Shown one piece after another: positions 1 to 64,000 of a DNA stretch of 64,000 nucleotides (within the stretch, counting starts at the first letter, position 1; every line of letters begins with the position of its first letter). This DNA comes from an uncultured Chloroflexia bacterium (GTDB taxonomy: Bacteria; Chloroflexota; Limnocylindria; Limnocylindrales; CSP1-4), in assembly GCA_963833225.1 (NCBI GenBank), contig CAWHXD010000007.1:320001-384000 (forward strand), read 5' to 3'. A program made the translations under genes and the position numbers. Under the pieces are notes generated by a model, which saw nothing but the letters and a program-made list of their open reading frames with translations, searched no databases and had not been told where the DNA came from.

Positions 1-1
1 C

Positions 2-277
2 GGCGATGCACGCGTCCAGCCCGCCCCACGCGGCCACGAGCCGTTCGACTGCCCCAGAGATCGCGGCTTCGTCGGCAACGTCGGCAGGGAGGACGAGCGC
101 CTCCCCACCCTCGGCCGCGATCCGGGCCGCCACCGACTCGAGCTTGGCCGTCGTCCGGCTGACCAACCCTACGCGGGCGCCCTCGCGCGCAAACAGCAAC
201 GCGGTTGCCTCCCCGATCCCCGACCCGGCCCCGGTTATGAGCGCACGCTTGCCTGCCATGCGTCCGTTGCCCGTCAT
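2..277 (-). CDS. SDR family oxidoreductase (5' part; runs off the window edge)
   Basis: Manual translation MTGNGRMAGKRALITGAGSGIGEATALLFAREGARV shows the TGxxxGIG Rossmann motif; RBS AAGGAGG upstream. Confidence 0.9.
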   Translation of the reverse strand, partial: MTGNGRMAGKRALITGAGSGIGEATALLFAREGARVGLVSRTTAKLESVAARIAAEGGEALVLPADVADEAAISGAVERLVAAWGGLDACIA

Positions 278-309
278 TGCATGCCTCCTTGCGCAACCAG
301 ACCCTGCTG

Positions 310-552
310 TCAGGCGTCTGCCTCGATCCAGGCCATCGGCTCCAGGACGGGCACCTCCGTGCCCGGCGCATGGATGATCTCGACGATCACTCCCGCCGCG
401 GGCGCCTCGAGGTCCAGGTTGGCCTTCTCCGTCTCGATCTCGCCGATGACCTGGCCGGCGCTCACGGTTTCGCCGACCGACACCCGCCAGGGTCCGACGA
501 TCCCGAACTCCATCTCGTAGTTGACCTTCGGCATCGGCACCGCGACGCGCAT
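310..552 (-). CDS. Stand-alone lipoyl/biotinyl domain protein (80 aa)
   Basis: W.VSVGETV..G..IGEIETEKAN..LEAP..G; lipoylation Lys in ETEKA. Confidence 0.9.
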   Translation of the reverse strand: MRVAVPMPKVNYEMEFGIVGPWRVSVGETVSAGQVIGEIETEKANLDLEAPAAGVIVEIIHAPGTEVPVLEPMAWIEADA

Positions 553-1568
553 CAGGCGGGCACCTCGGCTTGCACGGCGTTGACTCCGGCGCCGCGCACC
601 GTATGGCGCACGGCCTCGACAACCCAGCCCGCCTGTGGCAGGACGACATTCTCCAGCTTGGGCGCCATGGGCAGCGGGACATTTCGACCGGCGACGCGGA
701 CGATACCGGTCTTGAGGTCACCGAATCCCTTCGCGGCGACGACCGCCGCCACCTCAGCCCCAAACCCGACCCGCTCGGGCGGTTCCTGGACGATCACGAG
801 GCGGCCCGTCTTGTGGACCGATTCGAGGACGGCGGCCTCGTCCCACGGGACGAGCGTCCGGAGATCGATGACCTCAACCGAGATGCCCTCGCCGGCGAGC
901 ACCGTGGCCGCCTCGAGCGCCAGATGCACCATCTTGGACCAAGCCACGATCGTGCAATCGGTGCCGACGCGCTTGATGTCCGCCACCCCGAATGGCACCA
1001 GGTGCTCGCCCTCGGGCACCTCGCCGTTGAGCATGTAGATGTGCTTGTGCTCCATGAACATCACCGGGTCGTCGAGGCGGATCGCCGTCTTCAGCAGACC
1101 TTTGGCGTCTGCGGGCGTTGCCGGGGCCGCAATGAGCCAGCCCGGGAGATGCGCGAAGAGCGCCTCCAGGCACTGTCCATGCTGGGCGGCGGACGACTTG
1201 TAGCCGCCGCCCGGCGTCCGGACGACGAGGGGAACCGAGACCTGACCGCCAGTCATGTAGCGGATCTTGGGGATCTGGTTCGTCAGCTGGTCCATCGCCA
1301 TCATCGCGAAGTCCATGTGCATCAGCTCGACGACCGGCCGAAGACCGGTGATCGCGCAGCCGAGCGCGACGCCCAGGAAGCCGTTCTCGGCGATCGGCGT
1401 GTTGAGGATCCGGTCGTCGCCGTAGTCGGTCGAGAGCCCCTGTGTGACTCGGAACGTCCCGCCCCATGGCTCGCGGAGATCCTCGCCGATCAGGAAGACG
1501 CGCGGGTCTCGGTCAAGCTCCTCGCGAAGGGCCTCGTTGAGGGCGGCGCGGTAGCGAAGCATCTTCAT
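552..1568 (-). CDS. 2-oxoacid/acetoin dehydrogenase E1 beta subunit
   Basis: ALNEALREEL, GEDL, NTPIAE, LRPVVELM, SAAQHGQCLEA; ATGA overlap with the alpha-subunit stop. Confidence 0.92.
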   Translation of the reverse strand: MKMLRYRAALNEALREELDRDPRVFLIGEDLREPWGGTFRVTQGLSTDYGDDRILNTPIAENGFLGVALGCAITGLRPVVELMHMDFAMMAMDQLTNQIPKIRYMTGGQVSVPLVVRTPGGGYKSSAAQHGQCLEALFAHLPGWLIAAPATPADAKGLLKTAIRLDDPVMFMEHKHIYMLNGEVPEGEHLVPFGVADIKRVGTDCTIVAWSKMVHLALEAATVLAGEGISVEVIDLRTLVPWDEAAVLESVHKTGRLVIVQEPPERVGFGAEVAAVVAAKGFGDLKTGIVRVAGRNVPLPMAPKLENVVLPQAGWVVEAVRHTVRGAGVNAVQAEVPA

Positions 1569-2560
1569 CGAAGGGTCCCCCCGAACGCGACCATGGTGGC
1601 GGGGTCGGCATACAGGTGCTCGAAGGCGGTCTCGATGGCTGGCTCCGGCTGGGCCTCTGCCCATTCGATTGCCTGGTCGATGTGAGCGAGGACTCGTGCG
1701 TCGATCTCGTCGAGCTCGGTATCCGAGACGCCGCGCCCTGTGGCAGTGGCGCGGGCAACGACGAGAGGGTCGCGCGCCTCCCAGGCAGCGACCTCCTCGG
1801 GTGGTCGGTATGCGCCGACGTCGGCTGTGTTGTGGCCGTACCGCCGATAGGTGCGGCATTGCAGGAAGCCCGGCCCTCCGCCGTCGCGAGTGTGAGCAAG
1901 CACGCGTCCCGCACCTTCCGCCACGGCGTCGATGTCGTTGCCGTCGACCGCCTCGGCGGTGATCCCGTAGCTCCGAACGTACTCGAGAACGTCCGGGATC
2001 CCGCTGTAGAAGCGTGCGGCCGTGGACTCCGCGTACTGGTTGTCAACACGCACGATGACCAGGGGGAGCTGCCACAGCGATGCCATGTTGAGCGTCTCGT
2101 GTGTTGCGCCGTTCATCAGTGCGCCGTCGCCGATGTACGCGACGACCACACCCGGCAGGCCCTGCTGCTTCTTCGACAGCGCGGCTCCTGCCGCTATCGG
2201 CATGTTCGCACCGACGATCCCGTTCGCCCCCAGGACGCCGCGCGAGACGTCAGTGACGTGCATGGATCCGCCCTTGCCACCGCAGTAGCCGCCCTGCCGC
2301 GCGAGGAGCTCCGCGAACATCCCCTCGATCGCGACGCCCTTGGCGATCATGTCGCCGTGCCCGCGGTGCGTGGTCAGGATCTGATCCTCCGGCCGCAGAC
2401 GCAGGCCGACGCCCGCCGAGACCGCCTCCTGCCACACGGACACGTGGACGAACCCCGGAGCCTTGGCCTGACCGTGCAGCCTGAGAAGCGCCTCTTCAAA
2501 CTCCCGGATCAGGCGCATCGTCTCGTACGCCGCTAGGAACTCCGCCCTCGAAAGGCGCAT
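1565..2560 (-). CDS. 2-oxoacid/acetoin dehydrogenase E1 alpha subunit
   Basis: THRGHG, GKGGSMH, GDGA...N ThDP motif, TYRRYGH; RBS AGGAGG. Confidence 0.92.
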   Translation of the reverse strand: MRLSRAEFLAAYETMRLIREFEEALLRLHGQAKAPGFVHVSVWQEAVSAGVGLRLRPEDQILTTHRGHGDMIAKGVAIEGMFAELLARQGGYCGGKGGSMHVTDVSRGVLGANGIVGANMPIAAGAALSKKQQGLPGVVVAYIGDGALMNGATHETLNMASLWQLPLVIVRVDNQYAESTAARFYSGIPDVLEYVRSYGITAEAVDGNDIDAVAEGAGRVLAHTRDGGGPGFLQCRTYRRYGHNTADVGAYRPPEEVAAWEARDPLVVARATATGRGVSDTELDEIDARVLAHIDQAIEWAEAQPEPAIETAFEHLYADPATMVAFGGTLR

Positions 2561-2586
2561 CGACGCCGACCCTCCTGTTCAAGTAA

Positions 2587-2608
2587 TCATCATACCGGTC
2601 ATACCACA
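2587..2608 (-). promoter_or_regulatory. FadR-type operator, type B (TGGTATGACCGGTATGATGA), just downstream of -10 TACCGT
   Basis: Shares GGTATGACCGG with the site at 26125-26146; resembles FadR-subfamily TGGT-N3-ACC boxes. Confidence 0.55.
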
Positions 2609-2857
2609 TTACGGTACCCTGCGCCCACGGATTGTGCACGCCGGACGGCGACCGAGGCTGGGGTGTCGTCCCTGCGAGGGTGGGGTCGGAGTTGAGATCG
2701 GAGCCAGTTGCCGAAGGCTTCACCGACGGCGGATGATGGTGATCGCATGGACAGACAGCGCGTGGCTGCCCCGACGCCCACGGCAGGGCCGCCGGTGCAG
2801 CAGGTGGAGGCGGCATTCCAGCTTCGTCCAATGGAACACCCACCACGAGAGGCCCCG

Positions 2858-3538
2858 ATGACGCGGACGCTGGTGCTGGTTCACACGATCCCCATCCTCG
2901 TCGACGTGTTCGATGTCTGGTGTCCCACGCAGCTTCCAGGCGTCCGCGTCCTCCACGTGCTGGACGAGCCGATGCTTGAGCGGGTCAAACAGCGGGGGCA
3001 TCGTGCACCGGAAGACGACGACCGCCTCGCCGAGCACATCGCCGGAGCGGAGGCGATCGGCGCCGACGCCGTGCTCGTCACGTGTTCCACCATGTCGCTG
3101 TCGGTTGAAGCGGTCCGTGCCCGTGCCCGGATCCAGGTGTTCACGATCGATGACCCGATGATCCGGGCGGCCGTCGGCATCGGCGACCGCATCGCGGTCG
3201 TCGCCACGGCGGCCACCACGCTCGAGCCCACGCGCCTGATGCTTGAACACGAAGGCGCCAGGGTTGGCCGCTCGCTGACCATCCGGCTTCGCCTCGTCGA
3301 CGATGCCCTCCCGGCACTCCTGGCAGGCGATCCGGACACGCACGACCACCTCGTCGTCACGGCTGTCAGGGAAGTTGCACAAGACGCCGATGTCGTCCTG
3401 CTCGCGCAGGCCACCATGGCGCGCGTCATGGACACCCTGGCGGAGCGCCCGGTGGCGGTGCCCGTCCTCGCGAGCCCGCAGCTGGCCCTCGCCGAGGTCC
3501 GGCGAGGTCTCGAGTCCCAGAGGCCGGCTTCTCGCTAA
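2858..3538 (+). CDS. Asp/Glu/hydantoin racemase family protein
   Basis: LVHT, DAVLVTCST, IDDPM, VATAATTLEPT, DVVLLAQATMA, PVLASP; only one of the two catalytic Cys is present. Confidence 0.75.
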   Translation: MTRTLVLVHTIPILVDVFDVWCPTQLPGVRVLHVLDEPMLERVKQRGHRAPEDDDRLAEHIAGAEAIGADAVLVTCSTMSLSVEAVRARARIQVFTIDDPMIRAAVGIGDRIAVVATAATTLEPTRLMLEHEGARVGRSLTIRLRLVDDALPALLAGDPDTHDHLVVTAVREVAQDADVVLLAQATMARVMDTLAERPVAVPVLASPQLALAEVRRGLESQRPASR

Positions 3539-3583
3539 GAGAGGCCGGGCCGGATCGAGCGCATCACACCCGCGCTCGCGGCG

Positions 3584-5026
3584 TCAGGGCTGCTCGAGGT
3601 CCGCATCAGCCCGCTCAACGATTCCGGCGAGATCCCGCAGGACCTCGTCGGGCAGCGGCTCCACGACATGAGTGGCGAGGATCGCATGCGCCCGGTCACG
3701 GGCGCGGCCTTCCATCGACCGCATGCTGCCGGCCTCCCGGCCCCCCGAACCCCGGCGCTCGGCCAGGGGGAGGTCGATGAGCTCGCCCGTGCGGAAGTAG
3801 TCGATCGTGTGGTCATCAGCAAGGAAGTCGCCTCGCGGACCGACCCGGGCCAGGGCTTCGAAGCCGAGCGACTCCTCGTCCACCGAGATGCCACGCAGCC
3901 AGCGCCGGGCCATGGAAATCAGCTCATCGTCGATGACGAGCTGCACCGGGCTGAGCGCCATGACGGTCTGCACGCTCCCAGCCCCCACCACGAGGCGTCC
4001 CCCCGAGAGCACCTGCGCAACGGACAGGAGGGACTTCTGGAGCATTGCGTGCCCGAGGGTGAATCCATCGGCGGTCATGCCGATGGCCTGGGTGGGCAGG
4101 CCGTAGAGCTCTGACCCCAGTTGAGAGATGGCCGCCACGAGGAGGCCCACCTCGGGCGCTCCCATCAGGGCGTTGCCGCTGCGCATATCCGGCACGACCG
4201 GGTCCATGAAGAAGGCCATGGGGTGACCCGGTCGCTTCGTCTGCACCAAGGTCATGGTCCCCAGGTACTCGGCGTTGGCCTGGGCGAGGGTGCCCGCAAG
4301 AGTGATGGGGGCACTGATGCCGGCGATCGGCATGATGGGCAGGTCGAGCGGGATCCCGTAGTCGATGGCGAGGAGGATCTGCGCGGTGTCGTCCTCTTGG
4401 AGGAACAGCGGCGAGATGGGCGACGCCTGGTGGTGGATGAGCGGTCGCTCGGCGAGGGCCTCGCGAGTCCCCCGCACGGCGAGGGCCATCTCGATGAGGT
4501 AGCGCTGGTTCTTCAGGGTGAACGCATTGTGGATGATGCACGTGCGCTGGGACTTCAGCAGGGCGTGCAGGCTGTGGAGGTCCGCGGTCGGCTGCGGGAC
4601 ATCTCCGCAGTGGAGGGTGGCGACGCTGTGGATGTTGGGCAGAGCGTCCACGAGGGTCGCGAACTCCCGCCAGTCGGCGATGCGAGCCCGGTGGTGTTGC
4701 CCGTTCTCGAGGTCGATGTAGCCCGTGGCACCGCCCGGCACGCGAGCGTAGATGTCGCCATCGACGGTGACCGTGATGTCCTGCGCGGGGGTGCGCCCAT
4801 GGTACGTGTACGCGCGGGGGACGAGGGCGAGGCTGCGCTCGATCAGGTCCGGTGGGAAGCGCACCAGCTTCGTCACCCGGTCCACGCGCGCGCCGGCGCC
4901 CTCGAGCAGATCGAGCGCCTCCGCGTGGTCCACCAGCATCCCGATCTCGTCAAGGATCCGCAGGGACGTCTCGTGGACCCGCTGGAGGCCTTCCGGGCTC
5001 AAGACCCGCAGGAATTGCCCAGACAT
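3584..5026 (-). CDS. Trimethylamine methyltransferase (MttB) family protein, non-pyrrolysine
   Basis: VHETSLRILDEIG, SPISPL, APITLAGTLAQANAE, GAPE, QLVIDDE, GPRGDFL...HT; no in-frame TAG. Confidence 0.88.
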   Translation of the reverse strand: MSGQFLRVLSPEGLQRVHETSLRILDEIGMLVDHAEALDLLEGAGARVDRVTKLVRFPPDLIERSLALVPRAYTYHGRTPAQDITVTVDGDIYARVPGGATGYIDLENGQHHRARIADWREFATLVDALPNIHSVATLHCGDVPQPTADLHSLHALLKSQRTCIIHNAFTLKNQRYLIEMALAVRGTREALAERPLIHHQASPISPLFLQEDDTAQILLAIDYGIPLDLPIMPIAGISAPITLAGTLAQANAEYLGTMTLVQTKRPGHPMAFFMDPVVPDMRSGNALMGAPEVGLLVAAISQLGSELYGLPTQAIGMTADGFTLGHAMLQKSLLSVAQVLSGGRLVVGAGSVQTVMALSPVQLVIDDELISMARRWLRGISVDEESLGFEALARVGPRGDFLADDHTIDYFRTGELIDLPLAERRGSGGREAGSMRSMEGRARDRAHAILATHVVEPLPDEVLRDLAGIVERADADLEQP

Positions 5027-5142
5027 CGACAATCCTCCGAAGCTCCGCCCCTGATCGTGCCGCCGCGCTGGAACCAGGGCGGACGGTCGCCCGTGTCCAT
5101 GTCCAGCGAGATGGCCGCTGGCCCCGGGTCTGCGGAAGGGAC

Positions 5143-5162
5143 GTGGTCAACCGGTAAGCCAA
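5143..5162. promoter_or_regulatory. Island operator type A (GTGGTCAACCGGTAAGCCAA), overlapping the -35 of the TGGTCA-N17-TAGAAT promoter
   Basis: Matches the consensus of 4 other sites; lies in a divergent intergenic region. Confidence 0.7.
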
Positions 5163-5265
5163 CCGATAGAATACGGCAAGCGGACCGCCGGCTGGCGCTG
5201 TCGACGTCGTTGCGCTTGGCCGTGTCCGTCAGAAGCGACCCTACCCAGCTTCCGGAGGTCACCCG

Positions 5266-7632
5266 TTGGACACGTCGCAGCACACTGAAGCCGACGAGCT
5301 GTATGCGGCGGCGGCGCTCGATTTCGGGCACTACGAGATCCTCAAGGACCTCGTAGACGAGTGCATTGACCTCTCGCTCAACTGCCGGCAATCCGGCCAT
5401 CCGGGAGGCTCGCGATCGAAGGTCCACCTGCTGCTGGCGACGCTGCTGTCGGGGGCCATGCGCTGGGACCTGCAACGGCCCTGGCGCCGGTTTGGGGACC
5501 GCTTCGTCCTGTCCGCCGGCCACACCGTCCCGCTGGTGTACGCGACGCTGGCCATCCTCAACGAGGGGCTCCGGGCGCGCCACGAGCTTGACGGCGACGA
5601 GCGGTTCTCATTTCCCGACGACGGTCGCTGGGCACTCACCTGGGAGGACCTTCTCACGCTTCGGCACCGCGGCGGCCTGCCCGGCCATGCCGAGATGGCG
5701 GGCAAGACGCTGTTCCTCAAGGCCAACACGGGCCCGTCGGGCCACGGAATGCCGGTCGCGGCCGGCGAGGCGCTTGCGCTGCGTCTGGCGGGGTGCGAAG
5801 AGGTCAAGGTGTTCGCCGTCGAAGGCGAAGGTGGACTCACCCCCGGGGCCGCGCACGAGACGAAGAACACGGCTTGGGGGCTGGGCCTCTCGAACCTTGT
5901 CTTTCTCGTCGACTGGAATGACTTCGGGATCGATGTCCGTACCGCGTCGTCCGTCGTTCCCGGGGAGCCGGACGACTGGTTCCGGCCGTACGGCTGGCGC
6001 GTGGTGGGAACCGGGGAGGGGATGGAGTGGCCCACCGCTGTCCGGACGGTGCTCGAGGCGGCCCGTGGGGCGAACCCCGAGCGAGTGCCGAGCGTGGCCT
6101 GGTTCCGGACCCGCAAAGGGCGCGGGTATGGCAAATACGACGCGCCGTCGCACGGGGTGCCCCACGGCATGAACAGCCCGGAGTTCTGGGCAGCCCGCAA
6201 GGACTTCATGGCCCGCTATGGCGTCGCCTACACGGGCGTCGACGAACCAGCACCGAGTGACGCCGCTGACCGCCAGGCGCAGGCCGAGGAGAACTTCCGG
6301 GTCGTGGTTTCCGTGCTCCGCCGGGACCCGGACCTCGTCCGGTGGCTCTCGGACCGGCTCCTCGCGATCGCGGCGACAGTACCCGACGTGATCGCTGGCG
6401 CCACCCTGGGCGGACGGACCTCCGACGTCTTCCGTGACCCGCGATTCACGGACTTCCGGTCCTATCCGGCGGAGATGTATCAGGCTCCCGGCACACGGCA
6501 CCCGAACCGCGCCGCCCTCGGCGCGTGGGGATCCTGGGTCAATGCCGTGGCAAGGGCCGACTACGGACGCCCGTTGTTCATCGTCTGCTCGGCCGACCTC
6601 GCCGAGTCCACCAGCATTGCCGGGTTCGGCAAGGACTGGGGTGACCTACCGGGCTGGGGCTGGTACGAGCGCAACGGGAATCCCCGGGGAGTCGTCCTGC
6701 CCCAGGAGATCACGGAGTTCACGAACGCTGGGCTCCTCGCGGGCATGGCCAGCGTCAATCTGGCTGAGAACCCGATGACGGAGTTCGAGGGCTTCTGGGG
6801 CGCTTGTTCCACGTACGCCTCGTTCTCGTATCTCAAGTATGGGCCGCTCAGGCTGTTCAGCCAGATGGCCCAGGACGCGGACATGCGGCTTGGCAAGATC
6901 CTGTGGGTGGCGGGCCACTCCGGCCCCGAGACGGCCGAGGACTCGCGAACGCACTTCGGCATCTTCGCGCCCGGTGTCACCCAGCTCTTCCCGGAAGGCT
7001 CCGTTATCGATCTCCACCCGTGGGAGTACAACGAGGTCCCGGTCGTCCTGGGCGCCGCGCTCGCACAGGACGCTCCGATCGTGGCGTTGCACCTCACGCG
7101 ACCCGCGATCGAGATACCCGATCGCGCCCGGCTGGGCGTGCCCTCCCATTTCGAGGCCGGGCGTGGCGCCTACATCATGCGCGACTATCGTCCCGACCAG
7201 CCTCGCATGGGCACCGTATTCGTTCGGGGAACGGCCCCGACGGCCAACCTCTTGAGCGTTCTGGCGGACCTCGACCGGGCGGGCCTGAACGTGAAGATCG
7301 TGGCCGCGATCAGTCCGCAGCTCTTCCGGCTCCAGGACGCGCAGTACCGGGCAGCGGTCGTCTCGGAGGCGGACCGCTGGGATGCGATGGCCATCACCAG
7401 CGGGGCGTTCGCCTTGATGCGGGACTGGGTCGGTGGCCCGCTGGCCGCCGACTATTCCCTCTCGGCGGACTGGGACGACCGATGGCGAACCGGCGGCAGC
7501 ATCGAGGAGGTCCTGGCGGAGGCACAGCTGACGCCCGAGCACATCCTCGCCGGGATCGAGCGCTTTGCCCGCGACCGCGACGAGCGCGTACGGCGGCTCA
7601 GGGCACTGGTCGAGGAAGTGGCGGCGCCCTGA
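5266..7632 (+). CDS. Transketolase-like ThDP enzyme (788 aa, divergent)
   Basis: SGHPGGS, DRFVLSAGH, LPGHAE, NTGPSGHG, SADLAEST, GPETAEDSRTH. Confidence 0.85.
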   Translation: MDTSQHTEADELYAAAALDFGHYEILKDLVDECIDLSLNCRQSGHPGGSRSKVHLLLATLLSGAMRWDLQRPWRRFGDRFVLSAGHTVPLVYATLAILNEGLRARHELDGDERFSFPDDGRWALTWEDLLTLRHRGGLPGHAEMAGKTLFLKANTGPSGHGMPVAAGEALALRLAGCEEVKVFAVEGEGGLTPGAAHETKNTAWGLGLSNLVFLVDWNDFGIDVRTASSVVPGEPDDWFRPYGWRVVGTGEGMEWPTAVRTVLEAARGANPERVPSVAWFRTRKGRGYGKYDAPSHGVPHGMNSPEFWAARKDFMARYGVAYTGVDEPAPSDAADRQAQAEENFRVVVSVLRRDPDLVRWLSDRLLAIAATVPDVIAGATLGGRTSDVFRDPRFTDFRSYPAEMYQAPGTRHPNRAALGAWGSWVNAVARADYGRPLFIVCSADLAESTSIAGFGKDWGDLPGWGWYERNGNPRGVVLPQEITEFTNAGLLAGMASVNLAENPMTEFEGFWGACSTYASFSYLKYGPLRLFSQMAQDADMRLGKILWVAGHSGPETAEDSRTHFGIFAPGVTQLFPEGSVIDLHPWEYNEVPVVLGAALAQDAPIVALHLTRPAIEIPDRARLGVPSHFEAGRGAYIMRDYRPDQPRMGTVFVRGTAPTANLLSVLADLDRAGLNVKIVAAISPQLFRLQDAQYRAAVVSEADRWDAMAITSGAFALMRDWVGGPLAADYSLSADWDDRWRTGGSIEEVLAEAQLTPEHILAGIERFARDRDERVRRLRALVEEVAAP

Positions 7633-7708
7633 TGTCCATCACGGGCTCCAGCGCCCGCTCAGGGCGGCGCGGCCCAGCCGGAAGCACAGCCATCGGCCGG
7701 GAGATGGG

Positions 7709-8575
7709 GTGAGGTTCGACGCGAACCTATCGATCCTGTTTGGAGATCAACCGCTGCTGGATCGACCCGCGGCGGCAGCGGCGGCCGGGTTCGACGCGGT
7801 CGAGATGTGGTGGCCGTTCGAGGACCTCGTCCCGGCGGCGGCCGACGTGGATCGCCTCGTGCAATCCTTCGGCGAGGCGGGTGTCGCCCTGGTCTCCATG
7901 AACCTGACGCTGGGCGATGTCAACGCGGGCCAGCACGGCCTGGTCGCGCTGCCCAGCGAACGGTCCCGGTTCCGGGACCATCTCGACGCGGCTGTGGCCA
8001 TCGCCGGTCGCCTCGGGGGCCAGGTGCTGAACGCCCTCTATGGGAATCCCCCTGGCAGGATCGCCCGTGACCTCCTCGATGACACGGCCGTGGAGAACCT
8101 GGCCCTTGCCGCGCGGCGCGCTGCCGGGATCGGAGCGACAGTCGTCGTGGAGGCCCTCAATCCCGTTGATTTCCCGCGCTACGGGCTCCATCGAACCGGG
8201 GACTCCCTGGCCCTCGCCGATCGGGTGCGGGCGGAGACCGGGGAGGACGTCTCGATCCTGTTCGACGTCTACAACGTCCAGCGCTCCGAAGGTGACCTCC
8301 TCGCCCGGATCGCCGCGCACGCCGGCCGCTTCGGCCACGTCCAGATCGCGGACGTCCCCGGGCGACTCCGGCCCGGGACGGGCGAGATCGCGTTCGAACG
8401 CGTCCTGCCCGCGCTCGAGGCAGCCGGGTACCGTGGCTACGTCGGGCTCGAGTACCGGCCGTCGGCAGACCCGGCCGACACATTCGCCTGGCTTCCCGTC
8501 GAGCATCGCCGCACCCGTGCCACTGGCGCGGCACGCGAGCGACACGGGGGGCGCGATGATCGTCCGAGCGCGTGA
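7709..8575 (+). CDS. Hydroxypyruvate isomerase (Hyi/OtnI) family TIM-barrel protein
   Basis: RFDANLSILF, AAAAGFDAVE.WWP, VEALN, FDVYN.Q..EG, HVQIADVPGR..PGTGE, GLEY. Confidence 0.88.
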   Translation: MRFDANLSILFGDQPLLDRPAAAAAAGFDAVEMWWPFEDLVPAAADVDRLVQSFGEAGVALVSMNLTLGDVNAGQHGLVALPSERSRFRDHLDAAVAIAGRLGGQVLNALYGNPPGRIARDLLDDTAVENLALAARRAAGIGATVVVEALNPVDFPRYGLHRTGDSLALADRVRAETGEDVSILFDVYNVQRSEGDLLARIAAHAGRFGHVQIADVPGRLRPGTGEIAFERVLPALEAAGYRGYVGLEYRPSADPADTFAWLPVEHRRTRATGAARERHGGRDDRPSA

Positions 8576-8614
8576 TGGGTGATAGCGGGAATCCGGTGGC
8601 ACTACAATAGTCCA

Positions 8615-9406
8615 ATGCTGTCCGACCTCGGGTTCACTGACCTTCGGACCCGCGAGCCGATCTCCTCCGAGATCACGCGTCGCCTCGTCCGCTACCTGAT
8701 CTCGGGCGAAATCCAGCCAGGCGAGCGTCTGCCTTCGGAGCGCAAGCTGGCGGAGTCCTTCGGTGTCGGTCGGAGCCACGTCCGCCAGGCCATCAAGTCG
8801 CTCGCCATCCTTGGCCTCATCGACGTTCGCCAGGGCGACGGCACGTATCTCAAGCGGACAGATTCACCGCTCCTGCCATTGGCGATCGAGTGGGGCCTCA
8901 TGCTCGGTGTGAAGCGCACTGCGGACCTCATTGGCGCACGCCAGCAGCTTGAGATCCTTCTCGCCGGGCTGGCGGCTGAACGGCGCACGGATGAACAGCT
9001 CGCCGAGATGCACCGGCTCCTCCTCGTCATGAAGCGGTCGCCGGGAACTGACGAGTTCGTGGACGCGGACGTTGCCCTCCATCTCGAGATCACCCAGGCA
9101 GCCGGGAACCAATCCATGATCCAGATCATGCGGAGCATCCGGACGCTCCTCGAGGTCTGGGTCCACCGGGTGGTTTACACACCTGGGACGGCTCAGCCCA
9201 CCTGGGCCGAGCACGCGGCCATCGTCGATGCGATCGAGCACGGGGACCCAGCCGGGGCCCGCGCCTTGATGGAAGAACATATGGTCCGGGCGCTGGCGCG
9301 ACTCCAGAGCACGCTGTCCGAGCACGAGGGCGACGAGCACGGGCGGCCGCGCGTCACATCGCCGAGCGCGAAGGCCACGACAGCCGGCCGCGCTGAAGCT
9401 GGCTGA
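8615..9406 (+). CDS. FadR/GntR family transcriptional regulator 1
   Basis: wHTH PGERLPSERKLAESFGVGR, then FCD domain; TACAAT 6 nt before ATG suggests a leaderless mRNA. Confidence 0.92.
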   Translation: MLSDLGFTDLRTREPISSEITRRLVRYLISGEIQPGERLPSERKLAESFGVGRSHVRQAIKSLAILGLIDVRQGDGTYLKRTDSPLLPLAIEWGLMLGVKRTADLIGARQQLEILLAGLAAERRTDEQLAEMHRLLLVMKRSPGTDEFVDADVALHLEITQAAGNQSMIQIMRSIRTLLEVWVHRVVYTPGTAQPTWAEHAAIVDAIEHGDPAGARALMEEHMVRALARLQSTLSEHEGDEHGRPRVTSPSAKATTAGRAEAG

Positions 9407-9409
9407 AGG

Positions 9410-10174
9410 ATGGCACCGCCGATGGCAAGCCTGCTGGAGCCGATCGACACCTCCGACCGCGAGGGCGCGTCGATCGAGATCAGTCGACGGCTCCTCGACT
9501 ACCTCCTGTCGGGCCGCGTGCAGCCTGGTGAGCGCCTGCCGGCGGAACGCAAGCTCGCGGAGATGTTCGGGGTCGGCCGCTCGGTCATCCGCGAGGCCCT
9601 CAAGTCGCTCACTCTCCTTGGACTTCTCGAGGTCCGCCTCGGCGATGGGACCTACGTGAAGCGCACCGACGCCGGGGTGCTTCCGCAGACCATCGACTGG
9701 GGCCTCGTGATCGGGACCGACCACGTGTACGACCTCGCGGAGGCGCGGCGGGGGCTCGAGGTGATCCTGGCGGGTCTCGCGGCCGAGCGCCGGGACAAGG
9801 CCGTCGTCGACGACCTCCATCTGCTGCTTGCGGCCGCAGAGCAAGGGCGCGGTGACGAGGTGCGCTTTCGCGCGGCCAAAGCGGCGATTCTCCGCCGCAT
9901 CGGCGACGTGGCCGACAACGAGGTGCTCAGCGCCGCCCTGAGGACCATCCGTTCGCTGCTCCAAGTCTGGTTGACGCGGCTGCCTCACACCGAGGCGCGG
10001 TCCTCAGCCTCGCTGGCTGCGCTCGAATCCACCGTCGATGCGATCGAGCGCGGCGATGGCGAGGGCGCCCGGACGGCGATGGCGAACTATGTTGACATCA
10101 TCAGCAGCGGGCTCATGGAGATCCTCCCCGAGAGGCCTATTGCAATGAGGGCGGGCGGAGCCGAGAACGGCTGA
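9410..10174 (+). CDS. FadR/GntR family transcriptional regulator 2
   Basis: PGERLPAERKLAEMFGVGRSVIREALKSL; paralog of the upstream regulator. Confidence 0.9.
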   Translation: MAPPMASLLEPIDTSDREGASIEISRRLLDYLLSGRVQPGERLPAERKLAEMFGVGRSVIREALKSLTLLGLLEVRLGDGTYVKRTDAGVLPQTIDWGLVIGTDHVYDLAEARRGLEVILAGLAAERRDKAVVDDLHLLLAAAEQGRGDEVRFRAAKAAILRRIGDVADNEVLSAALRTIRSLLQVWLTRLPHTEARSSASLAALESTVDAIERGDGEGARTAMANYVDIISSGLMEILPERPIAMRAGGAENG

Positions 10175-10199
10175 TGCTCAAGCGCGAGCAGGCCTGACG

Positions 10200-11312
10200 A
10201 TGCCCGACCTGTGGGGCGAGCCGGTGGCCCGCGAGGAGTTGCTGCGGCGTCTTGGGAGTCTGGACCAGCTCGCAGGCATCCGGCTCGCCACCCTTGGCGA
10301 CGCCCGCGAGCGCGGAGTCAGGGTGCTCGAAGTCCGCACCGGCCGGCTGTCCTTCGACATCCTGGTGGACCGGTCGTTCGACATCGGACGCTGCGACTAC
10401 GGCGGGCTCCCGATCGCGTGGGTCTCACCAGCGGGGATCATCGGCCCCTGGTATGCCGAGCAGACGGAGTGGGGGTGGCTGCGGACGTTCGGGGGAGGCC
10501 TCCTCGCGACCTGTGGACTTGACCATGCGCAAGGCCCGGGCGTTGACAACGTTCCGCACGCCTACGCACCAGATCTCGCGACCGAGTCGTATGGGCTCCA
10601 TGGACGCGTCGGCACCATCCCCGCCCGCCTGGCCGGGTATGGAACCCGCTGGGAGGATGATCGGTGCACGTTCTGGGCGGAAGGCGAGGTCAGCCAGGTC
10701 GCGTTCTACGGTGAGCGGCTGGTGCTCCGACGCCGGATTGAGGCGGACCTTGGCGGGACGCGGATCCGGATCCGCGACGAGGTTGAGAATGTCGGCTTCA
10801 TGCCCTGGACCCATATGCAGCTGTACCACTGCAACATCGGATGGCCGATCGTAGACGAGGGTGCGGAGCTCCTGCTGCCCGCCACGACGGTCCGGGAGAT
10901 CCACGATGACCCGCCCGGCGAGTACCGGCGAGTTGGCGCTCCCGAGCGTGGCGGCGTGGAGCGTGTCTACGAGCATGACCTGGCGGCCGGAGCGGACGGC
11001 GGCGTGAGCGTTGCCGTCCTCAACCGGGCGCGGCGCCTCGGCTTCGTCCAGCGCTTCCGCCGGGATCAGCTTCCCATCCACAACCTGTGGCGGATGCCAG
11101 CAGAGGGCTTCTATGCCCTGGGGCTGGAACCGGCGACAAACCGCGATGCGGGTCGGTGGGATGCGCGCGCTCGGGCGGAGCTCCTCATGCTTGACCCAGG
11201 CGAGATCCGGCGCTACGACCTCGGATTCGAGGTGATCGAGGGAGACTCCGAGCTCGACGCCGTAGCCCAGGAGATCGCCGCGCAGGCAAGCGAGGCCGCG
11301 CCCCGCTCCTAG
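10200..11312 (+). CDS. Aldose 1-epimerase family / DUF4432 protein
   Basis: LVDRSFDIG, WLRTFGGGLLATCGL, LHGR, LYHCNIGWP, YALGLEP. Confidence 0.85.
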   Translation: MPDLWGEPVAREELLRRLGSLDQLAGIRLATLGDARERGVRVLEVRTGRLSFDILVDRSFDIGRCDYGGLPIAWVSPAGIIGPWYAEQTEWGWLRTFGGGLLATCGLDHAQGPGVDNVPHAYAPDLATESYGLHGRVGTIPARLAGYGTRWEDDRCTFWAEGEVSQVAFYGERLVLRRRIEADLGGTRIRIRDEVENVGFMPWTHMQLYHCNIGWPIVDEGAELLLPATTVREIHDDPPGEYRRVGAPERGGVERVYEHDLAAGADGGVSVAVLNRARRLGFVQRFRRDQLPIHNLWRMPAEGFYALGLEPATNRDAGRWDARARAELLMLDPGEIRRYDLGFEVIEGDSELDAVAQEIAAQASEAAPRS

Positions 11313-11423
11313 TGTGGCGCAAGCGGAAGTCCGGTGAGCCTGGTCATCAAGGACGGGCGATGACGACCGACGTCGGCTGACGCCCATCGACACCCCGAGT
11401 CGACCGATGGCGCCGGATTCGCA

Positions 11424-11452
11424 TTGACTTTGCCCACCGCGTCGGATACGGT
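11424..11452 (+). promoter_or_regulatory. Sigma70-type promoter TTGACT-N17-TACGGT for the sugar ABC operon
   Basis: Consensus match directly upstream of an operator. Confidence 0.65.
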
Positions 11453-11459
11453 GATGGAG

Positions 11460-11479
11460 TTGGTCCACCGGTGTACCAA
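11460..11479. promoter_or_regulatory. Island operator type A (TTGGTCCACCGGTGTACCAA)
   Basis: Near-perfect palindrome at the expected transcription start. Confidence 0.8.
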
Positions 11480-11625
11480 TCACCTGCTGCCATCTCCGCA
11501 GGGAGGTAGCTCATCGCGCTGATCACCGTGCTCGAGGTCGTGTCTTCGAGTGGGCCAATTGGGCCCGACGAGGAGGCGAACCACCAGGAAGTGGCGTCCC
11601 ACGCGTTCCAGAGGAGACAGTTGGA

Positions 11626-12768
11626 ATGGCCAACGAAGAGAACGTCGGGAAACTGGAAGAGCAGTTTCTCAAGGGGGCGATCACGCGCCGCCAGTTCGTG
11701 AACCGCGCCATCATTGCCGGCGCGTCGCTGTCCGTGGTGGGCTCGATCGTGGCCGCATGCGATGCGGCAACGGCGACCGCCGCGCCCGGCGGGGCCGCCT
11801 CGGCAGGTGCGGAGCCGACGGGAGCTGCAGCCGCATCCGGGTCGTGCGGGGCGGTCTCGATCTTGGGGAACAAGAAGCCCCAGTTCGGGTGGGCGATCGG
11901 GCTGAGCGACAATCCGATCATCACCACGATGCAGAAGACGATGCTCTCCTTTGCTGGCGAGATGGGCTGGGAGCCGCAGTGGGACTCCGGCACCAATGCC
12001 AACATCCAGCAGATGATCCCGGCTGTCCAGGCTTGGATCACCGCGGGCGTACCCGTGCTGTTCGTCGCGGCCTTCGAGCCCAGCGCGTTCGTCCCGCTCA
12101 TGGAACAGGCACACGAGAAAGGCCTCGCGTGGGTCACCTACGTCAGCCCCATGGACGGTGAAGACGCCGAGGTCGCCTTCCCGCCGTGCAACGCGGCCGA
12201 ACTGATTGCTGAAGCGACCGTCAAGTGGATCAAGGAGAACAACCCGACCGCGAAGGTCCTCATCACGTCGTCGCCCCGCCAGCCGCTTGTCGCTTGCAAG
12301 TGGGAGCGTGTGCAGCAGGTCATCGAGGAGCAGACGGAGGCAGAGGTCGTCGCCGTGCTGGAGGGCAATACTCGCGCCCTCGCCCTTCAGGTCACGCAGG
12401 CTCAACTGCAGGCTCACCCCGACCTCAGTGTCGTGATCGGCACCAACGATGACGCCGCGATGGGCGCGGTGTCCGCGTTCGAGGCGGTCGGGGCGCCGAA
12501 GGACAAGATCTGTGTCGCGGGCTTTGACGGCGCCGAAGACGCGATGCGCGAGCTCAAGGGCGGCGGCTACATGAAGTTCGACGCGGCCCTGAACCTGAAG
12601 CGACTCGCCCAGAAGATGGTCATGGGAGCCATGTACCTCGGCAAGACGGGCCGTCCCGGTCTGCAGCCGTCCGGGGAACCGTTGGTCTTCGTTGAGGAGC
12701 CGATCCTCGTGTACAAGGACTCGCCGGAGCTGGACGACATCATCGCGTTCTACAATTCCGCCAAGTAG
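11626..12768 (+). CDS. Sugar ABC transporter substrate-binding protein (Tat lipoprotein, RbsB-like)
   Basis: ITRRQF twin-Arg motif, IVAAC lipobox, LQAHPDL..V...NDDAAMGA, VAGFDG. Confidence 0.9.
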   Translation: MANEENVGKLEEQFLKGAITRRQFVNRAIIAGASLSVVGSIVAACDAATATAAPGGAASAGAEPTGAAAASGSCGAVSILGNKKPQFGWAIGLSDNPIITTMQKTMLSFAGEMGWEPQWDSGTNANIQQMIPAVQAWITAGVPVLFVAAFEPSAFVPLMEQAHEKGLAWVTYVSPMDGEDAEVAFPPCNAAELIAEATVKWIKENNPTAKVLITSSPRQPLVACKWERVQQVIEEQTEAEVVAVLEGNTRALALQVTQAQLQAHPDLSVVIGTNDDAAMGAVSAFEAVGAPKDKICVAGFDGAEDAMRELKGGGYMKFDAALNLKRLAQKMVMGAMYLGKTGRPGLQPSGEPLVFVEEPILVYKDSPELDDIIAFYNSAK

Positions 12769-12794
12769 ACGCTGCCCAGACCAGTGTTCGATCA

Positions 12795-14345
12795 GTGACA
12801 GAAGTAGCGCTGGCAGCCAAGGGCCTCAGCAAGGCCTACGGCGCAAAGCGTGTCCTTGAGGGTGTGGACCTGGTGGTCGAGACCGGCCAGATCCACGCCC
12901 TTCTGGGGCCGAATGGATCCGGGAAGTCCACCCTGATCCGTTGCCTGAGCGGTGCCATCGCCCCGGACTCCGGGATCATCGAGGTTGGGGGCGTTGAGCA
13001 CCGCGAGTTTGCCCCTCGGGCCGCGATCGCGGCGGGGACATCGGTCATCTACCAGCACTTCAGCCTGGTGCCGAACCTCTCCGTCGCCGACAACGTCTTC
13101 CTGGGGGACGAGCGCCGAACGGGCTTGAGAATCGACCACGCCAAGCAGGACGCGGAGACGGCGCGACTCCTCGAGCAGTTCGGGCGCTCAATCCGGCCGA
13201 GGACGCTGGTCAGCTCCCTCAGCGTCGGTGATCGACAGCTCGTCGAAATCGCGAAGGCTCTCCACCGCAACCCGAAGCTGATCGTCCTCGACGAGCCAAC
13301 CGCAGCGCTGGGCGAGCAGGAGTCGAAACAGCTCCTCAACCATTTGCGCGGCCTTCGCGATGCCGGCCTTGCGATCCTCTTCGTCACCCACATCATCAGC
13401 GAGGTGTTCGCGCTCGCAGATCGGGTCACCGTCCTCCGAGACGGGCATGTCGTGCTCTCCGACGAAGTCTCGCGCGTCAACCCAGCTCAGGTCATCGCAG
13501 CGATCTCACCGGGTTCGTCCGCCGAGGGCAGGACCGATCGTGCGCCACTTGCCGACGACGAGGGAGCCGTCCTCGAACTTGACGACGTTGAGGTCGACGG
13601 CGTTGGACCCTTGAGCCTCAACGTTCGGACAGGTGAAATCATTGCCGTATTCGGTTTGCTCGGATCGGGCCGAACTGAGCTTGTCGAAGGCATCTACGGT
13701 GTGCGTCCCATCCAGCGAGGCGAGCTTCGGGTGCGCGGACGCCCCTACAAGGCGACATCGCCGCGAGCTGCGGTTCGGGCAGGGATCGTGCTGGTCGCGG
13801 GCGACCGCATTCGCCAGAGCATCTTCGACAAGCTGTCAGCCGCGGACAACCTGCTGTTGCCGCACTTCGGCGGACTCAGTCGCTGGTTTGTGCGCCGACC
13901 ACGAATGGAACGCAAGGTGTTCCGCGACACGGGGGACCTTGTCCACCTCCAGCCCAACGACCCGCGCGTGCTGGCTTGGGCCCTCTCGGGGGGGAACCAG
14001 CAGAAGGTTGCGGTGGGCCGCTGGCTGGCAGCCATCGAGGATGTGGTGGTGCTCCTGCTTGACGAGCCGACGCAGGGTATCGATGTTGGCGCCCGCCGGG
14101 ACCTGTACGAGCTTCTGCGCCGACTGGCGCACGCCGACGGCAAGGCAATCGTATTCACATCATCCGATCCCGAGGAGACGCTCGCACTGGCAGACCGGGT
14201 TCTCATCCTCCGGCACGGCAGAATCGTTGCCGAACTGCCGCGAGGCGAGTGCACTGAGCAGTTGATCCTCTCCATCGCCCATGGTGCCGAGAACATGACC
14301 GACGCCGTCATGTCCCCGTCGGCCGTGCAGGAGCCTATTACGTGA
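12795..14345 (+). CDS. Sugar ABC transporter ATP-binding protein (two NBDs)
   Basis: GPNGSGKST, LDEPTAAL, LSGGNQQKV, LDEPTQGIDVGA. Confidence 0.93.
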   Translation: MTEVALAAKGLSKAYGAKRVLEGVDLVVETGQIHALLGPNGSGKSTLIRCLSGAIAPDSGIIEVGGVEHREFAPRAAIAAGTSVIYQHFSLVPNLSVADNVFLGDERRTGLRIDHAKQDAETARLLEQFGRSIRPRTLVSSLSVGDRQLVEIAKALHRNPKLIVLDEPTAALGEQESKQLLNHLRGLRDAGLAILFVTHIISEVFALADRVTVLRDGHVVLSDEVSRVNPAQVIAAISPGSSAEGRTDRAPLADDEGAVLELDDVEVDGVGPLSLNVRTGEIIAVFGLLGSGRTELVEGIYGVRPIQRGELRVRGRPYKATSPRAAVRAGIVLVAGDRIRQSIFDKLSAADNLLLPHFGGLSRWFVRRPRMERKVFRDTGDLVHLQPNDPRVLAWALSGGNQQKVAVGRWLAAIEDVVVLLLDEPTQGIDVGARRDLYELLRRLAHADGKAIVFTSSDPEETLALADRVLILRHGRIVAELPRGECTEQLILSIAHGAENMTDAVMSPSAVQEPIT

Positions 14346-15376
14346 CATCAGAAGCTGCCAGCACCGAAGCCCCGCCCGCCCAGGATCAGGGTTCAGAAGC
14401 CGGTGGGAGGGCGGCCGGTAGGACCGTTCTCCTGCTCGCCATGCGCAACGCGCTCCCGGTCGGGTTCGTGCTGCTCATCGCGCTGTTCGTCGGCCTCGGC
14501 GCCCCCAACTTCCTCACGATTCCAAACTTCAGTGACATTCTCCGCCTGAGCGCCCCCATCATGGTCGTGGCGATTCCGATGGCGTTCCTGTTGATCATGG
14601 GCCACGTTGACCTTTCCGTCGGGTCCACAATTGCCCTCACGGCCGTCGTGCTGGGAATGCTCATGCGCGACTGGGGCGTACACCCGCTGTTCGCGACGTT
14701 CGCCGCGATCGGCGTCGGTGCTCTCGTGGGCCTCGCCAACGGCGTCCTGGTGACCCGGGTGGGATTGTCGCCCATCATCGTGACCCTCGGCAGCCTCACC
14801 GCGATCCGCGGCTTCGCGATGTGGCTGGCCCCGTTCCCGGTGTTTGGCTTTCCTGCCGACTTCGTCCAGCTCAGCTACACGGGCGTGTTCGGCATCCCCT
14901 TCCTCGTGGTCGGTGCCGCGATCGTGGTGGCCATTGGGGCATTCCTGCTGGCGTTGTCGGCCGTGGGGCGGCACGCCCTGGCCATCGGCGTGAACGAAGA
15001 GGCGGCCTTCCTGTCGGGCATCAGCGTCAAACGCACCGTCCTCATCGCGTATGTGGCCACGGCTGCCATGGCCGGATTCGCGGGCGCGATGTGGGCCTCG
15101 CTCCTCAACAGCGCGCCGGCCGGCTCGCTCGGAGTCGGCACCGAGCTCAGCGTCCTGACGGCCGTCTTGCTTGGCGGCGTGTCGTTCAATGGTGGCCGGG
15201 GCACCATCCGTGGGGTGGTCCTGGGCGTCCTGTTCCTCGCCGTCCTGCAGAACGGCCTGACCCTCATGAACGTCGCTGCCGCAGCGGCAGGCATTGTCCA
15301 GGGACTGGCGCTCGTCGTCGCCGCGGGCCTCGACCTGGCCACGCAGAAAGCGGAGTCCCGCATCAAGGGGCGCTGA
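14342..15376 (+). CDS. Sugar ABC transporter permease (RbsC-like)
   Basis: VDLSVGS, IIVTLG, AIGVNEEAA.LSGI, ELSVLTAVLLGGVS..GGRG. Confidence 0.93.
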   Translation: MTSEAASTEAPPAQDQGSEAGGRAAGRTVLLLAMRNALPVGFVLLIALFVGLGAPNFLTIPNFSDILRLSAPIMVVAIPMAFLLIMGHVDLSVGSTIALTAVVLGMLMRDWGVHPLFATFAAIGVGALVGLANGVLVTRVGLSPIIVTLGSLTAIRGFAMWLAPFPVFGFPADFVQLSYTGVFGIPFLVVGAAIVVAIGAFLLALSAVGRHALAIGVNEEAAFLSGISVKRTVLIAYVATAAMAGFAGAMWASLLNSAPAGSLGVGTELSVLTAVLLGGVSFNGGRGTIRGVVLGVLFLAVLQNGLTLMNVAAAAAGIVQGLALVVAAGLDLATQKAESRIKGR

Positions 15377-15452
15377 GAATGGCGGTGATCGCGCTGCGTG
15401 GGGTGATGTCAATGGAGCGCGGTCGGACGGGCAGTCGCCGGGCGGGCTGACC

Positions 15453-15725
15453 ATGAGCCGGACAGCAGAAGGCAGGCGGCCAGTCGGCACGTGGGGATCC
15501 GGTCGGGCGGTCACGTGCCTGGTGGGGATCGGGCTCGCGTCCGCTCTGCTGGTGGGTTGTACCGACGGCTCTGGCGGCGCGGGCGCCGAGACACCCAACT
15601 TCCCGATCGAAGTCTTCGAAGGCCCGTGTCGTGCCTCAACCTGTGTCGTTGCGTCGCCCCCTCCGACGACACGGGCCGTGCCCGTCCAGCCCAGCGGATC
15701 GCCTGTCCCGCTCAAGCCGAAGTGA
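15453..15725 (+). CDS. Small putative lipoprotein (90 aa)
   Basis: Hydrophobic stretch plus LLVGC lipobox; Pro-rich tail; fills the operon gap. Confidence 0.45.
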   Translation: MSRTAEGRRPVGTWGSGRAVTCLVGIGLASALLVGCTDGSGGAGAETPNFPIEVFEGPCRASTCVVASPPPTTRAVPVQPSGSPVPLKPK

Positions 15726-15765
15726 CCGTTCGAGGTTCGTCCAGCAGAAAGGCGCGCGGTGAATC

Positions 15766-18042
15766 ATGACCAGCAACCCGGACCGGATGTCAGATGCCCG
15801 GGGCGTCGAGTTGTATGGCTACGCGGACCGGATCTCGGCCCGCCCCGGGGACCGCATCACGCTGATGACCAGCACGAGTGCGCGTTTGATCCAGGCAGAT
15901 GTGCTCCGCTTCCTCGACGGGAGTCCAGATCCGCCGACTGCTCCCGCGCGCAGCGAGATCGTGCCCGGGCTCCGCACGGAATCCGCCGGACGTCGCCAAG
16001 GGGCACCCGTTGGGTCGAGGGCGGATCTGCCACTCCCACAGGGCTGGGACTCGGCCGGGGAGGCCACGTTGCGTGCTTGGCTGTTCGCCACGACCCCGCG
16101 TGACGGCCGCCGACAGGTCGTCGCCGCCCTCGGCGACCCGCTTGCCGAGTTACCTGAGCTGGCCGTTGCGCTTGTTGACGGGCACCTGGCGGTTGAGTCG
16201 CGCGGCACTCGCGTGGTGATGACGCAGGACCGGCTCCACCTCCGCACGTGGTACGGCATCGCGGTGCTCGTCCGTGGGCGCCAAGTTTCTCTCGTGATCA
16301 CGTCGGCGCTGGGACGGTGGTTCACCGCCGCTCACGAAGAGCGCGTCAATGGGGAGTTGGCGGCCCCGCTTGGTGGTGCGACCCTGCTACGACTCGCCGC
16401 GTGGCGTGCGGACGGCCCGTCCGAGACGCTGAATGGGAAGATCGCAGCGCCCGCGATCTCATCGGCGATCGTGAAGGACCCCATCCAGATGCTGCGTCGA
16501 GAGGCGAGCATGCCGGAACCCCTGGTCGCCGAGTGGAATCTCACCGAGGACGCCGGATCCGAACGGGTCATCGCCCCGGCCGGCGTCGCCGACGGCCGGC
16601 TGATCAATGCACCAACGCGTGCGATGACGGGGCCGTTCTGGTCCGCGCAAGAAGGGGCTGGGGGCCTGACCCGGAATCACGATGCGATCCACTTCCATAC
16701 GGACGACGTTGGCGATCTCCAGTGGACGCCGACGATGGCCCTCGACTTGCCCGATGATCTACGGTCCGGCATCTATGCCGTGCGGCTGCGAGCCGACGAC
16801 GAGGAGATGCACGTTCCATTCACGGTGACGCAGGCGGTCGAGCACGCCGATGTGGCCTTTCTCGTCCCGACGAACACCTACCTGGCCTACGCCAACCATC
16901 GCATGTTCAATGGCATGGGAACGCCGGAATTCTTTGCCTTGACCGCAGGCCACCCGGTCGTTGCCAGCGACCGCGACAAGCTCGTCCTGACCGAGTCGCA
17001 GCTGGGGCGATCACTGTACGACCTGCACGATGACGGCAGCGGAGTCTGCCTCGTTTCCTGGCACCGTCCGCTCATCAACCTGGAGCCGGCCGCGCGGGAC
17101 TTTCTCAACGCCGGCCCGCGGCACTTTGCGGCCGACTTGTACATCATCGGCTGGCTCGAGAGCACCGGATTGGACTACGCCTGCCTGACCGACGAAGACC
17201 TGCATCGGGACGGAGTGGCGGCGCTCCGTCCGTTCCGGACGCTGGTCACCGGCTCGCACCCGGAGTACTGGTCGCGGCAGATGATCGAGGGTCTCCAGCA
17301 GTACCTGCTTTCGGGCGGAAAGGTCATGTACCTGGGCGGAAACGGCTTCTACTGGGTGACCAGCTTCGCGCCTGATCTCTCCTCGATCGAGGTGCGGCGC
17401 GGCTTGGCCGGGTCGCGGGCCTGGAGCGGCGAGCCGGGCGAGTCCGTGCACGCAACCACGGCAGAGCCTGGTGGCCTCTGGCGCACCGCGGGCATCTGCC
17501 CACAGTCCATCGTCGGGGTGGGCATGGCAGCTCAGGGCTGGGGCGGCGGAGTCGGGTATCGTCGACTGCCGGACTCGCACGACCCCAGGGTCACCCAATT
17601 CTTCGATGGGATCGGGGATGATGAGGTTATCGGCAACTTCGGCTACTCCTTGTGCGGTGCCGCAGGGGACGAGGTGGATCGAATCGACTACGCGCTTGGC
17701 ACGCCCCCGCACGCCCTCCACCTCGCGACCTCCGAAACGTTGCCTGATCAGTACCAACTGACCGTCGAGGAGGTTCGCAACAACTACCCGGCGTACGGCG
17801 GCACGGTTTGCGACCAGGTTCGAAGCGACCTCGTGTGGTTCGACCTCCCCGGCGGCGGCGAAGTGTTCTCCGTCGGGTCGGTGAACTGGGCCGCGTCGCT
17901 CGGCTGGGACGCGGGCAGGAACAACGTGAACGTGCTCACGACGAATGTGCTACGCACCATGCTCGCTCGAGATCTGGTCGCTGAAAGATCGACACCTGTC
18001 GGTGCGTCGCGTGGCCCTGGCAGTGAGGGGGCGGCCAGGTGA
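15766..18042 (+). CDS. N,N-dimethylformamidase beta (large) subunit family protein
   Basis: GYADRISARPGD, AIHFHTDD, PTNTYLAYAN, GRSLYDLH.DGSG, GSHPEYWS, YLGGNGFYW, GAAGDEVD, VFSVGS. Confidence 0.88.
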   Translation: MTSNPDRMSDARGVELYGYADRISARPGDRITLMTSTSARLIQADVLRFLDGSPDPPTAPARSEIVPGLRTESAGRRQGAPVGSRADLPLPQGWDSAGEATLRAWLFATTPRDGRRQVVAALGDPLAELPELAVALVDGHLAVESRGTRVVMTQDRLHLRTWYGIAVLVRGRQVSLVITSALGRWFTAAHEERVNGELAAPLGGATLLRLAAWRADGPSETLNGKIAAPAISSAIVKDPIQMLRREASMPEPLVAEWNLTEDAGSERVIAPAGVADGRLINAPTRAMTGPFWSAQEGAGGLTRNHDAIHFHTDDVGDLQWTPTMALDLPDDLRSGIYAVRLRADDEEMHVPFTVTQAVEHADVAFLVPTNTYLAYANHRMFNGMGTPEFFALTAGHPVVASDRDKLVLTESQLGRSLYDLHDDGSGVCLVSWHRPLINLEPAARDFLNAGPRHFAADLYIIGWLESTGLDYACLTDEDLHRDGVAALRPFRTLVTGSHPEYWSRQMIEGLQQYLLSGGKVMYLGGNGFYWVTSFAPDLSSIEVRRGLAGSRAWSGEPGESVHATTAEPGGLWRTAGICPQSIVGVGMAAQGWGGGVGYRRLPDSHDPRVTQFFDGIGDDEVIGNFGYSLCGAAGDEVDRIDYALGTPPHALHLATSETLPDQYQLTVEEVRNNYPAYGGTVCDQVRSDLVWFDLPGGGEVFSVGSVNWAASLGWDAGRNNVNVLTTNVLRTMLARDLVAERSTPVGASRGPGSEGAAR

Positions 18043-18809
18043 GCGGCCGGCTCGCGGGTCGACGAGCTCTCATCACCGGAGCGGGGTCTGGGATCGGCGA
18101 GGCCACAGCGCTCCAGCTTGCCCGCGAAGGAGCACGGGTCGGCCTTGTCGGTCGCACCGCCTCGAAGCTCGAAGCGGTGGCCGCTGCAGTCACGTCAAGC
18201 GGCGGCACGGCGCTCGCCCTGCCGGCGGACGTGCGAGACGAGACGGCGATCGCGGCTGCGGTCACCCGTGTCGTAGATGCCTGGGGCGGGCTCGACGCGT
18301 GCGTCGCGGTCGCCGGGATCGAGCCCTGGGACTCGGGTGATGCGGCGGTCGACCGGCTGGACCTCGACGTGTGGCGCGAGGTCATCGACGTGAACCTGAC
18401 CGGGATGTTCCTGACCTGTAAGCACGCCGTTCGCGCGATGCTCGCCTCGGACGGTGGGGTGCTCGTCGTGACCGGCTCACCGACAGGCCTGTACGGGAGC
18501 GCACTCGGGCAGCACGCCTACAGCGCGAGCAAGGCGGGCTGCCATGGCCTCGCGCGCGTGATGGCGAACGAATACGCCGGCCGGGGCATCCGGGTCAATT
18601 GCGTGATCCCGGGCTTCATCGACACGCCGATCACGAGGGGTGTCTTCCGGGACCCCGCCTGGCTCCAGCGGCTGACCGCGACCATTCCCGTGGGGCGGGC
18701 GGGGGATCCGGCGGAGGTGGCGGCCCTCAACGCCTGGCTGTGCTCGGACGAAGCGTCCTACGTCGTGGGCGCTCAGATGATCGTCGACGGTGGCATGACG
18801 GCCGTCTGA
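18039..18809 (+). CDS. SDR family oxidoreductase
   Basis: TGAGSGIG, YSASK, IRVNCVIPG.IDTP. Confidence 0.93.
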   Translation: MSGRLAGRRALITGAGSGIGEATALQLAREGARVGLVGRTASKLEAVAAAVTSSGGTALALPADVRDETAIAAAVTRVVDAWGGLDACVAVAGIEPWDSGDAAVDRLDLDVWREVIDVNLTGMFLTCKHAVRAMLASDGGVLVVTGSPTGLYGSALGQHAYSASKAGCHGLARVMANEYAGRGIRVNCVIPGFIDTPITRGVFRDPAWLQRLTATIPVGRAGDPAEVAALNAWLCSDEASYVVGAQMIVDGGMTAV

Positions 18810-18982
18810 CCGGGCCAACGTCAGCACCGGCCACGCGTTGGGGCCTGCCGCCATCGGTCAGCCCGCGCCCGATGTGGTGATCGGGCGACAGGGCGGCGAG
18901 CCTGGTCAAGAAGAGGCTGACGACGGCGTCGGCCGATGCCCGTGCACCTCTCGGCGGTGACCGAGACCGTGGGTTTTTTCCG

Positions 18983-19012
18983 TTGACACCCTCCCTGGGC
19001 CGGGGGTACTGT
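18983..19012 (+). promoter_or_regulatory. Sigma70-type promoter TTGACA-N18-TACTGT
   Basis: Consensus match upstream of an operator. Confidence 0.65.
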
Positions 19013-19021
19013 GTCGGCAGG

Positions 19022-19041
19022 TTGGTCGACCGGTGCACCAA
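19022..19041. promoter_or_regulatory. Island operator type A (TTGGTCGACCGGTGCACCAA)
   Basis: Near-perfect palindrome immediately after the promoter. Confidence 0.8.
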
Positions 19042-19068
19042 TCTCGCGGCGCCCGGTCGCCGGATGAA

Positions 19069-19182
19069 ATGGGTCTCGAACCGATCATTCCTGGCATTGG
19101 CGTCCGCAGCGGCAGGGTCATGACCGTCCTGGGGCCTATCCCGGTGGAGGATCTGGATGCGACCTCGACGGCGATGAGCTAG
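19069..19182 (+). pseudogene. 37-aa remnant of a phosphotriesterase-family gene
   Basis: MGLEPIIPGIGVRSGRVMTVLGPIPVEDLDATSTAMS* aligns to the N-terminus of 33030-34115 (PGIGVDSGTVMTVTGPIPVEDLG). Confidence 0.75.
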
Positions 19183-19194
19183 AGGACCCGACAG

Positions 19195-20202
19195 GTGAAC
19201 ACCAGCGAGACCGTCCTGGTCACCGGCAGCTCCGGCTTCCTGGGAAGCTATGTCACCCGCGAACTGGTCGAGCGTGGTCATCGCGTCATCGGACTCGACA
19301 TCACCCAACCTGGCCCGGAGCGCGCGTGGATCCAGGCGCCGGTTGCGAGTGGAGTGGAACTGGTGCTCGGTGGCCTCGACGGCTGGGCGCCGCTCGTCGC
19401 GGTGATGGAACGGCACCGACCGACCACCATCGTCCATTGCGCCGCCTTCGTCCGGCTCGACATCCTCGCCCGGGAGCCGCACGTCGCGCTTCGCATCAAT
19501 ACAGAGGCCACGGTCAACGTCCTCGAGGCGGCACGCATCTTCGGGGCGCGCCGGGTGGTCTACCTGAGCTCCACCGGGGTGCTTCCCAGGCGCCAGTACG
19601 AGCCGATCGACGCCGGGCACCCGATCTTCACCGCCACCGAGGCCTCGCCCGACACGTTCTATGCAGCGGCCAAGGTCGCCTCCGAGGCGTTCGCCTGGGC
19701 CTACCACCACAGCTTCGGGCTGGACATCATGATCATCCGCCCGTCGGCGATGTACGGCTTCGGGATGCAGTGGCCGATGTTCATCAAGCCGATCGTGGAG
19801 AACAGCCTGGCGGGCATGCCCACGCGTTTCGAGTCAGGGCGGGAGTTTCCGCGTGACTACACTCACGTGAAGGACGTCGCGCAACTGGTGCGGCTGTGCC
19901 TGGAGGTCCCTGCCGACCGGGTTCGCGACCGCTGCTTCTACGGAGCGACGGGTCGTGACCCAGTGACGCCGGGCCACCTGGCGGAGATCGTGCGGGATCT
20001 CATTCCCGCAGCCGACATCGAGATCGGCGATGGGCTGTCCCCACTCGAGGCGTGGGACGCCGCGACGCGCGGCCGCTATGACATCGCCCCTGCCACGGAA
20101 CAGCTCGGCTACGACCCCCGCTTCGCCGATCCGCGCGCCGGGATCGCCGACTACATCAGGGATCTCCGTCGGTACGGCGCCGTGCAGGAGGATGACCGAT
20201 GA
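19195..20202 (+). CDS. NAD-dependent epimerase/dehydratase (extended SDR)
   Basis: VTGSSGFLG, HCAA, YLSS, YAAAK, RDYTHVKD. Confidence 0.9.
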   Translation: MNTSETVLVTGSSGFLGSYVTRELVERGHRVIGLDITQPGPERAWIQAPVASGVELVLGGLDGWAPLVAVMERHRPTTIVHCAAFVRLDILAREPHVALRINTEATVNVLEAARIFGARRVVYLSSTGVLPRRQYEPIDAGHPIFTATEASPDTFYAAAKVASEAFAWAYHHSFGLDIMIIRPSAMYGFGMQWPMFIKPIVENSLAGMPTRFESGREFPRDYTHVKDVAQLVRLCLEVPADRVRDRCFYGATGRDPVTPGHLAEIVRDLIPAADIEIGDGLSPLEAWDAATRGRYDIAPATEQLGYDPRFADPRAGIADYIRDLRRYGAVQEDDR

Positions 20203-21032
20203 CCACGAGATTGCGCTTCCTGGGGGCTTCTTGCTTCGAGATCGAAGGTCCAAGTCACCGCATCCTCATGGAGCCGTTCCTCGACGACAACCCGGTCTCG
20301 CCGTACACCGTGAAAACCGTTCCGCCGCCCGATCTCATCCTCGTCTCACACGGTGCGTGGGATCACTCGGCCGACGCCGGCCCGGTGGCGAAGCGTACCG
20401 GCGCACCAGTCTGTTGTGGGGCCGACGTGGCGGCGCGGCTCGCCGACGAGGGCATTCCGGATGACCAGATCCGGCCCACGATCTGGGGATTGTGCTACGA
20501 ATTCAACGGCTTCCTCGTCCGGCCCGTCGAATGTCATCACTGGTCCGGGGTGACGCTCTCGGACGGGACCCAGATTGCCGGGACTCCGCTGTCGTTCATC
20601 ATCGAGACGGAGCCGGGCGTCCGTATCTACCACTTTGGCGACACGGCCATCTTCGGGGACATGAAGCTGATTGGGCAGCTCCATCGCCCAACCGTCGCGC
20701 TCCTCGGATGTGCCAACACCGCCGGGCTTCCCGATCCGGGCGCCGGGCTCGCCGCCACCGGCGAGATGAACCCCGACGAGGCCGCGCGGGCGGCGGAGTG
20801 GCTCGGCGTCCGCTATGCGATCGCGACGCATTACATCGAGCCAGGCGAGGAGGCCGCCGAGTTCCGACGGCGGGTGGCCCATCACGACACGACCGGGCGG
20901 CGGGTCGCGCTCGCCCCGCGAGCCGGCGAGTGGATCGAGATCGAGCCAGATGCAGCCGACCCTGACCGCCCTTCGCTTCTGTGGGGAGGCACGTCACCCG
21001 AGTTCGATCTCACCAAGGTGCCGACGCGCTAG
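20199..21032 (+). CDS. Metallo-beta-lactamase-fold hydrolase (UPF0173-like)
   Basis: PF..DNP, SHGAWDH, CHH, IYHFGDT.IFGDM, MNPDEAA, ATHY. Confidence 0.8.
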   Translation: MTTRLRFLGASCFEIEGPSHRILMEPFLDDNPVSPYTVKTVPPPDLILVSHGAWDHSADAGPVAKRTGAPVCCGADVAARLADEGIPDDQIRPTIWGLCYEFNGFLVRPVECHHWSGVTLSDGTQIAGTPLSFIIETEPGVRIYHFGDTAIFGDMKLIGQLHRPTVALLGCANTAGLPDPGAGLAATGEMNPDEAARAAEWLGVRYAIATHYIEPGEEAAEFRRRVAHHDTTGRRVALAPRAGEWIEIEPDAADPDRPSLLWGGTSPEFDLTKVPTR

Positions 21033-21075
21033 GACTGCACCGTCGTAACGGCTCCGCCATGCTCAAGATGGAGGT

Positions 21076-22785
21076 TTGGCTCAAGTGAACGTCTGGCAAG
21101 CGGTTGCGGCCGCACTTGCAGCCGAGAAGACCCCGATCGCCTTCGGGATCCCCGGCGGAGACCGGTTCTTCGATTCGATCCGTGACAACCCCGATATCAG
21201 GAAGGTGCTCGTGCGAGATCCGCGCGCAGCGCCCTTCATGGCCATGGGCTACGCCCGCGTGAGCGGCAAGCCCGCCGTCTGCTACTCGGTTGCCGGTCCG
21301 GGCGTCGCGCTCCTCGTGCCCGGGATCCTCGAAGCCCACGCCGCCTGCCAGCCGGTCATCGCCATTGTCTCAAGCTCCAAGCGTGGCAACGCCGGCCAAG
21401 GGGCCCTGCAGGAGTTCGACCAGGTCGGGGTGATGCGGCCGATCACGAAGTGGGCCGAGCGGGTTACCGAACCGGATCGCATCTGGTGGGTCATGCGCAA
21501 GGCCTTCTCGATGGCCATGAATGGCAAGCCCGGACCCGTCTTCATCGACATCCCCAAGGACGTGGGGATGCAGGAGATCGAGCCCCGCGAGTACGTACCC
21601 GCAACCTACCCGATCCGGACCGCCGGCGACCCGGAGCGCATCAACGCAGCCGTTGATCTGCTGCGGGCCGCGACACGGCCGGTGGTGGTCGTCGGCGGTG
21701 GAGGCGTCAGCTCCCGCGCCTTTGCGGAGGTGCGCCGTTTCGCGGAAATCGCGGGCGCCCCGGTTCTGACCACGCCTGGCGGTCGAGGAATCCTCCCCGA
21801 AGACCATCCGCTCGCCTGTGGCCAGGTCGGCCTGTACTTCTCGGAGCTGGGGCAGCGCGTCTACGATGCGGCCGACCTCCTGATCACCCTCGGATCACGG
21901 AATGAGGACTTCCAGTCGGGAGAGCAGAAGTTCTTTCCCCGGGGGGCGCGGTACATCCAGGTGGACATCGACCCAGACGAGATCGGGCGCAACTGGGTCG
22001 CCGATGCCCCGATCGTCGGCGATGTCCGCCTCGTTCTCCAGGCCTGGATCGATGAGCTCGGCCGCGATCCCCTCCCCGCTGACGTCGTCGCGCCGCGGGT
22101 CGCCGACCTCGCGCAGGCAAAGAGTGTGTTCGAGGCTCAGGTGGCGAAGGACTGCGCCACCGATGCGGTCCCGCTGAAGACGAAGCGGGTGATCAGGGAG
22201 CTGAACGAGGTCCTCGGGCCCAACACCATCCTGGTGAATGAGAACGGCGCGCTGGATCTGTGGTCGTATTCCTGGCCGTACTTCAAGGTGCTCGACGAGA
22301 ACTGCGCGGTGGCCCCCGGAGAGCAGACGTGCATGGGTGGGGGTTGCGCCGCGGCAATCGGCGCCAAGATGGCGATGCCCGACCGGAATGTCGTCTGCCC
22401 GACCGGCGATGGCGCCTTCCAGATGTTCACAAACGAGCTGGCCACCGCCGTCCAGTTCAAGGCTCCGGTCCTGTACCTGGTGCTCAACAACAAGAGCTTG
22501 GGGTGGATCAAGTTCCACCAACGACGGCTGGGTGACCGCTTCGTCGCCACGGATTTCGACGTTCAGCCGGACTTCATGAAGGTCGCGGAGGCCAACCAGT
22601 GCTTCGGCGTGCGGGTCTCACGGCCGGAGGAGATCCGTCCAGCCCTTGAGAACGCCCTTGCGGCCACCAAGGCAGGGACGCCGGCGGTCGTGGAGTGCAT
22701 CGTGGACGGCTGGGACTTCTCCTTCGGCTTCAACAACTTCTACGAGCGGCTTGCGGGAGGTGGGGAACCTCGGGCAAGAGCCTGA
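21076..22785 (+). CDS. ThDP-dependent enzyme, acetolactate synthase-like family
   Basis: FGIPGG, AMGYARVSGK, GALQEFDQ, GPVFIDIP, GDGAFQM...NN. Confidence 0.9.
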   Translation: MAQVNVWQAVAAALAAEKTPIAFGIPGGDRFFDSIRDNPDIRKVLVRDPRAAPFMAMGYARVSGKPAVCYSVAGPGVALLVPGILEAHAACQPVIAIVSSSKRGNAGQGALQEFDQVGVMRPITKWAERVTEPDRIWWVMRKAFSMAMNGKPGPVFIDIPKDVGMQEIEPREYVPATYPIRTAGDPERINAAVDLLRAATRPVVVVGGGGVSSRAFAEVRRFAEIAGAPVLTTPGGRGILPEDHPLACGQVGLYFSELGQRVYDAADLLITLGSRNEDFQSGEQKFFPRGARYIQVDIDPDEIGRNWVADAPIVGDVRLVLQAWIDELGRDPLPADVVAPRVADLAQAKSVFEAQVAKDCATDAVPLKTKRVIRELNEVLGPNTILVNENGALDLWSYSWPYFKVLDENCAVAPGEQTCMGGGCAAAIGAKMAMPDRNVVCPTGDGAFQMFTNELATAVQFKAPVLYLVLNNKSLGWIKFHQRRLGDRFVATDFDVQPDFMKVAEANQCFGVRVSRPEEIRPALENALAATKAGTPAVVECIVDGWDFSFGFNNFYERLAGGGEPRARA

Positions 22786-22867
22786 CCGTGAGCGACCCAG
22801 CTGCCCGGCCTGCTGCTCCCGGGCAGACCGACCCGCGCCGCCGCAGACAGGAAGACAGGGAAGACGA

Positions 22868-23923
22868 ATGACCGACTACTTCAGCCGACTCGCGTCCGAG
22901 ACGCCGAGCCGCGCATGGGTCAATAACCCCACGATCGAGGAGATCGGGCTCGCCCTCGCGCACGGGGCAACGGGCTCGACGACCAACCCGAGCTACGGCG
23001 GTGGCCTGCTGCGGCGCGCGCCCGGCGAGGTCACGCCGATCGTCGACGCGGTCCTGGCCGAGCATCCGGATTCAGACGACGAGACGATCGCCAATCTCGT
23101 CCAGCGGCGGCTGGCGGGACGCGTCATCGACGGCTTCCGGCCGCTCTTTGACGCGTCCGGTGGAACGGCCGGCTTCGTTTCCATCCAGGGGTCACCGTTG
23201 ACAGACATGGATGGCGACCGCATCTGGGAGGAGGCACAGGCGACCCACGCTGTCGGTCCGAACGCAGCGCCAAAGCTGCCTGCGACGCTGCCGGGTTTTG
23301 TGGCCATGGAACAGGCCGTCGCGCTTGGCTGGCCGATCATCGTGACCGAAGTCTTCTCGCTCGACCAGGTTGAAGCCGCCTGCGAGCTCTACGTGCGGGT
23401 CACCGATCGCACCGGCGTGCGCAGCCCCTTCTTCATGAGCCCCATCACCGGGATCTACGGCGATCACCTCAAGAAGCTTGCGAAGGCCGGTGACCTTGAC
23501 GTTCCCGTTCGGACGATGGAGCTGGTCGGCGTCGGCCTCGGGCGTCGCGCGGCGGCGTTGGTGGCAGAGCGGAATTATCCGGTGACGTTGTTGTTCGGGG
23601 GCGCGCGGATTCCCGAGGACCTGTTGGGGCTGGTGGGTGACCGCCACTGCGCGACGATCAACTGGTCGACGTTCGCCGAGATCCTGACCCTGGACCCGCC
23701 GATCCAGCGGACCATCGATGCACCGTTTGATCCCGGCGTCGAGCGGATGCTCCTCGACACATTCCCTGAAGTCTGGAAGTCATGGGAGCTCGGACGCCTC
23801 GCGCCGGAGGAGTTCGAGGAGTTCGGCCCCGTCCTCCACTTTCGGGACGCCTTCCTGGCCGGCTGGCACGCGATTCTGTCGATGATCGCTGACCGAAGAC
23901 CAGACCATACGAGCGCGAAGTAG
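22868..23923 (+). CDS. Transaldolase-family class I aldolase (divergent)
   Basis: GSTTNPS, G.VSIQGSP, APKLPAT (Schiff-base Lys), TEVFSLDQ. Confidence 0.75.
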   Translation: MTDYFSRLASETPSRAWVNNPTIEEIGLALAHGATGSTTNPSYGGGLLRRAPGEVTPIVDAVLAEHPDSDDETIANLVQRRLAGRVIDGFRPLFDASGGTAGFVSIQGSPLTDMDGDRIWEEAQATHAVGPNAAPKLPATLPGFVAMEQAVALGWPIIVTEVFSLDQVEAACELYVRVTDRTGVRSPFFMSPITGIYGDHLKKLAKAGDLDVPVRTMELVGVGLGRRAAALVAERNYPVTLLFGGARIPEDLLGLVGDRHCATINWSTFAEILTLDPPIQRTIDAPFDPGVERMLLDTFPEVWKSWELGRLAPEEFEEFGPVLHFRDAFLAGWHAILSMIADRRPDHTSAK

Positions 23924-24111
23924 CTGCACAGGGACCGTCGCCGTGAACGACCTTTCATCGGGTGAGCGGCCGGTCGACCGTAGCCCTCGCGCTCAGAAGC
24001 CGCCCGAGCGGGACCCCGCGCTGGATCGAGCGCTGGCGACCTCCTCCCGGCAGGGCTCGCGATACCGCGGTGTCCCGCTCAGCGGCGAGATGAACGAGAG
24101 GCGAGTTGGCC

Positions 24112-26023
24112 ATGGCCCAGCCTGAACTGACATTCAGTCCCCGCCCCGCCGAACGGCCGATCGAAGTGGCTGCCGGGCCGGTCAGGCTCACGATCGAGAA
24201 CGGCGCCGTGAGGTGGGTCGGGCTGCCCGGCGTCGAGATCGTCCACGGCATCTACGGCGCGGTCCGGGACGCCGGGTGGGGCACCATCGAGCCCCACTTT
24301 GAAATCCTACGAGGCCGCCGTCGAAGACGAGGCGTTCGAGCTTCGATTTCGAGCCGCGTGCGTCCGGGAGGCAGACGGGATCGACCTCGCCTGGACGGGC
24401 ACCATCAGCGGTTCGCGTGACGGCACGATCCGCTTCGAATTCGATGGTATTGCGCGCCGTCCCTTCATGGCAACCCGCATCGGCCTGTGCGTGCTCCACC
24501 CTTTGCGCCAAGCCGGCCGTCCTGTCGAGGTGACCACCTTGTTCGGGCGACTGCGCGGCAACTTCCCGGAGCTCATCACCGGCTACATGCCATTCAGCAA
24601 CGTGCGCGAGATCCGGCAGGACCCCGGCCGACGCCACGAGACGCTGATCGAGTTCGCCGGCGACGTGTTCCAGATGGAGGACCAGCGAGCCTTTACCGAC
24701 GCATCCTTCAAGACGTTCAGTCGTCCCCTCGAACTCCCCCAGCCATACCAGGTCGACGCCGGCACGGCCGTTCGACAAACCGTCACCATCGCCGTTCCGC
24801 GCTGGCGCACGCCGAGCCGGAGGAAGATCGCCGCCGCGAGCCAGGATCGCCCCGCCGTTCTTCGCCTCGGAGCGCGCCTGGATCGCCCGTTCCCGGCCGT
24901 CGGATCCGGCCTGGAACCGGCGGATGTCGCCCCGAGTTCTGGGGTCACGGCGGCAATCCGACACCTGGGCCTCGCGCATCTTCGCGCCACGATCGTTGTC
25001 GGAGACACGGACGCGTCCGCCGAGGTCCGGCGGGCCGTCACAGCCGCACGCGAAGCCGACTGTGCTCTCGAGGTCGTCCTTCTCATGGCGCCGACGGATC
25101 CGGGGGTCGAACGCCTCCTCGCCGAGATCGCTTCTTCGAAGGTTGCGGTCGCGCGGATCACGGCCATCGACCCTGTTGGTCATGTGACCTCCCCGGCACT
25201 GGCACACCGCGCTCGCTCGGCACTCCGCGAGGTCGGCCTCGCCGCTCCCTTGGCCGGTGGTTCCCGAGGCTACCTGTACCAGCTCGTTGCCCAGGGCGTC
25301 CCCGCGGATCTCGTGGATGAAGTCGTCTACCCGACGAACCCGCAGGTCCATACGTTCGACGAGGCCTCCATCATGGAGACGGTCGAGACCTTGCCGGTGA
25401 CCGTGCGCACTGCCGCCGCGCTCGCCGGCGGCAAACCGGTCGTCGTGGGGCCTGTCAGCCTCAAGGCACTCATCAACCCCGATCGGACCGGGCCAGACTC
25501 GCCCCCCTTATCGGGCGCGTTGCCGGATCGATACGACCATCGTCAGACCACGCTCTTCGCGGCGGCGTGGACCCTGGGCAGCGCCGCCGCCCTCGCGGGT
25601 GCAGGCGCCGCCGCGATGACCCTGCACGAGGCCGCCGGGTGGGCGGGTCTCGTCGCCGCGTCCCACCGGGGTCTGCCGGAGATGCCCACACCGGCCGGGA
25701 CCGTGCTTCCCGTCGCCCAAGCGACGGTGGCCCTGGCCCAGCTCCGCGGAGCGGAGATGGTTGCGGTGGAAGTACCAGCGAGCTGGGCGGCCACGGCCGT
25801 GCAGCTGCTTCCCGGGCGCGTACGTGTCCTGATCGCCAACCTCAGTCCGGACCCCGGTCGCCTGTCGCTCGGGGAGGTTCGGTCGTCCCCAACCCTTGGT
25901 GAAGGGCGAGCCCTGACGGTCGACGGGCTGGGAGGTGGGCGCTGGGATCCCCTGGACACGAATGGCGGGATCGTTGACCTGGCGGCCTACGGCGTCGCCG
26001 AGCTCGACCTGCGGCTGCCGTGA
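24112..26023 (+). CDS. D-apionate lactonase (ApnL)-like protein, frameshifted near 24300
   Basis: AGPVRL..ENG.VR, IY.AVRD..WGT, then RIGLCVLHP, GDVFQMEDQR..TDASFKT.SRPL..P, NPQVHTFD..S, RQ.TLFAAAWT; one extra base in CACTTTGAAATCCTAC joins the two ORFs. Confidence 0.75.
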
Positions 26024-26066
26024 GTCACTGATGGATGGCACGAGGCACTTGCCAATACCGCTATGC

Positions 26067-26086
26067 TTGGACGACCGGTTGACCAA
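26067..26086. promoter_or_regulatory. Island operator type A (TTGGACGACCGGTTGACCAA)
   Basis: Consensus match adjacent to a TATGCT -10. Confidence 0.75.
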
Positions 26087-26124
26087 TCACGCACTGATCT
26101 GGCTCAGGTGGCACGCCGTAGGAT

Positions 26125-26146
26125 GCGGTATGACCGGCCTGACCAG
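26125..26146. promoter_or_regulatory. Operator type B (GCGGTATGACCGGCCTGACCAG), directly after a TAGGAT -10
   Basis: Shares GGTATGACCGG with the site at 2587-2608. Confidence 0.5.
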
Positions 26147-26202
26147 TGGTAGCATCGTCTTGCCCGGGCCGCGTCAGGGTCCGGGGTTTGGAGGTTGATC
26201 CG

Positions 26203-27150
26203 ATGGGCAAGCTCGTCAAGGAACTCCTGCCGCCGGCCCCGGATGAGCGGATCATCTACGTCAACGGGGAATACCTGCCCCAGAGCAAGGCCGTGATCTC
26301 GGTCCTCGATCACGGCCTCATGTACGGCGACGGGTGCTTCGACGCCTGGTGTGGCCGCAATGGGTTCATCTTTCAGCACGAGATGCACACGGCCCGGCTG
26401 TTCCGCTCGATCCGCGCCCTGAAGCTCGATCGCTGGCTCAAGATGACGTACCAGGAGATGTTCGACGCCGTCGTGGAGACGGTGCGCCGAAACGTGGTCC
26501 CTGACGTCTACATCAAGGTGCTCGTGACCCGTGGGGTCAGTTCAGAGCCGGTTATCAACATGCGTGACTGCAAGGAGGCAAGCGTCGTCATCTTTGCCCG
26601 TCCGGTCATCTACGAGATGGACATGGCCAAGATGGAGACCCAGGGCATCCGGATGAAGGTCCTGTCGACCCGACGCGTTTCGCACGAGGCGCTCGACCCG
26701 CAGGTCAAGAGCCTCAACTACCTCAACATCGTGATGGGCAAGCTCGAAGCCTGGGACAGCGGCTACCAGGACGGCATCATGCTCGACTCGAACGGGTGGG
26801 TCGCCGAGTGCCCCGGCTACAACATCTTCGGGGTCAAGGACAACACGCTGTTCACCCCATCACACGAGCTCCTGCGCGGGATCACGCGTGCGTCCGTGAT
26901 GGAGATGGGCCGTGACGCGGGGATGCAGGTCGAGCAAGGCTTCTACTCGGCCGCCGATCTCGAGATGGCCGACGAGGTGTTCATCACCAACACCGTCTCT
27001 GGTGTTGCGCCCGTGACCGAGATTGATGGGTTCGTCATCGGAACCGGCAAGCCCGGCCCCCGGACGATCTCCTTCGCCAGGACCTACTACGAGTGGCTTG
27101 AGTCCGGCAAGTACGGCACCCAGTGCTTCCCCGAGGCATGGAAGGAGTGA
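26203..27150 (+). CDS. Fold-type IV PLP aminotransferase (BCAT/DAAT-like)
   Basis: ISVLDHGLMYGDG, KSLNYL (PLP Lys), EC.G.NIF, LLRGITR, ADEVFITNT; RBS GGAGG. Confidence 0.9.
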   Translation: MGKLVKELLPPAPDERIIYVNGEYLPQSKAVISVLDHGLMYGDGCFDAWCGRNGFIFQHEMHTARLFRSIRALKLDRWLKMTYQEMFDAVVETVRRNVVPDVYIKVLVTRGVSSEPVINMRDCKEASVVIFARPVIYEMDMAKMETQGIRMKVLSTRRVSHEALDPQVKSLNYLNIVMGKLEAWDSGYQDGIMLDSNGWVAECPGYNIFGVKDNTLFTPSHELLRGITRASVMEMGRDAGMQVEQGFYSAADLEMADEVFITNTVSGVAPVTEIDGFVIGTGKPGPRTISFARTYYEWLESGKYGTQCFPEAWKE

Positions 27151-27268
27151 CCACCCTGGAGGGCACGCGGCTCCGGCAGAGTCTGCTGCCCGTGGCCGGC
27201 GGCCACGCCCGTCACTAGTCATCGCGCACCGAACGCCGCCAGAGTTGCGAGCACAGGAGGAGGACCCA

Positions 27269-28507
27269 GTGGAGCGAGACATTCAGCGACCCGAGGGTGT
27301 CGTCACCCGACGCCGCTTCCTCTATATCGCCGGAGGTACGGTCACCGTTGCGGCAACAGGCAGCTTCCTGGCTGCATGCGGTTCCGGCGGATCGACCGCG
27401 ACGCCCGTACCCGCCGGGGCATCGTCGACGCCCGTACCCGCCGGGGCATCGTCGACGCCCGTACCCAGTGCGCAGGCCTGCACCGATGTGGGTGGTGTGC
27501 TCAACCTGTTTACCTGGGCTGGCTACGAGGGCACTGATGTCCCGGCCATGAAGCAGTGGTGGGACCAGAGCGGCATCACTCTCAACGTGAAGTACCTCGG
27601 CAACGAGAACATGGTCACGTTCATGAAGGCTCCTGGCCACGAGATCTGGGATGCCAACACGGTGAACCAGGGTGACAACAACGCCTACTTCGAGCAGGGG
27701 ATCATGTCGGAGGTGACCGTTGACGAGGTCCCCGAGATGGCCGGCATGTACTCGGGGATCAAGGACAACCCCATCTTCAAGCTTCGCGATGGCGTGTACA
27801 ACGCCGTTCCGTGGACGATGGGCCCCCTCGGTATCAACTACATCAAGGGCAAGATCGACCCGGTCACGAGCTACGCTGACGTCCTTGCGCCGCGCTTCAA
27901 GAACCGAGTTGGCTGCTTCGACGACGCGCTCAACATGATCTCGACCGCCGCATGCGCGGTGGGCCTTGACCCGGCGGTTCTCACCAGCGATCAGCTCCAG
28001 GGCCCCGTCAGGGACTGGCTCGTTGCCCTTCGGCCGCAGCTCAAGCTGATCTCGCCTTCACTCGGCGATCAGCTTTCGACACTCGTCAGCGGAGACGTCG
28101 ACCTCCAGCTGGTCGGGCTGATCTGGAACATCCTTCAGGGTCGGCAGCAGGATGTCGAGGTCGAATTCGTTTACCCGTCCGAGGGTACGTACGGCTTCGT
28201 GGACTGCATCGCGATCACCCCCTGGGCGCCGAATCGCTGCGCGGCACTCGCATATGCCAGGGCCACGATGTCTCCCGATACCGGGGCCCCCCTCAACGCC
28301 TCAATTGCGGGACTCAGCACGGTTGACGCGGTCAATGAGAAGATGAAGGAGACGAACCCTGACGAGCGGGGCGTCTACCCCGACAACGTCGAGCAGGACT
28401 TCATGAGCAAGATGAAGTGGAACGTAAGCCACACTGATCCGAACGGTGAATATGCGACGAAGGACGAGTGGACCACCGTCTGGACCGAGATCAAGGCGCT
28501 CGGGTAG
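27269..28507 (+). CDS. PotD-like ABC substrate-binding protein (Tat lipoprotein)
   Basis: VTRRRFL, FLAAC, LNLFTWAGYE, VPWTMG, P.EG. Confidence 0.85.
   Translation: MERDIQRPEGVVTRRRFLYIAGGTVTVAATGSFLAACGSGGSTATPVPAGASSTPVPAGASSTPVPSAQACTDVGGVLNLFTWAGYEGTDVPAMKQWWDQSGITLNVKYLGNENMVTFMKAPGHEIWDANTVNQGDNNAYFEQGIMSEVTVDEVPEMAGMYSGIKDNPIFKLRDGVYNAVPWTMGPLGINYIKGKIDPVTSYADVLAPRFKNRVGCFDDALNMISTAACAVGLDPAVLTSDQLQGPVRDWLVALRPQLKLISPSLGDQLSTLVSGDVDLQLVGLIWNILQGRQQDVEVEFVYPSEGTYGFVDCIAITPWAPNRCAALAYARATMSPDTGAPLNASIAGLSTVDAVNEKMKETNPDERGVYPDNVEQDFMSKMKWNVSHTDPNGEYATKDEWTTVWTEIKALG
27399..27466 (+). repeat. 27-bp perfect tandem repeat x2.5 encoding a TPVPAGASS linker
   Basis: Unit cgacgcccgtacccgccggggcatcgt. 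Confidence 0.9.
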
Positions 28508-28537
28508 CTTCACCCGTAGCGGCGGGAGTCACTCTCT

Positions 28538-29401
28538 ATGAGCCACCGTCGGCAACTCGAGGCCATCCTCGAGTTGCCGCTGGTGATCGGCCTGCTGGGG
28601 ATCATCGTTGTCCCCGCCATCGTGCTCTTCGGCTATTCGCTGTTGGTCTGGGTTCAATACGCTCCAACCGGATCGCCGACCCTCGCCAATTACATCAAGA
28701 TCCTGAGCGACCCACTCTCAGCCACGCTGGCCATCAACACGCTCCTGATCGGCGTGCCCACGGCGCTGATCGCGATCATTGGCGGCTACGTCCTTGCGTA
28801 CTACATCACGTTTGGCACGGGGCGTGGTCGCCAGCTCATGTTCATCCTGGTCGTGACGGCGCTCATGGCCAGCTACCTCGTCCGGGTGTACGCGTGGCGC
28901 ACCCTATTGGGGGAAACCGGGATCCTCAACAGCGCACTCATGGGCGTGGGGATCGTCGACAAACCAGTCGAGTTCATCCTGTTCTCGAAGGCCTCAGCGG
29001 TGATCGTCGAGGTCAGCATCTTCATGCCGCTCGCGGCGCTCATCTTCTACGCCGCCTTGTCAGGGATCCCCTCATCGTTGCGCGAGGCTGCGCGCGACCT
29101 GGGAGCCAGCCGCGCGCTGGCGCTGCGTCGCGTGACGATCCCGCTGACGGGGCCAGCGATCTTGTCCACATCGGCGCTGATCTTCTTTCTGGCGGTCGGA
29201 GACTTCATCACGCCAGTTTTCGTCGGCGGTCCCGGCGCCGTCACTGTCGGCACGAGAATCGTCGCGTACGTGAACGGCACAGGGGACTACGGCATGGCGG
29301 CAGCGTGGTCATTCGTGCTGCTCGGCGCATTCGTCATCATCTTCGTTGGGCTGCGACGCCTGATGAAGACCGGCGGCTTCCTGCCGGACCGGGTGAACTG
29401 A
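28538..29401 (+). CDS. ABC permease (PotB-like)
   Basis: SYLVRVYAW, LREAARDLGAS. Confidence 0.9.
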   Translation: MSHRRQLEAILELPLVIGLLGIIVVPAIVLFGYSLLVWVQYAPTGSPTLANYIKILSDPLSATLAINTLLIGVPTALIAIIGGYVLAYYITFGTGRGRQLMFILVVTALMASYLVRVYAWRTLLGETGILNSALMGVGIVDKPVEFILFSKASAVIVEVSIFMPLAALIFYAALSGIPSSLREAARDLGASRALALRRVTIPLTGPAILSTSALIFFLAVGDFITPVFVGGPGAVTVGTRIVAYVNGTGDYGMAAAWSFVLLGAFVIIFVGLRRLMKTGGFLPDRVN

Positions 29402-29402
29402 C

Positions 29403-30212
29403 ATGCGTCGGATCTCCATCCCCTGGCTCGCCATCTCAGCAACCTCGTTCCTCGTGTTCCTCTATTCACCGCTTGCGGTGGCGACCCTCTTTGCATTCAA
29501 CAGCGGGCCGAGCCTCCGGTGGCCACCTGAGGGGCTCTCGCTGCGTTGGTTCGAGCGGATGTTCTCCGACCAGAGGTTCCAGGACGCGCTCATCCTCAGC
29601 TTTCAGGCCGCGTTGCTTACGGCCGTCCTGGCCACGGTGATCGGGACGATGGCCTGCTTTGCCTTCACCCGGTACCGCACTCGGACGGCCGCGGGGGCCG
29701 AGGCGCTGGGGCGACTGCCTGCCCTGCTACCGCCGCTGTTCATCGGCATCGGTTTCGTGGTGCTGATGCGAATCCTCACGTTGACGCCGGGGTTCGCAAC
29801 CATCGTGGCAGGGCACACGGTCGTCGCCCTTCCTTGGGTGATCCTCGTCGTCATTGCCCGCCTGCGGACCTACGACGTCGAGCTTGAGGCCGCCGCGCGT
29901 GATCTGGGGGCCAGCCCGCGGCAAGCCTTCCTGAATGTCACCCTGCCGTTGGTCGCTCCGGCGCTCCTCGGGGCGGCGCTCCTCGGGTTCTCCTGGTCGT
30001 TCGACGAAACGCTTGTGACGGTGTTCACGTCGGGGGCCGAGACGACCGTCCCGATGTTCATCCTCGGCAAGCTGCGACGCCTTATTGACCCGTCGGGCAA
30101 CGCCGTCGCGGTGATCCTCCTCGTCATCCCGTGGCTTGCCTTTGGTCTGGCCGCGATCTTCCTCCGCCGCTCAGGCGGCATCACCGCCGTCCTTGGCCAG
30201 CGGACCCGCTAG
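29403..30212 (+). CDS. ABC permease (PotC-like)
   Basis: FLYSPL...FAFN, GLSLRWF, LEAAARDLGAS, SFDE. Confidence 0.9.
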   Translation: MRRISIPWLAISATSFLVFLYSPLAVATLFAFNSGPSLRWPPEGLSLRWFERMFSDQRFQDALILSFQAALLTAVLATVIGTMACFAFTRYRTRTAAGAEALGRLPALLPPLFIGIGFVVLMRILTLTPGFATIVAGHTVVALPWVILVVIARLRTYDVELEAAARDLGASPRQAFLNVTLPLVAPALLGAALLGFSWSFDETLVTVFTSGAETTVPMFILGKLRRLIDPSGNAVAVILLVIPWLAFGLAAIFLRRSGGITAVLGQRTR

Positions 30213-30246
30213 CCGGCAACGGCCCCAATGGAGCGATACGTCGACC

Positions 30247-31398
30247 ATGACGCTTGACCCGCTTGCGACCCCCAGCGCTCAGAGTTCGGCATCGGAAGGT
30301 TCGCAACAGGGATCCGGCGCCCTCGCGCTCCGGGGGATCACGCGACAGTTCGGGACGGTCATGGCCGTCAACGGAGTATCTCTTGACATCCCGGCCGGGT
30401 TGTTCGTGAGCCTGCTCGGTCCGTCGGGCTGCGGCAAGACGACGCTCCTCCGGATCATCGCGGGGCTGGAAACGCCTGACGCCGGGGCCGTGCTCATCGA
30501 CGACGCTGATATCACTCGTCTTCCGCCCGAGCGGCGACCATTCAACATGGTCTTCCAGCGCTATGCCCTGTTCCCCCACCTCACGGTCCACGACAACGTC
30601 GCATTCGGGCTCACCATCAACCGGCGGGAGCGACCGCCGAAGGCGGAGGTCGAGAGCCGCGTTGCGAAGATGCTCGATCTGGTGGACCTGGCGGGGTACG
30701 AGGGCCGGTATCCGGCCGAGCTGTCGGGCGGGCAGGCACAGCGTGTGGCGCTGGCGCGGGCGCTCGTCCGCCAGCCCAGGGTCCTGCTGCTCGACGAGCC
30801 GCTGGCAGCCCTCGACCGGAACGTCCGGCACCAGGTCCGGGAGGAGCTGCTGCGCATCCACGTCGAACTCGGAACGACGTTCATGTTCGTGACGCACGAC
30901 CAGGACGAGGCACTCTCGATCTCGTCTCTGGTCGCCCTCATGAACGCAGGTCGGTTCGAGCAGGTTGCCGACCCGGAGACGCTGTACCACCAACCGGCGA
31001 CGCTGTTTGCGGCCCGGTTTGTGGGTGCAGGCTCGCTGCTGGACGGCATTGCCGCTGCCCACGGCCCCGACGGCACGGTCGAGGTGGACCTGCAAGGCGT
31101 GCGCTTCGCGAGCACTGATGCGGGCGCGGAGCCCGGGCAGCCCGTAACGGTGCTGCTGCGACCCGAAGAGCTGCAGCTCGTCGAGCCCGGCACTGGACGG
31201 ATCGACGGCGTCGTCGTCACCTGCACCTTCTTTGGCTCGTACTTCGAGGTGAAGTTGCGATCGGGCCTCGGCCTCATCCGGCTCCGCGAGCGCAGCCATC
31301 ACGAGCCGGGGAGCACCGTGGGGATCAGCTGGCCGGACGACGCTGGCATCGCCTATGCGGCGACGACAAATCAGGGCCAACCGATCGAGGGTGTCTAG
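30247..31398 (+). CDS. ABC ATP-binding protein (PotA-like)
   Basis: GPSGCGKTT, VFQRYALFPH, LSGGQAQRVALARAL, VTHDQDEA, TOBE-like tail. Confidence 0.92.
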   Translation: MTLDPLATPSAQSSASEGSQQGSGALALRGITRQFGTVMAVNGVSLDIPAGLFVSLLGPSGCGKTTLLRIIAGLETPDAGAVLIDDADITRLPPERRPFNMVFQRYALFPHLTVHDNVAFGLTINRRERPPKAEVESRVAKMLDLVDLAGYEGRYPAELSGGQAQRVALARALVRQPRVLLLDEPLAALDRNVRHQVREELLRIHVELGTTFMFVTHDQDEALSISSLVALMNAGRFEQVADPETLYHQPATLFAARFVGAGSLLDGIAAAHGPDGTVEVDLQGVRFASTDAGAEPGQPVTVLLRPEELQLVEPGTGRIDGVVVTCTFFGSYFEVKLRSGLGLIRLRERSHHEPGSTVGISWPDDAGIAYAATTNQGQPIEGV

Positions 31399-31556
31399 GC
31401 GGAACGGACCTGGCCAGCAATCCGCACGCCCGTCCGGTCGGGAGACCACATTGCCTCCACGGCGTCCCGAGGCGGAATCAGACCAGGTGGCCGTTCGCAC
31501 CACTTGATGGCGTGTTGAGCCCAGCCGCTCGACGGCTGGCGAAGGAGAAGGCAGAC

Positions 31557-32843
31557 ATGACAAAGAGCGCGACAGTGCGCGACCCTCGTCCGCGCTACCC
31601 GCTGGCAGTCGGCCCGACAGGCCGGTACCTCGTCGATGCGGATGGAACGCCGTTTCTTGTCCACGGCGATACCGCATGGTCGGTCATCGTCGCGACGACG
31701 AAGGAAGAGGCAGAGCGCTACCTGGAGGACCGTCGTCGCAAGGGAGTGAGCGCAATCATCGTCAATCTCATCGAGCGCTGCTTCGCCCAGGACCCGCCGC
31801 GGAATGTGTACGGGGATGAGCCCTTCACGACGCCCGGCGACTTCTCAACCCCCAACGAGACGTACTTCGACCACGTTGACTGGATCCTCACCAAGGCGGC
31901 CGAGAAGGGTCTCCTCGTCATGCTCGCGCCGGCATACCTCGGGTACCGCGATCCGCATTGGGAGGGATATCACAACGCGCCGGAAGGCTGGTACGCGGAA
32001 GTCCTTGATAACGGCGTCGAGAAGTGCCGCGAATACGGCCGCTATCTCGGGCGCCGGTATGGCGGCTTCGACAACATCGTGTGGGTCATGTCAGGCGATC
32101 GCTGCCCTGGCGCCGCGCTCGAGCACATGCGCGCCATGGTCGACGGCATTCGCTCCGAGGACGCACCCCATCGCCTGTTCACTGCTCACGTCCACCCGGA
32201 GTGTCGTGCCCTCGAGGAGTACCCGGATGATCCGTGGCTGACGGTCAGCCAGACCTACACCTATGCCATCGTCCACCGCAAGCTCCTGGTGGACTACAAC
32301 CAGAAGCCGGCACGTCCGAACGTCCTGTTTGAGTCGACCTACGAAAACGACTGGAACTCGTCCGCCCTCCAGATCCGACGACAGGCGTACTGGGCTCTCC
32401 TCTGCGGCGGTTGCGGGCAGTTCTTCGGGAACACCCCGCTGTGGAACTTCGCGGCAGGGTGGCAGGAGCAGCTCGAGTCGCCAGGCTCGATCGCGATGAC
32501 GCACGTGAGAGCGCTGTTCGCCTCCCGACGCTGGTGGGACCTGGTGCCCGATCAGGAGCACGCCCTCGTCAGCGATGGGATCGGTGAGTTCAATGGCCTC
32601 GACTTCTGTGCGGCCGCGATGACTCCTGACGGAACGCTCGCGATGGCTTACGTGCCCACGCCGAGAACGATCACCGTGGACATGACGGCACTCGCCACAG
32701 GCCGGGTTGCAGCCAGATGGTTCAACCCTGTCTCCGGGGCGTACGTGTCAGGCGGGACGTACCGGACGACCGGCAAGTGGCCCTTCACCCCGCCTTGGGA
32801 TCATGACGCTGTGCTCGTGCTCGAGACGGAGCCGGCCGTCTGA
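31557..32843 (+). CDS. DUF4038 / GH140 (apiosidase-like) glycoside hydrolase with C-terminal beta domain; no signal peptide
   Basis: RYLVDADGTPF..HGDTAW, YLEDRRRKG, YGRYLGRRY...NIVW..SGD, ES.YE, RRQAYW, WW.LVPD, ARWFNP. Confidence 0.8.
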   Translation: MTKSATVRDPRPRYPLAVGPTGRYLVDADGTPFLVHGDTAWSVIVATTKEEAERYLEDRRRKGVSAIIVNLIERCFAQDPPRNVYGDEPFTTPGDFSTPNETYFDHVDWILTKAAEKGLLVMLAPAYLGYRDPHWEGYHNAPEGWYAEVLDNGVEKCREYGRYLGRRYGGFDNIVWVMSGDRCPGAALEHMRAMVDGIRSEDAPHRLFTAHVHPECRALEEYPDDPWLTVSQTYTYAIVHRKLLVDYNQKPARPNVLFESTYENDWNSSALQIRRQAYWALLCGGCGQFFGNTPLWNFAAGWQEQLESPGSIAMTHVRALFASRRWWDLVPDQEHALVSDGIGEFNGLDFCAAAMTPDGTLAMAYVPTPRTITVDMTALATGRVAARWFNPVSGAYVSGGTYRTTGKWPFTPPWDHDAVLVLETEPAV

Positions 32844-33029
32844 GGTTGCCGGTGCGCTACCGGTGGTCTCGAGAGGCTCGCCCGGCGAACGGTCACGGTG
32901 CTCGCCCTGCCACCAACCGGGGCGGCCCGGATCGGCCAGGCTCCTGGAGCTACGGCGACCCGCAGGCAGGCCATCTGGTCTGAGGCCCTTCCGACCTGCG
33001 ATGTTGGGCGTTGGCCTCCGGCGGCCCGC

Positions 33030-34115
33030 CTATGCGTCGCGGTATCGCGACGAGAAGAGCCTGCGGGGGTTCTCAACCAGGATCGTGTTGATCTGGTCCT
33101 CGGTGACGCCCTGCTCCCGGAGCCGTGGCAGGAATTCGCGGAGGAGGTAGCCAAAACCACCTCCCCCGTACGCCTTGAGCATGATCTTCATGTGGAGGTC
33201 CATCGAAAGCAGGACATTGTTGATGAAGCCGGCATCGATGAGCCGCTTGACGTCAGTGGCGATCTCGGAATCGCACAGGCCGATCCCCCGGACGCCCCAG
33301 TTGAAGTCCGAGCTGATCGTGTCGTAGCCAAGGAATGCGCCGCGGCGCGCGATTTCGAGCTGGTCGTCGAAATCGATTGGGCGGATGGTCACATGATCGA
33401 TGATCGTGTGCCGGATATCTGCCCCCTCCTCCTCGACGATGTCGAGGATCCGTTGCCGGGTGCCCGCCGGTGACACGCCAAGCGTATGGATGCTGAGCGG
33501 AACGCGAGTACGGCTCGATGCCCTGCACGATGCGCGCAGGTTCTTCTGCTCCGCGGCACTGAAGTCCTTGTCGATGCCGATCTCGCCGATGATGCCCGCG
33601 CGCACCCCGGTGCCGGGGATGCCCTCCGTGAGGTCGCCCACGACTTCGTCGGCAATGTCATCTGCCGACATGGCCTCGAGCTTCGGTGGGTGTGAGAGCC
33701 CAATGTAGTATCCGGCGCCCACGACGATGGGGACGCCCGATTGGCGACTGATCTGCTGTACCCCCCGCGCGTCGCGCCCGAGGCCATTGAGCGTCTGATC
33801 GACGACCGTACCCCCGCCCCACATCACGTAGTCACGAAGTTCAGCCGAGACGAGCGCGACATCGTTGACGCGCTGATTGTCACGGTTCGACTGGGGAAGG
33901 GCGCGCACCTCGCCGAGGATATCCATCGTCAGAGGCCGATTGAAGAGGTGTGCCCGCGACACCTCCTTCGGCTCCGGGCCGTTGACCCCGGAGTCGATGA
34001 GAACGTGCTCGTGCACGAGGGTGATGCCGAGGTCCTCCACCGGGATCGGACCGGTCACGGTCATCACGGTGCCACTATCCACGCCGATGCCGGGGTAGCT
34101 TGGTTTCTGGTTCAC
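33030..34115 (-). CDS. Phosphotriesterase-related (PHP-type) metallo-lactonase
   Basis: GITLVHEH, GIIGEIG, IHT, DH, LLSMD, ILVENPRR. Confidence 0.9.
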   Translation of the reverse strand: MNQKPSYPGIGVDSGTVMTVTGPIPVEDLGITLVHEHVLIDSGVNGPEPKEVSRAHLFNRPLTMDILGEVRALPQSNRDNQRVNDVALVSAELRDYVMWGGGTVVDQTLNGLGRDARGVQQISRQSGVPIVVGAGYYIGLSHPPKLEAMSADDIADEVVGDLTEGIPGTGVRAGIIGEIGIDKDFSAAEQKNLRASCRASSRTRVPLSIHTLGVSPAGTRQRILDIVEEEGADIRHTIIDHVTIRPIDFDDQLEIARRGAFLGYDTISSDFNWGVRGIGLCDSEIATDVKRLIDAGFINNVLLSMDLHMKIMLKAYGGGGFGYLLREFLPRLREQGVTEDQINTILVENPRRLFSSRYRDA

Positions 34116-34178
34116 TGGTGACCTCCCTGGTAGTCGCCCTGGCGATCGTCGATGCCAAACCTCCCCTCGCCAAACCGG

Positions 34179-34198
34179 TTGGCCGACCGGTTGACCAA
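34179..34198. promoter_or_regulatory. Island operator type A (TTGGCCGACCGGTTGACCAA), with an extra ACCGGT unit at 34174-34179
   Basis: Directly downstream of a minus-strand TTGACC-N18-CAAGAT promoter (34231-34202). Confidence 0.75.
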
Positions 34199-34477
34199 TC
34201 TATCTTGCTCCTTGCTCGGCAAGTCGGTCAACGGCAGGTTGGCGCTCGGCGGACTCCCGTCGCAACGGACCATCGGGCCAGATCGATTTGCATCAGCCCC
34301 CGGCTGGCTCAGGGTGCATCCGCACCTTCCGTCAGGGCGGCGACACCGCGGGCGGAGAGGTGTGCGCCTTCGGCCACAGCCCAGCCTCCGAGGGGGTAGC
34401 CAGAACCGCGATCCATGAGCCACGGCCCTGTCGCGGTTCGGAGGCGAGCGCCTCGCCGAGCCACCTGTGGCACGACA

Positions 34478-35401
34478 TCATCGTCCCAGACCTTCCTCCA
34501 TCAGCGGCTCGAGCCAGTCTGGGATCTCGCGACCACCGACCCTGACGAACAGCGACTCGTACCCGGGCAGGCCCGACAACATCGACCCGACCTGGCCCGA
34601 CGACATGGATCCCCGGTCGTGCTCGGCCTGGATGAGCAGCGGCAGCAGCCGCACGTCGCCGGCGGTGCAGATGCCGGTGACCTCGGGCCGGGCGAGCACG
34701 AATGCCACGGCAGCGGTCACGTATGCCTGCTCGTCCATCGGCTCATACCAGGTCGCGTAGGTGGCGCCCTCGGATGTCTTCCAGAGGTTCCGAGCGATGG
34801 TCTTGATCACGCGCAGGCCCACGTCCTGTGCCGTGATCTCCTCCAGCAGGGCGTCAACGTCGTGCTGGTACCGCGCATCCTGCGCGAGGCGGTAGTTCCA
34901 GGGCGTGATGACCGAGTCGAACGGGAACCTCCGCAGGGCTTCGAGATGCGTGGCGGGCGCAGCCATCCCGTGCCCGGTGATGCCGATCCCGCCGACGAGT
35001 CCCTCCTCCCGTGCCTTCACGGCACCCTCGATCGCCCCTCCCGACCGTGTGGCCCTGTCCAGGTCCTCGAGATCGCCGACAGCGTGGAGCTGGATCAGGT
35101 CCACGTGGCTCACCCGAAGGCGCTCGAGCGAGCGACGGATGCTGTCGTAGGCGCCGCTCGACGTCCGGTCGCCGGTCTTGGTCGCGAGGAAGATGCGGTC
35201 CCGGATCCGGCCCATCCAGCGCCCCAGGTGGAGCTCCGAGTCGCCATAGTCCGCGGCGGTGTCGAAGTGGTTGATCCCGGCTTCCAGGGCGAGCTCGATG
35301 GAGCGATCCGCGACCTCGTCGGGTACGTCAGCCAGCCCCGCCCCGCCGTAGACGAGTACCGAGGTCAGGTGGCCGAGGCGTCCGAAGCGGCGTGTCTCCA
35401 T
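34478..35401 (-). CDS. Aldo/keto reductase
   Basis: GINHFDTAADYGDSE, FLATKT, SLERL...VDLIQLH, GITGH. Confidence 0.92.
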   Translation of the reverse strand: METRRFGRLGHLTSVLVYGGAGLADVPDEVADRSIELALEAGINHFDTAADYGDSELHLGRWMGRIRDRIFLATKTGDRTSSGAYDSIRRSLERLRVSHVDLIQLHAVGDLEDLDRATRSGGAIEGAVKAREEGLVGGIGITGHGMAAPATHLEALRRFPFDSVITPWNYRLAQDARYQHDVDALLEEITAQDVGLRVIKTIARNLWKTSEGATYATWYEPMDEQAYVTAAVAFVLARPEVTGICTAGDVRLLPLLIQAEHDRGSMSSGQVGSMLSGLPGYESLFVRVGGREIPDWLEPLMEEGLGR

Positions 35402-35705
35402 CGTCATCTCTCCTGCGGCGGCGAGGTGGCTCGCTCGTTTGCCGGCCCGCACCAGAGCCCGGATAGGTTCGGTGCTCGATGTCGATCACCCGGCCACGCG
35501 AGCGCGTCGAGGATCATCCGTGCCTCCACAGCCCTGCCAGCCGGAACACCAGGCAGCCTCGGCAGATGCTACCAGCGCACGTCTTCGGGTCGGAGGACGC
35601 AGGTTCTCGAGGCGGTGCTCCGCCGCCGGCCGCTCACGCGCCCTGATCCGGACTCGCCCGCCTGATCACGAGAGCGGCCACCCGAGCCGGCAAGCGGACC
35701 CGAGC

Positions 35706-37143
35706 CTAGTCCGTGTAGCGGCGTCGCGGGATACGCACCGGGGACGACGCGGGAGTCTCGGAGAGCGACGCGCCCGATGATGAACCCCGGCGTTTCGCGA
35801 CCGTCGCGTCGTCACCGTCGCCCGGCGGCGACGCCTCCTGGCCCTCCGGGGGGATCGGCCGGTCGGTCATGAAGCGGACACAGTTGCGGCCGTGCCGCTT
35901 TGCGGCGTACAGGGCCTCGTCGGTCTGGGCGATCCAGGCGTCCGTCGACAGGTCGAGGTTGAACGGGCCGATCAGGCTGGCCCCGATGCTGACCGACACG
36001 AGCCCCCACGGTTGATTGTCCGGGTGCTCGATCCCCAGGCCGGTGACCACAACCTGCAGCCGCGCAGCGGCTCGCAGCAGGGCCTCACGGGTCGGCACGG
36101 ACATGATCGCGAGGAACTCCTCGCCGCCATAGCGGTAGACGCCGTCGTCAGCCCGGACCGAGCCCTCGATGGCCTCGACCACCTGTCGCAGGACCTCGTC
36201 GCCGGCGAGGTGGCCCCGCCGGTCGTTCACCTCCTTGAAGTGGTCCAGGTCGATCATGAGGAGGCCGTAACGCATGCCAGATCGGTCGATGTGGGCGCGG
36301 ACGGCCCGGAGGTCCTCGTCGAGCCGGCGGCGGTTGCGGGCGCCGGTCAGGGCGTCGGTGCGAGCCGTGAGCTCCAGGGCGTGGTGCGCTCGCCCCAGCT
36401 CGACCATCTCCATGTCGGCCAGCCGTCCGCAACGACCGGATCCGGTCGAGCTGCGCGAAGTTCAGGATCTGGGCTGCCTGGAGGAGCACGTGGCCGGCGA
36501 CGCTCGCCCCGAGCGCGACGAACAGGACGACCACGAGGGCGCCCTCCTCGGCGGCGGAGAAGCGCCCCCCGGGGTCGATGGCGAGGCCGATCGTCGCGAT
36601 CACGGCGTAGACGACGAGCCAGCGCAGATGGACCTGCGTGCGCCACGGCATGATGAGCGCCACGAGACCGGGAAGAACGAGCAGGTAGGCGACCGACTGG
36701 ATCGACAGGCTGGGCGTCGCGATCTCTGTCAGGACCGTCGATAACGCGACGCCGATCATGATCGTCCAGGCGACGAGCTCGGGGCGCCGGGCGAGCGGCC
36801 CGCCGACCGCCCACCATCCGGCGACGGCGGCGACAATCACCGCCACGTCGAGGCCGATCGAGATCAGGACGTGATCACCCTGGAGGCCGGTCATGGCGAG
36901 GGCGTCGAAGGCCTCGGCCACCGCGACCACAAGGAATCCGATCCGGCTCGCCAATCTCGTCCGGCGCCGCTGGACCGCCCGGAACCGCCTGCCTCGTCCG
37001 ACCACGACATAGTCGGACCGGTGGACCCGGCCCACCGCCTCGTCGACGTCGCGGCGAAGCCGCCGGAGCCTCTCCCTCCCGAACCTCGGCTTCTCGACCA
37101 CGCTCGGCGGGTCGAACACCGGCAATGCCGCTGGTCCCTGCAT
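35706..37143 (-). CDS. Membrane-bound diguanylate cyclase, frameshifted near 36428
   Basis: Multi-TM N-terminus joined by a 1-nt shift to TDALTG..NRR, DLDHFKEVND, RADD I-site, YRYGGEEF. Confidence 0.8.
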
Positions 37144-37220
37144 CCAGTCATCCTGCTGTGTCACACCCTGACCGCAAGGACCCAGACGTACGCCCACGGT
37201 CCGTGGGGCTGCGGGGGACG

Positions 37221-38993
37221 TCAGGACCCAGCGACCACGATCCGCGCGTAGTAGGGGACCTGGAACCGGTCGCCATTGCGCTCACCGCTGACCCACAGCC
37301 GCACGCCCCAGTCGCCCGGTGGCGGCACGTCCATCACGAACGGCTCGTCGTTCACGGCCCTGACTTCCCACTGCTCCGACTCGGGCGCGCGCCCGGTCGC
37401 GAGGATGTCCTCGTTGCGGGCGATCTCCACCGCGATCTCGGTGATCGTCCAGCCGCCGCCAAGGTGGAGGGTGACCCAGGTGCCGGCATGCTGCCAGAGT
37501 GCCGCGCCCATCGGCTGCCAGGACGGGCCGCACGACTCGCTGAATCCGCCGTAGCCCTTGGGCTGCCAGGACCAGCCGCACCCGGGGAAGGCCGTGAGCG
37601 TCGCGATGTCACCCGCTGTCTGGTCCGGGCCTGACAGCCGGAGCGCCGGTGGCCGCCACGCGCCGGGCCGGGCGGCCTCCGAGTCGACGGCGCCGACGCG
37701 GACGGCGAATGCCGCGGTGCCCGTCGCGCTCGCGCGCACGAGCAGCTGGTTGTCGAGGTCCGGCGTGAACTCCTCGATCCCGATGGTGCCGCAGGCATAG
37801 GACGCGGCGACCCCGTCGATCTCGATCTCGAGGGTGCCCTCCCCGGCGCACGGGGAGGTGAGGTAGAGCACATCCGTGCCCGCCGGGATCGTCGCGGTCC
37901 GCTCCATCACCGGATCGCCCGCATGCACGTCCATCCGGACCAGCCGGGTCTCGCCGGGCTGGAGGTGGCCCACGGGCGGGGCGCTGGCGACATCCTGCTG
38001 GCGCAGGAGGCCGAAGACCACCACCCGCCAGGTGACGGGTCCGGTCGTGCGGACGAGGACGCGTACCGGGCCGCCGGACGGCACCGCGTCGCTGATCTGG
38101 TGGGGCGTGTCCCGACAGGGTCCCCCCGCGCTGAACTGCAGGTTCTCGCCCTCGTACACGTCGACGGTGAGGGCGCCGTCCGTGCAGCTGACGAAGAAGT
38201 CGAGGTGGTCATAGGCCGAGAATTCGGCCATCGTCGTCTCGGTGTCGCCGGCGCCCGGCACGGGCGCGGTCTGCTCCGCCTCGCCGAGGATTCCCGAGCC
38301 GATCGCGATGTTGTCGGCGCCCATCGCCTCCAGCTCCGCGTACGAGGCGAGCTCGAACGGCGTCGGGGAGGGCAGGGCTGATGCTTCGGTCGCCCCCTGG
38401 TCTCCGGCGACGAGGCGCCATCGGACGGATGGCAGCGAGGTCACGAACAGGTCGCCCACGACGCCGATGCCCATGACGAACGGTCCGTCGCCGCAGTCGT
38501 GGTCGAGCGACGTGATGCCGGGTTCAGCCGGCTTGATGCCGACGGTGATCGAGCCACCGATGCAGTCGGCCACCACGGTCGCGCCGTGGATGGGTCCCAG
38601 CGTGGCGGTCCAGGGCAGCTCGCCGCCGTGCACTGATGGCTGTTCGCCGCGCAGGGCGGTCGGCACCTGGTCCGTGGGTCCATGGGCGGCGAGGATCGCC
38701 TCGAGTTCGGGATAGGACGTCAACGGCCTGTCCGCCGGTGTGGTGCTGGCCGGCGTGGCGGCGACATCGCCCTCTGGTCTGACCGACGAGAGGATGGCCG
38801 CGCCCCCGAGCACGACGATCACGGACGCCGCGACAGCGACGAGCGCAATCCACCGAGACCGGCGCGCCAACCGGCGGTTCGCCGCTGATCGCTTGAGCTC
38901 CGCTGCCCGGGGGGTGAACGGCAGCGCGTCGGCCTCGCCTTGAAGGGCGGCGCGAAGACGGGCCTCGAGGATGGGATCGAGCTCGTCAGCCAT
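37221..38993 (-). CDS. Single-TM protein with large extracytoplasmic repeats; putative anti-sigma factor
   Basis: MADELDPILEARLRAAL, TM helix, repeated modules with paired Cys; overlaps the ECF sigma stop. Confidence 0.6.
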   Translation of the reverse strand: MADELDPILEARLRAALQGEADALPFTPRAAELKRSAANRRLARRSRWIALVAVAASVIVVLGGAAILSSVRPEGDVAATPASTTPADRPLTSYPELEAILAAHGPTDQVPTALRGEQPSVHGGELPWTATLGPIHGATVVADCIGGSITVGIKPAEPGITSLDHDCGDGPFVMGIGVVGDLFVTSLPSVRWRLVAGDQGATEASALPSPTPFELASYAELEAMGADNIAIGSGILGEAEQTAPVPGAGDTETTMAEFSAYDHLDFFVSCTDGALTVDVYEGENLQFSAGGPCRDTPHQISDAVPSGGPVRVLVRTTGPVTWRVVVFGLLRQQDVASAPPVGHLQPGETRLVRMDVHAGDPVMERTATIPAGTDVLYLTSPCAGEGTLEIEIDGVAASYACGTIGIEEFTPDLDNQLLVRASATGTAAFAVRVGAVDSEAARPGAWRPPALRLSGPDQTAGDIATLTAFPGCGWSWQPKGYGGFSESCGPSWQPMGAALWQHAGTWVTLHLGGGWTITEIAVEIARNEDILATGRAPESEQWEVRAVNDEPFVMDVPPPGDWGVRLWVSGERNGDRFQVPYYARIVVAGS

Positions 38994-39563
38994 GGGAGGC
39001 CTCCCGCATCGCGCCGTCGTCGCCGAGCCACCGGCGGATGTGCTCCAGCGCCTCGCGGAGCTGGGTCTTGACCGTGTTCTCACTGGTGCCGAGCACGTCG
39101 GCGACGTCACGCACCGGGAGATCCGCGTAGTACCGCAGGACGACGGCGGCACGCATCCGCGGCGCCAGCCGGTCCACGCACGCCAGCAGCACCATCCGAT
39201 CGTCGTCGTTGCCGGGACGGGCGCTCCGCTCGGGCAGGACCTGGAGCTGGACGACCCTCGCCGACGATCGCCGCACCGCCAGCGCCCGGTTGGTCGCGAT
39301 TCGCATCAGCCACGGCCGAAGCCGCTCCGGATCTCGGAGCTGGTTGCCGCGCTCCAGTGCGGTGAGCAGCGTGTCCACCAGCACGTCCTCCGCCCCATCG
39401 CGGTCCCGGAGGATCAGCCAGGCAACGCCCTGGATCTCGCGGCCGTACCGGTCGAGGAGGACGTCGAGGACCTCCGGCCGGTGGCCCCGCAGGGCTTCAA
39501 TGGTCACGTCTGGTGCATCCCCCAGGTTGCGAGGTCGCGGCCTTGGGTGGCGGCGTCAAGCAT
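38986..39563 (-). CDS. ECF RNA polymerase sigma-70 factor (start is GTG 39507, or ATG 39563 if the G5 run near 39520 lost a base)
   Basis: AEDVLVDT, LRPWLMRIATN, RAAVVLRYYADL..RDVADVLG.SENTVK. Confidence 0.88.
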
Positions 39564-40261
39564 CAGACGCGCGACGGCGTCGATTCGGGTGATCCGCCTT
39601 CCTCGTCGAGCGACGCGGCCAGCCCGTCGATGAGCAGGTCCAGCCCAAAGTCGAACTCGACCCCGAAGTCGTAGCCCGGCTGGAGGACGTGCTCGGCGGT
39701 GAACCGCGCGAGGTGCGGATACGCGTCCGAGGGGAGCGCCGCGAGCATCGCCTGGGCCAGGTCGGCGACCTCGGCGCCGGTTTCGAACGGGAGCGTGGCC
39801 TCCTGGAGGACGAAGCCATAGACGAAGGCGTCGAGGATCGCGATCCCGTGGGCAACCGCGGGTGCGGCGAACCCGGCCCCGTACAGGGTCCCCAGCACCG
39901 CGTCGTGCTGGCGGAGCGTCATCGGGCCGGGGTTGACCCTCGACTCGAGCAGGGCAACCGCCCACGGATGGCGGCGCAGCACCGCGCGAGCGGATGCGTA
40001 GCGCGCCCGCAGCTCGGTGCGCCAATCGCCACCGGCGACCGGCAGCTCGAACTCGGCGAACACCGCGTCCACAATCCCGTCGAGGATGGCGTCCTTGCCC
40101 GGGACGTGGTGGTAGACCGACATGGGCTTGACGCCAAGCTCTGTCGCCAGGGAGCGGATGGTGAGCGCAGCGATCCCGTCGCGATCGGCGACCGCGATCG
40201 CGCCCGCCAGCACCCGCTCACGAGTGAGCGGCGTTCGCGCGCTGCCGGTTCGAGCGGCCAT
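39563..40261 (-). CDS. TetR family regulator (TetR_C type)
   Basis: LTRERVL..AI.VADRDG...LTIRSLATELGVKPMSVYHHV, FDFGLDLLIDGL. Confidence 0.93.
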   Translation of the reverse strand: MAARTGSARTPLTRERVLAGAIAVADRDGIAALTIRSLATELGVKPMSVYHHVPGKDAILDGIVDAVFAEFELPVAGGDWRTELRARYASARAVLRRHPWAVALLESRVNPGPMTLRQHDAVLGTLYGAGFAAPAVAHGIAILDAFVYGFVLQEATLPFETGAEVADLAQAMLAALPSDAYPHLARFTAEHVLQPGYDFGVEFDFGLDLLIDGLAASLDEEGGSPESTPSRV

Positions 40262-40293
40262 TCGTGCACCTCATCGGGGTGGTGTCCCGGGGG

Positions 40294-40348
40294 TTGACAT
40301 CCAGCAGCGGGGATTGTACCGTACTTAGTACGTCGTACTTAGTACGGT
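40294..40348. promoter_or_regulatory. TTGACA-N17-TACCGT promoter overlapped by a tandem TetR operator, CGTACTTAGTACG x2 (40320-40332, 40334-40346)
   Basis: Two identical inverted repeats between divergent tetR and its target. Confidence 0.8.
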
Positions 40349-40400
40349 TCGCGAGATGGACGGACCGTGGGCGGCAGGATCGGATGAAGGAGTGATCGAG

Positions 40401-41426
40401 ATGACGACAGCCGAGGCGGTGATCGGGACCAGAGTGGGCGAGACGGCCGGGACGATGCGGGCAATGACCAGCGACCGGTACGGCTCCGCGGACGTCCTGC
40501 GGCTGGGGACCGTTGACGTGCCCGCGGTACGGGACGGCGAGGTGCTCGTGCGGGTGCACGCGGCGGGTGTGGACCGCGGCACGTGGCATCTGCTCACCGG
40601 ACGGCCGTACATCATGCGGTTGATGGGCTTTGGGCTGCGGCGACCGGCAACGCGCGTACCCGGACTCGACATGGCGGGCACCGTGGTCGCCGTGGGAGCC
40701 GGCGTGACCCGGTTCGCTCCCGGTGACGAGGTGTTCGGGATCGGGCGCGGCTCGTTCGCGGAGTACACGGTCGCGAGTGAGGCCAAGCTTGCGCACAAGC
40801 CCGCCTCGATCGGCTTCGAGCAGGCGGCCGTGATGCCGGTGTCGGGCATGACCGCCCTCCAGGGGCTCCGCGACGGCGGACGCCTCCAGCCGGGCCAGCG
40901 CGTGCTGATCCTCGGGGCGTCGGGCGGTGTCGGCAGCTACGCGGTCCAGGTCGCCAAGGCGATGGGGGCCGAGGTGACGGGCGTCGCGAGCACCGCCAAG
41001 CTCGATCTCGTCCGGGAGCTCGGGGCAGACCATGCGATCGACTACACGCGCCAGGACCCGACCGACGGCTCGGTCCACTACGACCTGATCCTCGACACGG
41101 GCGGCAGGACGCCGTTGCGACGGCTTCGCCGGGCCCTGACCAAGGACGGAACGCTGGTGATCGTCGGCGGTGAGGGTGGTGGCCGGGTGGCCGGTGGATT
41201 CGACCGGCAGATCCGCGCGGCGCTCTGGTCCCCATTCGTCTCCCAGCGGCTGACCGCCCTGGTGTCGGGCGAGCGGGGCACGGACCTCGAGCACCTGGCG
41301 GGGCTGGTTGAGGCAGGCTCGGTCACGCCGAGCATCGACCGTACCTATCCGCTGGCCGGCGTCCCGGAAGCGATCCGCCGGCTCGAGGCTGGCGAGGTGC
41401 GCGGCAAGGTGGCGATCACGGTCTGA
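40401..41426 (+). CDS. NAD(P)-dependent MDR/quinone oxidoreductase-like protein
   Basis: GEVLVRVHAAG, GLDMAGTV, GASGGVGSYAVQ, IDRTYPL, GKVAI. Confidence 0.9.
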   Translation: MTTAEAVIGTRVGETAGTMRAMTSDRYGSADVLRLGTVDVPAVRDGEVLVRVHAAGVDRGTWHLLTGRPYIMRLMGFGLRRPATRVPGLDMAGTVVAVGAGVTRFAPGDEVFGIGRGSFAEYTVASEAKLAHKPASIGFEQAAVMPVSGMTALQGLRDGGRLQPGQRVLILGASGGVGSYAVQVAKAMGAEVTGVASTAKLDLVRELGADHAIDYTRQDPTDGSVHYDLILDTGGRTPLRRLRRALTKDGTLVIVGGEGGGRVAGGFDRQIRAALWSPFVSQRLTALVSGERGTDLEHLAGLVEAGSVTPSIDRTYPLAGVPEAIRRLEAGEVRGKVAITV

Positions 41427-41451
41427 CGCCTGCCCGGTACGATCGCGGGCG

Positions 41452-43081
41452 ATGCGTTTCGATCTTCTGGTTCGCGGCGGCCTCCTCATCGACGGATCGG
41501 GCACGCCCGGTCGCCCGGCCGACATCGGCGTCGCGGGCGACCGGGTTGCGGCCGTCGGGGACCTGTCGGCGGTGCCCGACCGCGAGGTCGAGACGGTCAT
41601 CGACGCTGCCGGCCTCGTGGTCGCACCCGGCTTCATCGACCCGCACGGCCACTCGGACGCGACGGCGCTGATCGACGGGGCGCTCGCGAGCCACCTGCGG
41701 CAGGGGTACACGACCCAGCTGTCCGGCAACTGCGGCTACACGCTCGCCCCGCTCACGCCGCCGGCCCGGGCGCTGATTCAGCCGGACCTCGACGCCTGCG
41801 AGCTCGTGGCGCCGTGGTCCACGTTCGCGGAGTACCTCGAGGCGGTCGACGCCCAGCCGCTGGGCCTCAACGTCGCCTTCCTCGTCGGCCACGGCACCAT
41901 CCGGAGCGCGGTCCTCGGCCCGGACGACCGATCGCCGGACGACGCCGAGCTGGCAGCCATGGTCGCGCACGCCGAGGAGGCGCTCGACGCGGGAGCCGTG
42001 GGCGTCTCGACCGGGCTGATCTACGCGCCCGGGATGCATGCCCGGCCCGGGGAGATCGCCGCCGTCGTCGCGGCGGCCGCCCGGCGCGGCCGCCTGTACG
42101 CGACCCACATGCGCAACGAGTCGGCCGACGTGGCGAGCGCCCTCGACGAGGCAATCCTCACCGCGGAGGCAGCGGGCCGCATCGCTGGCCGGGAGGCCCG
42201 CCTCCAGGTGTCCCATCTCAAGGCCGCCGCGGTCTCGGTGTACGGCCAGGGGGCCGCGCTCATCGACCGTCTCGATGCCGCCCGCGCCGCGGGCCTCGAC
42301 GCCGCGGCGGACCAGTACCCGTACACGGCCGCCCACACGACCCTGGCCACGATCCTGCCCCCGGACGTCCTGGCCCTGGACCTCGACGAGACGGTTGCCG
42401 TCCTGCGCGATCCGGCAGGCCGGCGACGCATCCGTGACCTCCAGCGGCGCGGCATCGCGGGCTGGGAGAACGTCGCCGCCGATCCCGGTTGGGCGCGGCC
42501 TCGTGATCGGCTACTCGGCCACGCGGCCCTCGTGGAGCGGCCGGTCGCTCGCCGAGATCGCCGGCTCGGAGGGGGCGGATCCGGCCGACCTCGCAATGGA
42601 CATGCTCGCGGACGAGCGGCTGGCGGTCGACTGCATCGTGCACTGCATGGACGAGGGCGACATCGAGACGATCATGCGGGTGCCATGGATCGCCGTCTGC
42701 ACCGACGCCGAGGCCGTCCGGCCCGGACACGCGATCCTGGACCGCGGCGTGACCCACCCGCGCGCGTACGGCACCACCGCGCGGGTGCTCGGGCGGTACG
42801 TGCGGGAGCGCGGGGTGCTGTCGCTCGAGAGCGCCATCGCCAAGCTCACGTCGGTCCCGGCCGAACGGCTCGGCCTCGCGGACCGGGGCGTCGTACGCGA
42901 GGGGCTGGCCGCCGACCTTGTCGCGATCGACCCGGCGACCGTGCTCGACCGGGCGACCTTCGAGGATCCGGCCCGCTACCCGATCGGGATCCCGCATGTC
43001 GTGGTCAACGGGCGGCCCGTCGTTCGCGACGGCGAGGAGACGGGCGATCGGCCCGGCCGGCTCCTGCGGGCGTCATCCTGA
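41452..43081 (+). CDS. N-acyl-D-amino-acid deacylase family amidohydrolase, frameshifted near 42492
   Basis: APGFIDPHGHSD, GNCG, STGL.Y.PG, THMRNE, SHLK, DQYPYTA, then HPRAYGT, VVVNG; removing one G from TTGGGCGC joins the frames. Confidence 0.85.
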
Positions 43082-43095
43082 CCGCGTCCGCGTTG

Positions 43096-43878
43096 ATGAC
43101 CTCGAACGCCACCACCGAGTCGCCGGCCGTCGCTCGCCTGCCCGGCGGCGTTCTCGCCTACACGCTGCGGCGCAGCGGGCGGGCGACGCGTCTGCGGGTC
43201 ACGATCCACCCGGAGCGGGGCGTCGTGGTTACGGTGCCCGCCGGTGGACGAGGGTGGGGCCATCCCGAGGCGCTCGCGACGTCGTTCCTCGCGGAGCGCG
43301 AGCCGTGGGTCCGCCGGCACCTCGCCCGCCAGATTGCCGCCCGCGCGAGACTCGACGGCCGCGACTCGCTCGACGACGGGCGCCCGGTTCCGTACCGGGG
43401 CATGCCCCACCGGGTGCGCACCGTTCCGGCGCCGCCGGGCCGGCGGGCGACCGCCGTCTCCCGGGTGGGTGGCGACGACGGTGACGAGCTGCTCGTCGAG
43501 CGGGTCGCTCGTGACCGACGGACCACTGCCGCGATCCTCGAAGCCTGGTTCCGCGAGCGGGCGCGCGCCGCGCTCCAGCGCGCCGTGGACCATCACGCCG
43601 CGGCGCTCGGTGTGCGGCCCCGGAGCCTCACCATCCGTGACACAACCTCGCGCTGGGGCAGTTGCTCGCGGAAGGGAGCGGTGTCCTTCAGCTGGCGCCT
43701 GGTCCTCGCCCCGCCCGAGGCCCTCGAGACCGTGGCCGCGCACGAGCTGTGCCACCTGAAGGTGTTCGGCCACTCGGATCGGTTCTGGGCGCTGCTCTCG
43801 ACCCGCGTTCCGGACCACGCGACGTGGCGGCGCTGGCTGCGCAAGCACGCCCCGGAGCTCCACTCGGCGCTGACCTGA
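43096..43878 (+). CDS. YgjP/DUF45 (SprT-like) zinc metallopeptidase family protein
   Basis: SRWGSCS..G..SFSWRL..AP, AHELCHL, HS.RFW. Confidence 0.88.
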   Translation: MTSNATTESPAVARLPGGVLAYTLRRSGRATRLRVTIHPERGVVVTVPAGGRGWGHPEALATSFLAEREPWVRRHLARQIAARARLDGRDSLDDGRPVPYRGMPHRVRTVPAPPGRRATAVSRVGGDDGDELLVERVARDRRTTAAILEAWFRERARAALQRAVDHHAAALGVRPRSLTIRDTTSRWGSCSRKGAVSFSWRLVLAPPEALETVAAHELCHLKVFGHSDRFWALLSTRVPDHATWRRWLRKHAPELHSALT

Positions 43879-43886
43879 CGCATCCG

Positions 43887-43913
43887 GGAACCAAACCGCA
43901 GCCCTCGCGCGTC
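43887..43913 (+). promoter_or_regulatory. ECF-type promoter GGAACC-N17-CGTC
   Basis: Upstream of the lipoprotein gene; similar to two minus-strand sites. Confidence 0.5.
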
Positions 43914-43964
43914 ATACGCGCGCCTGCAGCCCATCCTGCCCCTCATCCTTCATGCCGAGGTTCC

Positions 43965-44627
43965 ATGACCACGCGGTCCGCTCCCGTCATCACCGCCCTC
44001 GCCGCGATCGGCCTGCTCGCTGCCGCGTGCGGCGGCACGCTGCCGACGCCGTCCCCCGTCCCGTCCGCCAGCCCCGTGCCCAGCCTGGAGGCATCTGTCC
44101 CCACGCCGGTCGCCGACCCCACGCCCGTTCTCACGCCGGGCGAGACGCCCATCGTGGGTGCCGTGGACGGCTCGCAGGACGGACCCAAGCTCTCGATCGT
44201 CGCCGTGGACGACGACACGATCGTCGCAACCATCGCCGATCCGGCCGCGAAGGCGTGGCGCATCAGCGTCGCCGGGACGGGCCCCTTGGGCGGCGATCGC
44301 TGGGACATCGTCGTCGAGACCGGTGACATCGGCCCTGTCGTCAGCGTGACCCAGGTCCAGGACGGTCGCGTGACGGACGTCATGGACCTGACCGGGTTCA
44401 TGGAGCCGACGGCAGCCGCCGGCGGCTGCCACGCCACCCTGCCCGTCTGCCTCGACTCAACGGGGTTCACCATCCCCGAGGGCAAGCACCGGTTCTCGGT
44501 CCGCCTCCATCTCCCGGAGGGCCAGGTGCCGCTGGTGATCCGCGGCGCCAGCGCGGCCTGGGACGGCGAGCCGTTCATCCTGGGCCCGTGGCACGAGACC
44601 GAGGCGTTCCCCTGGGGCGAGGGCTGA
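43965..44627 (+). CDS. Lipoprotein of unknown function
   Basis: LLAAAC lipobox, Pro/Ser/Thr linker, Cys pair CHATLPVC. Confidence 0.7.
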   Translation: MTTRSAPVITALAAIGLLAAACGGTLPTPSPVPSASPVPSLEASVPTPVADPTPVLTPGETPIVGAVDGSQDGPKLSIVAVDDDTIVATIADPAAKAWRISVAGTGPLGGDRWDIVVETGDIGPVVSVTQVQDGRVTDVMDLTGFMEPTAAAGGCHATLPVCLDSTGFTIPEGKHRFSVRLHLPEGQVPLVIRGASAAWDGEPFILGPWHETEAFPWGEG

Positions 44628-44659
44628 GCCCGGGGCCCCGGCTCCTCGCAGACACGACG

Positions 44660-44685
44660 ACGCCCGCCTCGATCGAGGCGGGCGT
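44660..44685. terminator. Perfect 26-bp palindrome; likely bidirectional terminator
   Basis: acgcccgcctcgatcgaggcgggcgt between the convergent lipoprotein and tRNA genes. Confidence 0.65.
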
Positions 44686-44701
44686 TTCGATTCCGGGTTG
44701 C

Positions 44702-44786
44702 TGGTGGGCCGGGGCAGAATTGAACTGCCACAGCCGAAGGCGAGGGTTTTACAGACCCTTGGGCTCACCACCTGCCCAACCGACCC
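44702..44786 (-). tRNA. tRNA-Tyr(GTA)
   Basis: Cloverleaf: GGGTCGG/CCGGCCC acceptor, AGGGT-CTGTAAA-ACCCT anticodon arm, long variable arm, TTCAATT loop, encoded CCA. Confidence 0.93.
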
Positions 44787-44790
44787 ACGA

Positions 44791-44866
<76 letters not shown>

Positions 44867-44961
44867 ACGGGAGCCGCACCCGACGAGTCGGGTCGACCGG
44901 CCGGGAAGTGTAGCACGCGACGACCGGCATTCTGAACGGTGCGAGTGGCTAGACTCGCGCG

Positions 44962-45861
44962 ATGCCCACCGGCCTGATCCTCGGCCTGCTCGCTTCGTTC
45001 GGCTGGGGGGCGCTCGACATCGCGGTCGCCCTCTCGACACGCACGGTGGGGACCCTGCGCGTCCTCGTGGGCTCGCAGCTGGTCAGCCTGGCCACGCTGG
45101 TCGTCATCGGCCTGCTGCAGCCCGCGCTCCTCGGCTCGTCACCGATCGAGGGCCTGATCGCCGGCTTCCCCCTGGGTCTGCTGGCCGCCATCGCCTATCT
45201 CTCGTACTTCACGGCGCTCCACCTGGGCCCGCTGAGCATCGTCAGCCCGGTCGTCGTCGCGTATGGCGGCGTGACGGTCGCGGCGGCGGTCGTCCTGCGC
45301 GGCGAGGTCCTCACCGCGCCGCAGGTTGCCGGCGTGCTGCTGGTCACGGCGGGTGTCGCCCTCGCGGGGCTGGTGATCGAGTCTGGTGGCGGGCGGCGGA
45401 TGCGGCTGGCGAGCCTTGGCGTGGCGGCCGCGGTGATCGCGCTGATCGGCTTCGCGATTCTCACCCTCGGCCTCGCGGATCCGATCCGGGCGCACGGCTG
45501 GCTGCCGGTCATCACCGGGTCGCGGCTGGGCAACAACGTCGGGGCGCTGACCCTGCTCGTGCTGGCCCTGGGTACCCGATCGCGCCGCCTCGCCCCGATG
45601 CTGGCGCCGTCCCTTCCCTGGACCCGGTCGGTGGTCATGTTCGTGATGCTCGGCGGGGCGTTCGACGTGGCGGCGTTCGTGGCCTACGCGATCGGTCTCG
45701 GGATCGCGCCGGTCTGGCTGATCGGGTTGTCGAGCTCGCTGGGGCCCGTGCTGCCGGTGGTCTACGCGATCGGCTGGCTGGGGGAGCGGCCGCGCCCGAC
45801 CCAGTGGGTGGGGCTGGCGCTGATCGTCGGCGGCATGGTGTCGCTGGCGCTCTCGGGATAG
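44962..45861 (+). CDS. EamA/DMT family transporter
   Basis: About 10 TM helices in two repeats, GPLSIVSP, LRGE, LGER; TAGACT 6 nt before ATG. Confidence 0.85.
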   Translation: MPTGLILGLLASFGWGALDIAVALSTRTVGTLRVLVGSQLVSLATLVVIGLLQPALLGSSPIEGLIAGFPLGLLAAIAYLSYFTALHLGPLSIVSPVVVAYGGVTVAAAVVLRGEVLTAPQVAGVLLVTAGVALAGLVIESGGGRRMRLASLGVAAAVIALIGFAILTLGLADPIRAHGWLPVITGSRLGNNVGALTLLVLALGTRSRRLAPMLAPSLPWTRSVVMFVMLGGAFDVAAFVAYAIGLGIAPVWLIGLSSSLGPVLPVVYAIGWLGERPRPTQWVGLALIVGGMVSLALSG

Positions 45862-45917
45862 GGCAGCGGTTCACGGGGCGCCTCGCCGTGGTCGTCGTGC
45901 CAAGCCTGGTCCCGCTC

Positions 45918-45945
45918 TTGACTAGTAGAACATTCGTTCTATTAT
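45918..45945 (+). promoter_or_regulatory. LexA (SOS) box TAGAACATTCGTTCTA (45926-45941) inside TTGACT-N16-TATTAT
   Basis: GAAC-N4-GTTC box upstream of imuA. Confidence 0.88.
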
Positions 45946-45955
45946 TGGACGTCCG

Positions 45956-47239
45956 ATGGCCCGCGCATCCGACGTCTCCGAGGCACTCACGACGCTCCAG
46001 GCCCGCTGGGGCGCGGCCGCTCCGCGCCGTGGTGGGGACCTGGGCCTGACCACCGAAGGCGCCCTCGCCCTTGCTCCGATGACGGCGCCGGACACCCGCC
46101 CGGAGCTCGTGCCGGACCCAGGTCACCCGGGTGCACCGGACCCGCTCGCGCCCGGCCCGCTCGCACCCGTCATCACGCGTCGGCCGGGCCTCCCAACCCC
46201 CGACACGGACGGGCGCGTGGTGTCCACCGGGTTCGCGGCGCTGGACGCCATCCTCGGGCCCGGCGGGCTTCCCCGGGACTCCACCGTCGCGCTTCGAGGC
46301 GCCCCCTCGTCCGGGCGCACGACGGTCGCGCTGCGGGTCGCCGCGGAGGCACAGGCTGGCGGAGCCATCGTCGCCTGGCTGGACCTCGCCCGTGCCTTCG
46401 ACCCGGTGGAGGCGGTCGCCCGTGGCGTCTGCCCGGAGTGGCTCGTGGTGCTGTCGCCGGTGGACCTCGAGGAGGCGCTGGCTCTTGCCGGGGCGCTGCT
46501 CGCGGCGCGGACGGTGGACCTGCTGGTGATGGACCTGCCGGAGGGTCGGGATCCCGCGATCACCGGCAAGCGGGTGGGGGACCGGCTGGGGCGGCTCACG
46601 GCGCTGGCACGCCGCGCGGGAACGCTGCTCGTGGTGTTGGAGCCCGCCAGTCTCGGCCGTGCCCTTGCGACCGCCATCGCGGAGGCGAGTGGCCTGCGCC
46701 TGGAGCTCCGGCGATCCGGCTGGGTCCGCCTGGGTCGGGATGTCGTGGGCCAGCGGAGCGCCGTGGAGGTGGCCCGCAACCGCTACGGGCCGCCGGGCCG
46801 CCGCGCCACGCTGGAGATCCTGTACGCGGAAGGGGGTCCGAGGGACGCCTGCCTCGCTCGTCCGGACCTGCTCGCCGGCCTGGCCGCCCCGGCCGCTCCG
46901 CCGGGCACGCCACGCCCCGCGGCGGCGTCCTCGTCGTCCCAGCCTCACATCGATCCGAAAGGCCCCCCGCTATCGGCCGATACCCATGCGCCTGCTGCAC
47001 CTGCTCTGGCCCCACCTGCCCCTGCGCCTGGCACGGGCGAGGGTGGAGGCCCCGTCGCCCGACGGCACCTCCGGCTCGTGGCCGCCCGGTCCGATCGTCC
47101 TCGGCGGACAGCCCTGGACGGACGGGGCCGTGGTGGACGCGGATCCCCTCGCGCGTGCGCTCGGCGTGCGACGGGGGATCCCGCTCGGGAGCGCCCATCG
47201 GCTCGCACCCGAGGCGACCTTCCTCGACCTCGCGCCTGA
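45956..47239 (+). CDS. imuA: ImuA-like RecA-superfamily accessory protein
   Basis: VSTGFAALDAILGPGGLPR, degenerate Walker A GAPSSGRTT, AWLD....FDP; first gene of the SOS cassette. Confidence 0.75.
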   Translation: MARASDVSEALTTLQARWGAAAPRRGGDLGLTTEGALALAPMTAPDTRPELVPDPGHPGAPDPLAPGPLAPVITRRPGLPTPDTDGRVVSTGFAALDAILGPGGLPRDSTVALRGAPSSGRTTVALRVAAEAQAGGAIVAWLDLARAFDPVEAVARGVCPEWLVVLSPVDLEEALALAGALLAARTVDLLVMDLPEGRDPAITGKRVGDRLGRLTALARRAGTLLVVLEPASLGRALATAIAEASGLRLELRRSGWVRLGRDVVGQRSAVEVARNRYGPPGRRATLEILYAEGGPRDACLARPDLLAGLAAPAAPPGTPRPAAASSSSQPHIDPKGPPLSADTHAPAAPALAPPAPAPGTGEGGGPVARRHLRLVAARSDRPRRTALDGRGRGGRGSPRACARRATGDPARERPSARTRGDLPRPRA

Positions 47240-48287
47240 CGCTGACCGGGACGCGGTCGAGGCCGCCTGCGATCGGCTGGCGGTGTTCAGCCCCGGCATC
47301 GCCGGCACGAGCGACGTCGCGGACCCCGCCTTCGGACGGATCGCGATCCACGTGGACGGTCTGGTCCGCCTGTGGGGGATCGAGGAGACGCTCGTTGCCC
47401 GGATGACAGCGGCGCTTGCCCCGGCCCTGCCCGGCCCTCCTCGTGCGGGGATCGCGGGCACGGCGTTCGCGGCGTCGGTCGCGGCGGCGCACGCGGCGGA
47501 GGGCGGCCCGCCGCTGCTGGTCCCGCCCGGCGACGACGCGCCGTTCCTCGCGACCTACCCGGCGCGCCTGCTCACGCGGGACGCGGACGTCCGGGCGCGG
47601 CTGGCCCGGTTCGGGTTGCGGACGATCGGGTCGGTGGCCGGGCTGCCGCGCTCGGCGCTGGTGGCCAGGTTTGGCGACGAGGGGGCATTGCTCCATGCCC
47701 GGGCGCACGGCGAGGAGACCGAGCGCTTCCGGCCTCGCAGCGCCCCCGAGCGGATGGCCCTGGGTCTCTCGCTGGAGCCCCCGGCAGAGGGCCTCGAGGG
47801 GGTGCGCTTCGTCCTCCGCCGCCTGGCCGGTGCCCTCGCGGACCAGCTGGTGGCGCGCGGCAGGGCTGCGGGGCTTGCGAGGCTCACCGTGACCCACGAC
47901 CTCGCGTTCGCCCGGCACGGGACGCCACTGGAGCTCTGGATCGAGCAGCGCTTTCCTGAGCCCACCGCGGATGCCGAAGCCATCGAGCGGCTGCTCCTCG
48001 CTCGCCTCGAGACGGCCCCCCCACCAGCCGCTGTCGCGCACCTTGAGCTGGAGCTGGGGCTGGTGGAGCCGGCGCGGGGCCAGCAGCTGCCGCTGTTCAC
48101 TCCCCAGGCGGCCCGCGATGCCCGCCTTGCCTGGCAGCTGGCGCGCCTGGCCATCGCGTTTGGCGCGGACCGGGTGCGGCGGGTGGAGCTGGCCGACCCG
48201 GAGGCGCCGCTCCCCGAGGCCCGCTGGCGCTGGCTGCCGGTGGCCGGGATCGCGGTGACGGACGGGGATCGCGAGGGTCGGCCATGA
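46986..48287 (+). CDS. imuB: ImuB-like inactive Y-family polymerase
   Basis: ARALGVRRG.PL..A, FSP, RAGIA, RFGLRTIG, clamp motif QLPLF; catalytic Asp motif absent. Confidence 0.82.
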   Translation: MRLLHLLWPHLPLRLARARVEAPSPDGTSGSWPPGPIVLGGQPWTDGAVVDADPLARALGVRRGIPLGSAHRLAPEATFLDLAPDADRDAVEAACDRLAVFSPGIAGTSDVADPAFGRIAIHVDGLVRLWGIEETLVARMTAALAPALPGPPRAGIAGTAFAASVAAAHAAEGGPPLLVPPGDDAPFLATYPARLLTRDADVRARLARFGLRTIGSVAGLPRSALVARFGDEGALLHARAHGEETERFRPRSAPERMALGLSLEPPAEGLEGVRFVLRRLAGALADQLVARGRAAGLARLTVTHDLAFARHGTPLELWIEQRFPEPTADAEAIERLLLARLETAPPPAAVAHLELELGLVEPARGQQLPLFTPQAARDARLAWQLARLAIAFGADRVRRVELADPEAPLPEARWRWLPVAGIAVTDGDREGRP

Positions 48288-48532
48288 CGCGGCTGTTGCG
48301 CGAGCACCCGCTGATCGACGCGGAGCTGGACGAGGCAGGGCGCCTCGTGGCGATCCGCTGGAACGGCCACCGGGAGCCAATCGAGGTCTGCAACCGGTGG
48401 CGGGTGGAGGAATCCTGGTGGCGCGAGCCGATCGCGCGGGACTATTTCAAGGTCGTGGGTCCGTCGTGGCTGGCGCTCGTGTACCTGGACCGGGCGGCCG
48501 GGACGTGGCACCTGGAGCGGCTCTACGACTGA
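48284..48532 (+). CDS. Small ImuB-C/DUF6504-like protein (82 aa)
   Basis: RWRVEESWW....RDYF.V...LVYLD....WHLERLYD; ATGA-coupled to imuB. Confidence 0.75.
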   Translation: MTRLLREHPLIDAELDEAGRLVAIRWNGHREPIEVCNRWRVEESWWREPIARDYFKVVGPSWLALVYLDRAAGTWHLERLYD

Positions 48533-48583
48533 ACCCCGCGCAGATCGCGGGGCTGGCGGCGACCGGTCGGTCGGCGGGCGGCG

Positions 48584-48691
48584 TCAGCGGACGGCCGGCG
48601 ACCCGAGCAGGGCTGTGATCACGAACAGCACGAGGAACAGCCCCACGACAAGGGCCAGCAATCCAAGGTCGCGCGGTCGTGTCGTCTGCAC
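48584..48691 (-). CDS. 35-aa single-TM peptide
   Basis: MQTTRPRDLGLLALVVGLFLVLFVITALLGSPAVR; ECF-type promoter upstream. Confidence 0.55.
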   Translation of the reverse strand: MQTTRPRDLGLLALVVGLFLVLFVITALLGSPAVR

Positions 48692-48743
48692 CGTTGCCCG
48701 TCATCCCCATCCCGGACCGGATCCGGCCGGTCGCCGACGGGTA

Positions 48744-48769
48744 GACGGCGCGCGCCGCCCAGTTGTTGC
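48744..48769 (-). promoter_or_regulatory. ECF-type promoter GCAACA-N16-CGTC
   Basis: Same geometry as 49707-49732. Confidence 0.55.
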
Positions 48770-48772
48770 GAC

Positions 48773-48871
48773 CTACGCGGGCAGCGCGCCCAGGACGATC
48801 AGCACGATGCACGCGGCCAGGACCAGGGCCAGCAGGCCGGCGCCCAGGACCTCGCGCGGTGTCGGTTCCAT
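48773..48871 (-). CDS. 32-aa single-TM peptide
   Basis: MEPTPREVLGAGLLALVLAACIVLIVLGALPA; RBS GAGGAG. Confidence 0.6.
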   Translation of the reverse strand: MEPTPREVLGAGLLALVLAACIVLIVLGALPA

Positions 48872-48897
48872 CGGGTTCTGTATCTCCTCGCTGTCGT

Positions 48898-49476
48898 TCA
48901 GCCCTCGCCGCCGGCGCAGCCGGCACCGTAGCGCACGATGATCATCGTCGATCCGCCTGCCGGGCGGAAGGTCGTCTGCACGCGGCACTCGGGGAGGTCC
49001 GACGCGAGGTCGAGGACCCGCGTCCCATCCTCCAGCGGTGAGCCGAGGTCAACCTGCGCCCAGCCCAGGTCCATGAACGCCGAGACGTACCAGGGGGCCA
49101 CGCTGTCAACGCCGGCATCGGTGATCCAGGCGCCGCTCACGGGCTCGTCGATGCCATCGGCGATGCTTGCGCCCGGGTAGACCGGGAACCCGTTGGGCAC
49201 GCGGTCGAGGATCGTGCCCCAGTCGGTGACCGTCGTCGCGGGCCGGTCCGGGATCTCGAGCGAGCCGGTGGCGCCGCCGGGAACTGGTGTGAGCTCGGCC
49301 GGTGATGGCGCGATCTGGCTCGCCGGCGCCGGGCCGGCGGGCGACGCCGTGGCTGGACCGGCGGCCCCCGTGCCCGATGGTCCCGGACCCCCGCACGCCG
49401 CGAGCGATACGGCAAGCGACGCGGCGACCAGCACCATCGGGAGCGCGGCGAACGGACGACGGATCGTGGTCGGCAT
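48898..49476 (-). CDS. Lipoprotein of unknown function
   Basis: SLAAC lipobox, Pro/Ala linker, GFPVYPGA; TAGGAT 7 nt before ATG. Confidence 0.7.
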   Translation of the reverse strand: MPTTIRRPFAALPMVLVAASLAVSLAACGGPGPSGTGAAGPATASPAGPAPASQIAPSPAELTPVPGGATGSLEIPDRPATTVTDWGTILDRVPNGFPVYPGASIADGIDEPVSGAWITDAGVDSVAPWYVSAFMDLGWAQVDLGSPLEDGTRVLDLASDLPECRVQTTFRPAGGSTMIIVRYGAGCAGGEG

Positions 49477-49500
49477 CGGGTTCATCCTACCCGCGGCACG

Positions 49501-49535
49501 AAGAAGGACCCTCGTCGCCCCAGCGACGAGGGTCC
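49501..49535 (-). terminator. Intrinsic terminator (13-bp stem plus TTCTT)
   Basis: ggaccctcgtcgc / gcgacgagggtcc. Confidence 0.7.
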
Positions 49536-49566
49536 GAGGGGAACCGGGCTGCCCAGGTCCCGGTTG

Positions 49567-49704
49567 CTACCCGGCCGCCTCCACGATCGCGGGGAGAAGG
49601 CCCAGGATCACGATCGATGCCAGCACGACCGCCGCTGCCCGGAGGAGGACCTCCAGGGCAACCGGGTGGCTCGTGGGATGACGAAGATCGGCAATCACGG
49701 GCAT
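49567..49704 (-). CDS. 45-aa single-TM peptide
   Basis: MPVIADLRHPTSHPVALEVLLRAAAVVLASIVILGLLPAIVEAAG; own promoter and terminator. Confidence 0.6.
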   Translation of the reverse strand: MPVIADLRHPTSHPVALEVLLRAAAVVLASIVILGLLPAIVEAAG

Positions 49705-49706
49705 CA

Positions 49707-49732
49707 GACGCACGAGGTCCCCGCTTGGTTGC
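49707..49732 (-). promoter_or_regulatory. ECF-type promoter GCAACC-N16-CGTC
   Basis: Directly upstream of the 45-aa ORF. Confidence 0.55.
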
Positions 49733-49829
49733 ACCGCCGTCGCAAGTTCTTGACGGAGCCCCAGGAGCAGCGGAAACCGACGCCCGCTCTACAATCGGCG
49801 GCGTTCCTCTCACCGCCCGAGATCTCCCC

Positions 49830-50489
49830 GTGCCCGACACTGTCCAGCCTGTCGTCCTGCCCGGCCGGTTCCGCGCCGTGGTGTTCGACATGGACGGGCT
49901 GCTGCTGGACTCGGAGCCGCTGTGGCACGACGCCGAGCGGGAGCTCCTGGCTCGTCATGGCGACACGTTCTCCGGGGCCGACCTGGTCGCCTCGCACGGG
50001 CGTGCCCTCGTTGACACCGCCGCCGCCTATTCAGACCGCCTCGGCCTCACCGCAGCGGCGATCGAGGAGGAGATCGCCGAGATCATGCTCGCCCACTACG
50101 TCGCGGGCGCACCGTTCCATGCCGGGGCCCGGGAGCTGATCGAGGCGCTGGACGGCCGGCTGGCGATGGCGGTCGCGTCGAACACGGCCGGGAGCCTCGT
50201 TCGCCACGCGCTCGACGCGGCGGGGCTCCAGGTGTTCGACGTGGTGACGTCGGGGACCGATCTCGGACGGCCGAAGCCGGCGCCGGATGTCTACCTGGCT
50301 GCCTGTGCGGGCCTGGGTGTCGATCCCGGCGACGCGGTGGCGTTCGAGGATTCGCCGATGGGTGTCCGGTCAGCGCTCGACGCGGGGATGTTCGTGGTGG
50401 GCATCCCGGAGCGCGGGGACGTGGATCTTGCCGCCGCGGGCGCGCACGCGGTCCTGCGCTCGCTCGAGGAGGTCGTGGTCGAGGGCTGA
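49830..50489 (+). CDS. HAD family phosphatase
   Basis: FDMDGLLLDSE, VASNT, KPAPDVY, FEDS..G. Confidence 0.92.
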   Translation: MPDTVQPVVLPGRFRAVVFDMDGLLLDSEPLWHDAERELLARHGDTFSGADLVASHGRALVDTAAAYSDRLGLTAAAIEEEIAEIMLAHYVAGAPFHAGARELIEALDGRLAMAVASNTAGSLVRHALDAAGLQVFDVVTSGTDLGRPKPAPDVYLAACAGLGVDPGDAVAFEDSPMGVRSALDAGMFVVGIPERGDVDLAAAGAHAVLRSLEEVVVEG

Positions 50490-50528
50490 GGGGTCGGCAA
50501 GGGGACCGCCTGCCGCGGGCGGCGGGGC

Positions 50529-50557
50529 TGGACTGGATCGAACACCTGTTCTATTCT
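50529..50557 (+). promoter_or_regulatory. LexA (SOS) box TCGAACACCTGTTCTA (50538-50553) inside TGGACT-N17-TATTCT
   Basis: GAAC-N4-GTTC upstream of dnaE2. Confidence 0.85.
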
Positions 50558-50584
50558 TCCTTCCCGCCCCCGGGAGCTGCCACC

Positions 50585-53500
50585 GTGGCCATTCCGCCCT
50601 ACGCCGAGCTGCACTGTCACAGCCATTTCTCGTTCCTCGACGGTGCCTCGGCGCCGGACGACCTCGTCTCGCGTGCCGTGGAGCTGGGGCTGGCGGGGCT
50701 TGCGATCACGGACCACCAGGGGTTGTATGGCGCGGTCCGGTTCTCCGTCGCCGCCGAGGCGGCCGGGCTGCATCCGGTCATCGGGGTCGAGATCGAGCTG
50801 ATCGATGCGGCCGCGCCGGACCCGGGCGGCATCGTGGTCCCCGCACGCCGCGCGTGGAAGCCCGGGAGGCGACCGCCGACCGTCGCGGAGCCGCCCCGCA
50901 TCGTCGAGGGCGTTCCCGCGCGTCCCCGTCCGGAGCGGGCCCGGTTGCCGGGGCACCGGGAGATCCGCAAGGAGGACCACCGCGGGATCGGGGAGCCGCA
51001 GCGCGGTCCGCACCTCGTGCTGCTGGCCCGCGACGCCACCGGCTGGCGGAGCCTGTGCCGGATGGTCTCGCGGGCGAACCTCGCGGGCACCAAGGCGGTG
51101 CCCAGGTTCACCCAGGCGCTGCTCGCGGAGCACGCGGAGGGGCTCATCGCCCTGTCGGGGTGCCGGCACGGCGAGCTGGCGCGGCGACTGCGGGCCGGGG
51201 ACCGCGAGGGAGCGGGGGTGGTGGCCCGGCGGTACGCGGCGCTGTTCGGGTCGACCGGTCGGGCGTCGAGCCCGGGGACTGGCCGGGGTCCGGCCGCGTC
51301 GAGCGGGTTCCTTCTCGAGCTGCAGCACCATCTCCTGCCCGACGACGACTGGCTCGTGGCCGAGACCGCGCGGCTCGCCTCGGAGCTGGGGCTGCCGGTC
51401 GTGGTCACGAACGATGTCCATTACGCGATCCCCGAGGGCCGTGAGCTCCAGGACGTCGTGACGGCGATCCGGCACGGCCGGTCGCTCGCCGAGCTCGGCG
51501 ACCTGCGCCGGCCGGATGGAGAGTCGTTCCTCAAGGGGGCCGCGGATCTGCTGGCCCTGCCACCGGGGGAGCCGGCTTCCGCCAGGTCGGACCCGGTGCT
51601 CGCCCGTGCGTGGCGCGAGGGCATCTCCACGACCGCGGAGGTCGCAACCGCCTGCCACGTCGAGCTCGCCTTCGAGCGCTATCGCTTTCCCGGCTTCACC
51701 GTCCCGAAAGGCCAGACGCCGTTCAGCCACCTCTCCGAGCTGTGCTGGGAGGGCGCGCGGCGCCGGTATCACCCGCTCACGCCCGCCGTCGTCAAGCAGC
51801 TTGCGCACGAGCTCGACGTCATCGAGAAGGCCGGGCTCGCGGAGTTCTTCCTCATCTGCTGGGACCTGATGCGCTTCGCGAAGTCGCGCGGGATCCCAGC
51901 GCAGGGACGGGGAAGCGCGGCGGATTCGATCGTCGCATACGTCCTGGGCATCACCCGCGTGGATCCGATCCGGCATGAGCTCCTGTTCGAGCGGTTCATC
52001 AACGAGGGCCGGACCGCGTACCCGGACGTGGACATCGACTTCAGCTCGGAACGGCGGGAAGAGGTGATCCAGTACGTGTATGAGCGATACGGGACCGAGC
52101 ACACGGGGATGGTCTGCAACCTCGTCACCTACCGGGCGCGTTCGGCGGTACGCGAGGTGGGGTACGCGCTGGGGTTTCCACGCCCGCTGGTGGACCGGGT
52201 GGCGAAGGCGCTCGAGACGTACGACTCGGTGATGGTCCGGCGAGACCTGGAGGCCGAGGGCGGGTTCGCGCAATTCTTCGCTCGGCCGGACGAGGCGGCG
52301 ACGGACGCGAGGGGGTCGGCCATGGCGGTGCCGGACGCGGTGCGTGGCTCCCGCCGGCTGGTGGCCGAGATGGCAGTTGCGGGCGCGGCGGCGATGACGG
52401 GAGAGCGCGGGCTCACGGACGCGATGGGGCAGCTCAACCACGAGCGCGGAGGGCGGGCGGACACCGGTACGTGGGATGGCGCTCCGGGATCCGCGCCCTC
52501 GATCCGGCCCGGCGGCCTCGGCGACGACGAGGGCGGCCCGGGCGACTCGCCGGCGAGCGTGGCCTGGCTTCGGGGCGGCCGCGGGACCGGGGCTGCGAGC
52601 AGCGTCGCCCGCATCGAGCCCGCGCCCGCGACCGACCCGGCACGGCACCGGGGCTCCGTTGCGCGCCTCTCGGACTGGGAACGCTGGCTGGAGCTGTGCG
52701 CCCGCATCGACGGCTTCCCCCGACACCTGTCCATCCATACCGGCGGCATGCTCGTGACCGCGGCGCCGCTCATCGACATCGTGCCGCTCGAGCGGGCGAC
52801 GATGAAGGACCGCGTCGTCGTCCAGTACGACAAGCGCGACGTCGAGACGATGAAGCTGATCAAGCTCGACCTGCTGGGCCTGGGGATGCTGGCCGCCATC
52901 GACGAGACGGTGCAGCTGATCGAGCACGACTGCGCTGTCTGCCTCGACCTCGACCGGATCCCGGAGGAGATCCCGGAGGTGTTCGAGATGCTCCAGGCTG
53001 CGGACACGGTGGGCGTGTTCCAGGTCGAGAGCCGGGCGCAGATGCAGACGCTGCCAAAGTCGAGGCCCCAGAGTCTCGACGACCTGGTGGTGGAGGTCGC
53101 GATCATCCGCCCGGGTCCCATCCAGGGCAACGCGGTCCATCCCTACCTGCGGCGCAAGCAGGGCCTGGAGCCGGTCACCTACCTCCACCCGAGCCTGGAG
53201 CCGATCCTCCACGACACGCTCGGCGTGATCCTCTACCAGGAGCAGGTGATGAAGATCGCGATCGACGTGGCGGGCTTCACGCCGGCGGGCTCGGACGCCT
53301 TCCGGCGGGCGATGGGCACGTATCGCAGCGAGCGCGAGATGGAGAAGCTCCACGTGGAGTTCGTCACTGGCTGCGAGCGGATCCAGGGCATGCCCCGCGA
53401 CGATGCCGAGGAGCTGTTCCGTCGCTGCGCCGCGTTCGCCAGCTTCGGCTTTGCCAAGAGCCATGCTGCGGCGTTTGCCCGGACCGCCTACGAGTCGAGC

Positions 53501-54646
53501 TTTCTCAAGCTGTTCTACCCGGCCCAGTTCGTGACCGGCCTCATCAACGCCCAGCCGATGGGCTTCTACCCGGTGGAGGTTCTGGTCAACGACGCCAAGC
53601 GCCATGGTGTCGCGGTCCTCCCGGTGGACGTCAATCGGTCCAGCTACCGGACGACGACCGAGTGGGTGGGCCGGCCGGGCTGGGCGCTGGCCGGGGCCGC
53701 CGGCGACGACGGCTCACTTGATGCCGATGAGGGCGAGCCCCTGCCCGACGGGTGCGGCATCGACCGCCGGCCTGCCCCCGTACGCTCGCGTGCGTGCGTG
53801 GTCCCCGGTGCGACCTCGCGTGAGCGGTGGGCAGCGGAATCGATGACCGGCTGGGGTGTCCGGCTCGGGCTCCACCTGGTCAAGGGGATCGGCGAGGAGC
53901 AGCAGCCGCGCCTGGATGCCGAGCTGGCCCGGGGCCCATACACCAGCCTGGCGGACGTCGTGGAGCGGACCGGCTTGGCCGAGGAGGTCGTGGAGCGGCT
54001 GATCCGCGCGGGGGGGCTTGACTCGCTTGGCCGGCCGCGCCGCGAGCTGCTGTGGCAGCTACGCGAGGTGGCGGGAGCTTCCAAAGGACGGGCCGGAGGC
54101 AGGGCACGCGGCACGAAGGGGGTCATTCGGGCGGCGGGACGACCGCTGGGTCTGCGGCTGCCCGCGACCGAGGCGCCGGTGCTGCCGGCGCTCACCGAGC
54201 CGGAGCGGCTGGGCGACGCCTATGCCGTGGTGGGGCTGGACGCCCGGCTCCAGGCGGTCGCGCTGTTCCGGGGTGCGCTGGAGCGCCTGGGGGCCATGCC
54301 GAACGCGGCGCTGGCGGGGATGGGCCCGGGTCCGGTGCGTCTCGGTGGCCTGGTGGTCACCCGCCAGCATCCGATGACGGCACGTGGGACGGTGTTCCTT
54401 GCGCTCGAGGACGAGACCGGCATGGTCAACGTGACCCTCTGGCCGGATACCTGGCAGCGGCTGCGGTCGGTCGTGCGCCGGCACGCGCTGCTGCTGGTCG
54501 AAGGCGATCTCCAGCGCGAGGGTGAGGTCGTGAACGTCATCGCTCACGATGTCCGCCCACTGGTGGAGGTCGCGTCGACGGCCGGCGGCCCCGACTCGCC
54601 CGCCGGGGTGCGGCAGATGGGTCAGGCGGGGATGCGGCGACTCTAG
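50585..54646 (+). CDS. dnaE2: Error-prone DNA polymerase III alpha subunit DnaE2
   Basis: YAELHCHSHFSFLDGAS, QGRGSAA, PDVDIDF, GVFQVESRAQM, LINAQPMGFY, RQHP.TARGT.FL.LEDETG; SOS box. Confidence 0.93.
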   Translation: MAIPPYAELHCHSHFSFLDGASAPDDLVSRAVELGLAGLAITDHQGLYGAVRFSVAAEAAGLHPVIGVEIELIDAAAPDPGGIVVPARRAWKPGRRPPTVAEPPRIVEGVPARPRPERARLPGHREIRKEDHRGIGEPQRGPHLVLLARDATGWRSLCRMVSRANLAGTKAVPRFTQALLAEHAEGLIALSGCRHGELARRLRAGDREGAGVVARRYAALFGSTGRASSPGTGRGPAASSGFLLELQHHLLPDDDWLVAETARLASELGLPVVVTNDVHYAIPEGRELQDVVTAIRHGRSLAELGDLRRPDGESFLKGAADLLALPPGEPASARSDPVLARAWREGISTTAEVATACHVELAFERYRFPGFTVPKGQTPFSHLSELCWEGARRRYHPLTPAVVKQLAHELDVIEKAGLAEFFLICWDLMRFAKSRGIPAQGRGSAADSIVAYVLGITRVDPIRHELLFERFINEGRTAYPDVDIDFSSERREEVIQYVYERYGTEHTGMVCNLVTYRARSAVREVGYALGFPRPLVDRVAKALETYDSVMVRRDLEAEGGFAQFFARPDEAATDARGSAMAVPDAVRGSRRLVAEMAVAGAAAMTGERGLTDAMGQLNHERGGRADTGTWDGAPGSAPSIRPGGLGDDEGGPGDSPASVAWLRGGRGTGAASSVARIEPAPATDPARHRGSVARLSDWERWLELCARIDGFPRHLSIHTGGMLVTAAPLIDIVPLERATMKDRVVVQYDKRDVETMKLIKLDLLGLGMLAAIDETVQLIEHDCAVCLDLDRIPEEIPEVFEMLQAADTVGVFQVESRAQMQTLPKSRPQSLDDLVVEVAIIRPGPIQGNAVHPYLRRKQGLEPVTYLHPSLEPILHDTLGVILYQEQVMKIAIDVAGFTPAGSDAFRRAMGTYRSEREMEKLHVEFVTGCERIQGMPRDDAEELFRRCAAFASFGFAKSHAAAFARTAYESSFLKLFYPAQFVTGLINAQPMGFYPVEVLVNDAKRHGVAVLPVDVNRSSYRTTTEWVGRPGWALAGAAGDDGSLDADEGEPLPDGCGIDRRPAPVRSRACVVPGATSRERWAAESMTGWGVRLGLHLVKGIGEEQQPRLDAELARGPYTSLADVVERTGLAEEVVERLIRAGGLDSLGRPRRELLWQLREVAGASKGRAGGRARGTKGVIRAAGRPLGLRLPATEAPVLPALTEPERLGDAYAVVGLDARLQAVALFRGALERLGAMPNAALAGMGPGPVRLGGLVVTRQHPMTARGTVFLALEDETGMVNVTLWPDTWQRLRSVVRRHALLLVEGDLQREGEVVNVIAHDVRPLVEVASTAGGPDSPAGVRQMGQAGMRRL

Positions 54647-54902
54647 TGCGCGGTGGCTCGAGACGCGGCACCCGGGCCAGCGGCTACCCCTGGGGCAACG
54701 CGGGGAGGACGAGGAAAGGGCGACAGCAGCGGGAGGAGGAGGGCCACTGTCGCCCGACATCGGCTCGCCGCGGAGGCGGCGACCCCGGTCCGGCCCGAGC
54801 TTCCGTTGCGGGGCCGCCGACTCCGAGGCGAGACGTGTCTACACCACTCTTCGGGGATCGGCGGCGGATGGATTGCGTCGCGGCAGGACGGCCGCCAAGA
54901 GA

Positions 54903-55637
54903 TCAGCGGCGAACGGGCTTCATGTCGCCGCGACCTTTCGCGTCGCGCTGGCGCTGGGCGGCACGGTTCGGGTTCGACAGGTCCAGGAACCGGCGGTACC
55001 AGGCGGCTGCCGACGCGAACAGCGCGGCACCGAGCGGCGACCACGCGGCATGGCCAACGAGCACCGCGTCAGCCGGCCCGTTGCCGGTCAGGAGCCGACC
55101 CGCCGGCAGCTGCAGGATCACCACCGCCACCAACGCGACGACGATGCCGTAGACCAGTCCGCCGAGCCAGCTGGCACGCTTGGCGGCGAACCCGATCAGG
55201 AAAGCGCCAATCGCGGGCGGTGGCTGCATGGCCATCGTGGCCACGAAGTACGGGATGCTGTTGCCCGCGACGACCTTCTCGAGCTCGCTGACGGGGGCAG
55301 TCGTCGCCACGGCCGCCATCGCGTCGTTGTAGGCGATGACAAACCAGCCGGCCGCGACCACGGTGAGGGCGACGGCGGCCAGGAAGCCCCAGTTCGTCAC
55401 GACCTTGGGGAGCATGAGCAGGTCGCCGCGGATGTCGAGCGGGCGGACGGCCCCCCGGAACGCGGCGGTGATGCTCGGGCGCTGCATCGGGGCGGCGGGG
55501 GTGGCCGCCTTCGAGCTCGACCTCGCCGAGGACGTCGACGCGGGCTCGGACGTCGACTCGGACTCGTTCGACCCGCTCACCGCCGCACGATAACGGCGGC
55601 GGGCCTCGGTGCGATCGGTGCGCTTGGCGCGGGCCAC
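54903..55637 (-). CDS. Membrane protein (about 4 TM) of unknown function
   Basis: GTG start with RBS AGGAGGAG; basic termini and hydrophobic helices. Confidence 0.7.
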   Translation of the reverse strand: MARAKRTDRTEARRRYRAAVSGSNESESTSEPASTSSARSSSKAATPAAPMQRPSITAAFRGAVRPLDIRGDLLMLPKVVTNWGFLAAVALTVVAAGWFVIAYNDAMAAVATTAPVSELEKVVAGNSIPYFVATMAMQPPPAIGAFLIGFAAKRASWLGGLVYGIVVALVAVVILQLPAGRLLTGNGPADAVLVGHAAWSPLGAALFASAAAWYRRFLDLSNPNRAAQRQRDAKGRGDMKPVRR

Positions 55638-55797
55638 GAGCTCCTCCTGTCGGACACGAACCGCGGGATCCGTTTCGGGCGCGGGAAGAGCATGGTACCG
55701 GCTCGCCGCCGGAGGGGAGTTGAGTCCGGCATAAGTGAGCCGGCGTAGGGTGGGCACTCACCAGCCCCGCCGTCGATGTCCCGCCCGGAGGTCCTCG

Positions 55798-58751
55798 ATG
55801 GCTCGTGCCCGGCTTGCGGCATACGCCGCGCTCATGGTTGGCCTGCTGTGCGCCACTGCCGGCTGGCTTCCGCCCAGCCCCTCGTTCCAGGTTGAGCCGG
55901 CCGCAGCCGTCGGGTGGCCTCCGTCCACGGGGCTGGTGGTCGCCGAGGTGGTGACGGGCGGCGCCTCGGCATCGGACGAGTTCGTGGAGCTGGCGAACAT
56001 CGGCACCGCGCCGATCGACCTCGCCGGTCTCGAGGTGGCGTACGTCACGAGCTCGGGGGCAACGGTGACGCGCAAGGCGTCGTGGACGACGTCCCTGGTC
56101 GTGCCGCCGGGCCGGCACGTGCTTCTTGCCAACGCGCTGGGCGTCCACGCGAGCGTCGCGGACGCAACGTACAGCGGGGGTCTGTCCGCGACGGGCGGGG
56201 TGGTCGTGCTCCGTCCGGCGGGCGGCACGCCGCTCGACGCCGTTGGCTGGGGCAGCGCCGTGAACGAATTCGTCGAGGGTAACGCCGCAGCCGCTCCGCC
56301 GGCCGGGCAGTCCATCGAGCGCACCGTCGACACGAACGACAATGCCGCGGACTTCACCCTCGACCCGTCGCCGGTGGCCCAGGGGCTGGCGTGGGAGCCC
56401 ACGCCGACGCCCACGCCGACCCACGCCCACGCCCACGCCCACCCCGACCCCGACGCCGACGCCCACGCCCGACGCCCACGCCCACGCCGGCGCCCACGCC
56501 CACGCCCACGCCGACGCCCACGCCCACGCCGACCCCCACCCCCACGCCGACGCCACGCCCACGCCGACACGCCGACGCCCACGCCCACGCCGACGGCCAC
56601 GCCCACGCCGCACGCCCACGCCCACGCCGACGGCCACGCCCACGCCGACCCCCACCCCCACGCCGACGCCCACCCCCACGCCGACCCCCACCCCCACGCC
56701 GACGCCGACCCCCACGCCCACCCGACCCCCACGCCGACACCGACGCCGACCCCCCACGCCGACCCGACCCCCACGCCGACCCCGACCCCCACGCCCGTCC
56801 CAACCCTCACTCCGGCACCCACAACGACCCCCACGCCCACCGCCTCGCCGGTGTCCGTCGGCGCGGCCCGGCAAGTCGCCGTGGGAGGCAAGGTGGCCGT
56901 CCGGGGCGTCGTGACAGCCGAGGCGGGTCGGCTTGGGACGCCGCCGCTGCTGGCCATCGGCGACGACACCGGCGGCCTGCCCGTGAAGCTCGCCGACGGG
57001 ATGTCCGCCCCTGCCCGCGGCACGCTGGTCGAGCTGTGGGGCACGATCGCCGATCCGTTCGGCCAGACCGAGCTGCGTCTCGTGAGCGACGGGCTGACGG
57101 TGATCGGCCCCGCGGTGATCCCCACGCCGCTCGCCATCGCCGCCGGGGACCCGGGTGAGGCGCTCGAGGGCCGCCTGGCGGTCGTGACCGGCACGATCTC
57201 CGCCGGGGTGACCAAGGCCACCAGCGGCGACATCACGTTCACGATCCAGGGTTCGGACGGGGCGTCGCTGCGAATCAGGGCCGATGCGTCGGCCGATCTC
57301 GACACCTCCCTCCTGCGCAAGGGCACCGCCGTGTCGCTCACCGGGATCATCGGCCAGCGCGCCTCCCGGAAGGGCGCGCTGGACGGCTACCGGCTCTGGG
57401 TGCGGGACCGTGCGGATGTGGTCATCGTCGCCGCGCCCACCCCGTCATCCGACCCCGACCCCGTCACCGATGCCCGGCGCTTCGGCATCGCCGGGATCCA
57501 CCCAGCTGCTGTCGATCGCGAAGGCCCGCCTGCGGCAGGGAGAACGGGTCACGGTCGAAGGGATCATCACCGTCGACCGGACGCTCCTCGATGCGTCGGG
57601 CCGACGGACGATCGCCGAGGACAGGACCGCCGCCGTCGAGCTCTACCTCGCATCCGCGGATCCCGCGATCAGCACCGGTGTCCGGGTCCGCGTCACGGGC
57701 ACGATGGGGACCGCGTGGGGCGCACCCCGTCTCCGCGTGGACGCCATCCGGGTGCTCGGTCGCGGAACGCCGTCGGCGACGAGGCTCAAGGGTCAGCCCG
57801 GGGCCGCGGTTGAGTGGCGGCTGGTGGAGGTGCACGGAACCCTGGCCGACGTCCACCGATCCGGTGACCGCTGGACGGCCGACCTTGTGGACGGATCCAG
57901 GCGCATCGCCCTGACGGGGCTCGCGGGCAGTGGCATTCCCGGCGACCGGCTCGTCGAGGGCCGGAGGGCGACCGTGACCGGGATCGTGAAGCGGGCCTAC
58001 CCAACGGCGACGGACCAGCGGTTCTCGGTCGTGCCGCGCTCGACGCGGGACGTGGTGGTCGCGGGCGCGGCAGGCAGGCCCGTCGCGGAAGGCGAGTCGC
58101 GTCTCGGCTCCGTGCCGCCCGGCGATCCGACGCCGGATGGCGCAGACATGCCGGGAGCGGTGCTCGACATTGCCCTCGCCGATCTTGCGGCCAACGTCGG
58201 GCAGGTGGTTCGCGTCGGAGGCATGGTCACCTCGGTCGGGTCCGGGACGGTGCGCCTCGAGGACGGCACCGCGACGGCCACGCTTGTCCTCGAGGGCGCG
58301 GCCTCCGACGTCGCGACGCTCATTCGGCCGGGTGACACGCTCAACGCAACGGGAACGCCTGACGATCGCGACGAGATCGTCCTCGTCGTCACGGACCCGG
58401 CCGACGTGGTCCTGCTCGGTGATCCCGGCGGCAACGACACGGTGGCGGCGGACGGCCCGCTGGTCCCGGCAGCCTCGCCCGCGACGAGCCGATGGGGAGG
58501 TCCGAGCCGTGGTCGGTGCCGATGCCGCTGCGGCTCTCGCCCGGGGCATCGGCGACCGGCCGCCGGGTGCCGCGCTGCTGGCCCTGGCCACGCTGCTGCT
58601 GACCGCACTGCTCGCGACCGGCCTCGCGGCATACCGCATCGCCCGATCCCGGCGTGCGACCCGGGCGAGGATCGAGGCCCGCCTCGCTGCCATCGGGCCG
58701 CCGCCGGACAGGGTGCCGGCGCCGCCGTCCGGCACGCCGGCGGGGGCCTGA
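55798..58751 (+). CDS. Secreted lamin-tail-domain protein with Pro-Thr linker, several OB-fold-like repeats and C-terminal TM anchor (multiple frameshifts)
   Basis: Signal peptide; LVVAEV.TGGASASDEFVELAN, DTNDNAADF; V.VRGVVT/VTVEGIIT modules; shifts in the PT tract, near 57448 and near 58485. Confidence 0.72.
56398..56845 (+). repeat. Degenerate hexamer array (CCCACG/CCGACG/CCGACC) encoding a (Pro-Thr)n linker
   Basis: About 450 bp of low-complexity tandem hexamers with several indels. Confidence 0.9.
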
Positions 58752-58921
58752 GCCAGGGCTCAATGGGGGCCTGAACGGGACCGGAATCGGGCCGTCAGCT
58801 CACGCTGCGGGGCTCCCGCCGAGCCCCGAACGGGACTGAGCTCGGCGCCGAACGAGGCAAGCACGCTTGACGCTCATGGAATCACGCCCCTATTCTCGGT
58901 CGAACCTCACGCCGTTCGAGC

Positions 58922-59791
58922 GTGGGTGAACAGGGGAGCGAGCTTTTGCCGAACGCGGACATACGCGTCGCGGTCCCTTCCGGCGAACGGCAGTACCACA
59001 TCGGGCTTGGTCCGGGTGAGCTTGCCGATTACATCCTCCTCCCCGGCGACCAGGATCGTGTCGAGCGAGTCGCGTCGCGCTTCGACTCCGTCGAGCGCAC
59101 CCATCGTCACCGCGAGTTCGCGAGCGCGACCGGCATCTACAAGGGCCTGCGGGTCTCGTGCGTGTCCACCGGGATCGGGACGGACAACGTCGAGATCGTG
59201 ATCAGCGAGATCCTGGCCCTCGTCCAGCGTCCCACCTTCATCCGCATCGGCTCCTGCGGCGCTCTCCAGCCCGGCATGGAGCTCGGCGACCTCGTGATCT
59301 CGACGGGCTCCGTCCGGCTCGAGACGACGACCAACTGGTTCGTCCACGAGGGCTACCCGGCACTCGCCCACCACGAGGCGATCCTCGCCCTGGTGGAGGC
59401 GGCGGAGGGGCTCGGGCTGCGCTACCACACGGGGATCACGGCAACTGCGCCCGGCTTCTACGGTGCGCAGGGTCGCCCGATCCCGCAGCTTCCCATCCGC
59501 TACCCTGACTTCGCGGATGAGATGACCCGACAGGGGATTCTCAACTTCGAGATGGAAGCCTCGGCGGTGCTCGTGCTTGCCGGGCTCGGTGGCTGTCGTG
59601 CCGGCGTCGTGTGCGCCGTCTACGCCAATCGCCGCACCGGGGAGTTCGTCGAAGGCGACATCAAGGACAGGGCGGAAGCCGCAGCGATGGACACGGGGCT
59701 CGAGAGCCTTCGCATCCTCGCTGAGCTCGACCGCCAGACAGCATCGGCCGGAGCGACGCGATGGCGCCCGTCGCTCTGGGCTCCGACATGA
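58922..59791 (+). CDS. udp: Uridine phosphorylase-like nucleoside phosphorylase
   Basis: QYHIGL, LLPGD, HREF, STGIG, IRIGSCG, FYGAQGR, NFEMEAS. Confidence 0.85.
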   Translation: MGEQGSELLPNADIRVAVPSGERQYHIGLGPGELADYILLPGDQDRVERVASRFDSVERTHRHREFASATGIYKGLRVSCVSTGIGTDNVEIVISEILALVQRPTFIRIGSCGALQPGMELGDLVISTGSVRLETTTNWFVHEGYPALAHHEAILALVEAAEGLGLRYHTGITATAPGFYGAQGRPIPQLPIRYPDFADEMTRQGILNFEMEASAVLVLAGLGGCRAGVVCAVYANRRTGEFVEGDIKDRAEAAAMDTGLESLRILAELDRQTASAGATRWRPSLWAPT

Positions 59792-59867
59792 GCGCCATGA
59801 CCAAGCGGATGCCCGGATGCGAGAGGCGTGCTCTCGTGACGCGGCTCTCGTGAGGAGGAGCGACCCC

Positions 59868-60008
59868 ATGGCAACGGCCTACTGCGTCAAGGACAAGAAG
59901 AAGGTCGAAGTCCAGAACCCGCAGCAGATCACGATGAAGAACGGCAAGCCGGCGCTCCAGGGCATCTGCCCTGAGTGCGGCGGCAAGGTGTTCAAGATCG
60001 GCGGCTGA
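59868..60008 (+). CDS. DUF5679-like small zinc-ribbon protein (46 aa)
   Basis: MATAYCVKDKKK...MKNGKPALQGICPECGGKVFKIGG; RBS GAGGAGGAG. Confidence 0.85.
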   Translation: MATAYCVKDKKKVEVQNPQQITMKNGKPALQGICPECGGKVFKIGG

Positions 60009-60032
60009 CCGCCACATCGTTCGCGATGACCG

Positions 60033-60065
60033 TGAGCCCCCTCCGGCCCAGCCGGCGGGGGCTCA
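60033..60065 (+). terminator. GC-rich hairpin after the DUF5679 gene
   Basis: tgagccccc..ccggc / gccgg..gggggctca. Confidence 0.5.
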
Positions 60066-60121
60066 TTGGTGCTCCGGCAGGGTCGCACTGGCCCGTCCGT
60101 ACCGGGCCGCCCGTCGGCTGA

Positions 60122-61492
<1,371 letters not shown>

Positions 61493-61529
61493 CCCGGAGC
61501 CCTGAGCGGCTCCCGGAAGGAACGTGAAC

Positions 61530-64000
<2,471 letters not shown>

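Follow-up and report, generated by a model that had tools for sequence, protein, structure and literature searches.

Gene content of the supercluster

The window, a stretch of 64,000 nucleotides, comes from the MAG of an uncultured soil or sediment bacterium (3.89 Mb, ~71% GC, 86%-complete); among the relatives found for this MAG, the nearest is labelled Chloroflexia. The first 35.4 kb of the window form the right-hand part of a larger accessory catabolic supercluster, which measures at least 61 kb (G000:C7:294018-355452); the left window edge cuts through this island, which extends ~26 kb further left. A sequence-only reading had described a co-regulated catabolic island of ~35 kb. The co-regulated island is real, with putative operators that are shared by its units and conserved in other organisms; the size is not, since the island reaches at least 61 kb, beyond the left edge. 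Genes were called with Pfam and NCBIfam, and all gene classes named in that reading were recovered; all enzyme assignments are at the family level, and most NCBIfam scores lie below the curated cut-offs. The whole supercluster encodes four FCD-type GntR regulators and three ABC importers of different classes, of which positions 1-35.4 kb of the window hold two and two (Pfam, NCBIfam). It is a composite mosaic of modules with different distributions.

Module I is a core of 15 genes, all of which are contiguous on a single strand in another MAG (G061), at 67-91% identity. It consists of an E1 alpha/beta pair, an SDR, PTE, epimerase and MBL proteins, an ALS/Gcl-like ThDP enzyme, a TAL/FSA-like protein, an ApnL-like protein, a class IV aminotransferase, a PotABCD-like importer and a GH140-like protein. 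The minus strand at the left edge carries the 5' part of the SDR gene (SDR_0, 1..268; adh_short match at residues 168-253 of the open frame), which leaves the window leftward to C7:319498 and has an 83% identical ortholog in G061, and the genes for the E1 beta-like (552..1570; Transket_pyr and Transketolase_C) and E1 alpha-like (1565..2560; E1_dh) ThDP subunits, respectively 87% and 83% identical to those of G061. On the plus strand, the NAD-epimerase (19195-20202), the MBL hydrolase (20199-21032), the ALS/Gcl-like ThDP enzyme (21076-22785) and the TAL/FSA-like protein (~22823-23923; weak TAL_FSA match), all assigned by Pfam/NCBIfam, keep their order in G061 at 75-90% identity. The gene for the ApnL-like putative lactonase (24112..26023, plus strand; NF049900, 230.7 bits against a cut-off of 750) is broken in this assembly at 24302, where an additional A causes a +1 frameshift; the base is absent from a related metagenome contig. 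The same strand encodes a class IV (BCAT-like) aminotransferase (26146..27150; PF01063; PRK08320 at 265 against a cut-off of 363), a PotABCD-like importer of the PotD/SBP_bac_6 type (27269..31398), comprising a TAT-lipoprotein binding protein, two permeases and an ATPase, and a GH140/DUF4038-like glycosidase (31512..32843; PF13204, 228 bits), which is predicted to be cytoplasmic; a check for a signal peptide found none. A PTE-family hydrolase, a putative lactonase, lies on the minus strand (33030..34115; PF02126, 218 bits; 67% identical to the copies in G061 and in a second genome, G032). At the right edge is an aldo-keto reductase gene (34478..35452, minus strand; Pfam), whose membership in the regulon is uncertain because it was not found to have its own operator.

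Module II, on the plus strand, contains a ribose-type (Peripla_BP_4) ABC importer (11626..15376; lipoprotein binding protein, fused ATPase and permease), a DMFase-large-subunit-like amidohydrolase (DMFA2_C; 15766..18042; PF20254, 299 bits) and a second SDR (SDR_W, 18039..18809; Pfam). Both binding proteins of the window are far from solved ones (best 57 and 43 bits). The DMFase-like protein aligns over its full length with N,N-dimethylformamidase (PDB 6lvb, 306 bits) and N-acetyl-(R)-beta-phenylalanine acylase (8i5a, 269 bits). It keeps the YLAY, YDxH and HPEY positions, with Tyr/Tyr/Glu conserved at 6lvb positions 399, 440 and 521, which we take to be the iron ligands. Unlike the genes for these enzymes, it sits in an operon with sugar importer, SDR and lactonase genes, and no gene for the DMFase small subunit was recognised here.

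Module III is made up of an Asp/Glu/hydantoin-racemase family protein (2708..3538, plus; PF01177), an MttB-like methyltransferase of the non-pyrrolysine type (3584..5032, minus; PF06253, 237 bits; TIGR02369 at 342 against a cut-off of 525), the frame of which is open under table 11, and TK788, a transketolase_N-like ThDP protein of 788 aa (5266..7632, plus; Pfam). It further includes a Hyi/OtnI-like AP_endonuc_2 isomerase (7640..8575, plus, start approximate; TIGR03234 at 252 against 353, OtnI at 202 against 325), two tandem GntR/FCD regulators (8579-9406 and 9410-10174, plus; Pfam) and an aldose-1-epimerase-like DUF4432 protein (10200..11312, plus; PF14486, 302 bits; PDB 3ty1, 68 bits). The extension left of the window encodes a class III aminotransferase, a split transketolase, a lipoyl-less E2 catalytic domain and a second E1 alpha/beta pair, together with FAH-family, IolO-like and URO-D-like proteins, the third importer and two more GntR regulators. 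An LsrK/LsrF/RPE operon with its own SorC regulator also belongs to the supercluster, 22 kb left of the window. It scores above the equivalog cut-offs (LsrK 611 against 528, LsrF 469 against 297), a second genus shows the same adjacency, and genome and region motif scans found no GntR-type operator there. LsrK, LsrF and a divergent SorC/LsrR-type regulator are shared with the Lsr-type AI-2/pentanedione module (LsrK, LsrF, LsrR); unlike in that module, the island binding protein is not LsrB (33 against a cut-off of 384 for the LsrB model), and the Lsr-like operon lies beyond the window.

Putative operators and GntR regulators

The promoter regions of most units contain a putative operator in two variants, a 20-bp palindrome, TTGGTCnACCGGTnnACCAA, centred on ACCGGT. 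At up to three mismatches the palindrome has 10 matches, corresponding to five intergenic sites read on both strands, where 0.10 are expected; none of 100 shuffled sequences reached 10. Genome-wide (3.89 Mb), all six sites with at most two mismatches are confined to C7:308773-354179. In 722 kb of control neighbourhoods, no site occurred. ACCGGT itself occurs 14 times in the region's intergenic DNA, which totals ~5.6 kb. The five class A sites, located by motif search, lie in the divergent MttB/TK788 promoter region (5143..5162), upstream of the CUT2-type importer operon (11460..11479, no mismatches), upstream of the epimerase-to-ApnL operon (19022..19041), upstream of the aminotransferase/importer/GH140 operon (26067..26086) and upstream of the PTE gene (34179..34198). 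The class B variant, ATCATACCGGTCATACCAC (2589..2607; reverse complement GTGGTATGACCGGTATGAT), is found between the E1 operon and the racemase gene. The sequence-only reading had counted at least six units with two related operators, which agrees with our finding that five class A sites and one variant face 6-8 transcription units. The first class A site overlaps a promoter-like TGGTCA-17-TAGAAT, a type of consensus match that is not enriched over shuffles, and a terminator-like hairpin (18954-18970) lies just ahead of the site at 19022.

These sites are kept at orthologous places in G061, upstream of the aminotransferase (746131), PTE (738038), binding-protein and E1 alpha genes, the last as the class B motif GTGGTAgGACCGGTATGA; the site upstream of the CUT2-type importer has an equivalent in both G061 and G032. 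On two metagenome contigs, a GntR gene and a TAL-like gene flank such a site. The tandem GntR regulators share 48% identity with one another and 47-56% with a third copy, which lies to the left of the window; next to similar sites in G061, only the divergent GntR type is present. The operator pattern fits repression lifted by a pathway intermediate, probably a carboxylate. Regulons of the FadR/FCD subfamily for sugar acids (DgoR, LldR, NanR, PdhR) likewise combine a GntR HTH with an FCD effector domain, have palindromic operators whose GGT..ACC half-sites lie over promoters, and include catabolic operons with importers; the NCBIfam models for these four types were matched below cut-off. Unlike DgoR/LldR-type regulons, the region spreads four paralogous regulators and two putative operator variants across >10 units and a minimum of 61 kb.

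Conservation and composition of the modules

Among the genome representatives scanned, the module I core was found in just one other species, and a close TAL ortholog in one of 400 genomes of the phylum; the evidence from synteny thus comes from a small number of related genomes. Orthologs of TK788 are common in the phylum (85 of 400 other genomes), and none of 20 examined neighbourhoods contained other island genes. The module of importer, DMFase-like amidase and SDR travels separately from the core: in G032, importer, DMFase, SDR and PTE are grouped together, with no aminotransferase within 100 kb of the DMFase module, and G061 has a decayed DMFase remnant at the syntenic spot, with the core intact. 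Thus, the amidase is not essential to the core. We also examined 27 metagenome contigs carrying relatives of the TAL-like gene. Its neighbours there include a class III aminotransferase (5/27), a racemase (4/27), a ROK regulator (3/27), an AstE/AspA deacylase and an AP_endonuc_2 protein (2/27 each), and an amidase, a FAH protein (72% identical) and a split transketolase (1/27 each).

Such different distributions raise the possibility, which we regard as a real if lesser one, that independent sugar or sugar-acid pathways are merely co-located, have no common substrate, and are headed by similar operators only because the paralogous GntR/FCD regulators kept them. The four regulators with two operator variants, the three importers of different classes and the varied contexts of distant ApnL-like genes across 19 neighbourhoods all speak for it. 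On the other hand, the identical class A operator heads units of all three modules, modules I and II are adjacent in G061 too, and families of different modules recur jointly elsewhere in other arrangements, as in G305 and G421, where superclusters are assembled from the same families.

Substrate and proposed pathway

The window 1-64000 contains no kinase, PdxA-family or RuBisCO-like genes in Pfam and NCBIfam scans, in keeping with the earlier observation that a sugar kinase, an apionate oxidoisomerase and a RuBisCO-like protein are missing. A substrate that is already anionic (a sugar phosphate, sulfonate, phosphonate or uronate) would suit the GntR-controlled part, which lacks a kinase and has TAL-like, TK-like and lactonase enzymes; these could then operate kinase-free, like the enzymes of the sulfo-TAL and sulfo-TK pathways. 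PotD/FbpA-class binding proteins include sugar-phosphate and aminoethylphosphonate binders, and the MBL family includes the phospho-lactonase UlaG. We consider this unlikely: the PotABCD-like components match PhnT/PhnU/PhnV-type models, and the PTE protein a phospho-furanose lactonase model (73 bits), but all these matches are far below their cut-offs. The Xsc equivalog is absent (274 against 676), and the scans found no sulfite exporter, phosphonatase or phosphatase families.

It seems quite improbable to us that D-apiose, a related branched-chain sugar or an apioside is degraded here by a kinase-free route. Oxidative D-apiose clusters, in the account attributed to Carter et al. 2018, reportedly combine ApsD-ApnL-ApnO-OiaK with RuBisCO-like OiaC/OiaT, and split transketolase and AP_endonuc_2 isomerase families, both present in the supercluster, are said there to function in the non-oxidative route for apiose. 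Branched-sugar chemistry is also known to involve ALS-like and E1-like ThDP enzymes. The island shares with the oxidative clusters an ABC importer with a ribose-type binding protein, a sugar dehydrogenase, an ApnL-family protein and, through GH140, a plant-glycan theme; the best solved relatives of the glycosidase are named apiosidases. However, similarity to these is low (PDB 8t9w, 122 bits; 3kzs/5msy, 98 bits), the sugar-binding protein is no nearer to 5ibq (40.5 bits) than to ribose binders, and ApnL, far below its equivalog cut-off, is the sole apiose-named NCBIfam model among the matches listed. The 86%-complete genome yielded no PdxA (ApnO family), DUF1537 (OiaK family) or RuBisCO-like proteins, and the amidase, aminotransferase, ThDP and TAL-like genes set the island apart from the oxidative clusters. 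An ApnO-OiaK-OiaX series is named in PMC12994016. The apiose-like substrate once suggested is not supported.

Deoxy- and branched-sugar biosynthesis also employs ALS-like/E1-like ThDP enzymes, NAD-epimerases and aminotransferases, but a cluster making a modified sugar or sugar-derived natural product is very hard to credit given three binding-protein-dependent importers (that is, uptake systems), a glycoside hydrolase, several lactonase-type hydrolases and scans that found no glycosyltransferase, nucleotidyltransferase or exporter families.

The evidence speaks more for an amino or N-acylated carbohydrate than for apiose, the plant sugar. An N-substituted substrate is favoured by the repeated presence of amide hydrolases and aminotransferases next to the TAL-like gene; this part of the earlier proposal retains some support, also from the conserved ligand positions of the DMFase-like amidase. 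On balance, we lean towards an accessory mosaic supercluster under GntR control that catabolises one or more amine-bearing or N-acylated carbohydrates. One or a few related compounds of this kind, or their glycosides, would be imported and deglycosylated in the cytoplasm by the GH140 protein; the DMFase-like amidase may remove the N-acyl group, and aminotransferases would convert the amine to a carbonyl. The SDRs could then oxidise the sugar to a lactone, to be opened by the ApnL-like, PTE and MBL hydrolases, and the ThDP enzymes and the TAL/FSA-like aldolase would cleave the carbon chain without prior phosphorylation.

The region matches no described pathway that could be found, as the sequence-only reading had supposed. 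Non-phosphorylative sugar oxidation routes follow the same logic of dehydrogenase, lactonase and sugar acid, but their sugar-acid dehydratase and KDG-type aldolase are absent here; the island does have aminotransferases and an amidase. In the sulfo-TAL and sulfo-TK pathways for sulfoquinovose, transaldolase- and transketolase-type enzymes cleave C-C bonds without a kinase, as we propose here, but sulfonate-handling genes are absent from the island. The idea of a single kinase-free route is not borne out, given the mosaic modules, the LsrK/LsrF/RPE operon and the many paralogous pairs (SDRs 70% identical, E1 pairs 39-50%, three GntR copies 47-56%). These numerous pairs suggest parallel branches for related substrates, not one linear 30-step route.

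The regulon and its predicted operators

Judged from sequence, the region is a real regulon that is larger than the window and composite, and as a regulon it is well supported. Genes in the window were called from open reading frames and codon-position GC and then scanned against Pfam and NCBIfam, which reproduced the gene inventory of the earlier, sequence-only reading. Rightward from an SDR gene that is cut by the left edge lie E1 beta and E1 alpha on the minus strand, a member of the Asp/Glu-racemase family, an MttB-like gene that is also on the minus strand, a transketolase_N-like ThDP protein of 788 aa (TK788, 5266-7632), a Hyi/OtnI-like isomerase, two tandem GntR/FCD regulators, a DUF4432 protein and a ribose-type ABC importer. 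Next come a DMFA2_C protein (DMFase-like, 15766..18042), an SDR, an NAD-epimerase, an MBL hydrolase, an ALS/Gcl-like ThDP enzyme, a weakly matching TAL_FSA protein (TAL-like, ~22823-23923), the ApnL-like protein (24112..26023), a class IV aminotransferase, a PotABCD-like importer, a GH140 protein without a signal peptide (PF13204; 31512..32843), and PTE and AKR genes on the minus strand. The frame of the MttB-like gene is open under table 11, with no in-frame TAG (Pyl) codon, and its TIGR02369 score, 342, falls short of the equivalog cut-off of 525; therefore, it encodes a non-Pyl MttB-like protein. An 85-aa open reading frame between the permease and DMFase-like genes (15453-15707) has a lipoprotein-like signal (LVGC) and no Pfam match.

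Since the genes from 36 kb rightward are housekeeping genes (sigma factor, TetR, ADH, imuA-imuB-dnaE2, PNP, GAPDH, PGK, and enolase), we place the right border of the island at about 35.5 kb. The GC content is 63-69% in the first 35 kb and 70-77% further right. The cassette at 45956-54646, which comprises an imuA-like gene (RecA fold), imuB (IMS), and a dnaE2-type polymerase gene, is typical of SOS mutasomes. Operator variants also occur left of the window, so annotation was extended over C7:280-320 kb of the source contig, of which the window is C7:320001-384000. Leftward, this stretch encodes an SBP_bac_1-type importer (a binding protein with two permeases) with a GntR/FCD regulator on either side, then a lipoyl-less E2 catalytic domain, a split transketolase, a class III aminotransferase, an IolO-like AP_endonuc_2 protein, an FAH-family protein, a second E1 alpha/beta pair, and URO-D-like, SDR, and glyoxalase-fold proteins. 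The E2 domain (C7:313330-314013; L001:13330-14013) is a 227-aa protein of the 2-oxoacid dehydrogenase type that adjoins the split transketolase; similar lipoyl-less E2 proteins come after E1 pairs in two other genomes, G305 and G421.

The palindrome TTGGTCnACCGGTnnACCAA was spotted in the intergenic DNA of the window, where it has five sites with up to three mismatches (10 matches on the two strands) against 0.10 expected. In the 3.89-Mb assembly, all six sites with up to two mismatches fall in C7:308773-354179, but only one of the six sites with three mismatches does. The E1 operon is preceded by a second operator variant at 2589-2607 (reverse complement, GTGGTATGACCGGTATGAT), and the same variant motif is found upstream of E1 alpha in a related genome, G061. 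Sites resembling the palindrome in G061 stand upstream of the aminotransferase gene (matching the window site at 26067), the PTE gene, and the gene for the ribose-type binding protein. Two metagenome contigs have an operator site between a TAL-like gene and a GntR gene whose product is 57-65% identical to the first regulator of the window. No operator sites were detected in the neighbourhoods of TK788 (385 kb) or of distant ApnL homologues (337 kb). The site at 5143 overlaps a promoter-like TGGTCA-17-TAGAAT (5144-5172); this is the only promoter-like site that overlaps an operator, and the overall counts in the promoter and terminator scan were not above those in shuffled sequence.

The GntR HTH and FCD domains were both identified by Pfam in four proteins of the supercluster, three of which are 47-56% identical, the fourth being only 30-34% identical to the others. 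The proposal that two related operators co-regulate these transcription units was borne out: because of the excess of sites, their confinement within the genome, and their recurrence elsewhere, co-regulation is well founded at the sequence level, and the predicted GntR/FCD repressor-operator system is conserved.

Mosaic structure and recurrence in related genomes

A scan of one genome per species yielded just two relatives of the ApnL-like protein, one of them in G061. There, a 15-gene core (module I) forms a single plus-strand block, 67-91% identical to its counterparts, that contains genes for E1 alpha, E1 beta, SDR, PTE, epimerase, MBL, and the ALS-like, TAL-like, and ApnL-like proteins, followed by those for the class IV aminotransferase, four importer components, and GH140. 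The same genes lie in three separate pieces in the window. From module II (the ribose-type importer, the DMFase-like amidase, and an SDR), the importer and SDR adjoin the core block in G061, and the amidase is reduced to a remnant of 55 residues with two TGA stops at the syntenic position (L020, G061:C11:729093-729257). A full-length amidase ortholog was found in only one of the 36 genus-mates searched, G032, where it stands with SDR and PTE genes opposite an importer; no module I core genes were detected within the 100 kb fetched. In G061, the full GH140 gene is also preceded by an additional, partial copy (L021, G061:C11:751629-752108), and GH140 matches in G421 come in three pieces. Paralogous pairs are many in the island: SDRs are 70% identical, and E1 pairs are 39-50% identical.

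Compared with its intact G061 ortholog, the ApnL-like gene contains a single additional A at position 24302 (GAAATCC versus GAATCC), a +1 frameshift that cuts off its first 62 codons (24112-24304). Metagenome contigs that align to the window are short relatives, 90-99% alike; position 24302 is bridged by a single low-depth contig from a related population (~93% alike), in which the extra base is absent. The leucyl-tRNA synthetase gene on the same contig as the island (C7:291045-293624, L002) is split into two open reading frames, the anticodon domain being apart from the catalytic and editing domains, which suggests indel errors in the assembly. Given this split and the related contig without the extra base, we regard an assembly indel and a pseudogene as equally probable explanations of the frameshift.

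Of 400 other genomes of the phylum, 18 contain distant homologues of the ApnL-like protein (31-39% identical). Among 19 such neighbourhoods, SDR genes are found in about half, MBL genes nearby in four, GntR/FCD in three (and at an Acidobacteria locus, L017), GH140 in two, and PTE, E1 alpha/beta with E2, and class IV aminotransferase in one each. TK788 is a ThDP protein of about 790 aa in which only the transketolase_N part is recognizable. Its orthologs (55-77% identical) are present in 85 of 400 other genomes of the phylum, and the source genome has a second copy (C7:120455-122788) with one in-frame TAG and an MttB paralog about 5 kb away. We rejected TK788 as a pathway marker: none of 20 neighbourhoods from other genomes contained characteristic island genes, the only shared matches being generic ones to SDR, ABC, 2-hydroxyacid dehydrogenase, and SorC-regulator models.

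Relatives of the TAL-like protein were surveyed on 27 metagenome contigs of 1.1-7.5 kb. A class III aminotransferase gene lies directly upstream on five contigs; other neighbours are a racemase-family gene (four contigs), a ROK regulator (three), an AstE/AspA-type deacylase (two), AP_endonuc_2 proteins (two, one of them 53% identical to the Hyi-like gene product), GntR with SDR and MBL (two, one with an ApnL-like gene), and an amidase, an FAH protein (72% identical), and a split transketolase (one each). Only one of 400 genomes of the phylum, G305, yielded a close TAL ortholog (78% identical). Within about 25 kb of its two TAL-like genes, G305 carries three URO-D-like genes, genes of the lactonase type, a GntR/FCD regulator, MBL, an ApnL-like gene, two E1 systems, and an E2 domain that lacks a lipoyl domain. 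G421 has orthologs (64-80% identical) of the LsrK/LsrF/RPE operon of the left flank, described below, next to genes for GH140, ApnL-like, PTE, DUF4432, and E1/E2 proteins. By their gene neighbourhoods, the families of the island form a recurring toolkit in this lineage, which argues against pure chance co-location, although the genomes are all related and, therefore, are not independent samples.

The substrate and the question of a kinase

The substrate is more likely to be an amino or N-acyl carbohydrate than apiose. The DMFase-like protein (PF20254, 299 bits) can be aligned over its full length with 6lvb, the large subunit of DMFase (306 bits, residues 4-754), and with 8i5a, an N-acetyl-(R)-beta-phenylalanine acylase (269 bits); both enzymes hydrolyse amides. 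It conserves the Tyr, Tyr, and Glu of 6lvb (Y399, Y440, and E521) that we take to be iron ligands. DMFase itself is an alpha2beta2 enzyme with a small subunit. Together with two aminotransferases, the PotD-like binding protein, and amide hydrolases near the TAL-like relatives, this homology makes an amine-bearing or N-acylated carbohydrate the best available hint as to the predicted substrate. The earlier suggestion of an N-substituted sugar is therefore favoured by these genes, but less strongly than it might be, since an intact core goes with an absent or decayed amidase.

The suggestion of an apiose-like sugar fared worse. The GH140 domain scores 228 bits against a gathering score of 26.5, with a Collagen_bind_2 match besides, but among solved structures the protein matches 8t9w ('Apiosidase') at only 122 bits and 3kzs/5msy at 98 bits. 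The ribose-type binding protein matches solved structures at 57 bits at best and at 40.5 bits to 5ibq, presumably an apiose complex. These matches are weak, and no ligand of either binding protein in the window could be identified from solved structures; the TAL-like protein has only a weak match (29 bits) and the ApnL-like protein none. The ApnL model NF049900 matched a single gene in the source genome, in two frames (~231 [230.7-231.9] and 25 bits), and the best score of 231.9 bits is far from the equivalog cut-off of 750. We take ApnO (D-apionate oxidoisomerase) to belong to the PdxA family (PF04166) and the OiaK kinase to be of the DUF1537 type (PF07005). Neither of these families nor PF00016 (RuBisCO-like OiaC/OiaT) had any match in this 86%-complete genome, with control matches to PF04166 in 5 of 14 genomes and positive controls for the other two; the earlier reading had likewise seen no apionate oxidoisomerase or RuBisCO-like protein in the window. 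The non-oxidative apiose (transketolase) pathway comprises apiose isomerase, apulose kinase, and a split apulose-4-P transketolase; the split transketolase and AP_endonuc_2 proteins of the left extension score below cut-off throughout, and only against generic models (transketolase, IolO, and Hyi). For the definition of the oxidative D-apiose pathway we drew in part on PMC12994016. This gene set does not appear in the available portions of the searched literature on apiose/apionate lactonase, DUF4432, and GH140/apiosidase, nor do cytoplasmic GH140 clusters among the matches listed for GH140/apiosidase. A locus in G305 (L159:7305-10453, G305:C73) has a RuBisCO-like protein beside a split transketolase, a SorC regulator, and an Aldolase_II and SDR frame (a rough call, perhaps two merged genes); it may belong to a different pentose or tetrose-acid pathway.

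A kinase-free route had also been proposed. In the left flank, outside the window, an operon (C7:294018-300656) encodes a 2-hydroxyacid dehydrogenase, LsrK, LsrF, RPE, and a BhcC-like protein, and is followed by the leucyl-tRNA synthetase gene. LsrK (611 bits, cut-off 528) and LsrF (469, cut-off 297) both score at the equivalog level in NCBIfam; thus, a sugar kinase is encoded some 22 kb to the left of the window. This operon has its own type of regulator, a divergent SorC/LsrR-type gene (PF04198, 201 bits), and no ACCGGT palindrome was detected beside it in the genome operator scan or the regional ACCGGT survey. The kinase-free reading is plausible for the GntR-controlled part of the supercluster but is not established for the supercluster as a whole.

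A possible route and its implications

Regulon-type clusters of this kind are common in metagenome-assembled genomes, and we know of no cultured model in this lineage. As a speculative reading that we consider rather unlikely, the region may encode an undescribed, phosphorylation-independent route by which uncultured Chloroflexota would use an N-acylated amino sugar or amino-polyol glycoside. Such a route would use a DMFase-family iron amidase, fold-type IV and III transaminases, an ApnL-family lactonase, a TAL/FSA-like aldolase, and ThDP lyases in place of the usual kinase/deacetylase/deaminase logic, and the whole of it would be switched by one GntR/FCD repressor family via the shared ACCGGT-centred palindrome. 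The operator and the three binding proteins (11626-12768, 27269-28507, and C7:315133-316539) give ligand screens and regulator assays a concrete starting point. Should the core module prove to be a single pathway, it would provide the first sugar-context functions for several large, poorly characterized families, namely cytoplasmic GH140/DUF4038 proteins, ApnL-like proteins outside apiose metabolism, DMFase-like amidases, and a divergent TAL/FSA clade, and it would add a kinase-free scheme of carbon-chain cleavage.
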